This document shows positions 1-64,000 of a stretch of DNA of 64,000 nucleotides, one piece after another. This stretch comes from Botryllus schlosseri (Eukaryota). The stretch's first letter is position 1, and each line of letters begins with the position of its first letter. Made by a program: the position numbers and the translations under genes. The stretch covers positions 6,884,001 through 6,948,000 of the forward strand of contig CM119371.1 of NCBI GenBank assembly GCA_051294905.1, in the 5' to 3' direction. The notes below the pieces were generated by a model. The model had not been told where the DNA came from. It searched no databases and worked only from the letters and a program-made list of their open reading frames with translations.

Positions 1-2470
1 TTGAAAGTTGCAACTTGTTTGACTCTGATTGAAAGAAAATTACTGCCTGTGATGATAAATAAACGATACTTCGTGATAGAAACGATTCAAAATTCGAACT
101 TTGCAGTCACCAAATGTGTTGAGACTTGTTGTTACAGATTGAAATAAGATCGTTTATCGGATCGCGGTTGAGTTGAGTATAAACACCCCACTATAGCCTT
201 GATGGCAAATAATCGAATCCGAAATCATTGATTTTGTAAAAAGATAAACTCAGAATTACGGTACTCACTTTTATCTCCCAGGTAGAATTTTCATAAATTG
301 ATGCATGTCAGATTCCAACTGATTGATAACGGTTGAGATTGTCATGCAAACTTCTTTTATCACCAAATCCATTTCCCATCGGACAACCAGATCATTAAAT
401 GATACGTTATAAATTATGATCTTCTGATGGCAATTAACTGTAACAAAATGAAGAGTGGTTATGAAAAGTACACTCAATGAATGTATAATTGTATTGTATA
501 TGCACCACAGGTTGTTCAAGCCTGGCTACTGTACCAGCAAAAGTGGTTGCCTAGCCTATATAACAAGTTGCCGATAGTCGCCTCATATAAACAGAATCGA
601 AATGGTTTATTTTGAGAATACATACAAATTTGGTATCCTGATCGTGGATAACAAAAAACGAATGATTTTTTAATTAAGGTGTCCCCAAATCCGTCAAAAA
701 CCATCAAAAGAAAGATTTTATTATGTAGTAAAATATTGTTTATGCAAGATTCTCATAAAAGAAGATGGGCATATGAACTTGTAACCCAGGATTGTAATGA
801 CTCGAGTCATGACTTGAATCGAGTCCGACTTGAGTCACCATATTTTGGTGACTCGACTTGACCAGAGTCATTTTTTCAAATGCGCAAAATGACTCGACTC
901 GACCTGTAGGCCTACTCGATGCATTGAGCATGACTCGAACCAAGACATACGACTTGAAACTAGACGGCTAAGACAGACATTTCATTGTAACTTCGAAGAA
1001 TAGTAAAAGTCACCACATGTCTATTAGTTCTGATACTTGCGAAATGGGCCACAAACTGATTGTACCGAGGAAAATTACAATATTATCATTATGAATGCGA
1101 ACCATTCTATTTCACTCGAGCAGAGTTGAAAGAAGTGGGTTGGACCTGGTTGAACACAAAAAACTGAACAGTAAACACAATGACTTTGAAGAGTGAATAG
1201 CTCAAAGCATATAACGCATGCGACTCAACTAGTATTGAAATATTTCTCACTTATTTGAAATTTCCATGCATTGAGTCATTGTATGCTGTGGGGTATTTCA
1301 GGCTGAATTAGCGGAAGTGTGAAACTTGAACCGCCTGCAGTAAGCAATAGGTACGAACTCCTGATATTGGCCGTATAACCATTGTGGCAACAGTTGTAGG
1401 CTACAAGTCGTCATAATCATTGACCATGTCCATATTGAATAGGCCTAAGGAACTAAATATATGATCGGATGCATCGACTAAATCTACCGGCAAGATCATG
1501 CACTGTGGCACAATTAATGGAAGTATATTACCACAAAATTACTGGTTACTATTGCTATTACATTCATCAAATGATACGAATTTACCAAAAAGCAGTTTAC
1601 ACTTATCAAATTACTGCCGCATTGAAATAAAAATGCACAATTTTCAATGCAATAATGATGGATATGGCTTGATGAATTAAAAATATCAAATGTGAGAAAC
1701 TTTATATTCATTCATGTCAAAGCTGCAGACTTGTACTAACTACTAATTGAGTTACTTCGACGGTCAAGACTAGTTCTAATTACCGATTTTGAAAGCGATT
1801 AGTTGTAGTGTTGATATTAGTGTAAACACCAACAGCGGTACACTGGCACAGTAATTGGGTGGGTTGAAAACGGTACATTTCAAACTATTAATAAAATTCT
1901 TTTTAAACGCCGATTTTATCCCTGATATTTTCACTTATCAGGCTCATTTACAATTCAGTAATTCACATTATCAGTACTGCAGTTGCTTCAGAATTGAAAC
2001 TACTAAGTTGTTTTTATTTGCTAGTTACGGATTTTTAAAGCATGTGAATTGTAATTCTAGTAGCCAGTTTTGAAAAGTGAGTGGTTTTAGTTCTAGGTTG
2101 AGTTGCATTTTGAAAATCCAGTAATTTGTACAAGTCTGCTCAGGCGAATGCAATCTATCTCTTCACAAATATGGATGTGTAAATTTCAAAACATTGATCC
2201 ACTTTTGGTGTCACTATTGTCCATTTATCTTGTGATATATCAAACTTTTCGATTGTATGAGCGGTTTCGAAATTTGGTACTGCAAAAATCCACTTGTCAA
2301 TGTGATACACAGAAACCCAACCTTGAGAAGCATTCATAGAAGATGATGAAGTCCACTGAGCTGAAATAACATCGTAACATTCTACGTTATTGACTTTGAT
2401 TCCTGGTATCCACCCGCCGATCACAAATATCTTTTGATCAACTGCAACAACACCACTCCCACTTACAGGA
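1..2470. repeat. Segmental duplicate of ~28378-30850 (3' flank and 3' end of copies 1 and 3)
   Basis: Collinear at an offset of ~28.38 kb, with only scattered substitutions and small indels. Confidence 0.92.
787..1146. mobile_element. Truncated GACTC-family MITE
   Basis: Starts CAGGATTGTAATGACTCGAGTC and is the reverse complement of part of 25829-26394. Right end missing, so the end coordinate is approximate. Confidence 0.75.
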
Positions 2471-3780
2471 TATCTCATTGGTTCGAGATCAACCCACTCT
2501 GATGAGGATGGAGTGAATCTGCAGAATGATGAAAGTGCGACACCATCTTGTCCTTCACCTCCGATACAATAGATGGAATCATTCAATGATACGAGACTTG
2601 TTACACCAATCGCAGTAGGTTTATCTTCTAATTGAATCCATTGATTCACGAGGGAAGTAAACATTTCCACATCACTTGTTGCTACATTATAACTTCCTCC
2701 GACAACGAATATTGATCCCGACAAAGTAACTGAGCGAGGATCGGTTCCATGGTCACAAATCATGTCATTCATTTTTTCCCATTTTGAATTTTTGTTTTTA
2801 AAATGAAGTCTATGAACTGATTTATCCACACATAAAACGTAAATATAAGGGTCTAGAGAAATCGCCGAATGTTTTAAATTCGGAAACTTCTCATCATGGA
2901 ACTTCTCCACTTTCTCAGTTACTGGATTGAAGGATTGGATACAATCTGCGTAACTATCAAAAAGAATTATCAATTCATCTTTGCCAATTTCATCATTCAT
3001 TTTGTACGGTGCCTTTAAACCTTCCAAAAGATGTCCATTGATCAACTTGTACAGTTTCAAGTCGTTACTGATGATTAGGTTTGATTCCAAAAGACGTTCT
3101 AAAAATGCTGGAGAGACTTTATCAAACTTGACAGGTTCAAGACATTCGTGCAAATATTCTTGATTTTTTCCATTTTTCTCAACCCAATTGAACAATAACG
3201 TTAGTTTTTCTTCTTCGCATAAGTTTGATTTGTCCAACATCACAAATTTGAGGACGTTAGTTTTTTCGATATTTCCAAATTCAGGTTGGTTTGATATCTC
3301 CATAATATTTTCAAGAAAAAATATTCTACATCGCGTAGAGACGGCATCCAGTCCATACATATCGGCGACATTTCTTGTGGAAAAGTAATTCTCTACATTA
3401 ACTGATTCCTCCAAATAGTCAGATACTGCCTGTTTTATGTCTTCCAACTGCATCATGATTGCGACATGAAGAAGATGATTCATCTTTTCATCAGGGATCT
3501 CAAATTTGCCGGAATATATGAAATCGATGCAGTTTTTCACACATTGAGAATCGACCTCTTTCAGAACGACTTTTCCTTCGCGACTCTCTTTGGTGTCGTG
3601 TTTTAACATCGCTTTGAAGTAATCACAACCAGCCGACAATACATTTCTGTGAGTGTAATAGACATCATCTCCCACTTGAATTATGAAATCACAATGATCG
3701 TTTTCCAGCTTCATTCGATGTAATTCTTCCATCATCTTCACTGAATGTTGCTCTACATTTGGACACACAATCTGCACCAT
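2155..3780 (-). CDS. BTB-BACK-Kelch (KLHL-like) protein, copy 1, intact, intronless, 541 aa
   Basis: Uninterrupted ORF. BTB motif (CDFIIQVG..HRNVLSAGCDYFKAML..FIYSG), BACK region (EEEKLTLLFNWV) and kelch repeats (IFVVGG, IYCIGG, IFVIGG..VECYD...QW). Confidence 0.95.
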   Translation of the reverse strand: MVQIVCPNVEQHSVKMMEELHRMKLENDHCDFIIQVGDDVYYTHRNVLSAGCDYFKAMLKHDTKESREGKVVLKEVDSQCVKNCIDFIYSGKFEIPDEKMNHLLHVAIMMQLEDIKQAVSDYLEESVNVENYFSTRNVADMYGLDAVSTRCRIFFLENIMEISNQPEFGNIEKTNVLKFVMLDKSNLCEEEKLTLLFNWVEKNGKNQEYLHECLEPVKFDKVSPAFLERLLESNLIISNDLKLYKLINGHLLEGLKAPYKMNDEIGKDELIILFDSYADCIQSFNPVTEKVEKFHDEKFPNLKHSAISLDPYIYVLCVDKSVHRLHFKNKNSKWEKMNDMICDHGTDPRSVTLSGSIFVVGGSYNVATSDVEMFTSLVNQWIQLEDKPTAIGVTSLVSLNDSIYCIGGEGQDGVALSSFCRFTPSSSEWVDLEPMRYPVSGSGVVAVDQKIFVIGGWIPGIKVNNVECYDVISAQWTSSSSMNASQGWVSVYHIDKWIFAVPNFETAHTIEKFDISQDKWTIVTPKVDQCFEIYTSIFVKR

Positions 3781-3913
3781 GATTGCTAATCAAGCACAAT
3801 ATATAAGGATCCTACGATTATTATAATACAGTCAAACACTGTTATCGAAGTGAAGATTAGTTAACTCAAGTAAAATACCCGTTGAAAAAATCATAAAACT
3901 TATTAACGTCACA

Positions 3914-5078
3914 CATAGGCGCCGAACGCTAATTTTCCTTAGGCATGCGAGTTCGATGACGTCACAAAGGAATGACGTCATGGTCTGACGGAATTGATAA
4001 TTAGGGATAATATAGTATCAATTCATGAGAGTTAAGTGCCTGCATAAATGCCGATTATGCAATATCTTCGTGTTAACAAACTTGCGCGTATGATAAGCTT
4101 GTCAACGAGTCCGGAAGTGCTGTCAATTAGCGAGTTCCTGATCGCTAGCGAACAATTAAATACGCCACTTATCAACGCGTATTACGTAACCTCGGCGACG
4201 ATTTGCGCAAGGCAAAATGTCAGAGTTGCTATGGAATCTGTTCTATAATGGCACGGACTTCAGGTTGTTCAAACCTTTCTCGTCTTTTACAACTCAAGCC
4301 TTGACAGTTGACACACATCTTCTGATGGTTATGTTTAGGTATTAGCGGAATTCACTTACGCATGCACGGCGCACTCACAATCGCACCTGTCTGCGGACAT
4401 TCGATGTTATTCAGGTCAGCGATGTCGCTCTTTAATTACAATCGCTAACCAACAAACACCTAACGGCATTGTCACCAAGCCATCGAGTGATTGGAACTAA
4501 CGCATGGTAGGCTCGAGAGATGGGAGCCAACGCATGCTCGGCTATAGACGTGATAGTTGGCCAGCGATGATATCTTTCGTACCAGGCCTGTTGCAGATGC
4601 GATTGTGTAGGCAAGCGATAATATCGTGCGCGCCAATGCAGATGCGATAGTGCAGGCAGCGATGGCACCGGGCCTACTGCTGATGTGATTTCATGCTCAA
4701 GCAAGTGAAACTAGGCTTGTCGGAGACGCGATAAAGCAGGCAAGCGTCCCAAACGATGATTGCCGAGCGCACGGCAATCAATGACACAATTTCGCGATCA
4801 TCTCAGCGCAAGATCGCGTCGCGTTACATTGTGCACAGACAAATCTCGTTAATTGGCAACGCGCTTGTAGCTAATTGGCCGCGCGCAACGGGTTACCTCA
4901 CTCACATATAAGCGGTAGCAGGTAATGTCGTAAACGGAAATACATAACGATTCGTTCTAAATAACACAATCGGGGTTTATGCCGATTCATGCCAAACCGA
5001 ATTCTAGGCATGCCGCATGCCTAAAAAAATGTCTAGGCATGCCTGGCATGCCTTGCATGCCCAGGTTCGGCGCCTATG
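3914..5078. mobile_element. Non-autonomous TIR element with 8-bp TSD (hAT- or P-like) upstream of copy 1
   Basis: 14-bp TIR CATAGGCGCCGAAC / GTTCGGCGCCTATG. TSD acgtcaca (3906-3913, 5079-5086). Empty site upstream of copies 2 and 3 (~17784, ~36156). Confidence 0.88.
3957..3980. promoter_or_regulatory. Two perfect CRE palindromes (TGACGTCA) ~180-200 bp upstream of the copy 1 ATG, carried by the inserted element
   Basis: TGACGTCA at 3957-3964 and 3973-3980. Function is inferred only. Confidence 0.35.
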
Positions 5079-5154
5079 ACGTCACAAGTTGAATGAATGA
5101 ATTGAAGGAAAGTCAACTGCACATAAGATGAACACTGAACAGGAGGAGGATTGG

Positions 5155-5270
5155 TTCGATTTGTTTGAAATACGGTCAGATTTGTTTGAAATGAGGTCAG
5201 TCTCATGTTTGAAATGAGGATAGTCATGTCAGAAATAAGGATAGTCATGTTTGAAATAAGGATAGTCGCT
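5155..5270. repeat. Short tandem repeat, ~21-bp unit (tttgaaatragg-atagtcatg)
   Basis: About five degenerate copies visible. Confidence 0.7.
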
Positions 5271-5322
5271 ATATTCACTATAAAGTCAGTTGCAGTACCA
5301 GGCACGACTTCCCAGTGGTAGC

Positions 5323-6845
5323 CCAGTCCGAACACATCCCAGACCCAGTCCGAACACATCCCAGACATGATGTCCGAACACATCCCAGACATGATGTCCG
5401 AACACGCACCAGACACCATGTCTGAATGACAACAAAGGCCAAACACATCTCAGACACCATGTCCTAATGGCAGCAAATGCCGAACACACCTCAGACATGA
5501 TGTCCAAACACGCCCCAGACACGATGTCCGTCTGGCTGCACAGGCCGAACACACCCCAGACATGATGTCCAAACATGTGCCAGACACGATGTTCGAGTGG
5601 CAATACAGTAGGCTTACCATATTTCGGAAATGAAAAAAGAGGACACTTTTTCAGAAATTTCAGACAAGCAAAACCGGAGAATAATTCTCAAAAACAGGTA
5701 AATTTCACCCGCTTCATGATCGGTTGTCTAAAAAAAAAAAAAAAGGTCATCACTTCCGCTCAGAGCTCAAAAACACGTTTTTCACTCCACATTGCTAGGT
5801 GGATGACTAAAAAAAAAAGGTCTTCTTTTCGCTCAGAGCTCAAAATCACGTTTTTCACTCCACATTGCCAGGTGGATGACTAAAAAAAAAGGTCTTCTTT
5901 TCGCTCAGAGCTGAAATCACCACTTTTCCGTCCGAAATACCCCCCGGAGCTTCACTTCTGCACTAATTTGCGGCATATCACTCGCAATTTCCTCTAAATC
6001 TGACCTAAATTTTCAAAAAAGAGGACAAAATCTCAAAAAAGAGGACAAAAGGGCGTCCTCCGAGGACACTTTCAAAAAAGTCAAAAAAGAGGACAAATCC
6101 TCTTAAAAGAGGACGTATATGGTAAGCCTACAATACAGGCCTAACACGCCCAAGACACCATTACGTCTGAATGGCAACACAGACCGAACGCGCCCCAGAC
6201 ACGATGTCCGAGTGTCAACTCTGATCCGAACACAACCCAGATACCATGTTTGAATGGCCGAACATGCCCCAGACACGATGTGCGATTGGCAGCACAGGCT
6301 GAACACACCCCAGACATGATGTCCAAGCACGCCCCAGACACGATGTCCGGGTATCAACACAGGCTGAACACGCCCAAGACACCATGTCCGAATGGCAGCA
6401 CAGACCGAACACGCCCCAGACACCATGTTTGAATGGCAATATCACATACCGAACACGCCCCAGACACGATGTCCGCGTATCAACACAGGCCGAACACGCC
6501 GAAGACACCATGTCCGACCGAACACGACCCAGACACGATATCTGAGTGTCAACTCAGTCCGAACACAACCCAGACACCATGTTTGAATGGCCGAACACGC
6601 CCCAGACACGATGTCCGATTGGCAGCACACGCCAAACACACCCCAGACATGATGTCCGATTGGCAGCACAGGGCGAACACACCCCTGACATGATGCCCAA
6701 ACACGCGCCAGACACGATATCCGAGTGTCAATACAGGCCTAACACGCCCAAAGACACCATGTCTGAACGGCAACACAGACCGAACACGCCCCAGACACAA
6801 TGTCCGAGTGTCAACTCAGTCCGAACACAACCCAGATACCATGCA
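5323..6845. repeat. Minisatellite built on ccgaacacgccccagacacgatgt with variable linkers, interrupted by a MITE
   Basis: Dozens of degenerate copies of the ~24-bp core with recurring linkers (ggcagcacagg, gagtgtcaactcagt). Confidence 0.9.
5609..6130. mobile_element. hAT-type MITE (TAGGCTTACCATA TIR, Blackjack-like) inserted in the minisatellite
   Basis: TIR TAGGCTTACCATAT / ATATGGTAAGCCTA. TSD caatacag (5601-5608, 6131-6138). Subterminal GAGGACA motifs. Second copy at 56266-56796. Confidence 0.88.
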
Positions 6846-8808
6846 AGTCCAACATACAGTCAGAAGAGTTCGCCACATAACTTGTTGAGAAGTTCGATCG
6901 GATGTTTAATTGACTTTACCGGCTATTGAAGTACATTACGTTGATAAATCCACTGACTACTGTTTGGTCACTATGCTTTACGCTGAAAGTTTACATTAAA
7001 TACGATTTATTCCTGGTATAGGTTGATAACTACGCAATTGATATATCGATCCAGGATTTCGGCAAAATAATCAGGTCGACAGCTTGCTAGATTCCCAATT
7101 TTATGCTTTCAACACATTTCATATTTACAAACAGTAGAGAAGTAACAACCCAATTATGTCTGATTCATTTCGCAGAAGATTATGATGATAATTTACTCTT
7201 ACGCAGTTGTAAGCAACAGATGGACAAAAGGCAGATATATATTGAATTTCAAGCCTAACCTGAACACAGTCATGTCTTAAATTTAGCTCCTCCAAAGCGT
7301 CAGGTCCAGCAAACAACATCCCAATATTATTCAAAACACTGATACAAAGTGAAGATGTCGAACTAGCAATAACGAGAGCGAAAGTATCAAAACTTCTGTA
7401 CAATCATCTGTACACAGTAGGGGCTCTGTACATAGTAAATATTAGAATGTGCAACCTAAATTGCTGTAATCCCTGTCAAGAAAGAAACCGTATTTTTGCT
7501 TTGAGGATCGTGAGGGTTAACATATCTGCGAAAAGCAGTGCTTCTTGTCCTTTTCATAGTTGTGGCCCAATTTCCATTTTGCAAAGATGGCATGACCCGC
7601 CGCTCGGCCTTAATCTTCTTTTAAGCGGCGGCAATACGGCAGGTTTAGGCCGAGCAGTACATATAAAATAATAGTTCGTTCTCAAGAGCCCAAGAATGGC
7701 AAATGTATGTATTGCAAGCTTGGCTCGTTTTGAACTATACAGCTCTTGTGTAGCCTTCACAGCAAAACCGGAAGTTAGAATGGAACATTTCCTAACTTAT
7801 ATTAAAATTAGAGCAATAAACATTTCACAGATTAAATAAGAGTCAGATTACTGGCATTTTCCTCGAATTAGTCGAATAAGGCAGTTAAAACTATCCAGTT
7901 GTCCAAGTCTGTCTGGACCGTATAAGCCTTTTCAATTGTTTGATTTGGCGGTCCGACTTGGATTAGTACTTGGGGCCTGCAGTGCGCTTCACCTGGTCAC
8001 TAGATGTCGGCAAAGTGAACGAGGCGCTTTCCGTAACGAGTTCTCCCTCGACAAATTTGAAATTTTGCCGCTGTCTGATTCCGTCGTCGTGACAACTTGC
8101 GACCCAGGTAGGGGGTCGGGGGTTTGAATTTAACGAACTCTTCGTTTGATTGAGCCGCCACATTCTTACTCGCTTTGAAACGTCGCACAGGACTGGTCCG
8201 GTTCACGTCCTCCTCGTTCTGCAAATAATAGTTGGGGGTCAGTCAATACTAGCATTGGAATCACGGGATCAACTCTAAAGAAATAAGGAGATATCGAGAA
8301 AGCATTTATCAGAGCTGTAGTAGCATTTACTTTGCTCTTAAAGCAGCGTTACAATATCAGCTTACAGTCTTGAACACGCTACATTGCCGTGCCGATAATA
8401 CCAACTATGAACTACATCAGTGGTCTCAAATCTTTTTTAAAATGCTACACCATTTTGAAGGTCACGCAAAACTTGTACCCCTCATTTAACAAAATACATC
8501 GAATCCGTCGTAATGCTAATCGGAAGGCTGCAATACTTCGGAAACGCTAATGCTATAAACTAATCAGCGGTCGAGATTACCACATCACGATCTAACACTG
8601 GTTTTCAACGGCGGTCTACGAAACATTTTCAGGAAACCGGAAGCCGATCGAATAATCTAATTTGTGATATTGCAAGCTAGGGTGGATCATGTAAAGCAAT
8701 TTTGCTTCTAATCGCTATAACTTCATGGTTTACATCAGCCGAATGACCGTTTGATACAAGATATCCAACTGCACCAGCTGATTTTAATTGCCTGCAAACA
8801 ATTTAGTC

Positions 8809-9207
8809 CAGTGGTTCCCAACGTGGGCGATATCGCCCCCCAGGGGGCGATTTGGCGATCTAGGGGGGCGAAAATGACGAAGGGGGCGACAGGGGGGCGA
8901 AAATGGACAAAGGGGGCGACGGGGGCGAAAATAGCGAAGGGGGCGATAGGGGGGCGATGACGCGTAAAACCGGCTGACCTTTTTTTTTTTTTTTTTTTTT
9001 TTTTAGTCATCCACCTAGCAATGCGGAGCGAAAAAACGTTATTTTCAGCTCTGAGCGGTGAAAGATGACCTTTTTTTTTTTTTTTTAGTCAACCCGCCAG
9101 TGATAACAGTCTGTATGCCCAATTATCGGTGCACAAAATTTGGGGGGCGATGATCGGTGTTGACCTTGAAAAGGGGGCGATGGGTCGAAAAAGGTTGGGA
9201 ACCACTG
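8809..9207. mobile_element. hAT (Buster/Charlie-type) MITE, CAGTGGTTCCCAAC TIR
   Basis: Perfect 14-bp TIR. TSD atttagtc (8801-8808, 9208-9215; nnnTAnnn pattern). Empty site at 38634-38641 in the paralogous spacer. GGGGCGA subterminal repeats. Confidence 0.92.
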
Positions 9208-12065
9208 ATTTAGTCAATGGTTAGAACTATTGTTACAAACATTTTGCTGTTTAGAGCTGACATTGAGGTTTGTGTAAAAACTGCAAATTTGGAATAGAAA
9301 GGTCAAATTTGTGATCATAATCAGAAACCGCTTTAACGACGATATTCTCCGTGCTCTCACGATTTTGAGTCGGTATTACGATAACGTGACTTGCAAGTGT
9401 ATATTTCTACATCACTAAACTCAGGGTTGTCGAGTAAAAATCCCAATCGTGGGGTTTAAATTTTAATCCCGAAATCCCAAATCTTGTGAGGGATGACATA
9501 AAAAACTCACCATCTTCCGTGGGACCCGCACTTATTCTGGTATCCCATCTTGAAAAAAAGATTGCACGGATGATAGGAATCAGAACTTCTACTTTTTAGA
9601 TTTCTTTAAGTGGGTTTTGTCTACATCTACAGTTACCTCAAGTGATCGGTTTTATATTCTTCCACTTCTACAGAGTTTTAGGAAAAACTAGTTGCTTGTT
9701 ACACTTTGGATTTCGCGGGAGATTTTTAGTGCTCGCAATCTCTAACTTTCGATTTCAAACTTTCCACTAGGCCCACAATACTTTATTTTTTTCACCATTT
9801 GGAAATTTCTACTTCTACTTGTACTTGAAAAGAAATTTACCACACTGCTTATCCTTTCAGTCGAGTACTAACGACGAACACTTTCACCGCACCTGCTCCT
9901 GAAACAGCGATGTAGAATCGCCGCCAAACCCAACCTTCCCCCACCTTTTTATATCGGGATCAATCGACTTTTCCTGTGGACCAAGGGTGGGACCTGGGGC
10001 TCATTCTGTCGGATCACTCCCGGTGATGGGTGGTCCTTTGACCAATTGGGTGCCATGCCGGAAACCCATCCTGAACGAGGGCGATGCTGGAATGAAAGGG
10101 GGTATTTTTTTGGCAGCACGAAGCAAAATGCGACACTGACTCGATTACAATCATAATTGTAAATACAAGGTATCCTCAAAATTAAATTATAAGTCAAATG
10201 ATTGCTACATATTATTTCCGAATGAGATTAGAATCAGAATTACATCTATACAGCTAACAGACTTTACCTCAGTCCGAATTTACTGGAAAACAGTGCCCAA
10301 TATTTTTTGCATGATTTATTTGTCAAATCAGAATGAGTAAATGCTGGATGTAGGCGTAGGTAGGATGTAAATATCTGGGTGTGCCAATGCGAAGGATAGC
10401 AACATCTTACAAGAAATGACATAACGGTGTATGGAAATCCATTCGATTTCCATCGATTCGTTTCACACTGACATTGTCAACATTGCGGACAGAATGTTTG
10501 CTATATCCTACACCGCTGTTCACAGATAGGCCAACTCACCTGTTGTCATCTCGAAATCTTGATATAGAGATCTTGTCTTTTGGCAGTTGACAAGGTCTGA
10601 AACAAAATCCCATTATTCTTCATCCGGAAAAATGGACTAGCACTGCTACTTTGTTACTGTGCACAGCGGCGTGTTTCACTTCGATTTATTCATTTATCTT
10701 TTACGGCATCACAGAGACGTCGTCGTGGGTGATAATACCATATACATAGGTTTGCTTGGTCATTCAACATTGCGCAGTGCTCAATGTCCGACATCGACGT
10801 ATTTTTCCATAACACAAAAGAGGTCAACCACAATCGCCTCTAACAAATACAGATCAGCGAACAAATGCAAGCTTTTAAACGGGCTCTCAAGGAGAATGTG
10901 CAGTATGCGTGAGGATAACCCTTAGTTCAAGGACTCGTCAATTAGCAAGTAGCCATCGGACAGATTTGTATCATTTTCACAAGTGAAATTATTGGCAATT
11001 ACTAGTGATAAAGAATATTAATTCAAAAGTCCTGCCTATTTGCATCGATATTATTCATTACGCATTAATTGCAAAATATTATTCATCTTATCAGTGGTAA
11101 TTGACTAACAAAGCCCGTGACGCTACTTTGTAAAATTACTTACTTCAGTTCTTTTATGACCTTGATCCTGACTTCTACTTCAAGTAGTCTGACAGCTCTC
11201 GAGAATTGCTGCTTCTATTTCAAATCGAGTAGAAATTCGGGGATGGCTTCTTCTTTAACTGACGAGTTAGCACAATGATAGAGCGTTGGATTCTTGATCG
11301 GTGAGGTTGTCCACGCAGTCAACGTTGCTGCTCTAGTAAAAGTAAAATTATTATCGTAAATTGCTACTTAAAGGGGCACTGCACTCTCAAAATGCCGAGG
11401 TCTCAAATTCAAGGGCAAAACGAACAAAGAATTTTGGCCACAGCCATTTTCTTCCGAACGCCACTGTAATGGAGCTGCAAAATTTCCAGAAGACCTTCAC
11501 GCTCCAGCTGCCGCGCGCATCATCGTTTGTTAAGCAGTTGACAAAATTTTTGTTCACTGTCGTATTGCTTGACGCGATTAGGCAATCACTTAAAGAACCA
11601 ACTTTCAATAGTTTTCATCCGATATTATGAAGGAATTATGTCTTACACGCCAGAGCGGTTTAGTTACTTTAAGTATAGGCGTATGGAGCCGGCACTCAAC
11701 ATATGATGTTAAGTCAGGAGGATTTGTGTCTGAAGCTTGTCATGACTCTATAACATTTGCCAGTTGACTGATACTGAGATGTCATTACCATTGTATATTG
11801 ATGCAAAGCTATTCATGCAGCAGTAGTTTTCAAGCTGTGATTTTACAGCGTAATACTGACTGCACAGTGCACAACCTTTGGAGTATGACATGATCTATTT
11901 TTGTCCTAAAGAAATAGAATACAATAGGCCCGATTTAGACCTAAATCTCTTGACTGAATATCGTAAGTTGAACGTCGAATCCTAACCACCTTGGCGTATA
12001 CCGGTGTACGACATATTTCCTTCATAACATCGGCAGACAACTATCTCAAGTGCGTACTCTGCGTG

Positions 12066-13299
12066 CAGCACCGTAACTGCCGCACCCCAAACCCCCCAAT
12101 TGGGGGGGGCCCGAGCTTGAAGGGGGCCCAAAATTATTTCGTGAATTAGCATAAATTATAGAGTATTTTTTTTAAATTTATGCAACTTTTTCAAAATTTT
12201 TTTGCGCTGCGCGCGATGTCAAACTGCCAAACATCTTGAATATTTGTACTCTTACTCCAAGAAAAAACACGCAAGATTTATAGAAATAGACATATCGGCG
12301 TTGGCCATTACCGCGCCACGACGCACCAAGACATATAACGATTTAGGACATATTACATGCGACTCCAAGAAGTGTGCCAGAACGAGCGGCAATGCGAAAA
12401 CTTTGGCCGAAAAGGACTGCCCTTAAGCTGTCCGAAAACTTCGTTATACATACAAAATGCATATAGGTTTAATTGTCAATAGGCGCCTAAATGACTGGCG
12501 CCAAATGTTACTGTCTTGGTAATCTGAACCTCAGAAGACAAATACCATCCCGCAGGGAAACATTATATGCCAGTGAAGAAATACCAATTTGAAATCTTCT
12601 GCGTCTTTTAGTTTAGTACGTTTGGACTATTCTATATTTTTTGATATAGCAGACAGGAGGTCACGTCACGTCACATCATGCAACGAAATCATACCAACGG
12701 GTCCGCCCGCCCGAAGATGTTTAATTATTATATTTACTGGCCCTACAGTTTCCGGTAAATCTGATAACGTGAGCAGAGAGGACAAGAAATTGATGGCAAT
12801 ATATATGCAATTCCCAATCTTATTGGCCGCTTTTATCATGAATAGGGCTGGGTACAATGATTCGAGTACTCGAATCAGAATCGAGTATTAATTTTAATGA
12901 TTCGAGTCGAGTAGTAACGGACGATTTATTCGAGTACTGAAATTGTACGCTTCTCACCACTGAATGTTAATTTATCAACGAGAATTATAGTTTCGATACT
13001 CATTTTCACTGTAGAAGCCTTGGAACCTTGATTGGCTGTATCGTAGCGTACGAAACATATGGTACAAAGCTACGAACGTTACTGGATGTAGCACATTTCC
13101 GAAGTCATGATTATCCCACAGGTGGGAATAACTGAGTCCCTAAGCGGACACCCAATGTAAATGACAAGTAGCGGCAAAGGCCGAATTGCCAAAGGGGGGT
13201 CTGGGGGGCGCAGCCCCCCAGAAGTTCGGTTTATCACCGTATGGGGGGCCCATGACCAACGTTTTGGGGGGGGCCTGACGAAGTGCTGTTACGGCCCTG
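12066..13299. mobile_element. Non-autonomous hAT-like element with G/C-rich ends; contains a truncated TAGGGCTGGG-family element from ~12843
   Basis: Imperfect TIR CAGCACCGTAAC / GTTACGGCCCTG. TSD tctgcgtg (12058-12065, 13300-13307). Lies within a block (~10970-13540) absent from the paralogous spacer at ~40490. Confidence 0.8.
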
Positions 13300-14653
13300 T
13301 CTGCGTGACTGCCTAATCACATCGAGCAAGTGCAACAGTGAAGACATCGTGCCATGTAACGGGTTAAGATATGATGTGCAACCACAACTTTCATCAAGTA
13401 CCGGTATTGTGTAAAATGTAAGAGTGATTTAAATTTGAGGTCAATTATGATTTTATGGACGCCCAGGCAAGACTGCCGAAAAATGCGTTTTCCTTATTCC
13501 GGCTATTGATTCTGATAAAGCCGCTAACACCGAGTTTTCTTCAATGCCTTGGATCAAGTTTGCAGATCTAAGGGATTTGAGATGTGAGATCTGACTTGTT
13601 TCGGGGGGCATACTTATAGCAGATGATTGGAGGTGGCTTCTTTAGAAATTGGATGGAGCAACTTTGTGACGAACGGGAAATTGCTAATGACAATAGAAAT
13701 AGGTCAAATTTTCAAAAATATATGTAGTTATAGCGATCCATTGGCTTTTGCCCATTTTTCTGATGTTTCATTCATGAAAAGGATCCAAATATACATTAAT
13801 AGTGTTAAGAGTAAGCACTAAGCAGTTCCACCTAAAAACTTAAGAGTAACCAAAAAACAAAACCACTCAAGCAAGTCGGCAAAGTATGTAACCAACTCGT
13901 GCATTCTGAAAATTAGAGGAACTTCGCCGTTGATCACAGCCGGATATGAGCTGGTAATTGTAACACGTATAGAATGCCGATGTCCAACCTAATTGTGGCT
14001 TGAAAATACGCAGCTGACTAAAACTCACCTTGAATGACAATTGGTAAACTTGCTTGACTCTGACTGGAAGAAAATCCTTGCCTGTGATGATAAACAAATG
14101 ATACATCAGGTTAGAAAGATCGTTACTAGTGGTTCAGTTAATTGTTACTAATTTTATCATTTCAATACACCCCATTATAGCATAATTTTATCATTTCAAA
14201 ACACCTTACCATAGCATTGATGACAAATGATATCATCCGAAATCATTGATTTTACGAAAACATAAACAAAGAATTACTCACTTTTATCTCCGGGATAGAA
14301 TTCTCACAAGATGATGCATGTCAGATTCTGACTGTTATCGGTTGAGATTGTGATGCAAACTCCCTTTATCCCCGAAGCCAAAGAGATATGAAAGATATCG
14401 GATGACCAGTCCATTAAGTCTTAAGTGATATGTTACAAACGATGATTGCAATCCACTGTAACAAAATTAAGAGTGGGAATAAAAAGTCAAATCAATAAAT
14501 CATTAAACATCACAGGTTGCTCAAGCCTGGATATCGTACCAGCAGATGTGGTAGATATCGAGTTGCAGATGGTCGCTTCATATTAACTGAATCGAAATGG
14601 TTCATCATCCACAGTTCTCATAAAATAGATCGGCTTTATATAAACTTGTAACC

Positions 14654-14970
14654 CAGTGGTTCCCAACATGGGCGATATCGCCCCCCAGGATGCGATTTGG
14701 CGGTCTAGGGGGGAGAAAATAGCGAAGGGGGAGATAGGTAAGCGACAGGCGCGGTAAAACGGCTATATTGGAGTCGAGACGTAGAAATAACCTTTTTATT
14801 TAGTCAACTCACAAAAATTTTTCTGCAAAAATGTATAAGTTAGAGGTCGCGCCGGAAAGTTGACCTATTTTTTTTGAATGCCGATTTTTCGGTTCACAAA
14901 ATTTAGGAGGCGTTGATCGATGTGGAGCTTGAAAAGGCGGCGATGAGTCGAAAAAGGTTGGGAACCACTG
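14654..14970. mobile_element. hAT (Buster/Charlie-type) MITE, same family as 8809-9207
   Basis: Same TIR. TSD ttgtaacc (14646-14653, 14971-14978). Confidence 0.92.
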
Positions 14971-16025
14971 TTGTAACCCAAGATATATTTGGAAGCACGT
15001 ACATACGGTACTATGTGACTTGTGAGTATACCTTTTGAAGAGTGAATAACTTGAGAGCAAATATCGTACCAGGTTCAACAACGAAGAGGAACAAGGAAGA
15101 CATCATCCACAATCATTTGAAATTTTCATGCATTCAGTTATTCAGTGCTGTGGGTTATTTCATCTGAATTATAGGATGTGTAAAACTGATACCACTTACG
15201 AACAGCAATCAGTAGGTTCCCAACTCATGATATCAGCCACATAACCATTGTGGAATCAATTGTCCAGGTCATTAAAATCATCGACCATATCTATATTGAA
15301 TGAATAATGGACTAAACAGATAATGGGCTGTATCAACTAAAATTGCTTGCAGATTATGCACTGTGGTACAAATAATGAAGTATATTTCCACAAAATTACT
15401 GCTTACTACTACTATTACATTCATCAAATGATATGAATCTTACCGTAACAGTAGTTTACACTTAAATTTGAAAATCCGAACATTCAAAGTTACGCCGATT
15501 TGAAACAAAACATTCACAATTTTAAAGGCAATTATGATGGATTGAAAATGAAATGAAAATTGAAATTGTGAGCAACTTTCTAGATAGTTGACGGTCAAGA
15601 GCTTTTCTAGTTACTGAACTGACAGAAGTTCTAGCATCGTCGTTTACTTGTTTGGTGTGAATAATGATGCTGGTGTTTTGTTGTGTGATGTTCTTGCAGC
15701 CCCTGCTAGATCAGAGTCAACATTACTAACGGTGTCATAGCCAGAGGTGGGTTGGGGTGGTCGGAAACCGCCTCACCCTAACACATATTCTATCTCCAAC
15801 GTTTCTTTGCTCATTTCCAATTCAGTAATTTGCATTATCAGTTCTGCAGTTGCTTCGAAGTTGAATCTACATAATTGCATTTTAGTTCGCTAGTCACGGA
15901 TTTTTAAAGCATGTTAATTCTAATTCTAGAAGTCGATTCTGAAAAGTGAGTGGTTTTACTTCTAGTTTGAGTCGCACATTTTGAAAATCCAGTAATTTGC
16001 ACAAGTCTGATTAGGAGAGTGCAAT

Positions 16026-17653
16026 CTATCTCTTCAGAAATACGGATGTGAAAATTTGGAAACATTGATCTACTTTTGGTTTCACTATAGTCCATTTGTC
16101 TTGCCATATATCATACTTTTCAATTGCAAAAGAGGTTTCGTAATCTGTTACAGCAAATATCCACTTGTCAACGTGATACGCAGAAACTTGACACTGACAA
16201 GCATTCATAGAAGATAATGAAGTCCACTGAGCTGAAGTAACATCGTAACATTCTACGTTGTTGACTTTCTTTCCTCCACTCGCCCCACCGATCAAAAATA
16301 TCTTCTGATCAATTGCAACAACACCACCGAAACATACAGGATATCTCATTTGGTCGAGATCAACCCACTCTGATGAGGACGGAGTGAATCTGCAGAATGA
16401 TGAAACTTCATCATAATCATCTCCTATACCTCCGATACAATAGATGGAATCATTCACTGATACCAGACTTGTATTACATATCGCTGTTGGTTTGTCTTCG
16501 AGTTGAATCCAGTGATTAACGGGTGAAGTAAACATTTCCACACCACTTGTTGCTTTATGACCACCTCCTCCAATAACGAATATCGATCCGGACAAAGAAA
16601 CTGAGCGAGGACTGAATCCATGGTGACAAATCATATCTTTCATCCTTTCCCATTTTGAATTTTTGCTCTGCAAATTGAGTCGATAAACTGATTTATTCCC
16701 ACATAGAACGTAGATATACGAGTCTAGAAAAATCGCCGAAAAATTTCTTGAATTTTGAAACGTCTCATCATGAAACTTCTCTACTTTCTCAGTTACTGGA
16801 TTGAAGGATCGCATATAATCTGCATTACGATCGAAAAGAATTATCAATTCATCATTGCCAATTTCTTCGTTCATTTCGTGCGATGCTTTTAGAGCTTCTA
16901 AAAGATGTCCATTGATCAACTTGTACAGTCTTAAGTCGTTACTGATAATTAGGTTTGATTCCAAAAAACGTTCTAAAATGCGGGAGAGACTTTATGAAAC
17001 TTGATCGCTTCAAGACACTCGTGCAAATGTTCCCGATTTTTGCAATTTTTCTCAATCCAATTGAACAATACCGTTAGTTTTTCTTCTTCGCATAACTTTG
17101 ATTGTTCAGACTTCACAAAATTGAGGATGTTAGTTTTTTCAATATTTCCAAATTCGGGTTAGTTTGAAATTTCCATGATATTTTCATGAAAAAATGCTCT
17201 ACATCGCGAAGAGACGGCATCCAGTCCATACATATCGGCGACATTTCTTGTGGAAAAGTAATTCAATACATAAATTGATCCCTCCAAAACGTCAGATACT
17301 GCCCGTTTCACATCTTCCAACTGCATCATCATTGCGACATGAAGAAGATCATTCATCTTTTCATCAGGAATCTCTAATTTACCCGAATATATGAAACCGA
17401 TGCAGTTTTTCACACACTGAGAATCGACCTCTTTCAAAACGACTTTCCCTTCGCGACTCTCTTTAGTGTCGTGTTTCAACATAGCTTTGAAATAAGCACA
17501 ACCAGCCGACAACACATTCTTGTGAGTGTAATAGACATCATCTCCAACTTGAATTATGAAATCACAATGATCGTTTTCTTGCTTCATTCGATGTAATTCT
17601 TCCATCATCTTCATTGAATGTATCTCTACATTTCGACACACAATCTGCACCAT
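16026..17653 (-). pseudogene. BTB-BACK-Kelch copy 2, disrupted
   Basis: Collinear with copy 1. CAA>TAA nonsense codon at 17159-17161 (ISN* versus ISNQPEF in all paralogs). 1-bp deletion in the A-run at 16975-16978 (ttctaaaatg versus ttctaaaaatg). The 194 nt between the two ORF pieces is not a multiple of 3. Confidence 0.9.
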
Positions 17654-18451
17654 GATTGTCAATCAACTATAACTATCCTACGAATATTATAATATAGTCA
17701 AGCACTGTTATTGAATTGAAGATGATTACAACACACAAGACACAAGTATAATGCCTGTTGAAACAATCATAATACGCATATCAACGTCACGAGTATGAAT
17801 TGAAGGAAATTCAACTACACACAAGGTGAACACTGAACAGTGCTAAATCAGAGGCATCCCTTCCATTATGCAGTTATGAAAAAAATTTTCCATCGTTTTG
17901 CTCAACTTTTTATTCGTTGAATTGACACGAACCCAAAGAGTTATTGCGGTCGATTACCACCGCCTCGCGAATGATCGAGTTGATTATCCGCAATCTTAAT
18001 TATATTTTGGATCATTGTAAAATAATTTCACACTATGGTATATTCCAGAGGGGCGGCCGTATCTGTTTCACGCTCCAGCCGAATATCACAAAGATTGATT
18101 TTAAAAGAGCAGCAACGAGAAAGATCACGCTGATTTTACTCCGTGTTTGGAAACGAAATCAACGAAGCATGTAGCTTGTCAGTGTCATCTGACGGATAAC
18201 ACTGGTCTCCACGATTTTTGCGCCCGGACTTCTTTGGGTCAATTACGCAATTATAACTAATTTGGGGGCGCTGAATACGAATCTGACGTTATCTTTGCTC
18301 TATCATATCACGTTGTTGAGATATTATATATGTTGAATAACATAACATAACATTGTTGGGTTATTATTTTTATCTGAACAAGTCACACACAATGTACAAT
18401 GCGATAAGACACAATGCGATGTCATGAACAGATAAGAGGATGTCGAACGAC

Positions 18452-19668
18452 ACGCATCAGTAGCGAATATTTCTACTTCTTCGAGGTATTCAAGTATATT
18501 TGGCTACTTGCAGTACTTACTGAACGGTAATGTTTTACAATACTTCAACATCTACCTGAAGCCTGAACAGTATTCTGGATGAACCAATGATTATACAATG
18601 ATTGGAAACTACCGTGACCTCTGCGTTTCAGCAGCGTGTACTCAAATATCAATAACATCATATATAAATAAATATCAAGTGGAAGTAATTCTAGTTTTCT
18701 GAGTACTCGGGTTAGTTTGCCTATTTTCTCGGGTAATTGCTGTGCTTTCATACCACTCACCAAACAACAGCATCACAACTTGGTTTTCGCCAGGGTTATC
18801 TAGATATCCCTGGGTTTTGAATGTATTTGAAAATAGCACCCACATATTCATTGGATGGTCATTTTGTGGTAGTCATGAAAGCTTCACCGTCCAATTTCAA
18901 AAGTGACTATTTCTAACTAACTGCGTACGTCACAGATTTCTATTTTCGCTACTTCTATTTAAACCTGAGTAAATCATTGCAGCAAAACTTCAGTAGCAAC
19001 GCTGTATACATCAATCTTCTCTGACAAAACGTCGCCTATCCATGATCATTCCACAACGCATCAGTAGCGAATATTTCTACTTCTTCGAGGTATTCAAGAA
19101 TATTTGGCTACTTGCAGTACTTACTGAACGGTGATGTTTTACAATACTTCAGCATCTACCTGAAGCCCGAACAGTATTCTGGATGAACCAATGATATATA
19201 TAGGCTACAATGATTGGAAACTACCGTGACCTCTGCGTTTCAGCAGCGTGTACTCAAATATCAATAACATCATATATAAATAAATATCAAGTGGAAGTAA
19301 TTCTAGTTTTTCTGAGTACTCGGGTAGGTTTGCCTATATTCTCGGGTAATTGCAGTGCTTTCATACCACTCACCAAACAACAGCATCACAACTTGGTTTT
19401 CGCCAGGGTTATCTAGATATCCCTGGGTTTTGAATATATTTGAAAATAGCACCCACATATTCATTGGATGGTCATTTTGTGGTAGTCATGAAAGCTTCAC
19501 CGTCCAATTTCAAAAGTGACTATTTCCAACTAACTGCGTACGTCACAGATTTCTATTTTCGCTACTTCTATTTAAACCTGAGCAAATCATTGCAGCAATA
19601 CTTCAGTAGCAACGCTGTATACATCAATCTTCTCTGACAAAACGTCGCCTATCCATGATCATTCCACA
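18452..19668. repeat. Near-identical head-to-tail tandem duplication, ~604-bp unit
   Basis: acgcatcagtagcgaatatttctac starts at 18452 and again at 19056. Both units end ...ccatgatcattccaca. Confidence 0.95.
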
Positions 19669-22600
19669 AAATCCAGGTCGACTTTTCAGGATCCCATCAT
19701 GTTATGCAAAGAAATGAGGAATGATAAAACAAGATACATATACTTCACAGATGTAACATTTACGAATGCAGTATTGAATTTTTAAATCCCTAATTCATGC
19801 GTTTATAAACGAAATGATGCATGCATTTGAAAAACAAACATTAATATGCAACGGTACAGAAATAGATCGATGCAAAAGTAACAATGTGGACAACAAAAAC
19901 AGTTTATGTGTGATCTTTCAAGCATTAACAGTGCTAGATATCAATTTTTGACATCTTCAACTCGGGAAAATTCCCTTCAAAAATGCAAAAGTACACTCGC
20001 TTTCGTTAGCTCAAACGTGGCCAATTACGACCTGAATGATGCCTATCTACTCGTGATGAAATCTCCTGCCTTGTTTAGATGTTAGCTTGCTCTTGCCCGA
20101 ATCATTGGTAGGAAGGGGAACATTTTCTGTAACTGTATATGATATCAAGGATAAAAGAGTCAGGAGGAGATAACGATGAATTGAATACTAAAACCTTCAA
20201 TAAATGTCAGTATGTCCACACACGTTGGGGGAGGAACTGTAAGCATTTCCCCTGAGCTTACATATGACATTCCTTTAGTGCGTGATAATACCAGCATATT
20301 TTGAACTATAATTGTCACAGATGTGATTCCCTGGCAAACACAGATTATTCCAGCAATTGTGGTTTTCCCGCATCAATCGATCCGATGGCAGTTCCAGACT
20401 GGGAACGAATTGCACATTTTTCAATATCCTTCAACTTGTTGTAGTATGCAGCCTATTCTTACTTGCTCCCAGTTGGAGGTGGTGTCTGCGTGTTTCATAC
20501 GAGCACTCTTTTCTGGTAAATTCAAGGTTGGAATTGTTCAATATACGCCCTGTCAACAAATACATTGGGCCCACCTTCGACCAGTTACGTGACGGAAATC
20601 CATCCCGAACGAGGCGGACGCTGGAATAAAACGCGGTCCGTTTTTTATGGCAAGAAGAAGCAAATTGTGATATAGACTCGATTAAAATTATAATTGCAAC
20701 TACACAGTTATTTCCAAATTAGATTAAAATAAGAACAATGGCTATACATTTTTTCCATATGAGATTGAAATTAGATCTACTCAGTGTTTTCCAAATCAGA
20801 CAAGAATTACACAATTTGTGAAAACATTGGACATGGAATGAGGTTCAGTTCATATCAAATCATAGATTTTTCTCATAAGTATGCGAATGGCAAATGTGAA
20901 GACATCAAGCTTGGCTCGATTCATGTGACACAGACACGTGACCAGAGAATGGATTAGAAATAAATTGAGAGCAAGGTAACATTTCACAAATGAGATAATG
21001 GTATAATTACCGTAGTCTCATTACAACAACTAGAATTACAGTAACTAGTTGTCCAAGTCTGCACAGAGGTAGTCAGTAGCCTAACGAACTACTCGGGTAG
21101 TTCTCCTGTTCTTACATCACTTATTTCACTAAATCAAATTTTCGGCTACTTTTACTCTGTCACATTTCTAACTTACCCACCTTTCGCTAATCACAGTTTG
21201 TCATTGACAAGTAGAAGTGTTAAGTTCTTCCAATAAGGGAGATAGAGTGACAAAGATGGAGAAATTCAGGTGCTGCTTTTGCGAAGAGCCCTGACTTTTT
21301 GTCATGCTTTGCGCGAATATACGGGGTGACCAATATCATACCACTGAAGTATGGGTCAATAAAATTAATGTTGCAGTTTGCCTGGTTCATGTACGTAATT
21401 TCAGGTCGCCTAGTTGCCATATAGCAGTTTCATGACAGTAAGCTTGACTAAAGTTCGGCAAAACGTTTGGAATTATACGACCTGCCTTATTTCAGTTTGC
21501 TTCCTATCAGCTCAAAACATCAATGTAGTGTCCTGGTAGAATTTATCCACATCGGTCATTGTCTTATTAACTAAAGACATTGCAATACGACCGACGGCGC
21601 CATACCATCACATTTTCTGAAATGGGGCATTAGGGTTTCAGATTCTTGGGATTCACTGATTACATCGCAAAGTTGCCTAAAAAAGGCTGCACACCAAATT
21701 TGGCTCGGTCCCAACCAGCCTCGGCAGAGTGAATTGAAGTTTTTGAGATTATTTTTAAAAAATGCTTTAAATAAAAATCTAACTGTCAACCCAAGGAAAT
21801 TGTTGAGTTGCCTAAAAGAATGACGCATAACAATTTTTGCTCACTTCCATCCGTTAGAAGCGATGTTATTGCAGTTGAAAGTTTTAGATTTGCAAAATTA
21901 GCATTGATGGTGGGTGATCCCTGAATTATTGATGAAATACTCAATTAACTTCTCTTCTACAGGTTGAAATTGCGTCAAATTTGTTTTGCAACGTTTCCGT
22001 AGACAACTCGACCATTTCATGAGGCTCACAGCAGAAAATTGAAAAAAAAAAGAATAAAATTTTTCTAATAAATTATAAATTTCAATTGACTATGCCTCGA
22101 CTTCTACTGGTAGGAATTGAGACAAATTTGGTGTGCTGCATTATTTTACGCAAACTAACATTTTATTCAGCGAATCCTCGGGATACGGAAAAGCTATTGT
22201 GAACAACCATAATGCACCCAATCGCAGATAGTTATTTTTCAGTGACTATTTCGCGACAACTAAACGACTTTACCCCCCTCCGAATTTACTGGAAATCAAA
22301 GAGCCATATTTAGTGCATGAATTATTTGTCCGCTCAGATTGAGCTGGATATAGGTCCTATAGGATATAGGAGTCTGTAGGGCGTAAATATATGATGCGCT
22401 GATGTTAAGGAAGATAACATGTTGATGAGAAAATCCATGGGATTCCGATTGATTCATTAACACTGATATTGTCTGCATTGTGGACAGAATGTTTGCTATA
22501 TATTTCTATATTGCCACCAACTCTGGACATGTTACAAAATCACACAGAACTCACCTGTCGCCATCATTCCTGGGAATCTTAATGTCGGAATCTTGTCTTT

Positions 22601-23455
22601 TAGCCGATGAAAATGCCTGAAAGAAAATCTCATAATTACACAGCCCGTCAGCCGAAAAAATAGACTTGAACAGTAAAATTAAACAGTGGTTCCAGCAGCC
22701 ACCTTGAACTGCATAGAGCACAAAAATGCTTTCATTTGGTGTAGAAAATATGTTGGCGTCCACAGGGAAACGGTTCACTTTGGTTTATCTATTCCATTTT
22801 ACGACATTACAGAAACGTCACAGTACTAGGTTTATACAATTTAGAAAGATTTGGTTGTTCATTAAACTCTGGCCTGTGCCCAATGTCACATCAACGGTGC
22901 AATCAAGTACCGGTATCTCATAAAAGAGTTTAACCACAATCGCCACTAATGAATATAGAGGCATGCATTGATGCTTGCTTCTCAACGGGATTTCAAGAAC
23001 ATGCACCTCAGTTATTAGCCATACCTCAATTGTTCTACTAGCAGTCACGCGCGGTTCAATCACTTCCTTTAAAGAGGGTTAATAGCTTCAGCGTTGGAGA
23101 AAATGGAAAACTGATAACTTCCGGATATGAGCTGGTAGATGCGATGCGAAAAGAATGTCGATGCACTTACTAAATGTGGCTTGAAAATATAGCCGGATGA
23201 AACTCACCTTGAATGACAATTGGTAAATTGCTTGAAACATGCAACTTGCTTACTTCTGATCGAAAGAAAACCCTTGCCTGTGATGATAAAGAAAGGATAC
23301 ATTGTGTTGGAAACGATTAAAATTCGAACTTTACAGTCACCCAATGTGTTCAGACTTGTTGTTGTTGTTGTTGTTGTGACAGATAGAAATAACATCGTTA
23401 CTAGTGGTTGAGTTGAGTTTATTGGTAATAATTTAGTCATTTCAAAATTCTATAG

Positions 23456-24614
23456 CAGGGGTGGGCAATCATTTATCAGAAGTAGAAACACGTTGGCGGG
23501 CCGAGTGAAAAATTTTAGCTATATTCTCCAGCGTATTTTAATTTTATTTCTAAATTGCATTGTTAGTAAATGCTGCTCAGTGAATGTGTTGGTAATGAGA
23601 AATTGACGGTTATTTAAAAAACATCTATTTGCCGTCATAATTGGCAACAATGTTTAACATGATACGTAATTAACTCTCATTAAACCCCTGTCCACGTTCT
23701 GCTATTAAGACACTAGAACAGTGGTTCTCAAGCTTTTTTAGGCACGCCTTCCTTTATGATAGCGAAAAATTTGTCGCCCGCCTTACCATGATATTACAAA
23801 ATAACAAAAAGTGTAACCGGAATGCTAGCAATCCCAATGGATAGTTTGATGGCATGGAAGGTTCTGTAAATGCGTACTATCCGATATCCCCAAAACTAGT
23901 TATAAAAAAGAGGGTTTAAGACTTTAACTGAAAGCTAGGCAGTCAACACAATAACCCGTACTAGAGTCATAAAACCGTGACTCACACTCGACCCTTTGTT
24001 CGCTGACTTGGACTTGACTCGGTGGTGAATTGAAAATGACTCGACTTGACTCGAGTCAAAACTATTAAAGTGAGTTGGACTTGTGACTTGGTTACAACAC
24101 TGCTTATACTTTGACTTGACAGTGTTTTCAGTAAAACTATGCATAGAATACTTCCTTTTTACTAGGGTTGGACAAAATCACTTGCCTGAGTGAATCGATT
24201 CTGAGCCATTATTAGGCTTCGAGTTGAGTATTCAAATATCACTCACTGTGACGGTGTAAGTGTACAAAAGGCGTAAAAGTTCAAATATTCATCTTTTACG
24301 CTGCGAGTAAAAATATAATGGCGATTTTACGTCACGTTAAAGATAAATTGGTAGAGAACGGCTTGACATGGATAGTCCATAGCTTTGTACTGCTTGTTTC
24401 GTATGCTGCGACACGACCAATCGAGGTTTCTGGGATGGGAAATGGTATCGAAATTGTAATTCTCGTTGATAAATAACCTGTTAGTGGTGAGGAGCGTATG
24501 TATGCAAGCCTATTTCAGTACCCGAAAAATCATCTTCCACCACTCAACTCGGATAATTAGGATTAACACTCGATTCAGATTCGAGTACTCAAATCATGTG
24601 CAGTATGTGCCCTG
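23456..24614. mobile_element. Nest of truncated hAT-type MITE fragments
   Basis: CAGGGGTGGGCAA end at 23456, CAGTGGTTCTCAA end at ~23719, a GACTC-family piece ending ~24102 and a TAGGG-family copy at ~24163-24614. Confidence 0.65.
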
Positions 24615-25828
24615 CTATCCATTTTACTTATTTGGAAATTGATACTGTACGGTATTGTACTAAGTAGAAATTTACGACGTTACTTATCCTTTTGAGTACC
24701 AACGATAAATACTTTGACGTATCTGCTCCTGATACAGCGATTTCGAATCACCCCCAACCACAACCTTCACCCACATTCGTCACCCACCTTTTTACATCGG
24801 GATCAACCGGCTTTTCCTGTAGGCACCCGAACCAACGGTGGGACCTTAGGCACTTTCTGGCGGATCACACCCGCTACTGGGCCGATCCTTGACTAGTTTG
24901 GTGTCGGGTCAGAAGTCCTGAACGCGGGGGACACTGGAATAAAAGGGGGTCAGTTTTCTTCGGCAACACAAAGCAAATTGTATCATAATTGCAACTACAC
25001 AGTTTTTTTCTGAATTTTGATTAGAATTGCTTCTTGGAGGTACAGAACTTCAGTATACAATTGAATAGCATAGTCATATTGAAATGAGCCTGAGTATTTC
25101 CTGCTTCATTTCAATATGAATAAACTATACAATTAGATTGGAATAAGACCAACACTATTTTGAAATGAGATTAGAACTTCAATTATAGCTACAATTTTCC
25201 TCCAAATTAAATTAGAATTATTGAATTTGTGAAAAGTAGGGCATGGAATGAAGTTTAGTTCATCAGAGTTCGTTCTCATAACCATGAAAATGGCAAATGT
25301 CTGTCTAGCAAGCTTGGCTCGTTTCGCACTATACAGTTCTCCTGTCGCCTTTATAGGAATTAGATTGGAACTAAAATGATAGCAAAGAAACATTTCACAA
25401 ATCAGACTAGAATTAGATCACCGACATTTTGCTTTATTTATTCTAGAGGTGTTCACTAACGAGGTCCCGCAAAACGTTTGTAATTTACGATCTGCCATAT
25501 TTCCAGTTTCCTTCCTAATCGTGCAAAACGTCAATGTAGTGTCCGGACACAACCTATCTGCGTAGCACATCCTGTTATTAACTACAGGCATTGTAATATG
25601 AGATAGGGCGTCATAGCGACACATTTTCTTAAGGGAGCAGTTGTGTGGAAAATAGGTCAAGAACCTCTGTTCTATAGCAATGGTGTCCTTTGCAGGCTAT
25701 TACATGATATCATAGGCGCTGAACTCTATTTTTCCGAAGGTATGCGGGATTAATGACGTCATAATATGTCAGAATTGACAAATGAGCTGACTCCCAAGAG
25801 CTCAATATCCCATGTCGCTTGTATATGG

Positions 25829-26394
25829 CAGGGTTTTAATTAAGTCACAAGTCAATCCCACTTTTATAGTTTTGACTCGAGTCAAGTCGACTCATTTTCA
25901 ATTCAACACCGAGTAAAGTCCGAGTCCAAGTCAGCAAACAGCAGGTCGAGTCTGAGTCATGGGTTTATGACTCGAGTCCGAGTCCAAGTCATTGTGTTGA
26001 CTGCTCAGTTTCCAGTTGAATTCTTGTTAATTCCACTTTTTATAACTATGTTTGGTGATATCGAATGAAATATACTAATTTTCCTCACTTCTAGCAGTTT
26101 CTGGTCGCATTTGCAAGTACCAGTACCAATAGATCAAGTATGAATGTTGCGGTTACTTTACTATTCTTCGAAAGTATAATGAAATATCGGTCTTATCCGT
26201 CTGAGTCATGCGCAATGACTCGAGTCTAAGTCGAGTGAATACACAGATTGACCCGAGTCAAGTCGAGTCAATACACAGATTGACCCGAGTCAAGTCGAGT
26301 CATTTCAATATTTTGAGAAAATGACTCGAGTCAAGTCGAGTCATCAGAAAATTGCGACCCGAGTCGAGTCATGACTCGAGTCATTACAGCCCTG
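25829..26394. mobile_element. hAT-type MITE rich in GACTC/GAGTC palindromic repeats, complete copy
   Basis: Ends CAGGGTT...AGCCCTG. TSD gtatatgg (25821-25828, 26395-26402). Related copies at 787-~1146, 29161-~29538, 51339-51775 and ~23880-24102. Confidence 0.85.
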
Positions 26395-27438
26395 GTATAT
26401 GGTGACAAAATTATGATACTGTTAAGCAGGCGCAGAATGCCAATTCTGTTCTGGACTCTGTTCAGTATGTGACACTGATTTCAGAGGAGTCGGAACTTTC
26501 GATATCCAGAGCCTGCAACCATTTTCTGATCGTTGTGTTTTAGTATTAGCGCAAATCAAAATAAATAACGCCGCTTGATTCTGTTCACAGCCACAGCCAG
26601 TATGTTTTTTTTATCCATTGCGTCCACGTTCGATGTCTTGGGCAAGTTGTCGTCACAATCACAGCAGACGCGACAGTTCCGGCCGGCGCGCCAGATATCA
26701 CATTTGGACACAGCAGAAGATGACAATCCCTGCATTTCGCGCCTATACAAAGTGACATGTTTGGTATAGAGGTCTCGGTCTTGTTGCCTTGTGACACGTC
26801 TTCTAACGACTCACGTTCGATAAATGTATAGCTGCTGATTTGCTCACGTGAGCATTACAAAATACATTGCTGATTTCTAAACCGAACATTTTGTCAGCTA
26901 GTCAGGCAGTTACATGCGTAACAAAATTCTGGGTTTACCTGAGTTTAGCGCCGATACATGATACAGCCGAATCCTCATGCTCTTAAAATCCACATCTCCC
27001 GGGATGTGGAAAAACAAACCCAGGTGTCTGCACCTTCACCACATATGTCAGATTCCAGGCTTCGAGAGTGTTTAGCACTGATTTTCACAACCACTTACAT
27101 AATTCAGCGGTTTTCGAAGAGAGCCAATTCTACTTATGGGTTGCTTGGAAAAGCATTACTTTTCATCATACTTGAGTGAAACCTGCTGAATCCGAATTTA
27201 CTGGAAATCGGTGAGCAATATTTATTGCATGATTTCTCTGTAAGCTCAGAATGAGTCAATACTGGACGTAGGTATAGGTATGGTGTAAAAATCTGGTGTG
27301 CTGATGTTACGGGGATAAAATAGTGATATGAATGTCCATGGGTTTTCCTACTGAAATTTGCAACGTTGCGGACAGAATGTTTGCTATACACACTAATTGC
27401 CAATTCTAGATATCTCACAGTATTTCAAGGCAACTCAC

Positions 27439-28814
27439 CATAAGTCGTCACGATCCCTCGAAATCTTGATATCACGATCTTGTCTTTTGACAGGCGACAA
27501 AACCTGAAAGAAAATCTTATAACTACACAGCCGTTAAAAATAGACTTGGACTATTTACGTCTCAAATGCAACTTGAATATGTAAAAGTGAACATTTGATC
27601 CGCCAATCATCTTGAACTTTATAGAGCAGAGGTCCTTGAACGCCGGTTCGCCAAGTACATTTAGAACTTTATTTGTATCAATTCGACAACACAAGAAGGT
27701 AAACCCTTGTTCATTATTGGAGAAATGCACACCAAAGGTGAAGTTGATTTGAAAGTTTGTAATGCATTTTCTGCATGGTGTCATAATAGGGAGTTCATGG
27801 TCTACTTTGGGCATACATAACAATGGTGCAACTGCTGTACAAAACTGTTTGAAAGTAGCCTCCAATTTCTGACAAGTTACACGTGAAAGCTACTGAGACT
27901 TTTAAACAAACTTCCTTGACTTCCGACAGTACAATTAATCACTTGTCAGTATAATAAAGACTGCACCAAATAGCAATGTCGCATTTCTTTTAGAGGATAC
28001 TGAACACTCACAATCAAGTTACTGGTATGTAACAGGAATTTGCGAGCTTCGACAACGGTCTCTACTAACGAATACAGAGGCTTGCATGAATGTCTGCTTC
28101 CAAATGAGATTCCAAGGAGAACATGAGACAGGGGCAAGGATAGCTAAAAGCCATACCCCAATTGTTCTAGTAACAGGCACGTAAGGTTCATTCAGTTCCT
28201 ACAAACTGGGATAATAACTTCAACGTAGCCTCAAATTGAAAACTGATATCATTATGTCAGTAATCAATTGTTAAATACTTGGGTAGGTTTGAATAGAATG
28301 TCGATTTACATCCTAATTGCGGATTGAAAATACGAAGCCAGATAAAACTTACCTTGAATGAAAATTGGTGAACTTGCTTGAAAGTTGCAACTTGTTTGAC
28401 TCTGATTGAAAGAAAATTCCTGCCTGTGATGATAAATAAACGATACTTCGCGATAGAAACGATTCAAAATTCGAACTTTGCAGTCACCAAATGTGTTGAG
28501 ACTTGTTGTTACAGATTGAAATAAGATCGTTCATCGGATCGCGGTTGAGTTGAGTATAAACACCCCACTATAGCCTTGATGGCAAATAATCAAATCCGAA
28601 ATCATTGATTTTGTAAAAAGATAAACTCAGAATTACGGTACTCACTTTTATCTCCCAGGTAGAATTTTCATAAATTGATGCATTACAGATTCCAACTGAT
28701 TGATAACGGTTGAGATTGTCATGCAAACTTCTTTTATCACCAAAGCCTTTTCCCATCGGACAACCAGACCATTAAATGATTCGTTATAAATTATGATCTT
28801 CTGATCGCAATTAA
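27439..28814 (-). pseudogene. Best-preserved run of exon-like blocks of a decayed spliced gene repeated in every spacer
   Basis: AG/GT-bounded blocks at 28646-28814 (169 nt), 28353-28423 (71 nt), 28157-28242 (86 nt) and 27439-27503 (65 nt). The same boundaries and sizes recur in other spacers. Product not recognised. Confidence 0.55.
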
Positions 28815-29160
28815 CTGTAACAAAATGAAGAATGGTCATGAAAAGTAAACTCAATGAATGTATAATTGAATTGTACATGCACCACAGGCTGTTTAAGCCT
28901 GGCTACTGTACCAGCAAAAGTGGTAGTCTATATAACAAGTTGCCGATAGTCGCCTCATATAAACAGAATCGAAATGGTTTATTTTGAGAATACATACAAA
29001 TTTGGTATCCTGATCATGGATAACGAAAAGCGAACGACTTTTTTCAATCAAGGTGTCCCCAAATTCGTCAAAAACAATCAATAGAAAGATTTTATTATGC
29101 AATAAAATATTGTTTATGCAAGATTCTCATAAAATAAGACGGGCATATGAACTTGTAACC

Positions 29161-29538
29161 CAGGGTTGTAATGACTCGAGTCAGGACTCGAATCGAGTCC
29201 GACTTGAGTCACCATATTTTGGTGACTCGACTTGACCATGGAGTCATTTTTTCAAATGCGCAAAATGACTCGACTCGAGTCAATTTTTGTATTGACTCGA
29301 CTTGTAGGCCTACTCGAACCAAGTCATATGACTTGAAACTAGGACGGCCAAGACAGACATTTCATTGTAACTTCGAAGAATAGTAAAAGTCACCACATGA
29401 TTGGTATTTCGTCTATTAGTTCTGATACTTGCGAAATGGGCTACAAACTGATTGTACCGAGGAAAATTACAATAGTATCATCATGAATGCGAACCATTCT
29501 ATTTCACTCGAGCAGAGTTGAAAGAAGTGGGTTGGACT
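29161..29538. mobile_element. Truncated GACTC-family MITE (segmental duplicate of 787-1146)
   Basis: Starts CAGGGTTGTAATGACTCGAGTC after the same ttgtaacc flank. End approximate. Confidence 0.75.
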
Positions 29539-30536
29539 CAAAAAACTGAACAGTAAACACAATGACTTTGAAGAGTGAATAGCTCGAAGCATATATCGCA
29601 TGCGGCTCAACTAGTATTGAGATAATTCTCGCTCATTTGAAATTTCCATGCATTGAGTCATTGTATGCTGTGGGTTATTTCATACCGAATTAGCGCAAGT
29701 GTGAAACTTGAACCGCCTGCAGTATGCAGTAGGTACGAACTCCTGATATTGGCCATATAACCATTGTGGCAACAGTTGTAGGCTACAAGTCGTCATAATC
29801 ATTGACCATGTCTATATTGAATAGGCCTAAGGAACTAAATATATGATTGGATGCATCGACTAAATCTACCGGCCAGATCATGCACTGTGGCACAATTAAT
29901 GAAAGTATATTACCACAAAATTACTGGTTACTATTGCTATTACATTCATCAAATGATACGAATTTACCAAAAAGCAGTTTACACTTATCAAATTACTGCC
30001 GCATTGAAATAAAAATGCACAATTTTCAATGCAATTATGATGGATATGGCTTGATGAATTGAAAATATCAAATGTGAGAAACTTTATATTCATTCATGTC
30101 AAAGCTGCAGACTTGTACTAACTACTAATTGAGTTACTTCGACGGTCAAGACTAGTTCTAATTACCGATTTTGAAAGCAAATAGTTGTAGTGTTGATATT
30201 AGTGTAAATACCAACAGCGGTACACTGGCACAGTAATTGGGTGGGTTGAAAACGGTACATTTCAAACTATTATTAAAATTCTTTTTAAACGCCGACTCTA
30301 TCCCGGATATTTTCACTTATCAGGCTCATTTACAATTCAGTAATTCACATTAGCAGTACTGCAGTTGCTTCAGAATTGAAACTACTAAGTTGTTTTTATT
30401 TGCCAGTTACGGATTTTTAAAGCATGTGAATTGTAATTCTAGTAGCCAGTTTTGAAAAGTGAGTGGTTCTAGTTCTAGGTTGAGTTGCATTTTGAAAATC
30501 CAGTAATTTGTACAAGTCTGCTCAGGTGAGTGTAAT

Positions 30537-33500
30537 CTATCTCTTTACAAATATGGATGTGTAAATTTCAAAACATTGATCCACTTTTGGTGTCACTATT
30601 GTCCATTTATCTTGTGATATATCATACTTTTCGATTGTATGAGAGGTTTCGTAATCTGTTACTGCAAAAATCCACTTGTCAATGTGATACACAGAAACCC
30701 AATCGTGACAAGCATTCATAGAAGATAAAGAAGTCCAGTGAGCTGAAGTAACATCGTAACATTCTACGTTGTTGACTTTCATTCCTGGTGTCCACCCGCC
30801 GATCACAAATATCTTTTGATCAACTGCAACAACACCACTCCCACATACACGATATCTCATTGGTTCGAGATCAACCCACTCTGATGAGGATGAAGTGAAT
30901 CTGCAGAATGATGAAACTATGACATCATCTTGTCCTCTACCTCCGATACAATAGATGGAATCATTCAACGATACGAGACTTCCATCATATATCGCTGTAG
31001 GTTTGTCTTTCAGTTGAAACCATTGATTCACAGGGGAAGTAAATATTTCCACATCACTCGTTGCTTTACTATAACTTCCTCCAACAACGAATATCGATCC
31101 TGACAAAAAAACTGAGCGAGGATTACTTCCATGATCACAAATCATATCTTTCACCCTTTCCCATTTTGAATTTTTGCTCTGAAAATTGAGTCGATGAACT
31201 GATTTATTCCAACATAAGACGTAGATGTACGAGTCCAGACAAATCGGTGAAAACTGTGTTAAATTCCTAAACTTTTCCTCGTGAAACTTCTCTAGTTTCT
31301 CAGTTACTGGATTGAAGGATCTGATACAATCTGCCTGATTGTCAAAGAGAATTATCAATTCATCTCTGCTGATTTCTTCGTTTGTTTTCTGTGATGCTTT
31401 TAACAGATGTCGAGTGATCAACTTGTACAGTCCGAAGTCGTTACTGATAATTTGGTTTGATTCCAAAAGACGTTTTAAAAATGCCGAAGAGACTTTATCA
31501 AACTTGATCGCTTCAAGACATTCGTGCAAATGTTCCTGATTTTTCCGATTTTTCTCGACCCAATTGAACAATAACGTTAGTTTTTCTTCTTCGCATAATT
31601 TTGATTGTTCCAACTTCACAAAATTCTGGATGTAAGTTTTTTCAATATTTCCAAATTCGGGCTGGTTTGAAATTTCCATGATATTTTCATGAAAAAATGT
31701 TCTACATTGCGTAGAGATGACATCCAGTCCATACATATCGGCGACATTTCTTGCAGAGAAGTAATTCTTTACATTAAGTGTTTCCTCCAAAATGTCAGAT
31801 ACTGCCTGTTTCACGTCTTCCAACTGCATCATGATTGCAACATGAAGAAGATCATTCATCTTTTCATCAGGAATCTCAAATTTGCCGGAATATATGAAAT
31901 CGATGCAGTTTTTCACACACTGAGAATCAACCTCTTTCAAAACGACTTTTCCTTCTCGACTCTCTTTAGTGTCGTTTTTCAACATGGCTTTGAAATAAGC
32001 AGAACCAGCCGACAATACATTTTTGTGAGAGCAATAGACATCATCGGGCATCCCTAAAAGACGGAGAAGCGGAGGCAGCGGAGACAGCGGAGGCAGCGGA
32101 GAATGGACCCTAAAACGCGGAAGCAACGGAGACGGCGGAGAGAGCCAAAAATGCCGATTCCTAAAAGACGGAGACAGCGGACCTAGCGGAGAGCGGAGAT
32201 TTCGGTCATTAACCTTTATAGACACGCGCGACATAGCGGACGGATACTGAAAGCGGAGTCCGGGACCCCGCGAAATGGACATAGCAGACGGTTATATAAT
32301 ATAGACAGCGGAGATCAGGGCGTATCGGAAGATATTTCGAAGCAGTGGAGAATAACGGAGAAGTCAGCCATGCAAGTTCAAGGCCAATTGGGCGACTGAT
32401 TGCCCATCGATGAGATGACATAGCGGGCGGTTATATAATACAAGGAAAGCGGAGTTCGGGGCGTATCGGAAGATGTTTCGAAGCAGTGGAGAATAACGGA
32501 GAAGTCAGCCATGCAAGTTCAAGGCCAATTGGGCGACTGATTGCCCATCGATGAGATGACATAGCGGGCGGTTATATAATACAAGGAAAGCGGAGTTCGG
32601 GGCGTATCGGAAGATGTTTCGAATCAGTGGAGAATAACGGAGAAGTTAGCCATGCAAGTTCAAGGCCAATTGGGCGACTGATTGCCCATCGATGAGATGA
32701 CATAGCGGGCGGTTATATAATACAAGGAAAGCGGAGTTCCGGGCGTATCGGAATATGTTTCGAAGCAGTGGAGAATAACGGAGAAGTCAGCCATGCTATT
32801 TCAAGGCCAATTTGGCGACTGATTGCCCGTCGATGAGATGACATAGCGGAGGGATACTGAAAGCGGAGTTCGGGCCCCCGCGAATTAGACATAGCGGACG
32901 GTTATATAATATAGAGAGCGAAGATCAGGGCGTATCGGAAGATGTTTCGAAGCAGTGGAGAATAACGGAGAAGTCAGCCATGCAAGTTCAAGGCCAATTG
33001 GGCGACTGATTGCCCATCGATGAGATGACATAGCGGAGGGATACTGAAAGCGGAGTTCGGGCCCCCGCGAAATAGACATAGCGGACGGTTATATAATATA
33101 GAGAGCGAAGATCAGGGCGTATCGGAAGATGTTTCGAAGCAGTGGAGAATAACGGAGAAGTCAGCCATGCAAGTTCAAGGCCAATTGGGCGACTGATTGC
33201 CCATCGATGAGATGACATAGCGGGCGGTTATATAATACAAGGAAAGCGGAGTTCAGGGCGTATCGGAAGATGTTTTGAAGCAGTGGAGAATAACGGAGAA
33301 GTCAGCCATGCGAGTTCAAGGCCAATTGGCGACTGCTGATTGCCCGTCGATGAGATGACACAGCGGGCGGTTATATGATACAAAGAAAGCGGAGTTCGGG
33401 GCGTATCGGAAGATGTTTCGAAGCAGTGGAGAATAACGGAGAAGTCAGCCATATGCAAGTTCAAGGCCAATTGGGCGACTGATTGCCCAATGCCCATCGA

Positions 33501-36016
33501 TGAGATGACATAGCGGGCGGTTATATAGTACAAAGAAAGCGGAGTTCGGGGCGTATCGGAAGATGTTTCGAAGCAGTGGAGAATAACGGAGAAGTCAGCC
33601 ATGCAAGTTCAAGGCCAATTGGGCGACTGATTGCCCATCGATGAGATGACATAGCGGGCGGTTATATAATACAAGGAAAGCGGAGTTCAGGGCGTATCGG
33701 AAGATGTTTTGAAGCAGTGGAGAATAACGGAGAAGTCAGCCATGCGAGTTCAAGGCCAATTGGCGACTGCTGATTGCCCGTCGATGAGATGACACAGCGG
33801 GCGGTTATATGATACAAAGAAAGCGGAGTTCGGGGCGTATCGGAAGATGTTTCGAAGCAGTGGAGAATAACGGAGAAGTCAGCCATATGCAAGTTCAAGG
33901 CCAATTGGGCGACTGATTGCCCAATGCCCATCGATGAGATGACATAGCGGGCGGTTATATAGTACAAAGAAAGCGGAGTTCGGGGCGTATCGGAAGATGT
34001 TTCGAAGCAGTGGAGAATAACGGAGAAGTCAGCCATGCAAGTTCAAGGCCAATTGGGCGACTGATTGCCCATCGATGAGATGACATAGCGGGCGGTTATA
34101 TAGTACAAAGAAAGCGGAGTTCGGGGCGTATCGGAAGATGTTTCGAAGCAGTGGAGAATAACGGAGAAGTCAGTCATGCTATTTCAAGGCCAATTTGGCG
34201 ACTGATTGCCCGTCGATGAGATGACATAGCGGACGGATACTGAAAGTAGAGTTCGGGGCGTAGCGGAAGATGTTAAGAAACAGCGGTGAAAAACGGAAAA
34301 GTCAACCATGCAATTTGGTGTATTTCAAAGTATTCGATAATATATAACCGGCACATATTTTTTTCGATTTGGGTTATTTCCGGTACTTACTGAAGTGGTA
34401 ATGTTTCGCAATTACTTCAACATCTACCTGAACAGTATTCTGGATGAAATTATTACATTTGCAATTCGGATTTTGTAAAGTAGAAAGTAGTTCAGTATAA
34501 TATTCGACAACTATCAACAGTTAAATTGTCATACGAAACGCGTCCGCTATGTCATCTCATCGATGGGCAAGCAATCACCGAAGTGGCCTGAAACTCGCAT
34601 GGCAGACTTCTCCGTTATTCTCTGCTGTTTCGAAATATATTTCGCTACGCCCCAAACTCCGCTTTCAGTATATTATAACGATATAACCGTCTGCTATGTC
34701 ATCTCATCGATGGGCAATCAGTCACCTTGAACTCGCATGGCTGACTTCTCCGCTATTCTCCACTGCTTCGAAACATCTTCCGATACGCCCTGATCTCCGC
34801 TTTCTATATTATATAACCGTCCGCTATGTCTATTTCGCGGGGCCCCGAACTCCGCTTTCAGTATCCGTCCGCTATGTCATCTCATCGACGGGCAATCAGT
34901 CGCCAAATTGGCCTTGAAATAGCATGGCTGACTTCTCCGTTATTCTCCACTGCTTCGAAACATCTTCCGATACGCCCCGAACTCCGCTTTCTTTGTACTA
35001 TATAATCGCCCGCTATGTCATCTCATCGACGGGCAATCAGTCGCCCAATTGGCCTTGAACTTGCATGGCTGACTTCTCCGTTATTCTCCACTGCTTCGAA
35101 ACATCTTCCGATACGCCCCGAACTCCGCTTTCCTTGTATTATATAACCGCCCGCTATGTCATCTCATCGATGGGCAATCAGTCGCCCAATTGGCCTTGAA
35201 CTTGCATGGCTGACTTCTCCGTTATTCTCCACTGCTTCGAAACATCTTCCGATACGCCCTGATCTCCGCTTTCTATATTATATAACCTTCCGCTATGTCT
35301 ATTTCGCGGGGCCCCGAACTCCGCTTTCAGTATCCGTCCGCTATGTCATCTCATCGAAGGGCAATCAGTCGCCTTGAACTCGCATGGCTGACTTCTCCGC
35401 TATTCTCCACTGCTTCGAAACATCTTCCGATACGCCATGATCTCCGCTTTCTATATTATATAACCGTCCGCTATGTCTATTTCGCGGGGCCCCGAACTCC
35501 GATTTCAGTATCCGTCCGCTATGTCATCTCATCGACGGGCAATCAGTCGCCCAATTGGCCTTGAACTTGCATGGCTGACTTCTCCGTTATTCTCCACTGC
35601 TTCGAAACATCTTCCGATACGCCCTGCTCTCCGCTTTCTATATTATATAACCGTCCGCTATGTCCATTTCGCGGGGTCCCGGACTCCGCTTTCAGTATCC
35701 GTCCGCTATGTCGCGCGTGTCTATAAAGGTTAATGACCGAAATCTCCGCTCTCCGCTAGGTCCGCTGTCTCCGTCTTTTAGGAATCGGCATTTTTGGCTC
35801 TCTCCGCCGTCTCCGTTGCTTCCGCGTTTTAGGGTCCGTTCTCCGCTGCCTCCGCTGTCTCCGCTGCCTCCGCTTCTCCGTCTTTTAGGGATGCCCGACA
35901 TCATCTCCTACTTGAATTATGAAATCACAATGATCGTTCTCCTGCTTCATTCGATGTAATTCTTCCATCATCTTCACTGAATGTTTCTCTACATTTGGAC
36001 ACACAATCTGCACCAT
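30537..36016 (-). pseudogene. BTB-BACK-Kelch copy 3, interrupted after codon 40 by a Foldback-type element; otherwise open
   Basis: Native ATG at 36016. 35897-36016 encodes MVQIVCPNVEKHSVKMMEELHRMKQENDHCDFIIQVGDDV. The rest (DDVYCSHKNVLSAG...FVKR*) is an open frame from 32045 down to 30537. Confidence 0.92.
32046..35896. mobile_element. Non-autonomous Foldback-type (MULE-like) DNA transposon, 3851 bp
   Basis: Termini GGGCATCCCTAAAAGACGG...CCGTCTTTTAGGGATGCCC. Perfect 9-bp TSD gacatcatc (32037-32045 and 35897-35905). Inverted arms at about 32046-34312 and 34541-35896 built of 141/187-bp tandem units, with a loop of about 230 bp. No transposase ORF. Confidence 0.93.
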
Positions 36017-36729
36017 GATTGTTGATCAACTACAGTATATAACTATCCTACGATTATTATAATATAGTCAAGCACTGTTATTGAAGTGAAGATGATTACA
36101 ACTCAAGTAGGCCTAATGCCTGTTGATTGTTGAAAGAATCCCAATACGTCTATCAACGTCACGAGTATGAATTGAAGCAAATTCAACTACACACAAGGTG
36201 ATCATGATTCATGATCACTGAACAGTCCTACAAAGATTGGTTTCAAAAGAGCAGCAACACGAAATATCACGCTGATTTCACTCCGTGTTTGGAAACGAAA
36301 TCAGCGAAGCATGTAGCTTGTCAGTGTCATCTAACGGATAATTAGTTATTGCATTTGCAGTGTAGCCGTTACCAATGATATATATTTATCATTGCGGTTA
36401 CTGACGGGTAAACCTTTTTCTATGAGTAATAGCTATTCATTTTAATAATATTTTCAACATTTTGAAACACCGCAATACTGCGACTAGGTGATGTAGAGAA
36501 GAGGCATGCACGCACATTGAATGAAAAGTACAGCACAGAATATAAAAGACAAGCTAGACAAGACAAGCTAATACAATCTTTGAAAATATACCCATCATCA
36601 TCATCATTGGTTTATTAGCAATTTTATCCGTCGTATACACCACAAAAAATGCGATACAATGAAAAGAAAGGAAGATGTCGAAGCGACTTGGAGTTGTCTA
36701 TGGGATCGGACACCCACCTCAGCCTAGGC

Positions 36730-37725
36730 CAGGGGTTCTCAGCCATTTCTTGGCCGTGGCCCATTTTCCGGTTTGAAAATGTGCTGTGGCCCACCTCTTA
36801 TCCTAGATTCATAATCCTGTTCAATGCATAGTTATCGACGGCGCCGATATCCTATTCCTCTAAAATATGCGCATTTTTCTCATAATTTACTGATGATATT
36901 TAAATATAGACCTGTAAGACCATGAAATCGCGTGAAGGGGAATAATATAATTATTCTGGGTCCGCTTCAAACAATTTATTGGTGAATGGGGTACTACAGA
37001 GAACTGGAGAAAGATATATTCAATATGCATGCTGTACAATGCACATTGTATGTCTTGTACCAAACCAACTGCAGTTGCGATGTCGGAATATTCAATCCAA
37101 TGATACAATCAATTCATGTCACTCTTACACTATGTACAATAATTTCCAGGGCGGGCATTTTGAACCGACTCCAAAGATTAATGCGCTCCGCTAAACCCAC
37201 AATCCATTACGATTTGTTATGGTGGTGCATATACCTCCACCAGAAGTTGCTAATAATTTTAAATTATGGCTATTTTTATCTCACAATAATACGACTTGCC
37301 AAAGTACAGTAAATCTATACCTCAATTACCCTTCATTCCGTGTTTATTCCACACCCCTTTCAACGGCATACGACATATGACCCTGCCGGCATACTTCAGA
37401 ATTACCTTCCAGTTATTATATAGGCTACTCGAAATTATTTCAATTGCTATTAGCCATAGGTTGACATAGCCATTGGAAAGAGCCGCCGTTTCTCCCTCCT
37501 GTTTTCGACTTGAACATGCTGACTCCATACGCGCCACAACGTCTCATCAGAGTCGGATGAAAAGCTTTACGTAGCCTACGTATAATCATTCGATAATATG
37601 AATATACTTTTAGCGATTAATATAACAAATATAACTAAACTTACATTACCATAATTCTAAAATTTTATAAATAGCTTTGTGGCCCACCTCAAATGCTCCT
37701 GTGGCCCGCCCTTTGAGAACCCCTG
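36730..37725. mobile_element. Non-autonomous hAT (Buster-type) element
   Basis: TIR CAGGGGTTCTCA / TGAGAACCCCTG. Flanks gcctaggc / gcctagca (6/8 match). Subterminal GTGGCCC motifs. Confidence 0.75.
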
Positions 37726-40700
37726 GCCTAGCAGTTCATATCAAATCATAGTTCGTTCTCATGAGCACGAGAATGGTCAGTGTATGTATCGCAAGCTTGG
37801 CTCGTTTCAGACCATACAGTTCTTCTGTAAACTTTACAGTAAACCGGAAATTAGAATGGAACATTTCACAGATTACATCAGATTACTGGCATTTCCTCAA
37901 ATTAGTCGAATAAGGCAATTAAAACTATCCAGTTATCCAAGTCTGTCAGGACCGTATAAGCCTTTTTGGGTCAATTGTTTGATTTGGCGGTCCGACTTGG
38001 ATTGTTACTTGGGGCCTGCAGTGCGCTTCGCCCGGTCACTAGATGTCGACAAAGTGAAGGAGGCGCTTTTCGTAACGACTTCTCCCTCGACAAATTTGAA
38101 ATTTTTTCGGTGTCTGATTCCGTCGTCGTGACAACTTGCGACACAGGTAGGGGGTCTGGGGTTTGAATTTGATGAATTCTTCGTTTGATTGAACCGCCAC
38201 ATTCTTACTCGCTTTGAAACGTCACACAGGACTTGGCCGGTTCACGTCCTCCTCGATCTGCAAAAAATGGAAGGGGGTCAAGTCAATAGTAGCATCGGAA
38301 TCACGGGATCAACTCTATTGAAATCACGAGATGTCGAAAAAGCATCTATCAGAGCTGTAGTAGCATTTCATTTGCTCTTAAAGCAGCGTTACAAAATCAG
38401 CGTTCGAGATTACCACATCACGATCTAACACTGGTTTTTAACGGCAGTACACGAGACATTTTCAGGAAACCGGAAGCCGATTGAATAATATAATTTTTGA
38501 TATTGCAAGCTAGGGTAGATCATGTGAAGCAATTTTGCTTCTAATTGCTAAAAATTTATGGTTTACATCAGCCGAATGACCGTTTAATACAAGATATCAG
38601 ACTGCATCAGGTGATTTTAATTGCTTGCAAACCATTTAGTCAATGGGTAGAACTATTGTTACAAACATTTTGCTATTTAGGGCTGTTGAGGTTAGTGTAA
38701 AAACAGGAAATTTGGAGAAGAAAGGTCTAACAGAGTGATCATAATCAGAAACTGCTTAAAAGACGATATTCTTGGTGCTCTCACGATTTTGAGTCGGTAT
38801 TACAATAAATGTATGTGACTTGCAAGTGTATATTTCTACATTGCTAATCTCAGGGTTGGGGAGTAAAAATCCAAATCGTGGGGTTTGAATTTTAATCCCG
38901 AAATCCCAACCCTCATGACTCTCAAAAAAACTCACCATCTTTCGTGGGACCCGCGCTTATTCTGGTATCCTATCTTGAAAGAAAGATTGCACGGATGATA
39001 GGAATCAGAACTTCTACTTTTCAGAGTTCTGTAAGTAGATTTTGTCTACATCTACAACTACCTCACCGTGATCGGTTTTTATATTCTTCCACTTCTACAG
39101 ATTTTTAGGAAAAACTAGTTGCTTGTTACAATTTGGATTTCGCAGGGGATTTTTGATGCTCGCAATCTTTTCACTAGGCCCACAATACTTTATTTTTTTA
39201 CTATTTGGAAATTTCTACTTGTACTTGAAAAGAAATTTACCACACCGCTTACCCTTTCAGTCGAGTACCAACGACGAACACTTTGACCACATCTGCTCCT
39301 GAAACAGCGATGTAGAATCGCCGCCAAACCCAACCTTCACCCACCTTTTTAAATCGGGATCAATCGACTTTTCCTGTAGTCGTTCGGACCAAGGGTGGGA
39401 CCTGGGCCTCATTCTGCCGGATCACTCCCGGTGCTGGGTGGGTGGGTCCTTTGACCAATTGGGCTCCATGCCGGAAATCCATCCTGAACGAGGGCGACGC
39501 TGGAATGAAAGAGGTTGTTTTTTTGGCAGCACGAAGCAAAATGCGACACTGACTCGATTACAATCATAATTGTAAATACAAGGTGTCTTCAAAATTAGAT
39601 TATAAGTAAAATGATAGGTACATTATATTTCCGAATGAGGTTAGAATCAGAATTACAGCTAGCAGACTTTACCTCAGTCCGAATTTACTGGAAAACAGTG
39701 CACAATATTTTTTGCATGATTTCTTTGTCAAATCAGAATGAGTAAATGCTGGATGTATGCGTAGGTAGGGTGTAAATATCTGGTGTGCCAATGCGAAGGA
39801 TAGCAACATCTTACAAGAAATGACATTATGGTATCGAAGTCCATTCGATTTCAATTGATTCATTTCACACTGATATTGTGATCATTGTGGACAGAATGTT
39901 TGCAATATCTTACACCGTTGCCAATTCTGAACATGTTACAAAATTACACAGAAACTCACCTGTAATCATCACGATCTCTCGAAATCTTGATACAGACATC
40001 TTGTCTTTTGGAAGGAGATAAAGCCTGAAACAAAATCTCATTATTATGCATCAGGAAGGATAAGACTAGCACTGCTACTTGAATGTGACTCGAACAAAAA
40101 CAGTGAAGCTATTGAACAGTTTTCCACCATTGACCTCTAACTGCATAGAGCCATAGAATGCGAAAAATGCTCCCTTCTTGGGTAGAAAATCTGTTACTGT
40201 GCGCAGGGTGTGTTTCGCCTTGATTTACTCATTCATCTTTATGGCATCACAGAGCCGTCGTCGTGCGTGTTAAAACCATTATTACACATTCCCCAGTGCT
40301 CAATGTCCGACGTCGATGTATTTTTCCGTAACGCAAAAGAGGTCAACCACAATCGCCTCTAACGAATACAGATCAGTGCATGAATGCAAGCTTTTAAACG
40401 GGTTCTCAAGGAAAATGTGCAGTAAACGCGAGGATAACCCTTAGTTCAAGGACTCGTCAATTAGCAGGTAGCCGTTGGACAGATTCGTTTACTACAATGC
40501 GCTGGATCAAGTTTGGTGACCTAGGGGATTTGAGATGTGACATCTGACATTTTTGGGGCGGTATACGTAGGCCTATAGCAGTTTATCGTCGGGAGGTAGC
40601 CTACTTTGGAAATTAAATGGAGCAACTTAGTGACCAACGGGAAATAAATAATGACAATAGAAATACATCAAATTTTCAAAAATATATTTAGTTATCGCGA

Positions 40701-41967
40701 GCCGTGTGGTATTTCAGCCATTTTTCTAATGTTTCATTCATGAAAAAGATATAGAAGATATAAATTCAATGTGTAAAAAGTAAGCAGTTTCCAGTTTCAC
40801 CTAAAAACTTATAATAAAAGCTGAAGTACCGTAACCAAAAATATAACCACTCGAGTACGTCGTAAAAGCAGGTAAAACCAACTTGAGTATTCTGAAAAGC
40901 AGAGGAACTTCCTTGTCGATCACCTCTGGATATGAGCTGGTAATTGTGATGTGAATAGAATACCCGACGTCCATCCTGATTGTGGGTTGGAAATACGCGA
41001 CCCGATAACACTCCCTTGAATCTGATCCAATGAAAATGTTTGCCTGTTACGAGAAGGAAAGGATAGACCGGGTTAGAATCGGTTTAAATTCTAATTTCAC
41101 AGACAGAAATACGATCGTTACTAGAGGTCGAGTCAAGTTTATTGTTGATAATTTTATCATTTCAGAACATCCCAAAATAGCTTCGATGGCAAATAATCTA
41201 ATCCAAAATCATTGATTTTGCGAAAAGATAAATCCAGAATTGCTCACTTTTATCTCCCGCATAGAATTATCACGCGTTGATGCATGTCAGAATCCAACTG
41301 ATTGAGATCGGCTGAGATTATCATGTAAACTGCTTTTATCACCGAAGCCATCTTATAGCAGACGACTACACCATTAAATTATATAATATAATATATAAAT
41401 ATGAATATGATGATCGTCTGATTGCAATCCACTATAACAAAATAAAGAGTGGTTATGAAAAGTAAAATCAATGAGTCTATATACAACACAGATTGCTCAA
41501 ACCTGACTATCATACCAGAAGATGTGGTAGGCCTATATGAGGAGTTGCCGATAGTCGCCTCATATAAACACAATCGAGTAGGATAGGCATATAAACTTGT
41601 AACTAGTAACCTAAGCTCTATTTCGAACACATATTGTTGTAAGTATACCTTTTGAAGAGTGAATAACTTGAGTAAATATCTTATGTGCCCCAAGATGGAA
41701 GAGATCATTCACACACATTCGAAATTTTAGTGCATTGAGTCATTGAATGCCGCGGGTTATTTCATACAGAATAATGGGAAGTGAAAAATTTAAAGGCCCT
41801 ACAGTAATCAGTAGCTTCCCCGCTCCTGATATTGGCCATATAAATATTTTGGAATGAATTGCACAAGTTATCAAAATCATCGACCATATCTATATTGAAT
41901 AAGCAACTAAGTATATATGATGGGCTGTATCAACTAGAATTGCCGGCAGTATTATTATACACTGTGG

Positions 41968-42851
41968 CAGTGTTGGGATCAAGTCACAACCTTCGAGTCA
42001 CGAGTGATTTCGAGTCCTTGCAGATTTTGACTGGAGTCAAGTCAAGTCAAGTCACTCGTTTTTTGGAGGTGACTCGAGTCAAGTCGAGTCAAGTCAAGTC
42101 AAGTCACGAGTCAAGTCACGATTCGAGTCAAATTGAATTTTCGAAGTATGAATGATGATGCAAAGTCACTACATTTTGCTAACTGGTGAAAGACAGAATA
42201 ATTGGCCTTTGGCCATTTAATTAGATAGAATCTAATAACAAATATAAAGACAAATATACATGCAAAAGGTGTTGTATCGCTCACGATGCTCATAAAATAT
42301 GTGAGTAACTGTGTATACCTACATGTTACAGTCTGTTATTACCAACCACAATAGAGAATCGAATACGAAGCCTCGACAAGTTGAAACAAATTGATATGGT
42401 ACAGTAGGCTACACTACACAACCGCGAGAGTATACACATAATATTTGTTATTTCGATTTAAATTATTCTTAAAGGTTTGTAAAAGTGAGCACTGAGTAAA
42501 CATGCACTGAGCCGTCTAAGAAAAAAGATACGTTGCTATTAGATTAATCTACTACTATACTACGACAACGTAAGCTGTGATCGTGTCGTTTGCGGTCAGT
42601 AAAGTAAATCAGCGAATGACTGATTGCCCTCACATGGGACATCTTCGTATCGCGAAAAATCCGAACATATATATAATGAGGTGATTTAATCTACACCGTT
42701 GACTTGAAATTGACTCGTTGATTTTGCTCCGAGTCACGAGTCAATTGGCATTTTTGAAGCGCCGAGTCAAGTCAAGTCAAGTCATTTTTTCAAAGTGACT
42801 CGAGTCAAGTCAAGTCATACGAAAAAGTTGACTCGAGTCATCCCAATACTG
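41968..42851. mobile_element. hAT-type MITE with (caagt)n/GAGTC subterminal repeats
   Basis: TIR CAGTGTTGGGAT / ATCCCAATACTG. No TSD. A lone right end of the same family lies at ~59575-59708. Confidence 0.8.
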
Positions 42852-44169
42852 CCATTAAATGACACGTTATCCAATATCGTGATCTTCTGATTGCAATCCA
42901 CTATAACAAAATCACGAGTGGTTATAAAAGTAAATCAATGAATCTATATACAATAGGTTGCTCAAGCCTGGCCATCGTATCAGAAGATGTGGTAGATAAC
43001 GAGTTGCCGATAGTCGTCTCATATAAACATAATCGAAATGGTTAGTGTGAGTATGCGAGAAAATCCGGTATCTTAATCATAGATAGCGAAAAAATGACAC
43101 CTTTTTATTAGGCTCACCCAAATTCATCAAAAACAATGAAAATAAAAAGATAAACTAAAATTTCATCCGATTTTATTTCGTGCTTAATCATTGTTAACGC
43201 ACGATTCTCATAAAATAAGAGAGGCATATAAACTTGTAGCTTGAAACCTAAGCTCTATTTGGAAGTGCCTACTGTTGTGAGTATTCCTTTTGAAGAGCGA
43301 ATAGTTTGAGCCAATATCATGTGCGGCTCAACAAGGAAGAGATCATCCACACTGATTTGACTTTTTCGCGAGCCACTGAGTGCTGCTAGTTTTTTCATAT
43401 TGAATTATGTGAAGTGTACGACTTATGAGGCCGACAGTAATCAGTAGGTTCCCAACTCCTGATATTGGCCATATAAACCGTTGTGGAATGAATTTTCCAA
43501 GTCATTAAAATCATCGATCATATTTAGCCTATATTGAGTAAGGAACTACTGTAAATATGTGATGGGCTGTATCAACTAAAACTGCCGACAGTAATCACGG
43601 TATTATGCACTTTTGTATATTTCCACAAAATTACAAGTTACTATTGCTATGACATTCATCAAATGGCACAAATCTACCAAAAGTAGGTTCCACAATCCAC
43701 ATGCCCAAATTTCAAAAACTCGACTAACAAAGTTTTGAAACAAAAAATGCACAATCTTCAAGGCAATTATGATGGATTCAAAATGAAATGAATCAAAAAT
43801 TGTAATCGTGAGCGACTTCATTTTTTTATTCATGTCTCAGTTGCAGACTTGTACAAACTACTAATCTAGTTACTTAGTTGATGGTCAAGAGTAGTTCTAG
43901 TTGCAAATTTTGTAAGCGAGTAGTTTGGCGTGAATAGTGATACTGGTGTTCTGTTGTGTGACGTTCTTGCAGCTAATGCTAGCTTGGAGTCAACACTACT
44001 AACAATGGCGTAGCCAGGGATTGGGTTTAGGGGGTTGAGATTTCTCCATTTGAACTCCAAATCCCGTTCTTTTTAAACTCAGAGTAATTTGCATTATAAG
44101 TACCCTACTGCACTTGCTTCAGACCTGAGAATCCATTAATTTGCACAAGTTTGCTGAGTTAAGTGCAAT

Positions 44170-45801
44170 CTATCTCTTCACATATGCGGATTTGTAAATT
44201 CGACAACACTTATCAACTTTTGGCTTCACTACAGTCCATTTATCTTGCGATATATCATAATTTTCAATTGCATTAGGGGTTCCTCCATCTGTTACTGCAA
44301 GAATGCACTTGCCAATGTGATAAGCACAAACTCGACCATGACAAGCATTCATAGAAGATAATGAAGTCCATTGAGCTGAAGTAACATCGTAACATTCTAC
44401 GCTGTTGACTTTCTTTCTTCCTCCCCTCATCCCACCGATCACAAATATCTTTTGTTCAACTGCAACAACACCACTGTCAGATACAGCATAACTCATTGGG
44501 TCGAGATCAACCCACTCTGATGAGGATGGAGTGAATCTGCAGAATGATGAAACTATGACTTCATCTTGCCCTATACCTCCGATACAATAGATGGAATCAT
44601 TCAATGATACAAGACTTGTGAAACGAATCGCGGCAGGTTTGTCTTCTAGTTGAATCCATTGATTCAAGGGTGGGGTGAATACCTCCACCACACTTGTTGC
44701 TTTAGGAAAACTTCCTCCAATAACAAATAGCAATCCTGACGAAGAAACTACACGAGGATAGGTTCCATGCTCACAATTCATATCTTTCTTCCTTTCCCAT
44801 TTTGAATTTTTGGTCTGAAAATTGAGCCGATGAACTGATTTATTCCCACATAAAACGTAGATATACGAGTCTAGAGAAATCGCCGAGAAATGTGCTAAAT
44901 TTTTAAACTTCTCATCATGAAACTTCTCTACTTTCTTAGTTACTGGATTGAAGGATTTGATACAATTTGCTTCATCATCAAAAAGAATTATTAATTCATC
45001 TTTGCCGATCTCTTCGTTTGTTTTCTGTGATGCTTTTGAAGCCTTCAAAAGATGTCCAGTGATCAACTTGTACAGTCCTAAGTCGTTACTGATGACTAGG
45101 TTTGTTTCCAAAACGCGTTCTAAAAATGCCGGAGAGACTTCATCAAACTTGATTGCTTCAAGAAATTCGCACAAATGTTCCTGATTTTTGCGATTTTTTT
45201 CAACCCAATTGAACAATAAGGTTAGTTTTTCTTCTTCGCATAACTTAAATTTTTCTGACTTCACAAAATTGAGGATGCTAGTTTTTTCAACGATTCCAAA
45301 TTCTGGTTGGTTGGATATTTTCACGATATTTTCAAGAAAAAATGCTCTACATCGCGTAGAGACGGCATCCAGTCCATACATATCGGCAACATTTCTTGTG
45401 GAAAAGTAATTCTCTACATTAAGTGATCCCTCCAAAACGTCAGATACTGCCTGCTTCACGTCTTCCAACTGCATCATTATTGCGACATGAATAAGATCAT
45501 TCATCTTTTCATCAGGAATCTCAAATTTGCCCGAATATATGAAATCGATGCAGCTTTTCACACACATAGAATCGACCCCTTTCAAAACAACTTTTCCTTC
45601 ACGACTCTCTTTTGTATCGTGCTTTAACATAGCTTTGAAATAATCACAACCAGCCGACAATACATTTCTGTGAGTGTGATAGACGTCATCTCCCACTTGA
45701 ATTATGAAATCACAATGATCGTTCTCTTGCTTCATTCGATGTAATTCTTCCATCATCTTCACTGAATGTTTCTCTACATTTGGACATACAATCTGCACCA
45801 T
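44170..45801 (-). CDS. BTB-BACK-Kelch copy 4, intact, intronless, 543 aa
   Basis: Uninterrupted ORF paralogous to copy 1. The ATG (MVQIVC) is 9 nt inside the TTG start used by the ORF track. Confidence 0.95.
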   Translation of the reverse strand: MVQIVCPNVEKHSVKMMEELHRMKQENDHCDFIIQVGDDVYHTHRNVLSAGCDYFKAMLKHDTKESREGKVVLKGVDSMCVKSCIDFIYSGKFEIPDEKMNDLIHVAIMMQLEDVKQAVSDVLEGSLNVENYFSTRNVADMYGLDAVSTRCRAFFLENIVKISNQPEFGIVEKTSILNFVKSEKFKLCEEEKLTLLFNWVEKNRKNQEHLCEFLEAIKFDEVSPAFLERVLETNLVISNDLGLYKLITGHLLKASKASQKTNEEIGKDELIILFDDEANCIKSFNPVTKKVEKFHDEKFKNLAHFSAISLDSYIYVLCGNKSVHRLNFQTKNSKWERKKDMNCEHGTYPRVVSSSGLLFVIGGSFPKATSVVEVFTPPLNQWIQLEDKPAAIRFTSLVSLNDSIYCIGGIGQDEVIVSSFCRFTPSSSEWVDLDPMSYAVSDSGVVAVEQKIFVIGGMRGGRKKVNSVECYDVTSAQWTSLSSMNACHGRVCAYHIGKCILAVTDGGTPNAIENYDISQDKWTVVKPKVDKCCRIYKSAYVKR

Positions 45802-46259
45802 GATTGTCAATCATCCACAATAGGCTGTACAGAATGATGCTATGATTATTATGATATAGTCAAGCACTGTTTTTGAAGCAAAGATGATTAGTAGGGCGAT
45901 TTTTTTTACTTCAAAAAGTCAAATTTTTTTTTGACCCCTGCATTTCGTTTGTATCGTACATTTTGCACTGTCGGTGAAGTTATCATTTGATATTTTATAG
46001 CTTGTTGCCTATTTTATAGGCCTACCGTTGCAGACGGCACATTGTCTGCTGATTGTGAATCATAAATGGTTTCAAGCCAACACACTCTCACTACTAATAA
46101 GCATTGGTCAGAAACGAAATTTAGCAAGTAATTTTGGGACGCCAACTCCATTAAGCGAAAAATTAGCCAAACTATGACTCATCAGTCCACAGCCATGGTT
46201 GCAGGGAACAGATAAGACAAAGTCAGAGATACATTGAATTTCAAATGTAACCTGAACAC

Positions 46260-46886
46260 TAGGGATGTTAAAAAAAAACTTTTTTTTTTTCAAATTCTAT
46301 CGGCTTAGTTGTCAAATCGCCAGGTTACTTAAAAAATGTTGCACACCAAATTTGACTCAATTCCAACCAGTAGAAGCCGAGGTCAGTCAAATTGAAATTT
46401 CGGTCATTTTTGAAATAACAGCAGAAATATATTTACCCGTATTTTACGTGCTTAATATTAGTTCATTTCCTTTTCATGGTCGTTAATTTCAGTGTATACA
46501 GTACTCTATTTGAAAATGATATCAACGTCGTTTTAATGTGTCTATTTCAAAGAAGTGGACTAATTTCCAGCTAATCCACGTCATGTCTTTTTTTCGTTTA
46601 TTGGCGATGTTTTCATCCAAACCCCACCATAGGACCTTGTCAAGATCAAAACAAGTGGGAAAGACATCCCTGCCTCTTCAGGCATACCTGGAACACGATT
46701 TTTGGTCTTGTCGGTGTGACGAAATTGGTCGCAGTAAATACTATTATTTCAAAAATGGCCGAAATTTCAATTTGACCGACCTCGGCTTCCACTGGTTGGA
46801 ATTTGGTGTGCAACGTTTTTTTCGGTAACCTGGCGATTTGACAACTAAGTCGATGAAGTTTGTAATTTTTTTTTCGAACACCCCTA
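46260..46886. mobile_element. MITE-like element with ~160-bp inverted ends; duplicate starts at ~63679 and is cut by the window end
   Basis: 46292-46418 is the reverse complement of ~46744-46862. Ends TAGGGATGTT / AACACCCCTA. No clear 8-bp TSD. Related older pieces at ~21670-22150 and ~47720-48140. Confidence 0.7.
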
Positions 46887-48747
46887 AAGTGCAACCTAAA
46901 TGACATATTTTTCCAAGTCAAGAAAGAGACCATATATTTGCTTTGGCAATAGTCATGGTTAACAAATCTGCAAAAAGCAGTAGTTATTGTCCTTTTCATA
47001 GCCGTGGCCCAATTTCCACCACTTGACCTCACTTCTCGAAGCAGCGGCAATGCGGCAGGTTTAGGCCCAGCAGTTCATATCAAACCATAGATCGTTCACA
47101 TGAGCACGAGAATGGTAAATGTATATATCGCAAGCTTGGCTCGTTTCGAACTATACAGTTCTTCTTCAACAAAATCTGTCCAGTTGACCAAGCCTGCCTG
47201 GACGGTATCTGCCATTTCGGGTCAATTGTTTGATTTGGGGGTCCGACTTGGATTGTTACTTAGGGCCTGCAGTGCGCTTCGTCGTGACAACCTGTGACCA
47301 AGGGAGGGGGTCTTGCGTTTGAATTTTGCAAACTCTTCGTTCGAATGAGGCGCCGCATATTTACTCGGTTTGGAACGTCGCGCAGGACCGGGCCGGTACA
47401 CGTCCTCCTTGATCTGCAAAAATAGAAGGGGGTCAGTCAATATTAGCATTGAAATCCCGGGATTTTAAGGTTTATTTCAGATAGCGATTCCGGGATCAAC
47501 TCTATTGAAATCCCGGGATTACAAAAAGCATCTACGAGACCTGACACTACTTCCGCTTACATCATCATGACCTAGCATTCCGAGCAAAAAATTTTCCGGA
47601 TGTTCAAAATATGCATTTCAGATTTCGTTGTAGCACAGATTGTGCAAGGTTATGAATTCGTATATCAGGAAACTTTTTATTTGCGAATTCCGGGGATTCA
47701 CTGAATAAATTAAAAAGTATGCCTAAAAAAAGGCTGCACACCAAATTTAGCTCAATTCCAACCAGCCAAAGCCACGGCAAAGCAAATTTAAGTTTTTTTT
47801 TTCCAGTTTTTTTTAGGTTTTAATGTCAACCCAAGGAAATTGTTGAGTTGCTTAAAAGAGCGATGCATAACAATTTTTGCTCACTGCCAACCCGTAGAAG
47901 CGGAATTTTTGCAGTTGAAAGTTCTAGATTTGCAAAAATAGCATTTATGGTGGGTAATTCCAGAATCATTGATGAAAAACTCAATTACCTTCGCTTCTAC
48001 GGGTTGGAATTGCAATGAATTTCTTTTGCATCGTATTTGTAGACAACTTAACAACGTCATGGGGTTGACAGTGGAATTTTCGTCGGCTTCTACTTGTAGG
48101 AATTGAGCCCAATTTTGTGTGCAGAGTTTTTTTATGCAACCTAACATTTTAATCGCTGCATCCTCAGGATACGGAAACAGGTTATTTTTGGACCGCCCTA
48201 AAGCATGCAATCGCAGATAGCTATTTTTTATGACTATTCCGCGACAACTTATAGACTTCAACCCCTTCGAATTTACTGGCAATCAGTGAGCCAGATTTAT
48301 TGCCTGATGTCTTTGTCATCTCGGAATGATAAATGCTGAATGTACGATTCTGTAGGCTGTAAGCATATGGTACGCTGACGGTAAGGAAGATAACATGTAG
48401 ATATGAAAATCCATGGGATTCCAATTGATTCATTTAAAACTGACATTGTCTACATAGCGGACAGAACGTTTGCTATGTATTTCTACATTGTCACCAATTC
48501 TGGATATGTTATAAAATTGCACAGAAACTCACCTGTAGTCAACACGATTCCTGGAAATCTTGATATCGAGATCTTGTCTTTTCGCAGGTGACAAAGCCTG
48601 AAGAAAATCTCATAATTACAGAGCCGAAAAAATATACTTGAACGGTAAATTTAAACAGTGGTTCCACCAGCCACCTCGTACTGTATAGAGCAAAAAAATG
48701 GCACAAAACGCTGTCATTTGGCGTAGAAAATATGTTAGAGTCCAGAG

Positions 48748-50087
48748 CAGTGGTCGGGAACCTATGTCTCGCGAGCCATATATGGCTCTTTGCCAAATAT
48801 TCATTTTTGTCCTGAATTGATCAATATTGCAGCGACTTGTTGGTAAATTTTCGTCACGGCCAGAATAATTATTCTCATGGCCCAGTACAAGTACAGTATG
48901 ACTATGAGAGGTAAAGACAATGCCGTCTTCAGGTTTGGGGCTCGGACCCCTCTTTCGAAAATCCTCAAATTTAAGGTACTGTCGCGCCGGCGACCAATAT
49001 CACTCGCGAATTCTATGTACCCGACCCGAAATCTTGAATTGAACGATACGTTGATTGATCAAATAGCATAGCAGACATGGCGACGCCCATATCACAACGT
49101 AGTTTTCAAATACACATTATCTACGTCACGAAATTAACTGCCGTGGACGTGACATTCACAATTACGAACTCGAATTACAAACAACGCCATAACTATCCAC
49201 GTTCATGATTGGTAAGTCACTCTGTAGCACCAGCGAATACTTTCAGAATTGAGTGGTCGATCAGTATTTAGCTTATCGGAATCAGTGTGACAGTAATAGG
49301 CTATTCGATTAGTATATGGTATGATAAATTCTAAGCCATGTACGATGGATTGCGTTATCAATAGTGAGGCTTGGCCCGTCTGTGCCTTACCTTTCGTTTC
49401 AAGCATTATGTTCACACGATGAAAACTTCATTTCTGAGAAAATTCGGCGCACTCGACGAATCACATGTAGTGACTTAAAATTAGTGTAACTATGATGTCA
49501 CGAATAGGGCTGGGCAAAATCGAGTACCTGAGTGATTCGATTCTGAATCACGTAATATGCTTCGAGTCGAGTAATCGATTATCACTCATTATGACGTCAT
49601 AACAGAAGGTAATATGTGAAAGTTCAAATATGTACTTTTTATGCTACCACAATGAATATATTGCCTGTTATCTATCACATTAAAGATACTTTGGTATGTT
49701 TTCGACCATACCGATTTCATTGGACTTAGTGACAGTGCTGTGGGATGATCATGACTTCGGAAATGTGCTATTTCTAGTACCGTTCGTAGCTATGTACTAT
49801 ATGCTTCGTATGCAACGATACATCCAATCAAGGTTTCAAGGCTTCATCAGTGAAAATTACTGTCGAAACTATTATTATCGTTGATAAATTGAATTCCAGT
49901 GGCGAGTAGCGTATAATTTCAGGCACTCGAAAAAATCGTCTTTTAATACTCAACTGGAATCATTGTTCCCAGCCCTAGTCACGAATTTTCAATCGTGACG
50001 TAACAGCTGATTTGTGTGTGTGGAGTTAAACTGGAGAAAAATATCTCCAATAGGGCTCTTCGGACAAAAAAAAGTTCCCGACCACTG
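48748..50087. mobile_element. Non-autonomous hAT element carrying a nested MITE
   Basis: 14-bp TIR CAGTGGTCGGGAAC / GTTCCCGACCACTG. Flanks gtccagag / gtccacgg. Empty site at ~22758 in a paralogous spacer. Confidence 0.82.
49505..49977. mobile_element. hAT (Ac-like TAGGGCTGGG TIR) MITE nested in 48748-50087
   Basis: TIR TAGGGCTGGG / CCCAGCCCTA. TSD gtcacgaa (49497-49504, 49978-49985). Related copies at ~24163-24614 and ~12843-13130. Confidence 0.88.
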
Positions 50088-51338
50088 GTCCACGGGGAAA
50101 CGATTCACTTTGGTTAATTCATTCCATCTTTACGACATTACAGAGACGTCACAGTGTCCATTTATACAATTTAGGAAGATTCGATTGTCCAATAAACTAC
50201 GGCCTGTGCCCAATGTCACGCCAACGATGAAAATAACCATCTCATAAAAGAGTTCCACCACAATCGCTGCTAATGAATACAGAGGCGTGCAGTGTGCACA
50301 AACGAATGCTTGGCAGCGGGATTTCAAGACCATGCAGTACATGTGAGGGTAGCTATTAGCAGTCACGTAAGGTTCATTCAGTCCCTACACACCGGGGTAA
50401 TACCTTCAGCATTGCCCCCAAATTAAAAACTGATAACATTACTTCAGTAATCAATTCTTAAATACTTATGTAGGTTCGAATAGAATGTCGCTGTCCACCC
50501 TAGTTTAGTTTGAACACAGCCTGATAAAACTCAAAACTCACCTTGAATGATATTTGGTAAACTTGCTTGAAAGTTGCAACCTGCTTCACTGAGATCAAAA
50601 GCAAATCCTTGCCTGTGATGATGATAAAGAAATAATACATCGGGTTAAAAAAGGATTCAAAACTAGAACTTTACAGTCACCTAATGTGTAGAGTATAATG
50701 TGAATAATGGAATCATTTTGAAACACCGCACCATAGCCTTGATGGCGTATAACCGAATCCGAGATCATTGATTTCACAAAAAAATGAATGCAGAATTACT
50801 CACTTTTAACTCCCGGACAGAATTGCTAGACATTGATGCATTACAGATTCCAACTGATTGATAACGGTTGAGATTGTCATGCAAACTTCTTTTATCACCA
50901 AAGCCATTTCCCATCGGACAACCAAACCATTAAATGATACGGTATGTTATGAATCATGATCTTCTGATTGCAATTAACTGTAACAAAATGAAGAGTGGTT
51001 ATGATAAGTAAACTCAATGAATGTACAATTGTATATGCAACACAGGTTGTTCAAGCCTGGCTAACGTACCAGCAGAAGTGGTACATAACAAGTTGCCGAT
51101 AATCGCCTCATAATAACATAATCGAAATGGTTTATTTTGAGAATGCATACAAATTTGGTATCTTGATCAGTGATAACGAAAAACGAATGACTTTCTGGAA
51201 ACAGCGTCCTCAAATTTGTAAAAAACAATAAAAAGAACAAGATAAACAAAAATTTCATCCGATTTTATTACATATGGTAGTTAAATATTGTTTATGCAAG
51301 AATCTCATAAAATAAGATGGGCATTTAAACTTGTAACC

Positions 51339-51775
51339 CAGGGTTGTAATGACTCGAATGGAACCCGACTTGAGTCACCATCAAATGCGTAAAATGACTC
51401 GACTATAGACAATTATTGTATTGACTCGACTTATTGTGCATGACTCGAACCAAGTCATATGACTCGAAACTAGGACGGCCAATACCGACATTTCATTGTA
51501 ACTGTGAAGAATAGGAAAGTCACCAAGTTTTTGGTATTTCGTCTATTAGTCTTGATACTTGCGAAATAGTGCCAAAAACTGATTGTAGTGAGAAAAATTA
51601 CAATATTGTGAATGCGAGCCATTCCATTTCACTCGGGCAGAGTTGAAGAAAGTGTTACTCGGACTCGACCCTCTACTCACTGACTTATACTCGGAATTGA
51701 CTCGGTAGTGAATTGGAAATGACTCGATTCAAAACTATAAAAGCGAGATTGACGTGTGACTTGGATGCAACCCTG
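51339..51775. mobile_element. GACTC-family MITE with both ends and no TSD
   Basis: CAGGGTTG...CAACCCTG. Left flank ttgtaacc, right flank ttgtgagt. About 40 bp present in paralogous empty sites (e.g. ~43240-43275) is missing. Confidence 0.8.
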
Positions 51776-52757
51776 TTGTGAGTAGCCTATACATTTTGAA
51801 GAGGGAATAGCTTGGAGCATATATCGCATGCGGCTCAACAATGAACAGATAATTCTTATTCGTTTGAAATTTCCATGCATTGAGTCATTGAGTGCTGTGG
51901 GTTATTTCATAGTGAACTATCGGAAGTGTAAAAGTTACACCGCTTACAGTAATCAGTAGTTCCAAACTCCTGATATTGGCCATATAGCCTAACCGTTGCG
52001 GAATCAATTGTTCAAGTCATCAAAATCATCGACCATATTTATATTGAGTTGGCCTAAGGAACTAAATATATTCTGGATGTGTTAACTAAATCTGCTGGCA
52101 GGATCACGCACTGTGGTACAATTAATGAAGGTATATTTCCGTAACATTACTGGTTACTACTGATATTACATTCATTAAATGATACTTTTACCTAAAAGTA
52201 CTTTATACTTGTTATAATTTGAAAAACCGAATGTACCCTTTTCTGCAGCATTGAAACAAAAATATACACATTTTAAAATGCAATAATAATGGATATAGCT
52301 TGATGAATTGAAAATATCAAGTGTGAACACTTTTATTATATATCATGACTCATCTGAAGACTAGTACAAACTGCTAATCGAGTTAGTTTGACGGTCAAGA
52401 GTAGTTCTAATTACAGATTTTGAAAGCGAATAGTTGTAGTGTTTATTATTAGTGTGAATACCATGAGTGGCATAGTCATGGGCGGGTTGAAAACCGTTAC
52501 ATTTCGAACTATAAACAAAATTCTTTTTAAACACCGATTCTATCTCCGATATTTTCAACCTCATGTCTAATTCAGTCATTCGTATTATCAGTACCGGTAT
52601 TGCAGTTGCTGCGGAATTGAATTAACTCAGTTGTGTTTTGGTTTGACAGTTGCGAATTTTTAAAAAAAGTTTTGAAAAGTGAGTGGTTCTAGTTCTAGGT
52701 CAAGTTGTATTTTGAAGATCCAGTAATTTGGTACAAGTCTGCTCAGGTGAGTGCAAT

Positions 52758-54398
52758 TTATCTCTTCACATATATGGACCAGTAAATTAAAAACTCTTGA
52801 TCTACTTTTGGTTTCACTAGAGTCCATTTGTCTTGCGATACATCATACTTTTCAATTGGATTGTAGGCTCCAAAATTTGATACTGCAAAAATCCACTTGT
52901 CAATGTGATAAGCAGAAACTTGATCATGACAAGCATTCATAGAAGATAATGAAGTCCACTGAGATGAAGTAACATCGTAACATTCTACGTTGTTGACTTG
53001 GACTCCTTCCCTCACTCCACCGATCACAAATATCTTCTGTTCAACTGCAACAACACCAGTGGTAGACACAGGATATCTCATTGGGTCGAGATCAACCCAC
53101 TCTGATGAGGATGGAGTGAATCTGCAGAATGATGAAACTATGACTTCATCTTGCCCTACACCTCCGATACAATAGATGGAGTCATTCAATGATACGAGAC
53201 TTGCATCAGAAATCGCTGTAGGTTTGTCTTCTAGTTGAAACCATTGATTTGCGAGAGAAGAAAATATTTCCACGTCACTTGTTGCTTCAACACAACTTCC
53301 ACCAACAACAAATATCGATCCTGACAAAGAAACTGAGCGAGGACATAGTCCATGGTCACAAATCATATCTTTCATCCTTTCCCATTTTGAATTTTTGCTC
53401 TGAAAATTGAGTCGATGAACTGATTTATTATCACATAGAACGTAGATATACGAGTCTAGAGAAATTGCTGAGAAATCTTTTAAATTCCCAAACTTCTCAT
53501 CATGAAACTTCTCTACTCTTTCAGTTACTGGATTGAAGGATCGGATACAATCTGCGTCACCATCTGTATCACCATCAAAAATAATTATCAATTCATCGTC
53601 GCCAACTTCTTCATTCATTTTGTGCGATGCTTTCAAAGCTTCTAAAAGATGTCCATTGATCAGCTTGTACAGTCCAAAGTCGTTTTTGATAATTTGGTTC
53701 GATTTCAAAAGACGTTCTAAAAATACCGGAGGGACTTTATTAAACTTGATTGCTTCGAGACACTCTTGCAAATTTTCCTGATTGCTTCGAGTTTTCTCAA
53801 CCCAATTGAACAATAATGCTAGTTTGTCTTCTTCACATAACTTTGATTTTTCCGACATCACAAATTTGAGGATGTTAGCTTTTTCAATATTTCCAAATTC
53901 AGGTTGGTTTGATATTTCCATGATATTCTCATAAAAAAACTCTTTACATCGCATAGAGACGGCATCCAGTCCATACATATCGGCGACATTTCTTGTAGAA
54001 AAGTAATTCTCTACATCAAGTGATTCCTCCAATACGTCAGATACTGCCTGTTTCACGTCATCCAACTGCATCATGACTGCGACATGTAAAAGATCATTCA
54101 TCTTTCCATCATAAATCTCAAATTTGCCCGAATATATGAAATCGATGCAGTTTTTCACACACCTAGAATCGACCTCTTTCAAAACGACTTTTCCTTCCCG
54201 ACTCTCTTTGGTGTCATGCTTTAACATAGCTTTGAAATAAGCACAACCAGCCGACAATACATTTCTGTGAGTGTAATAGACATTATCCCCTACTTGAATT
54301 ATGAAATCACAATGATCGTTTTCTTGCTTCATTCGATGTAATTCTTCCATCATCTTCACTGAATGTTTCTCTACATTTGGACACACAATCTGCACCAT
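52758..54398 (-). CDS. BTB-BACK-Kelch copy 5, intact, intronless, 546 aa
   Basis: Uninterrupted ORF paralogous to copy 1, with a short acidic loop insertion (FDGDTDGDAD). Confidence 0.95.
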   Translation of the reverse strand: MVQIVCPNVEKHSVKMMEELHRMKQENDHCDFIIQVGDNVYYTHRNVLSAGCAYFKAMLKHDTKESREGKVVLKEVDSRCVKNCIDFIYSGKFEIYDGKMNDLLHVAVMMQLDDVKQAVSDVLEESLDVENYFSTRNVADMYGLDAVSMRCKEFFYENIMEISNQPEFGNIEKANILKFVMSEKSKLCEEDKLALLFNWVEKTRSNQENLQECLEAIKFNKVPPVFLERLLKSNQIIKNDFGLYKLINGHLLEALKASHKMNEEVGDDELIIIFDGDTDGDADCIRSFNPVTERVEKFHDEKFGNLKDFSAISLDSYIYVLCDNKSVHRLNFQSKNSKWERMKDMICDHGLCPRSVSLSGSIFVVGGSCVEATSDVEIFSSLANQWFQLEDKPTAISDASLVSLNDSIYCIGGVGQDEVIVSSFCRFTPSSSEWVDLDPMRYPVSTTGVVAVEQKIFVIGGVREGVQVNNVECYDVTSSQWTSLSSMNACHDQVSAYHIDKWIFAVSNFGAYNPIEKYDVSQDKWTLVKPKVDQEFLIYWSIYVKR

Positions 54399-55149
54399 GA
54401 TTGTCAATCATCCACAATGGGCTATATAGAATGATCCTATGATTATTATGATATAGTCAAGTACTGTTATTAAAGTAAAGATGATTAGTAGGTCGATTTT
54501 TTTGACATGTCCAGAAAAGTCAAAATTGAAGCATTAGGTCAAAAATTATCAAAATTGTTAAAAAAAAAAAAATTTGACCTCTGCATTTCGTTTGCATCGT
54601 AGATTTTGCACTGTCGGTGAATTTATCATTTGATATTTTACAGCTTGTAGCCGATTTTATAGACCTACCGTGGGCCGTGGTAGACGGCACATTGTGAATC
54701 ATAAACGGTTACAAGCACACACACTCTTACTACTAATGAGCATTGGTCAGAAACAAAATTTAGGAAGTGGTCAAACAGCATATGTGTAGTCTACATGTAC
54801 TTAATCAAGTATTCAGGGACTAGGACTTGCAGTCTTTCTTAATCATTTGTTCGACCCAAGGAGCTTAGCTACACTAAAAGTATTTTTAATTGAGTCAAGT
54901 GGGAAGCAGCGTTTGGTTATATTTATATCGATTTTACAATTTAGGGAAACCAGACGATGCATTCACTCAGTCACAGTATCTGGGCATAATTCCAAAATTT
55001 GCATCAATTTGTGACTGCATCGCGAAGATGCATATTGCGTATTTCTTTCTCCTACTAATAACATGATTGATGGTTCATAAAAATCCTATTTTAGTTATTA
55101 TTAGTAATTTAAAGACACTTTTGAAAGCAATTGTTTTCATGATAAATAA

Positions 55150-55296
55150 GTTGAAGTCGGAGTCAGGTTCATTTTTGGAAAATCCGACTCCAGTCAGTAT
55201 TTTTTTCATGACTCTGACTCCAAGGAGTGCTAAAATATTCTGAGATTCCGACTCCATTAAGCGAATAATTAGTCAAACTCCGACTCCACAGCCCTG
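55150..55296. mobile_element. Terminal fragment of a GGAGTC/GACTCC-repeat MITE
   Basis: ccgactcc repeats ending in CCACAGCCCTG. Shorter relics at ~46135-46197 and ~63565-63616. Absent at the homologous site ~7205. Confidence 0.55.
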
Positions 55297-56265
55297 GTTG
55301 TAAGCAGCAGATAGCACAAAGGCAGAGATACATTGAATTTCAAGCTTGACCTGAACACAGTCGTGTCTTAAATTTAGTGTTGATATGTTCATAAAAACCT
55401 GCCATGCCAAAGCCTCAGGTTCCGCAAAAACTAACTCAATATTATTCAAAACACGGAAGCGAAGGGAAGATGTCAAACTATTTGTAGTACCAAAGCATAA
55501 GAATCAAAACTTCGTCTGTACATATTAAGAGTTAGAATGCGCAATCTCAATTGCAGATTTCCACAAGTAAAATAAACCGCATTTTGGCTTTGGGGATAAT
55601 CAGGATTAACACATCTGTGAAATGCAGTGGTTCTTGACCTTTTCATGGATGCGGTCCAATTTTCATTTTTCAGATATGCCATGATCCACAACTCAGCCTC
55701 AATCTTCATCTAAGCGGCAGAAATATGGCAGGTTTAGACCTAGCAAGAGAGGTGACCTATGTAATGAATGTAACATTACAATTCCCTTGTCATTGACATA
55801 AGTTATTGTTTCAATGCAATAGCAGGTGGTGAATTGAGCATGGGGCGTCAATATCATTTACGAGCGGCACAGTGAAACTTTACGATTCTTCAAGGGATAT
55901 CTGGCCCTTGACTTAAACAACTAGAACTTTTTAGATTTTACAAATTAGGGTACAATCAGATATATAGCTACACTGTTTGTTTTCAAATGAAGGGTAAAAT
56001 TAGAATCATAGCTAAACACTATTTTCCAAAATATATTAAAATAGGAAATATAGTTACACATTTTTCCTAATTACATTAGAATTGCAGAGTTCACGAAAAC
56101 TTGGTCATTAAAATCAAGTTCAATTCGAATCAAATCATAGTTCCGAGCACGATAACGGAAAATGTCTGTACCGCAAGCTTAGCTCGTTTCGAGCTATTCG
56201 GTTCTTCTGCAGCATTTAGAGTAAAACGGGAAATTAGATGAAAATTAAAATCAGAGAATAGAAAC

Positions 56266-56796
56266 TAGGCTTGCCATACGTCCTCTTTCAAGAGGATTTG
56301 TCCTCTTTTTTGACTTTTTTGAAAGTGTCCTCGGAGGACGCCCTTTTGTCCTCTTTTTTGAGATTTTGTCCTCTTTTTTGAAAATTTAGGCAGATTTAGA
56401 GCAAATTGCGAGTGATATGCCGCATATTAGCATAGAAGTGAAGCTCCGACGGGTATTTCGGAGTGGAAAACGGTGATTTTAGCTCTGAGCGAAAAGATCA
56501 CCTTTTTTTTTTTTTTTTTTTTTTTTAGTCATCCACTCGGCGATGGGGAGTAAAAAACATTATTTTGTGCTCTGAGCGGAAAATATGACCTTTTTTTTTT
56601 TAGTCATCCACTCGGCAATGGGGAGTAAAAAACGTTATTTTGAGCTCTGGGCGGAAAAGATGACCTTTTTTTTTTAGTCAACCGATCACAAAGTGGGACA
56701 AATTAACCGGTTTTTGAGAATTTCACTCCGGTTTTGCAAGTTGCAAATTTCTGAAAAAGTGTCCTCTCTTTTGATTTCCAAAATATGGTAAGCCTA
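56266..56796. mobile_element. hAT-type MITE, same family as 5609-6130, opposite orientation
   Basis: TIR TAGGCTTGCCATA / TATGGTAAGCCTA. TSD atagaaac (56258-56265, 56797-56804). Confidence 0.88.
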
Positions 56797-57313
56797 ATAG
56801 AAACATTTCTGAAATTAAATCAGAATTAGAGCAAGGACACATTTCACGAATTCGATTACTTGCATTTCAACCTAATTAGTCAAATTGTACAACTAAAATT
56901 ATGTAGTTGTCGAAGTAGGGCTGGACAGTCTCCGAATTTTTAGGTGAACTGTTTGATTTGGAGTCCGACTTGGATTGTTAATTGGTGCCTGCAGTGGGCT
57001 TCGCCTGGTCTTTAGATGTCGACAAATTGAAGGAGGCGCTTCTCGTAATGAGTTCACGACAAATGTGAAATTTTGTCCGTGTCTGCTTCTGTGACAACCT
57101 GTGATGGGACTGGGGTTGAATTTAACGTATTCTTCGTTTTGCTGCTTCGAGCCGCCACATTCTTAGTCCCCTTGAAACTTCGCCGGGTTTGTGCTGCTTC
57201 ACGGCTTCCTTAATCTGCAAAAATATCAGTGAGACAGTCAATACTAGCATTGGAATCGCAGACTATTAAGGTATTTTTCAAATCCTGGGATTTCGAGAAA
57301 GCATCTTCAAGAG

Positions 57314-58472
57314 CAGTGGTTCACAACCAGGGGTCTGCAGAGCCTCAAAGTAGTTGATAAGCTAATTTGTATTTTTTCAAATTCGGAAAATCTTGAAACA
57401 CTTCTGTTTCATTGCTAGTAAAACTCCAGAGCTGACTTCAACAGAATGGCAGTCCGAGGTGAAATATCCTACTGTGCAGACTCATTTTAATTGCTAAATA
57501 GCTGATAGCCCACGGATACAAACATTTTCCTGTTAGGAGATGTTTTGTTCGATGAGTAAGGTCAGGCACGGTGATTTCGAAATGTTTACAAAAACCTATT
57601 TTCTCTTGTGATAACCATTTTTCCATAATAACTTCAAGATAGGCTGCTATATAGAAATACTAGGATTGACGTTATATCGGGGGCGTGCAACTTCTCCAGT
57701 TGGCTGGTCAGATATGGAAAAATTAGGTACTCGGCGGGCCGGATTCCTGAATTGATACATAAACCGCATATTTATCCATCTATATATCTATTGTAACCTG
57801 TAAGTTTAAATTAGACACCAAAAACAGTAATTGCCGGATTCTTCGTAATGTAATTCAATAGCTGTTGAAGTCAATGAGACATCTGTGTTAATCAAAGTTG
57901 TCAACAAGTTCTTTAAACTCTGGCTGCATGTCTGACGTAGAAACCCTTCGGAGATGATGCAAGTGAACGTCAGTTAGATTGTTAATGTTTATGGTAGAAA
58001 ATTGTTTACTCGCAAATGTACGTAGACCCGAGGGTGACATTATCATGGGAGACTGGAGACTGTTCGTCAATTTTGGTGCCATGTTTATTGCGATCATACC
58101 CAAATGAGTCGTCGGAAGCGTTATGTATCATTATTTCATTCGCCAACATCTGTATTTGTGGAAATGGATTTTCGGCGCTCGTTAATATCCTATCGAAGGC
58201 GCAGATTTTCAAGACACGACCATGTATTTCAAGAAATGCAATCGCAGAATTCGCTTTGAAGTAATAGGAGTAAACTCAATTTCTGGATCAATAGTATAAT
58301 CTGATTTTCAAGTATAGGCATTTTGATGCTGAATATCACCAAGTCTTTAGTTATCGTTTGCACAAGACAGATGACGTTTGCACGATAATTGAGCTAAAAC
58401 TTTGTGGGGGTCCGCGGGGGTCCGTTACAGTCTAAAAAAGGTCCCTGAATACAAAAAGGTTGGGAACCACTG
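57314..58472. mobile_element. hAT (Buster-type) element containing a decayed transposase C-terminal fragment
   Basis: TIR CAGTGGTTCACAACC / GGTTGGGAACCACTG. Flanks ttcaagag / ttctagtg (6/8 match). Confidence 0.78.
57888..58300 (-). pseudogene. Degenerate hAT transposase dimerisation-domain remnant (Buster/SPIN/GTF2IRD2-like)
   Basis: Frameshifted pieces in the expected order: KLSLL..LQSEF, ENPF, LGSTYICE*, QFS...LTDVHLHHLRRVSTSDMQPEFKELV. These match the FGSTY.CE..FS...LTD.HL...LR...P....LV pattern recalled for this family. Confidence 0.65.
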
Positions 58473-61400
58473 TTCTAGTGCTAAAGCAGCGCTTAGTTTG
58501 CTCTTAAAGCAGTGTTACAATATCATCTGAATGTCTTGAACACGCTACATTGCTGTGACAATAATACCAACTATTGCATAACAATGAACTACAATCTGCT
58601 TCAATCTTTTTTGTAATGGTAGGTAGCTAGGTACACCCTTATAAAGAATGCTCAAAACTTGTCCACCATCAGTTTTCGACATAACTGTGTCACAATCAAA
58701 CACAGTAGATTTCAACCGAAGCCTACGAAACATTATTAGGAAACTGTGAATCGATTAAGAAACATTATTTGTGCATTAGAGGCTAGGGCAGACCAACATA
58801 TACCCAGCTCTCTGCACCGTTCAGTCAGATTACAGGTTTCGAGAGTGTTCACTGTTCATGACTGATCATCATATCTACTTACTTAATTCAGTAGTTTCGA
58901 AAGAGCAAATTCTACTTCTACCTGCAGCAGGCTACTTTGGGTTGCCTGGAATAGCCCTACTTCTACCTGTTCTGGAGTGAACTTAATGTTGCTACTACTA
59001 CTTGAGTTGATTTCTTGCTGCTTCTGATCATACGGAATCATGTAGTCGCAGATAGTTATTCTTTTTCTCAGTAACTTTTTTGCGACAGGTAAACCTCCGT
59101 CCGGATTTACTGGTCTCATTGAGCAATATATATTGCATGATTTCTTGGTCAGCTTGGAATGAATAAATGCTTGATACAGGCATAGGTAATGTGTAAATAT
59201 TGGAAAGCACATGTCATGGGAGGTAGCATAATCCTATGAATATCCATGGGATTTCATACGGATATTTTCAACAATATGGATATGTCACAATATTTCATAG
59301 TAGCTCACCTGAAGTCATCACGATTCCTGAAAATCCTTATATCGAGATCTTTTCTTTTGGCAAGAGACAAGGTCTGGAAGAAAATCTCATAATTACACTG
59401 CCAATACAATTACAAATATAGACTTAAACCAGACCAGCATTTCCAAATTAGATTAGAATTAGAATTATAGCTACAGCTTTGTCCAAATTAGATTAGAATC
59501 ACGGAATACACCATCGTTTCGCAAGCAATCCGACCATATGTCAGATACAGTGATTTTTATAAACACCGATTACTTGATGACTTGAAATTGACTCGTGAAT
59601 TTTGCTCCGAGTCACGAGTCAATCCACCTTTCTGATACGTTGAGTCAAGTTAAGTCATTTCAGGAAAGTGACTCGAGTCAAGTCAAGACTCGGGTCATCC
59701 CAACACTGGTCTGTACTGCAAGCTAGGTACGTTTCACACTATACGATCTCTGGTAGCAGTATCAGAAAATTCAGAAATTTGGATTGGAAATAAAGTTAGG
59801 GCATAGAAACAGTTCACAAATAAGATTAGAATTAGAGCAAAGAAAGATATTCGAAAATTAGATTAGAATTAGATTAACGGTACCAGAATTTAGGAAGATT
59901 TGTTTGGTCATTAGACCTGTGCCCGAAGTCACATCAACGACGTAATAAACTATCCCATGAAATAGTTCAATCATGATCAGCACAAACATTACAGAGGCGT
60001 GGTTGAATGAATGCTTTTGAACAGGATTTCAAGAATGTGCAGCACGGGGGGAGGGTAGCTAGTAGCCATACTTCAATTGTTCTATTAGCAGACACGCACA
60101 GTTTAATCAGTTTCTGCAAACTGGGATAAGAACTCCAACGTAGGAGCATATTGAAAACTGATATCATTATGTTAACTTCAGTAATCATTTCCTAAATACT
60201 TAAGTTGGTGCGAATAGAATGTAGTCGTCCATCCTAGGTCACCACTTTCATATAACTCCTGAATAACCCGCTCGAACGGCCGTATTGCTTATTTCACGTC
60301 ATTTATGCCGATTTTCAGTTGCATCTGTCCGTTACGCCAGCTGTAAAAGAGGACAGATTGCCCAAAAGGAGGACAATCAGGCGTCCTCGGAGGACATTTT
60401 CGAAAACCTGAAAAATGATAACAAATACTCTTAGAAGAGGATGTATGGTAACCCCAATATAATGTTGTTACTAGTGATAGAGCTGAGTTTGTTGTGAACA
60501 ATTTTATCATTTTAAAACACCCCACAATAGCATTGATGGCAAATAATTGAATCGAAAATCGTTGATAAATTCAGAATTACTCACTTTCATCTACCGAATA
60601 GAATTGTCAGACATTGATACATGTCAGATTGCAACTGATTGAGATTGTCACCAAAGCCATTTCCCATCGGACGACCAGACTATTAAATGACATGTTATTT
60701 TATATGATGATCTTCTGACTGCAATCCACTGTAACAAAATGAAGAGTGGTTATGAAAAGTAAAATCAATGAATCTATACATAGCACAGGTTGCTTAAACC
60801 AGAATATCATACCAGAAGATGTGGTAGATAACGAGTTGGCGATAGTCATATGCGTAAAAATTCAGATTTCGTGATCACGGATAGCAAAAAAATCATGAAA
60901 CACAAGAAAGACGACAAGATAAACTAAAATAAATCCCATTTTATTTCCTACTTGGATATAAAGTTGTAACTCGGCTGAAAACGTGGCTCAACAAGGAAGA
61001 CATCCACACTTTTTTGAAATTTTCATGCATTGAATCATTGAACGCAGTGGGTTATTTCATACTGAATTATGGGAAGGGTAAAACTTATACGGCTTACTGT
61101 AACTAACAGATTACCAACTCCTGATATTGGCCATATAACCCTAGTGGGATCAATTGTACAAGTCGTCAAAATGAACGCCCATATCTATATTGAGTAGGGA
61201 ATTAAATATATTATGGGCTGCATCAACTAGAATTGCTGACAGGATGATGCACTTTTGTAGAAGTAATGAAGTATATTTCCACAAAATTACTGGTTACTAT
61301 TGCTATGACATTCATCAAATGATACGAATCTCCCGAAAAGTAGTTTCAACATGACAGAATTTGAAAGATTGAACGTACAAAGTTCTGCCAACTTGAAACA

Positions 61401-61599
61401 AAAAACGCACAATAACGCAGCCAGAGAGTGGGTTTTGAAGGTGGAAAACCGCCCCATTTCTAACTGCAAACTCCATTCTTTTCACAACGCCGATTCTATC
61501 TCCTGTATTTCTTTGTTCATTTCCAAGTAGTCAGTAATTCGCATTATAAGTACTGCAGTTAATCGGAATTGAAAACCCAGTAAAATGAACAAGTCTGCT

Positions 61600-63231
61600 C
61601 TATCTCTTGACAAATATGGATGAGTAAATTCGACAACATTGATCTACTTTTGGTTTCACTATAGTCCATTGGTCTTGTGATATATCATATTTTTCAATTT
61701 GATCAGAGGTTTCGTAATTTGTTACTGCAAATATCCACTTGCCAATGTGATAAGTAGAAACACGATAATGACGATCGTTCATAGGAGATAATAAAGTCCA
61801 CTGAGATGAAGTAATATCGTAACATTCTACGTTTTCGACTTGTGCTCCTACCCTCACACCACCGATCACAAATATCTTCTGATTAACGGCAACAACACCA
61901 CTACTATATACAGGATCTCTCATTGGGTCGAGATCAACCCACTCTGATGAGGATGGAGTGAATCTGCAGAATGATGAAACTATGGCACCATCTTGTCCTA
62001 TACCTCCGATACAATAGATGGAATCATTCAATGATACGAGACTTGTATCACAAATTCCTCCTGGTTTGTCTTTTAATTGCATCCATTGATTAACGGGTGA
62101 AGTATATATTTCCACATCACTTGTTGGGTTAGCAATACTTCCTCCAACAACGAATATCAATCCTGACAAAGCAACTGAGCGAGGTTGGTTTCCATGGTCA
62201 CAAATCATATCTTTCATCTTTTCCCATTTCGAATTTTTACTCTCAAAATTGAGGCGATGAACTGATTTATTCCCACGCAAAACGTAGATATAATTGTCTA
62301 GAGATATCGCCGAGAAACAGTGTTTCAAATTCTTAAACTTTTCATCATGAAACTTGTCTAGTTTTTCAGTTACTGGATGGAAGGATCGGATACAATCTGC
62401 GTTATCATCAAAAAGAATTATCAATTCATCTTTGCCCATTTCGTCATCCATTTTGTGCGATGCTTTTAAAGCTTTCAAAAGATGTCCATTGATCAACTTG
62501 TACAGTCCCAAGTCGTTAGTCAGAATTAGGTTTGATTCCAAAAGACGTTCTAAAAATACCGGAGACACCTCATCAAACTTGATTTCTTCAAGAAATTTGC
62601 GCAAATATTCCTGATTTTTGCGATTTTTCCCGACCCAATTGAACAATAACGTTAGTTTTTCTTCTTCGCACAACTTTGATTGTTCTGACTTCACATAATC
62701 GAGGATGTTAGTTTTTCCAATATTTCCAAATTCAGGTTGGTTTGATAACTCCATGATATTTTCATGAAAAAATATTCCGCATCGCATAGAGACGGCATCC
62801 AATCCATACATATCGGCGACATTTCTTGTGGAAAAGTAATTCTTTACATCAACTGATATCTCCAAAACGTCAGACACTGCCTGTTTCACGTCATCCAAAT
62901 GCATCATGATTGCGACATGAAGAAGATCATTCATCTTTTCATCAGGAATCTCAAATTTACCGGAATATATGAAATCGATGCAGTTTTTCACACACTGAGA
63001 ATCGACTTCTTTCAAAACAACTTTTCCTTCACGACTCTCTTTTGTATCGTGCTTTAACATAGCTTTGAAATAAGCACAACCAGCCGACAATACATTTCTG
63101 TGAGTGTAATAGACATCATCTCCCACTTGAATTGTGAAATCACAATTATCGTTCTCTTGCTTCATTCGATGTAATTCTTCCATCATCTTCACTGAATGTT
63201 TCTCTACATTTGAACATACAATCTGCACCAT
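61600..63231 (-). CDS. BTB-BACK-Kelch copy 6, intact, intronless, 543 aa
   Basis: Uninterrupted ORF paralogous to copy 1. Confidence 0.95.
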   Translation of the reverse strand: MVQIVCSNVEKHSVKMMEELHRMKQENDNCDFTIQVGDDVYYTHRNVLSAGCAYFKAMLKHDTKESREGKVVLKEVDSQCVKNCIDFIYSGKFEIPDEKMNDLLHVAIMMHLDDVKQAVSDVLEISVDVKNYFSTRNVADMYGLDAVSMRCGIFFHENIMELSNQPEFGNIGKTNILDYVKSEQSKLCEEEKLTLLFNWVGKNRKNQEYLRKFLEEIKFDEVSPVFLERLLESNLILTNDLGLYKLINGHLLKALKASHKMDDEMGKDELIILFDDNADCIRSFHPVTEKLDKFHDEKFKNLKHCFSAISLDNYIYVLRGNKSVHRLNFESKNSKWEKMKDMICDHGNQPRSVALSGLIFVVGGSIANPTSDVEIYTSPVNQWMQLKDKPGGICDTSLVSLNDSIYCIGGIGQDGAIVSSFCRFTPSSSEWVDLDPMRDPVYSSGVVAVNQKIFVIGGVRVGAQVENVECYDITSSQWTLLSPMNDRHYRVSTYHIGKWIFAVTNYETSDQIEKYDISQDQWTIVKPKVDQCCRIYSSIFVKR

Positions 63232-64000
63232 GATTGTCAATCATCCACAATAGGCTATATAGAATGATGCTATGATTATTATGATATAGTCAAGCACTGT
63301 TTTTGAAGTAAAGATGATTAGTAGAGCGATTTTTTTGACTTCAAAAAGTCAAATTTTTTTTGAGCTCTGCATTTCGTTTGTATCGTAGATTTTGCACTGT
63401 CGGTGAAGTAATCATTTGATATTTTATAGCTTGTAGCCTATTTTATAGGCCTACCGTTACAGACGGCACATTGTCTGCTGATTGTGAATCATAAATGGTT
63501 TCAAGCCAACACACTTTCAGTAATAAGCATTGGTCAGAAACGAAATTTAGTAAGTAATTTTGGGACTCCAACTCCATTAAGCGAAAAATTTGCCAAACTC
63601 TGACTCCCCAGCCCTGGTTGCAGGGAACAGATAGGACAAAGTCAGAGAGACATTGAATTTCAAACGTAACCTGAACACTAGGGATGTTAAAATTTTTTTT
63701 AATTTTTTCAAATTTTATCGGCTTAGTTGTCAAATCGCCAGGTTACTTAAAAAACGTTGCACACCAAATTTGACTCCATTCCAACCAGTAGAAGCCGAGG
63801 TCAGTCAAATTGAAATTTCGGTCATTTTTGAAATAACAGCAGAAATATATTTACCCGTATTTTACGTGCTTAATATTAGTTCATTTCCTTTTTATGGTCG
63901 TTAATTTCAGTGTGTACAGTACTCTATTTGAAAATGATATCAACGTCGTTTTAATGTGTCTATTTCAAAGAAGTGGACTAATTTCCAGCTAATCCACGTC
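63232..64000. repeat. Near-identical duplicate of 45802-46582 (5' flanks of copies 6 and 4)
   Basis: Collinear to the window end, including shared MITE fragments. Confidence 0.92.

Follow-up and report, generated by a model that had tools for sequence, protein, structure and literature searches.

The window, by which we mean the whole stretch of 64,000 nucleotides that was analysed, is a slice of a tandem array of BTB-BACK-Kelch genes whose coding regions lack introns and which belong to a probably lineage-specific family. The organism is Botryllus schlosseri or one very closely related to it: an HSP70 ORF is 99% identical to HSP70 of B. schlosseri, whereas a search of the assembly for COX1 gave no match. 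Taken as a whole, the family is best explained as a repertoire of Cullin-3 (Cul3)-type adaptors, amplified in tandem, shuffled between paralogs and diversified at the loops of the Kelch propeller.

An earlier sequence-only reading had described six paralogs on the same strand. Six ORFs were indeed found on the minus strand; however, only four of the six are intact, as copy 2 carries a stop codon and a frameshift and copy 3 is split by a satellite. The features are:

2155..3780, minus strand: copy 1, intact intron-free BTB-BACK-Kelch gene, 541 aa (ORF; Pfam BTB 2e-21, BACK 2e-13, Kelch_1 1e-25)
16026..17653, minus strand: copy 2, pseudogene; codon 165 is a stop in frame, and 1 bp is deleted at nt 676 (from alignment to copy 1)
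30537..32045, minus strand: copy 3, 3' part, codon 41 to stop (from the self-BLAST break at 32045 and translations)
32046..35896, no strand: insertion splitting copy 3, 3.85 kb of a 141-bp satellite (GC about 0.50)
35897..36016, minus strand: copy 3, 5' part, codons 1–40 (MVQIVC...GDDV)
44170..45801, minus strand: copy 4, intact, 543 aa, the copy that was modelled
45802..45890, minus strand: upstream block, example at copy 4, putative 5' UTR or core promoter
52758..54398, minus strand: copy 5, intact, 546 aa, first B-C loop lengthened by an extra insertion
61600..63231, minus strand: copy 6, intact, 543 aa

The start codon of copy 2 lies at 17653, and its duplication unit is alignable over 15809–17790. 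The 581-aa ORF listed for copy 3 (30537–32282) has its start codon within the insertion, where the satellite forms direct (32278–34313) and inverted (34544–35748) arrays. A sub-threshold Pfam match to Herpes_VP19C is also located in satellite. Copy 4 has a twin, 98% identical, at a distance of 202 kb. In the consensus of 45 upstream flanks, the block of about 85 nt shows 80–100% column identity, compared with 70–78% beyond it; a possible splice acceptor was noticed near −62. Scanning the window against Rfam and for tRNA genes gave no matches.

The array to which these copies belong spans about 1 Mb (C1:6.54–7.60 Mb), of which the window covers about 6%. A first look yielded 534 candidates. Among the scored matches, 53 of 80 fall within C1:6.54–7.56 Mb, and 45 of those are full-length, stop-free ORFs (75–100% identity). 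A conserved 24-mer of the family has 130 sites genome-wide at up to three mismatches, versus none for a reversed control. Inside the array lie 58 of the 100 sites listed; five further array sites were counted solely as 24-mer matches. All genome counts come from one assembly. By this tally, the array has 45 or more intact copies and eight or more broken or partial ones, the broken ones showing birth and death. The family would thus comprise at least 45 different receptors in the array and more than 100 genome-wide.

In a tree that included 21 paralogs from other parts of the genome, the array copies form a single clade (support 0.93), nested among chromosomal paralogs which are located on at least six contigs. 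Self-BLAST of the duplication units revealed 70–78% identity in the flanks versus 82–86% in the ORF, and the flanks of these tandem segmental duplications have decayed at about the synonymous rate. Mean pairwise dS among array copies is about 0.28, and 45 ORFs are still open. The best match among 5.8 billion database proteins is an unnamed protein of 47% identity; the best named match, from Styela clava, is 30% identical. The nearest named relatives are annotated as KLHL12, KLHL24 and KLHL2, none as KLHL10.

The BTB-BACK-Kelch architecture proposed for these genes was confirmed by both domain searches and fold. Five of the six window translations contain BTB (PF00651, E 1e-17 to 2e-21) and BACK (PF07707, E 1e-11 to 6e-14), while Kelch_1 is found in all six; the translation lacking BTB and BACK is the C-terminal fragment of the broken copy 2. 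The coding regions in the window are intron-free. In the AlphaFold2 model of copy 4 (mean pLDDT 88.4), helices extend to residue 258, followed by 24 strands which form six four-stranded blades, the last strand closing blade 1. Foldseek returned full-length matches to KBTBD2-CUL3 (8h36, E 4e-32) and KLHL22-CUL3 (8khp), and a match to the Kelch domain of KLHL12 (TM 0.85, rmsd 3.0).

Nearly invariant motifs interrupted by six variable windows had been reported for the six copies, with a loop insertion DGDTDGD in copy 5. The translations read as claimed, including the insertion, and the variable windows remain the most variable places across the 45 intact array copies. The pattern is far beyond chance, because what was seen in six copies from about 6% of the array holds in 45. 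By the strand order of the AlphaFold2 model, the windows coincide with the B-C and D-A loops, as had been expected of propeller loops. In KEAP1, KLHL3 and KLHL12, the pocket for the substrate is made up of these loops. On alignment with KEAP1, hypervariable residues fall at or adjoining N382-P384, R415, R483, S508 and Y525-Q530, which we take to be Nrf2 contacts. Strand order and this alignment suggest that the hypervariable face is the top face of the propeller.

Selection was analysed by tests which do not depend on a tree. Across 19 disjoint pairs, the BTB domain has a pN/pS of 0.19, which indicates purifying selection, and the strands have 0.32. Together with ORFs that are better conserved than their flanks and with the conserved upstream blocks, this indicates that function has been retained. 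The diversifying selection that had been postulated for the loops holds for selected codons, but not for the loop classes as wholes, where pN/pS is 1.14 for B-C loops (p 0.13), 0.68 for D-A loops and 0.86 for both together. For the 30 codons singled out in the sequence-only reading, pN/pS is 1.37 (binomial p 0.021) in 38 sequences independent of the window copies. For cross-validation, codons were chosen for their diversity in half of the sequences, and the remaining half served as the test set, in 20 splits. The resulting pN/pS is 1.57 for the top 10, 1.57 for the top 20, 1.52 for the top 30 and 1.47 for the top 40 codons, and exceeds 1 in all 20 splits for each codon set. Neutral simulations (n = 100, 44% neutral sites) gave a mean of 0.92 and a maximum of 1.09 for the top 30, so that none reached 1.52; across the cross-validated tests, the null maxima are 1.09–1.23. 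Removal of all columns within three codons of a gap left values of 1.94, 1.65 and 1.50. Thus, pN/pS is above 1 at loop codons.

The assignment of the variable sites to the top face stands for most of them: 22 of the 30 recurrent cross-validated codons are in B-C or D-A loops. In the numbering of W4, the loop codons identified are residues 277, 300, 319, 347/348, 394, 410, 416, 441/442, 458–467, 489/490 and 504–511. Some fast codons lie elsewhere, namely residue 7, BACK residues 175, 204, 211 and 235, and strand columns 503, 539 and 552. The loop positions are also the most variable ones in 20 paralogs of other clusters (Spearman 0.63).

Site models combined with recombination screening had been proposed as a check. 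Tree-based site tests flagged 32 codons, 19 of them in B-C and D-A loops; at p < 0.05, 19 of 107 B-C/D-A loop codons are positive versus 6 of 166 other Kelch codons (Fisher 1e-4). The paralogs recombine, the trees of the N-terminal and Kelch halves being incompatible (delta lnL 314 and 495). Neutral data analysed on a wrong tree yield 25–32 false positives (p < 0.05) together with 2dlnL values of 185–236, compared with 32 and 217 observed. Since the wrong-tree null signals are equally large, we use the FEL-like and FUBAR-like results from a single tree solely to locate fast sites. A PAML-like test without synonymous rate variation (2dlnL 926) was dropped as evidence, neutral simulations giving 483–766. 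Single-tree site models are therefore unsafe on recombining paralog arrays, whereas the cross-validated pairwise test is unaffected.

The connection to Cul3 rests on homology and fold. At the position of the phi-x-E Cul3-contact motif, the family has a nearly invariant T63-K64-E65, where KEAP1 has L-R-E and KLHL22 has L-K-E; the Glu is kept, while phi is Thr instead of the Leu of KEAP1 and KLHL22, which weighs against docking. A Cul3 gene is present on C14, its first exon being 93–96% identical to most listed Cul3 proteins. The BTB-BACK module may dock on Cul3, and substrates may be ubiquitylated.

RNA data were considered for copy 5 and its flanks; for copy 4, a look-up listed no RNA data set. 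In bulk RNA, all bins of the ORF are low (depth 0.3–5.7, both strand columns summed), and several flank bins are 0. Because 422 of 424 bulk reads on copy 5 fit only in part (773 of 977 for single-cell reads), the reads probably come from paralogs. They show at most transcription of paralogs, not of copy 5.

Together, these results suggest the following mechanism. The N-terminal BTB-BACK part, which precedes the compact six-bladed Kelch propeller, would by homology dimerise and dock on Cul3. Tandem and segmental duplication multiplies the genes, recombination or gene conversion shuffles them among paralogs, and stops, frameshifts and insertions eliminate copies. Selection holds BTB-BACK and the beta-strands constant and probably favours amino acid change at about 20–30 codons, mostly in B-C and D-A loops. 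The outcome would most likely be a receptor repertoire that brings varied target proteins to a Cul3 ligase. As a conjecture, the targets would be varied or fast-evolving proteins, foreign or selfish elements being one possibility.

Three other explanations were weighed against this one. Under relaxed constraint, redundant copies with one or a few conserved functions would have drifted neutrally in their loops, recombination and the picking of sites mimicking selection. The whole-class loop values (0.86–1.14), the recombination of the paralogs with wrong-tree simulations that match the size of the tree-based signals, and the eight or more broken or partial copies are all in keeping with it. We nevertheless regard it as quite unlikely, as the tree-free cross-validated pN/pS of 1.5–1.9 was found in 20 of 20 splits and reached by none of the 100 neutral simulations, 45 ORFs have stayed open at a dS of about 0.28 with a BTB pN/pS of 0.19, and the identical loop positions vary most in the paralogs of other clusters. 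A KLHL10-like germline or reproductive family, derived from a retrogene, expressed in the gonad and evolving fast through sexual, gametic or germline conflict rather than foreign recognition, appears unlikely. Reproductive genes often show pN/pS above 1, and an intron-free coding part is typical of retrogene origin. Moreover, a Botryllus fertility study lists a 'Kelch-like protein 10' transcript and Kelch domains among the genes upregulated in fertile colonies (PMC4523013). The nearest named relatives of the array copies, however, are KLHL12, KLHL24 and KLHL2, not KLHL10.

If the genes were carried by a mobile element or had come from an endogenised large DNA virus, intron-free coding regions and high copy number would be accounted for. 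BTB-Kelch families without introns occur in poxviruses and other Nucleocytoviricota, and two BTB-Kelch clusters from Nucleocytoviricota are among the nearest to our family by language-model features in a protein atlas (scores 0.97 and 0.96). The atlas neighbours are generic BTB-BACK-Kelch proteins only. The other ORFs of at least 100 aa in the window (22 of 22) have no significant Pfam family, the sole match being the sub-threshold one in satellite, and there is no transposase, integrase or capsid gene among the window ORFs. In addition, the units are tandem segmental duplications with flanks decaying at about the synonymous rate, and all array copies group in a single clade within a set of chromosomal paralogs spread over at least six contigs. 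We therefore rejected viral or transposon cargo as extremely improbable.

Within the preferred reading of a loop-diversified Cul3-type repertoire, a more specific proposal can be made only tentatively, and we hold it to be speculative: more than 100 germline-encoded, intracellular Cul3-type adaptors, their pocket loops diversified by selection and reshuffled through recombination, might recognise and destroy viral, transposon or foreign proteins, the last of allogeneic or parasitic stem-cell origin. The expanded, positively selected cullin-RING receptors of nematodes and plants are thought to serve intracellular defence. If true, the chordate most familiar for its natural chimerism and allorecognition would have a ubiquitin-ligase analogue of the TRIM and NLR repertoires. 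Botryllus serves as a model in the study of allorecognition, of chimerism and of parasitism by stem cells, and the idea is therefore testable by haplotypes, single-cell expression and substrate trapping. In the literature searched, we found no account of such a BTB-BACK-Kelch expansion in a chordate. The array also represents a natural library of Kelch pockets on a constant scaffold.

Among known systems, the vertebrate KLHL/KBTBD adaptors (KEAP1, KLHL3, KLHL12, KLHL22, KBTBD2) are alike in the order of BTB, BACK and six-bladed Kelch, with full-length fold matches for KBTBD2 and KLHL22 and a Kelch-domain match for KLHL12, and share the Glu of phi-x-E with the Botryllus family, where phi is Thr. 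Identity to the family is only 18–30%. Vertebrate KLHL/KBTBD proteins are single conserved orthologs, whereas the Botryllus family has more than 100 copies in tandem arrays with hypervariable loops and is compact (about 540 aa), with a coding region free of introns. Lineage-specific tandem expansions of cullin-RING substrate receptors with birth and death are described for nematode MATH-BTB (BATH) and F-box, grass MATH-BTB and plant F-box-Kelch families (PMC4091423, PMC8120010, PMC1257465). The Botryllus family resembles these in its tandem expansion with pseudogenes, in positive selection mainly on the substrate-binding surface and in the constraint on the adaptor domain; it differs in its receptor domain, a Kelch propeller on a BTB-BACK chassis, and in its chordate host. 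For these nematode and plant families, a conserved adaptor domain and positive selection acting on the domain that binds the substrate are reported, among others by Thomas in 2006. The BTB-Kelch genes of poxviruses and other Nucleocytoviricota, near neighbours by language-model features, are likewise intron-free, multi-copy and of BTB-BACK-Kelch type, but the Botryllus genes form a chromosomal array of 1 Mb, where the repeats are of host type and the neighbouring ORFs of the window include no viral genes. In the same organism, fuhc, fester and FcoR are likewise polymorphic or expanded clusters of recognition genes. They are reported from chromosomes 11, 5 and 9 and encode Ig-type proteins that are secreted or membrane-bound; a HECT-type ubiquitin ligase gene adjoins each fester/FcoR pair (PMC12065747). 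The BTB-Kelch family, in contrast, is located on the largest contig and, judged by its architecture, would be cytosolic.

Six open reading frames (ORFs) of at least 200 aa were found in the window, all on the minus strand. Pfam assigns Kelch_1 to all six, and BTB and BACK to five of six each. The motifs and variable windows quoted in the sequence-only reading match our translations verbatim. That reading had counted six same-strand BTB-Kelch paralogs; all six are present, but copies 2 and 3 are broken.

2155–3780, minus: copy 1, intact gene (ORF of at least 200 aa)
16026–17653, minus: copy 2, broken, by full-length alignment to copy 1 (ORF of at least 200 aa, 16026–16874)
30537–32045, minus: copy 3, 3' remainder after codon 40 (listed ORF, 30537–32282)
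32046–35896, unstranded: insertion splitting copy 3 after codon 40 (3.85 kb, 141-bp satellite, foldback-like)
35897–36016, minus: copy 3, codons 1–40 (split copy)
44170–45801, minus: copy 4, intact gene (ORF of at least 200 aa)
45802–45890, minus: example of conserved upstream block, ~85 nt before the ATG of copy 4
52758–54398, minus: copy 5, intact gene (ORF of at least 200 aa)
61600–63231, minus: copy 6, intact gene (ORF of at least 200 aa)

The four intact copies encode 541–546 aa. Copy 2, compared with copy 1, is disrupted by an in-frame stop (codon 165) and a 1-bp deletion (nt 676). The satellite block in copy 3 (GC ~0.50) consists of direct arrays (32278–34313) and inverted arrays (34544–35748), and ORF 30537–32282 begins in the satellite before continuing into copy 3. 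None of the 22 other window ORFs of at least 100 aa has a significant Pfam family, and tRNA and Rfam scans of the window gave no match. The intergenic DNA consists of repeats and decayed duplicated flanks; recent pairs excepted, nucleotide identity between copies is 82–86% in the ORFs and 70–78% in the flanks. GC-richer tandem repeats at 5374–6843 (units of 41, 65–69, 106 and 268 nt; CCGAACAC...CCAGACAC type) yield several spurious ORFs of 105–138 aa.

The window (C1:6884001–6948000) belongs to a much larger tandem array. When the 495.5 Mb assembly was searched with copy 4 and 80 of 534 first-look candidates were scored, 53 of these lay in C1:6.54–7.56 Mb, and the array contained, among the 80, at least 45 full-length stop-free copies with 75–100% identity to copy 4. 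Of the 45, three run on the plus strand. They are neighbours (C1:7172157–7219882) with minus-strand copies throughout the rest of the array, a pattern that points to a local inversion. Further clusters lie on C1 near 8.1, 13.9, 14.8–15.7 and 36 Mb, and on C3, C4, C5, C14 and C16. A conserved 24-mer from the BTB region has 130 genome sites at up to three mismatches (reversed control, 0), and 58 of the 100 sites listed fall in C1:6.59–7.60 Mb. A tree that included 21 paralogs from elsewhere grouped the 44 distinct array sequences into a single clade (support 0.93). Among 5.8 billion proteins the best match of copy 4 has 47% identity and no name attached; the best named matches are Styela clava KLHL12 and KLHL24 (30%). 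An HSP70 ORF without introns in the same assembly matches Botryllus schlosseri HSP70 (Q93147) at 99% identity and its Styela clava counterpart at 84%, which identifies the organism as B. schlosseri or a very close relative. Lineage-specific expansion is thus supported, on a scale far beyond that first seen, as is birth and death, with intact copies beside the broken copies 2 and 3.

Two array copies outside the window (C1:6706539–6709146 and C1:6851376–6853983) have identical coding sequences although 145 kb apart, and copy 4 has a twin of 98% identity at a distance of 202 kb (C1:7129059–7133687). Both pairs point to recent large segmental duplications within the array. Of 31-mers sampled from the copy 4 region, 51–63% occur in the probable source sample and 5–16% in same-species runs of other samples. 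Marked differences between samples in haplotype or copy number might explain this, as might low coverage.

Across 44 copies, pairwise dS averaged 0.285, with similar values in the BTB, BACK and Kelch parts. The invariant stretches are therefore attributed to constraint and not to homogenisation. For tree-free tests, window copies and near twins were excluded, leaving 38 sequences in 19 disjoint nearest pairs; pN/pS was 0.19 for BTB, 0.37 for BACK and 0.32 for the strands. The 30 codons behind the originally quoted variable windows gave 1.37 (binomial p 0.021), in line with the proposed diversification, but the excess does not extend to entire loop classes: B-C loops gave 1.14 (p 0.13), D-A loops 0.68 and both combined 0.86. 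We then cross-validated: 41 sequences were split at random into halves, one used to choose the codons of greatest diversity and the other to measure them. The top 10, 20, 30 and 40 codons gave pN/pS of 1.57, 1.57, 1.52 and 1.47, exceeding 1 in 20 of 20 splits for each class. Across 100 neutrally simulated data sets (44% neutral sites), pN/pS of the top 30 averaged 0.92 (sd 0.07, maximum 1.09) and the top-10 maximum was 1.23; none was as high as observed. Removal of columns within three codons of a gap gave 1.94, 1.65 and 1.50. The loops thus combine conserved positions with some 20–30 codons that change amino acids faster than neutral. As had been claimed, the variable sites are concentrated in loops (22 of 30 recurrently chosen codons in B-C or D-A). 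These comparisons support diversifying selection focused on the loops presumed to bind substrate.

Tree-based tests, run with our own codon-model code, point the same way but are poorly calibrated. M0 omega was 0.48, and permitting beta > alpha in a grid mixture gained 217 in 2dlnL. At p<0.05, 32 codons were positive (18 at p<0.01) and 144 negative. With loops assigned by strand order of the predicted model, positive codons made up 19/107 in B-C/D-A loops vs 6/166 in other Kelch codons (Fisher 1e-4) and 13/435 in the rest of the protein (4e-7). A Kelch-only tree gave 26 positives, including 22 of 25 from the full tree. The trees of the N-terminal and Kelch halves, however, are mutually incompatible (delta lnL 314 and 495). 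Two array copies (L015, C1:7549995–7554620; L016, C1:7057784–7062409) show 16 codon differences, 11 synonymous and 5 nonsynonymous, every one of them in the BTB domain; their remaining sequence is identical, a pattern resembling a tract of recombination or gene conversion. Taken together, these two observations indicate that array paralogs recombine. Neutral simulation gave 5–6 positives and 2dlnL of 4.5–8.7 with the correct tree, but 25–32 positives (p to 1e-10) and 185–236 with a wrong one. Because a wrong tree yields neutral signals of equal size, we do not base the selection claim on these tests. A codon test without synonymous rate variation was discarded as miscalibrated even with the correct tree.

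In a phmmer alignment, the hypervariable positions S364–P366, F394, V440–D442, G489 and T504–T508 fall at or beside KEAP1 N382–P384, R415, R483, S508 and Y525–Q530, which we take to be Nrf2 contacts. In 20 paralogs from other clusters the same positions are most diverse (Spearman 0.63), with 17 of the top 30 diverse codons in B-C/D-A loops.

An AlphaFold2 model built from a 52-row alignment (mean pLDDT 88.4) starts with a BTB domain; BACK helices continue to residue 258, and a disordered linker leads into a propeller of 24 strands in six blades, blade 1 being closed by the C-terminal strand. Foldseek ranked the KBTBD2-CUL3-RBX1 and KLHL22-CUL3 complexes at the top, with matches spanning the full length, and the KLHL12 Kelch domain matched with TM 0.85. 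The phi-x-E Cul3-contact motif aligns with T63-K64-E65 here, L-R-E in KEAP1 and L-K-E in KLHL22. The genome has a Cul3 gene on C14. By homology, the predicted docking of the array proteins on Cul3 is likely. Cullin-family matches also occur within long open frames at C16:7991915–7992472 (797 aa) and C12:18148225–18154474 (1327 aa), separate from the multi-exon Cul1 (C2), Cul2 (C7), Cul3 (C14) and Cul4 (C10).

Next to the ORFs, ~85 nt on the upstream side and about 130 nt on the downstream side are conserved (45 copies, 80–100% column identity). The upstream block contains TATA-like motifs and, near -62, a pyrimidine-rich run with a terminal AG that might act as acceptor in trans-splicing or for an intron in the 5' UTR. 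RNA reads cover every ORF bin of copy 5 at low depth; they probably derive from paralogs, as 422 of 424 bulk reads match only partially. By far the top RNA depth in the stretch mapped (up to 109, single-cell run) lies over a repeat at 56141–56941 (inverted copy, 5609–6130) with a 73–75-nt tandem unit and poly(A/T) runs. Its word depth in contig runs is in the tens of thousands and its reads extend past its ends into many different sequences. This is probably an interspersed repeat, abundant and transcribed.

The words 'Kelch' and 'BTB' are absent from the text of the Botryllus chromosome-level genome preprint (10.1101/2024.05.29.594498) and from the searched text of the Botrylloides violaceus genome paper (PMC10542563). 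The searched text of a histocompatibility review lacks the word 'Kelch', the term checked (PMC12065747); this review assigns fuhc to chromosome 11 and the fester/FcoR clusters to 11, 5 and 9. A 'Kelch-like protein 10' transcript is among those listed in a Botryllus fertility study (PMC4523013). The literature searched holds no description of the array family; supplementary tables, outside its scope, might name such genes. Analogues of the Botryllus BTB-BACK-Kelch expansion are found in nematode and plant families, reportedly studied by Thomas in 2006.

Follow-up and report, generated by a model that had tools for sequence, protein, structure and literature searches.

A probable Mutator-type foldback transposon with modular inverted arms in a BTB-BACK-Kelch gene of Botryllus schlosseri

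In a 64,000-nucleotide stretch of the Botryllus schlosseri genome (GCA_051294905.1, contig CM119371.1, positions 6,884,001 to 6,948,000; hereafter the window), one member of a BTB-BACK-Kelch gene cluster, copy 3, is interrupted by a sequence with mirror-image arms. An original prediction had read this sequence as a young foldback element. The locus therefore raises the question of what kind of element this is, how it may have moved and what its arrival did to the gene.

Boundaries, arms and interior of the element

The predicted boundaries of the element were borne out (Table 1), and the target-site duplication (TSD) is exact; among lengths of 2-15 bp, only 9 bp fits. At fixed ends, a 9/9 match has a chance probability of 6e-6 as calculated from composition, and it was seen in 44 of 2,000,000 random flank pairs (~2e-5). 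The tips are perfectly inverted. The outer termini, said to be nearly identical over some 240 bp, have a single mismatch in the first 240 bp and five in the first 345 bp in register, with 98% identity over 390 bp. Each contains the expected 9-bp subrepeats in 3.8 copies (32068-32101 and 35841-35874). The outer 184 bp itself consists of three degenerate modules of ~50 bp, which in the left outer domain start at 32105 and 32153 besides 32046. A single outer domain holds 12 CGG[AG] motifs versus 3.2 in shuffled sequences, a count that 0 of 10,000 shuffles reached; one array unit is less enriched (5 versus 1.5; 90 of 10,000 shuffles). GCGGA occurs 30 times on the plus and 0 times on the minus strand of the left arm and, conversely, 0 and 30 times in the right arm, with 0.2-0.3 occurrences per kb in the flanks.

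Table 1. Coordinates of the element, its parts and the interrupted gene (positions in the window)
Feature	Position	Strand	Description
Whole foldback element	32046..35896	.	3,851 bp, without a transposase ORF
Left TSD GACATCATC	32037..32045	+	Codons 38-40 of host gene (minus strand)
Right TSD GACATCATC	35897..35905	+	Exact copy of left TSD
Terminal imperfect palindrome GGGCATCCC	32046..32054	+	Mirror copy at 35888-35896
Left outer domain	32046..32229	+	Three degenerate CCTAAAA + (CGGA)n modules
Right outer domain	35713..35896	-	One mismatch versus left outer domain
Left tandem array	32230..34315	+	13 units plus three 48-bp modules; a diverged partial unit forms the inner edge
Right tandem array	34541..35712	-	7 units (130-147 bp each) plus four 48-bp modules
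Two tandem 187-bp (48+139) units	32840..33213	+	1 difference
434-bp higher-order duplication (143+150+141)	33214..34081	+	0 differences
AT-rich middle domain	34316..34540	.	~225 bp, without matches in Pfam or Rfam
Spacer piece	34369..34448	+	78-80% like 18499-18583 and 19103-19187
Host 5' part, BTB-BACK-Kelch gene	35897..36016	-	Native ATG at 36016-36014
Host 3' part (rest of BTB, BACK, Kelch repeats)	30537..32045	-	No stop, no frameshift
Fusion ORF	30537..32282	-	Arm-derived in-frame ATGs, ending at kelch stop

The arms are unequal (2.3 kb versus 1.4 kb), as had been proposed from a count of about 13 versus 7-8 units; we counted 13 full units of 139-150 bp on the left and 7 on the right. The proposed 141-bp unit stands, and the supposed 187-bp variant resolves into a 48-bp module and a 139-bp unit (net +46 bp). 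The 434-bp duplication was likewise found (copies 33214-33647 and 33648-34081) and is free of differences across a 554-bp run. The innermost right-arm unit has at least 20 differences from every other unit. Both arms have 417 distinct 31-mers in common, of 1,091 and 977, and their module order differs.

The spacer between the arms has a GC content of 32% and is close in size to the ~230-bp loop predicted. Its one piece with likeness to sequence elsewhere in the window, where the two similar segments form a 604-bp tandem duplication, may be a captured or shared repeat fragment. In a Pack-MULE, a fragment of a host gene would lie between the TIRs; the duplicated segment bearing this 80-bp likeness (18452-19669) had no Pfam match in 7 scanned frames of 15 listed. 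Within the window, no TIR partner turned up for the segment that begins at 18200. Within the element, none of the 11 scanned frames (57 listed, at least 45 aa) reached a Pfam cut-off, and Rfam, searched up to E = 1, gave no match. Among 19 short frames, Pfam hits to DUF2929 and Herpes_VP19C fell below the cut-offs and were set aside as chance matches on repeat-derived peptides.

Class assignment and mode of movement

In our judgement, the element is likely to be a foldback-type DNA transposon that is non-autonomous and belongs to the Mutator/MULE superfamily, with a probable place within or close to the Rehavkus group. Structure alone cannot fix the superfamily, since the foldback structure is of multiple origin (PMC3169594, PMC4079207). 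TSD length, end structure and modular inverted arms all agree with the predicted foldback-type, MULE-like identity. As in foldbacks, the long terminal inverted repeats (TIRs) comprise an outer domain and internal tandem repeats, and the 225-bp spacer takes the place of the variable, usually non-coding middle domain. MULEs are described as having TSDs of 8-11 bp with long TIRs, Rehavkus a TSD of 9 bp (PMC6446971), and G/C-rich tips are given as a further MULE trait (PMC5499845, PMC13359780). In the one copy studied here, the TSD is 9 bp, the inverted ends extend over 345 bp in register, well above 100 bp, and the tip is GGG. The 9-bp TSD together with subterminal tandem arrays in long inverted termini also agrees with Rehavkus, whose TIRs are reported to carry variable subterminal tandem arrays (10.1101/2024.12.02.626372). 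A Maverick/Polinton-derived palindrome, with a 6-bp TSD and AGT-repeat ends, was excluded by the 9-bp TSD and the GGGCATCCC ends.

No transposase was found inside the element. Exact scans of metagenome, prokaryote and viral collections for the end or the unit returned 0 loci each, which is expected for an animal repeat and does not count as evidence. The best reading is that the element was moved in trans by the transposase of another element. By analogy with Muta1, which has a GGGTCTACCC end and whose 12-bp subterminal repeats raise binding and excision (PMC5499845), a DDE transposase from a full-length relative would bind the terminal GGG-N3-CCC palindrome, possibly assisted by CGGA repeats that are strand-polarised and lie in the outer domain and the arrays, a putative binding role. 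It would then cut out the element and join it to the target with a 9-bp stagger. The arrays probably expand and contract, independently in the two arms, through slippage or unequal exchange; this would account for the 13 versus 7 units and for the 187- and 434-bp duplications.

It is unlikely that a real non-autonomous foldback was moved here by a non-MULE transposase, of the P/Galileo type or Merlin. Merlin elements end in GG and produce TSDs of 8-9 bp. Our analysis turned up no master element, which leaves room for such a mover, and foldback-like TIRs are known with P-type transposases, the number of TIR repeats in Galileo differing between ends (PMC3573991, PMC3169594). However, the Galileo TSD is given as 7 bp (PMC3573991), whereas the one here is 9 bp long and neither 7 nor 8 bp fits; in its end motif and subterminal repeats the element resembles Muta1 (PMC5499845); and most foldbacks are regarded as Mutator elements (PMC4079207).

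Age of the insertion and its effect on the host gene

With the element and one TSD taken out in silico, the host CDS is 1,620 bp long and encodes 539 aa with only the terminal stop, in agreement with the view that the gene carries no other lesion. The insertion splits codons 38-40, inside the Pfam BTB match. The site is empty in five of five window paralogues, which are colinear across it and have a single copy of the 9-mer position. Because the host ORF is otherwise undamaged, the insertion is fairly recent, as predicted, its age corresponding to less than about 1.5-3.3% neutral divergence. Since insertion does not reset the ends of a DNA transposon, we rejected end-to-end identity as a clock. 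The sole outer-end mismatch, at 32104, is moreover a variant present in other family copies, so that end identity provides no clock here either. The summed depth not reading C at this base was about 7% in public run X1 and 19% in X5, which rules out T32104 as private to the window copy.

Dispersed copies with different flanks are evident from public runs. In RNA run X23, 31 reads pass from the element, precisely at base 32046, into a flank absent from the window, and the element end is multi-copy in two studies (X1 and X5, differing in sample and study). Coverage of this end is high and its sequence varies: in X1, the 39 contigs over 32104 have a combined depth of 12,700, which we did not take as a copy count, and mismatch-free flank contigs in the same run have depths of 8-26. 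Neither an empty allele nor a contig bridging the junction was present among the contigs listed. Most of the transcribed X23 reads carry 7 differences between 32080 and 32134; there is also a sibling form that diverges after 32181. X23 reads run in both directions on TIR and kelch sequence alike.

These diverged copies, together with the changes (at least 20) that set the innermost units apart from the rest, would suit a MULE-like element that is old and no longer mobile, its host frame kept by chance or by paralogue conversion. We regard this as very unlikely, given the perfect TSD, the absence of lesions in 1,620 bp and a pairwise dN/dS with copy 3 of 0.35-0.38, which is not above the 0.40-0.49 found among the four intact copies. 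Recent conversion of copy 3 from window paralogues is also unlikely because it differs from them by 8-11% at non-synonymous and 21-26% at synonymous sites.

Most likely, the insertion has inactivated a redundant paralogue of the BTB-BACK-Kelch cluster, since the native frame meets a stop codon three codons into the element. A protein search with copy 1 gave 42 matches, with three relatives at 41-52%. We regard it as very unlikely that the insertion swaps the gene start rather than killing the gene, yielding a putative arm-driven BTB-Kelch protein. In-frame left-arm ATGs at 32282, 32234 and 32051 would open frames of 581, 565 and 504 codons, respectively. The palindromic TATA-like octamer TTATATAA occurs in 13 copies in the arms, one of which (32299-32292) precedes the ATG at 32234 by 58 bases on the minus strand; no RNA support was found for use of the arm-derived ATGs. 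If this were true, the first 37 residues would be replaced by 63 arm-derived, proline-rich residues, keeping BACK and Kelch and losing the start of the BTB domain, which is the dimer interface. Muta1 excision is described as precise in about 90% of cases when the TSD is present (PMC5499845/PMC5225508); with comparable excision, the result would be a transposon-made, reversible isoform switch in a large family of ubiquitin-ligase adaptors.

That the structure is a fold-back chimera of the assembly is scarcely credible: the 434-bp repeat is indeed perfect, and no record spanning the element was seen among those aligned, which covered only the left junction, but the arms are not mirror copies, a chimera would not yield an exact 9-bp duplication with the host gene resuming in frame, and RNA reads connect this terminus with a different flank. 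In a weaker form, over-expansion of the 434-bp duplication by the assembler, the element would be real and only its unit count would change.

The favoured knock-out reading would make this a clean case of a satellite-armed MULE foldback disrupting a member of the large intronless BTB-Kelch family, and the insertion illustrates one route of birth-and-death turnover in such a cluster.

Comparison with known systems

The element resembles Muta1 and Muta1NA1 of Aedes aegypti (PMC5499845, PMC5225508) in its imperfect GGG...CCC tip palindrome, short subterminal tandem repeats, TSD of 8-9 bp, unequal repeat numbers, short non-coding interior and insertion near genes; Muta1NA1, a natural non-autonomous copy, has repeat numbers of 3 and 7 and an interior of 315 bp (PMC5499845). 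Muta1 TIRs, however, are 145 bp long with one tier of 12-bp repeats, whereas the 2.3/1.4-kb arms described here add 141/187-bp units and higher-order repeats as a second tier.

Rehavkus, a Repbase group in or beside MULE, shares the 9-bp TSD and long inverted termini with variable, satellite-sized repeats (PMC6446971, 10.1101/2024.12.02.626372). It is defined by a PHD-bearing DDE transposase, which the window element lacks. Rehavkus is known mostly from database entries. Should the ends match a Rehavkus-type master, the element would be a ready non-autonomous reporter for its transposase, and it could be tested whether the 141-bp satellite units aid transposition like the 12-bp repeats of Muta1.

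Tetris of Drosophila virilis (PMC4079207) has the same succession of flanking domain, variable array (~220-bp units) and non-coding middle, with a TSD of 8-10 bp, no autonomous copy found and assignment to Mutator by TSD length. Its unit length differs, its sequence appears unrelated and the element described here shows no distinct inner domain. In root-knot nematodes, Tm1 (PMC3169594) is alike in composite TIRs, unequal motif numbers, a 9-bp TSD and paralogous empty sites, which serve to prove mobility, but has a known transposase (Phantom-like), ~14-bp motifs and 7-bp tips that are asymmetric, whereas the tips here are perfectly inverted. Galileo, of the P superfamily (PMC3573991, PMC3688188), is similar in that its long TIRs contain tandem repeats and the two ends change independently of each other; it differs in its THAP transposase and shorter TSD.

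A literature search found no paper containing the terminal 12-mer. Of the suggestion that the family might be undescribed, the part concerning its sequence may hold, but the architecture is already well described. The mirror-armed foldback neatly exemplifies a kind of Mutator-type transposon that is already known, and is not a new system.

Boundaries and arm structure of the foldback element

On recomputation, all of the element coordinates and counts in the original prediction were borne out. The 9-bp target-site duplication (TSD), GACATCATC, was indeed perfect and present on either side of the element, with nine being the sole fitting length among those from 2 to 15. With the ends fixed, a 9/9 match had a probability of 6e-6 by composition and was obtained for 44 of 2,000,000 random flank pairs. 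The outer termini, predicted to be almost identical over ~240 bp, differed at one position within the first 240 bp and at five within the first 345. The element tip, GGGCATCCC, is an imperfect palindrome, and the outer 184 bp comprise three degenerate modules, each consisting of CCTAAAA followed by CGGA repeats.

When split at the unit start, the left arm yielded 13 full units (139-150 bp), three 48-bp modules and one partial unit, and the right arm 7 units (130-147 bp) and four 48-bp modules. Between these unequal arms, as predicted, lies a short loop, namely a spacer of about 225 bp with a GC content of 32%, lower than that of the arms (50%) or the flanks (39%). The reported 187-bp variant of the ~141-bp unit was also found, and could be resolved as a 48-bp module, itself a shortened version of the unit's start, followed by a 139-bp unit. 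The predicted 434-bp higher-order duplication in the left arm proved to be exact, and a 187-bp duplication contained one difference; without these two duplications, the unit count is 9 versus 7. GCGGA occurred 30 times on the plus strand of the left arm and 0 times on the minus strand, with the reverse in the right arm. Given that arrays inflate motif counts, enrichment of CGG[AG] was also tested in single pieces by shuffling: the outer domain had 12 occurrences where 3.2 were expected (0/10,000 shuffles), and one unit had 5 where 1.5 were expected (90/10,000 shuffles).

Unit variants were common to both arms at non-mirror positions (left-arm unit 15 and right-arm unit 7 with two differences, left-arm unit 2 and right-arm unit 6 with one), a TATTT-bearing variant was followed by a 48-bp-type start in 3/3 cases, and the most diverged units were the innermost ones. 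These features suggest that the arms derive from a common ancestral arm, or from inter-arm exchange, followed by separate slippage in each. A similar separate change by slippage is described for Galileo ends in an excerpt of PMC3573991.

No transposase was detected among the 11 of 57 listed frames of the element that were scanned, none of which reached a Pfam cut-off; the longest frame entirely within it (126 codons) is repeat-derived, and an Rfam search gave no match. Mobilization would occur by cut-and-paste in trans, with a DDE enzyme of MULE type making cuts staggered by 9 bp. Over 80 bp, the spacer shows 78-80% similarity to sequence at 18452-19669. This locus is a 604-bp tandem duplication (96.6% identity) carrying the 80 bp in each copy, and 7 of its 15 frames scanned against Pfam gave no match.

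The interrupted BTB-Kelch gene

The window contains six intronless paralogous genes on the minus strand, with BTB, BACK and Kelch domains identified by Pfam in the three that were scanned. In silico removal of the element and one TSD from copy 3, the gene that it splits, restored 1,620 bp with a terminal stop only; all five paralogues align gap-free across the insertion site, and the TSD corresponds to codons 38-40. By a rough counting method, pairwise dN/dS with copy 3 was 0.35-0.38, versus 0.40-0.49 among the four intact copies, and copy 3 was therefore constrained until recently. The absence of lesions from these 1,620 bp sets an upper bound (95%) on neutral decay after the insertion, of about 3.3% from stops only, or of 1.5-2% under assumed indel rates. 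The element is considered young because of this bound, which supports the earlier claim of a recent insertion into a gene without other lesions.

The rival explanation of an assembly fold-back chimera is rejected on the basis of the arms, which are not mirror copies: only 417 distinct 31-mers are common to both, from 1,091 and 977, and their module order differs. Nor would an exact 9-bp duplication and a gene resuming in frame be expected from such a chimera. Among the records listed, which concern the left junction only, none spans the element, and over-expansion by the assembler is conceivable for the 434-bp repeat, which is exact. The element is judged to be a genuine foldback transposon that is fairly young and non-autonomous.

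The frame from the native ATG of copy 3 stops three codons inside the element, and AATAAA and ATTAAA are absent from both of its strands. On the minus strand, in the outward direction, the left arm continues as an open frame into the kelch sequence and carries three in-frame ATGs, an out-of-frame ATG at 32209 and a palindromic TTATATAA 58 bases upstream of ATG 32234. As one ATG lies within the tip itself, one in three coding-exon insertions would be in frame; the in-frame arm ATGs are probably a coincidence. No read joining the element end to kelch sequence was present among those listed from X23, an RNA run whose sample may be without the insertion. That the transposon has swapped the N-terminus of the BTB-Kelch protein, perhaps reversibly, is proposed only as a very improbable outcome.

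Coordinates of the element, its in-frame ATGs and the kelch copies
Feature	Coordinates	Strand	Remarks
Foldback element	32046-35896		3,851 bp
In-frame ATG, left arm	32282	-	581 codons
In-frame ATG, left arm	32234	-	565 codons
In-frame ATG, left arm	32051	-	504 codons
Kelch copy 2	15990-17662	-	Broken: premature stop near codon 165, frameshift further on
Intact kelch copy	2155-3780
Intact kelch copy	44170-45801
Intact kelch copy	52758-54398
Intact kelch copy	61600-63231

Across the genome, the intronless BTB-Kelch family seems to be very large, as contig depths in runs X1 and X5 add up to thousands at 93% likeness, and the closest database relatives are only 41-52% identical. A 34-bp stretch just 3' of the kelch stop (30487-30520, also 2105 and 15976) had a greater depth than the rest of the flank in four of four runs and joins many different flanks, RNA reads included; either the gene family conserves it as a 3' element, or it is a small repeat. 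Long segments are similar between 1-3669 and 28378-32045 (91.6%) and between 9208-10651 and 38634-40080 (85.7%), and the kelch cluster therefore grew via tandem duplication of multi-kb blocks. Gene-less downstream pieces recur at about 15020-15760, 41130-41970 and 43270-44030. At 5162-6850, a complex of 21-, 24-, 41- and 65-bp tandem repeats, probably nested, is broken by a 520-bp segment (5609-6130) that carries 73-75-bp tandem units and recurs inverted at 56266-56796 (85%).

Element ends in public sequencing runs

Part of 30400-36400 was contained in 20 of 24 listed runs (one organism, 9 studies), and half or more in only three. Four runs were aligned to 30400-32277 at 93% likeness, covering the left junction only. 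X1 is possibly the source sample; there, 39 contigs with C at 32104 summed to a depth of 12,700, alongside three mismatch-free flank contigs (8.3, 10.8 and 25.7) and a single rare variant of the end (7.6). In X5, a different sample and study, 7 such contigs summed to 9,810, with kelch pieces among those listed at 64-331; summed contig depth does not measure copy number, and depth is also high for the kelch family. We read these depths as many element ends in more than one individual, and no further.

In X23 (about 6% read), 31 reads cross from the element, precisely at 32046, into flanking sequence absent from the window, which independently confirms the terminus and reveals another insertion site. 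The majority of these reads differ from the window copy at 7 places within 32080-32134, and older copies therefore exist. Eleven reads, of a sibling form, diverge after 32181. Reads and contigs alike over the initial ~130 bp of the end and different from 32174-32181, with GCGGA-like motifs still present, represent either a sibling family or an internally deleted form. Among the matches listed in the four runs at the left junction, there was no empty allele, junction-bridging contig or second TSD; in X6, one 107-bp contig identical to copy 3 (nearest window paralogue 7 mismatches) ends short of the junction.

Comparison with known transposons

A Maverick-type palindrome and Galileo are ruled out by their TSDs of 6 and 7 bp, respectively, versus 9 bp in the element. 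A literature text search gave no match to the terminal 12-mer, and the family may be undescribed, as predicted. Foldback structure is shared with Tetris (PMC4079207) and Tm1 (PMC3169594), as described in excerpts of those reports. According to the comparison papers cited, different superfamilies have given rise to this structure, and superfamily membership therefore needs the transposase.

Excerpts of the MULE literature give TSDs of 8-11 bp and long terminal inverted repeats, with a 9-bp TSD in Rehavkus (PMC6446971), variable satellite arrays in Rehavkus termini in Tribolium (10.1101/2024.12.02.626372) and mostly G/C tips in arthropod MULEs (PMC13359780). The predicted foldback nature of the element was upheld by its structure; its predicted MULE relationship, judged from the 9-bp TSD and end structure, appears likely. 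In Muta1 of Aedes aegypti (PMC5499845; PMC5225508), a GGGTCTACCC tip binds transposase, and the subterminal repeats increase binding as well as cleavage and excision; Muta1NA1, its naturally occurring derivative, carries 3 and 7 repeats flanking 315 bp. The palindromic tip, strand-polarised CGGA repeats and unequal arms of the B. schlosseri element fit this pattern.
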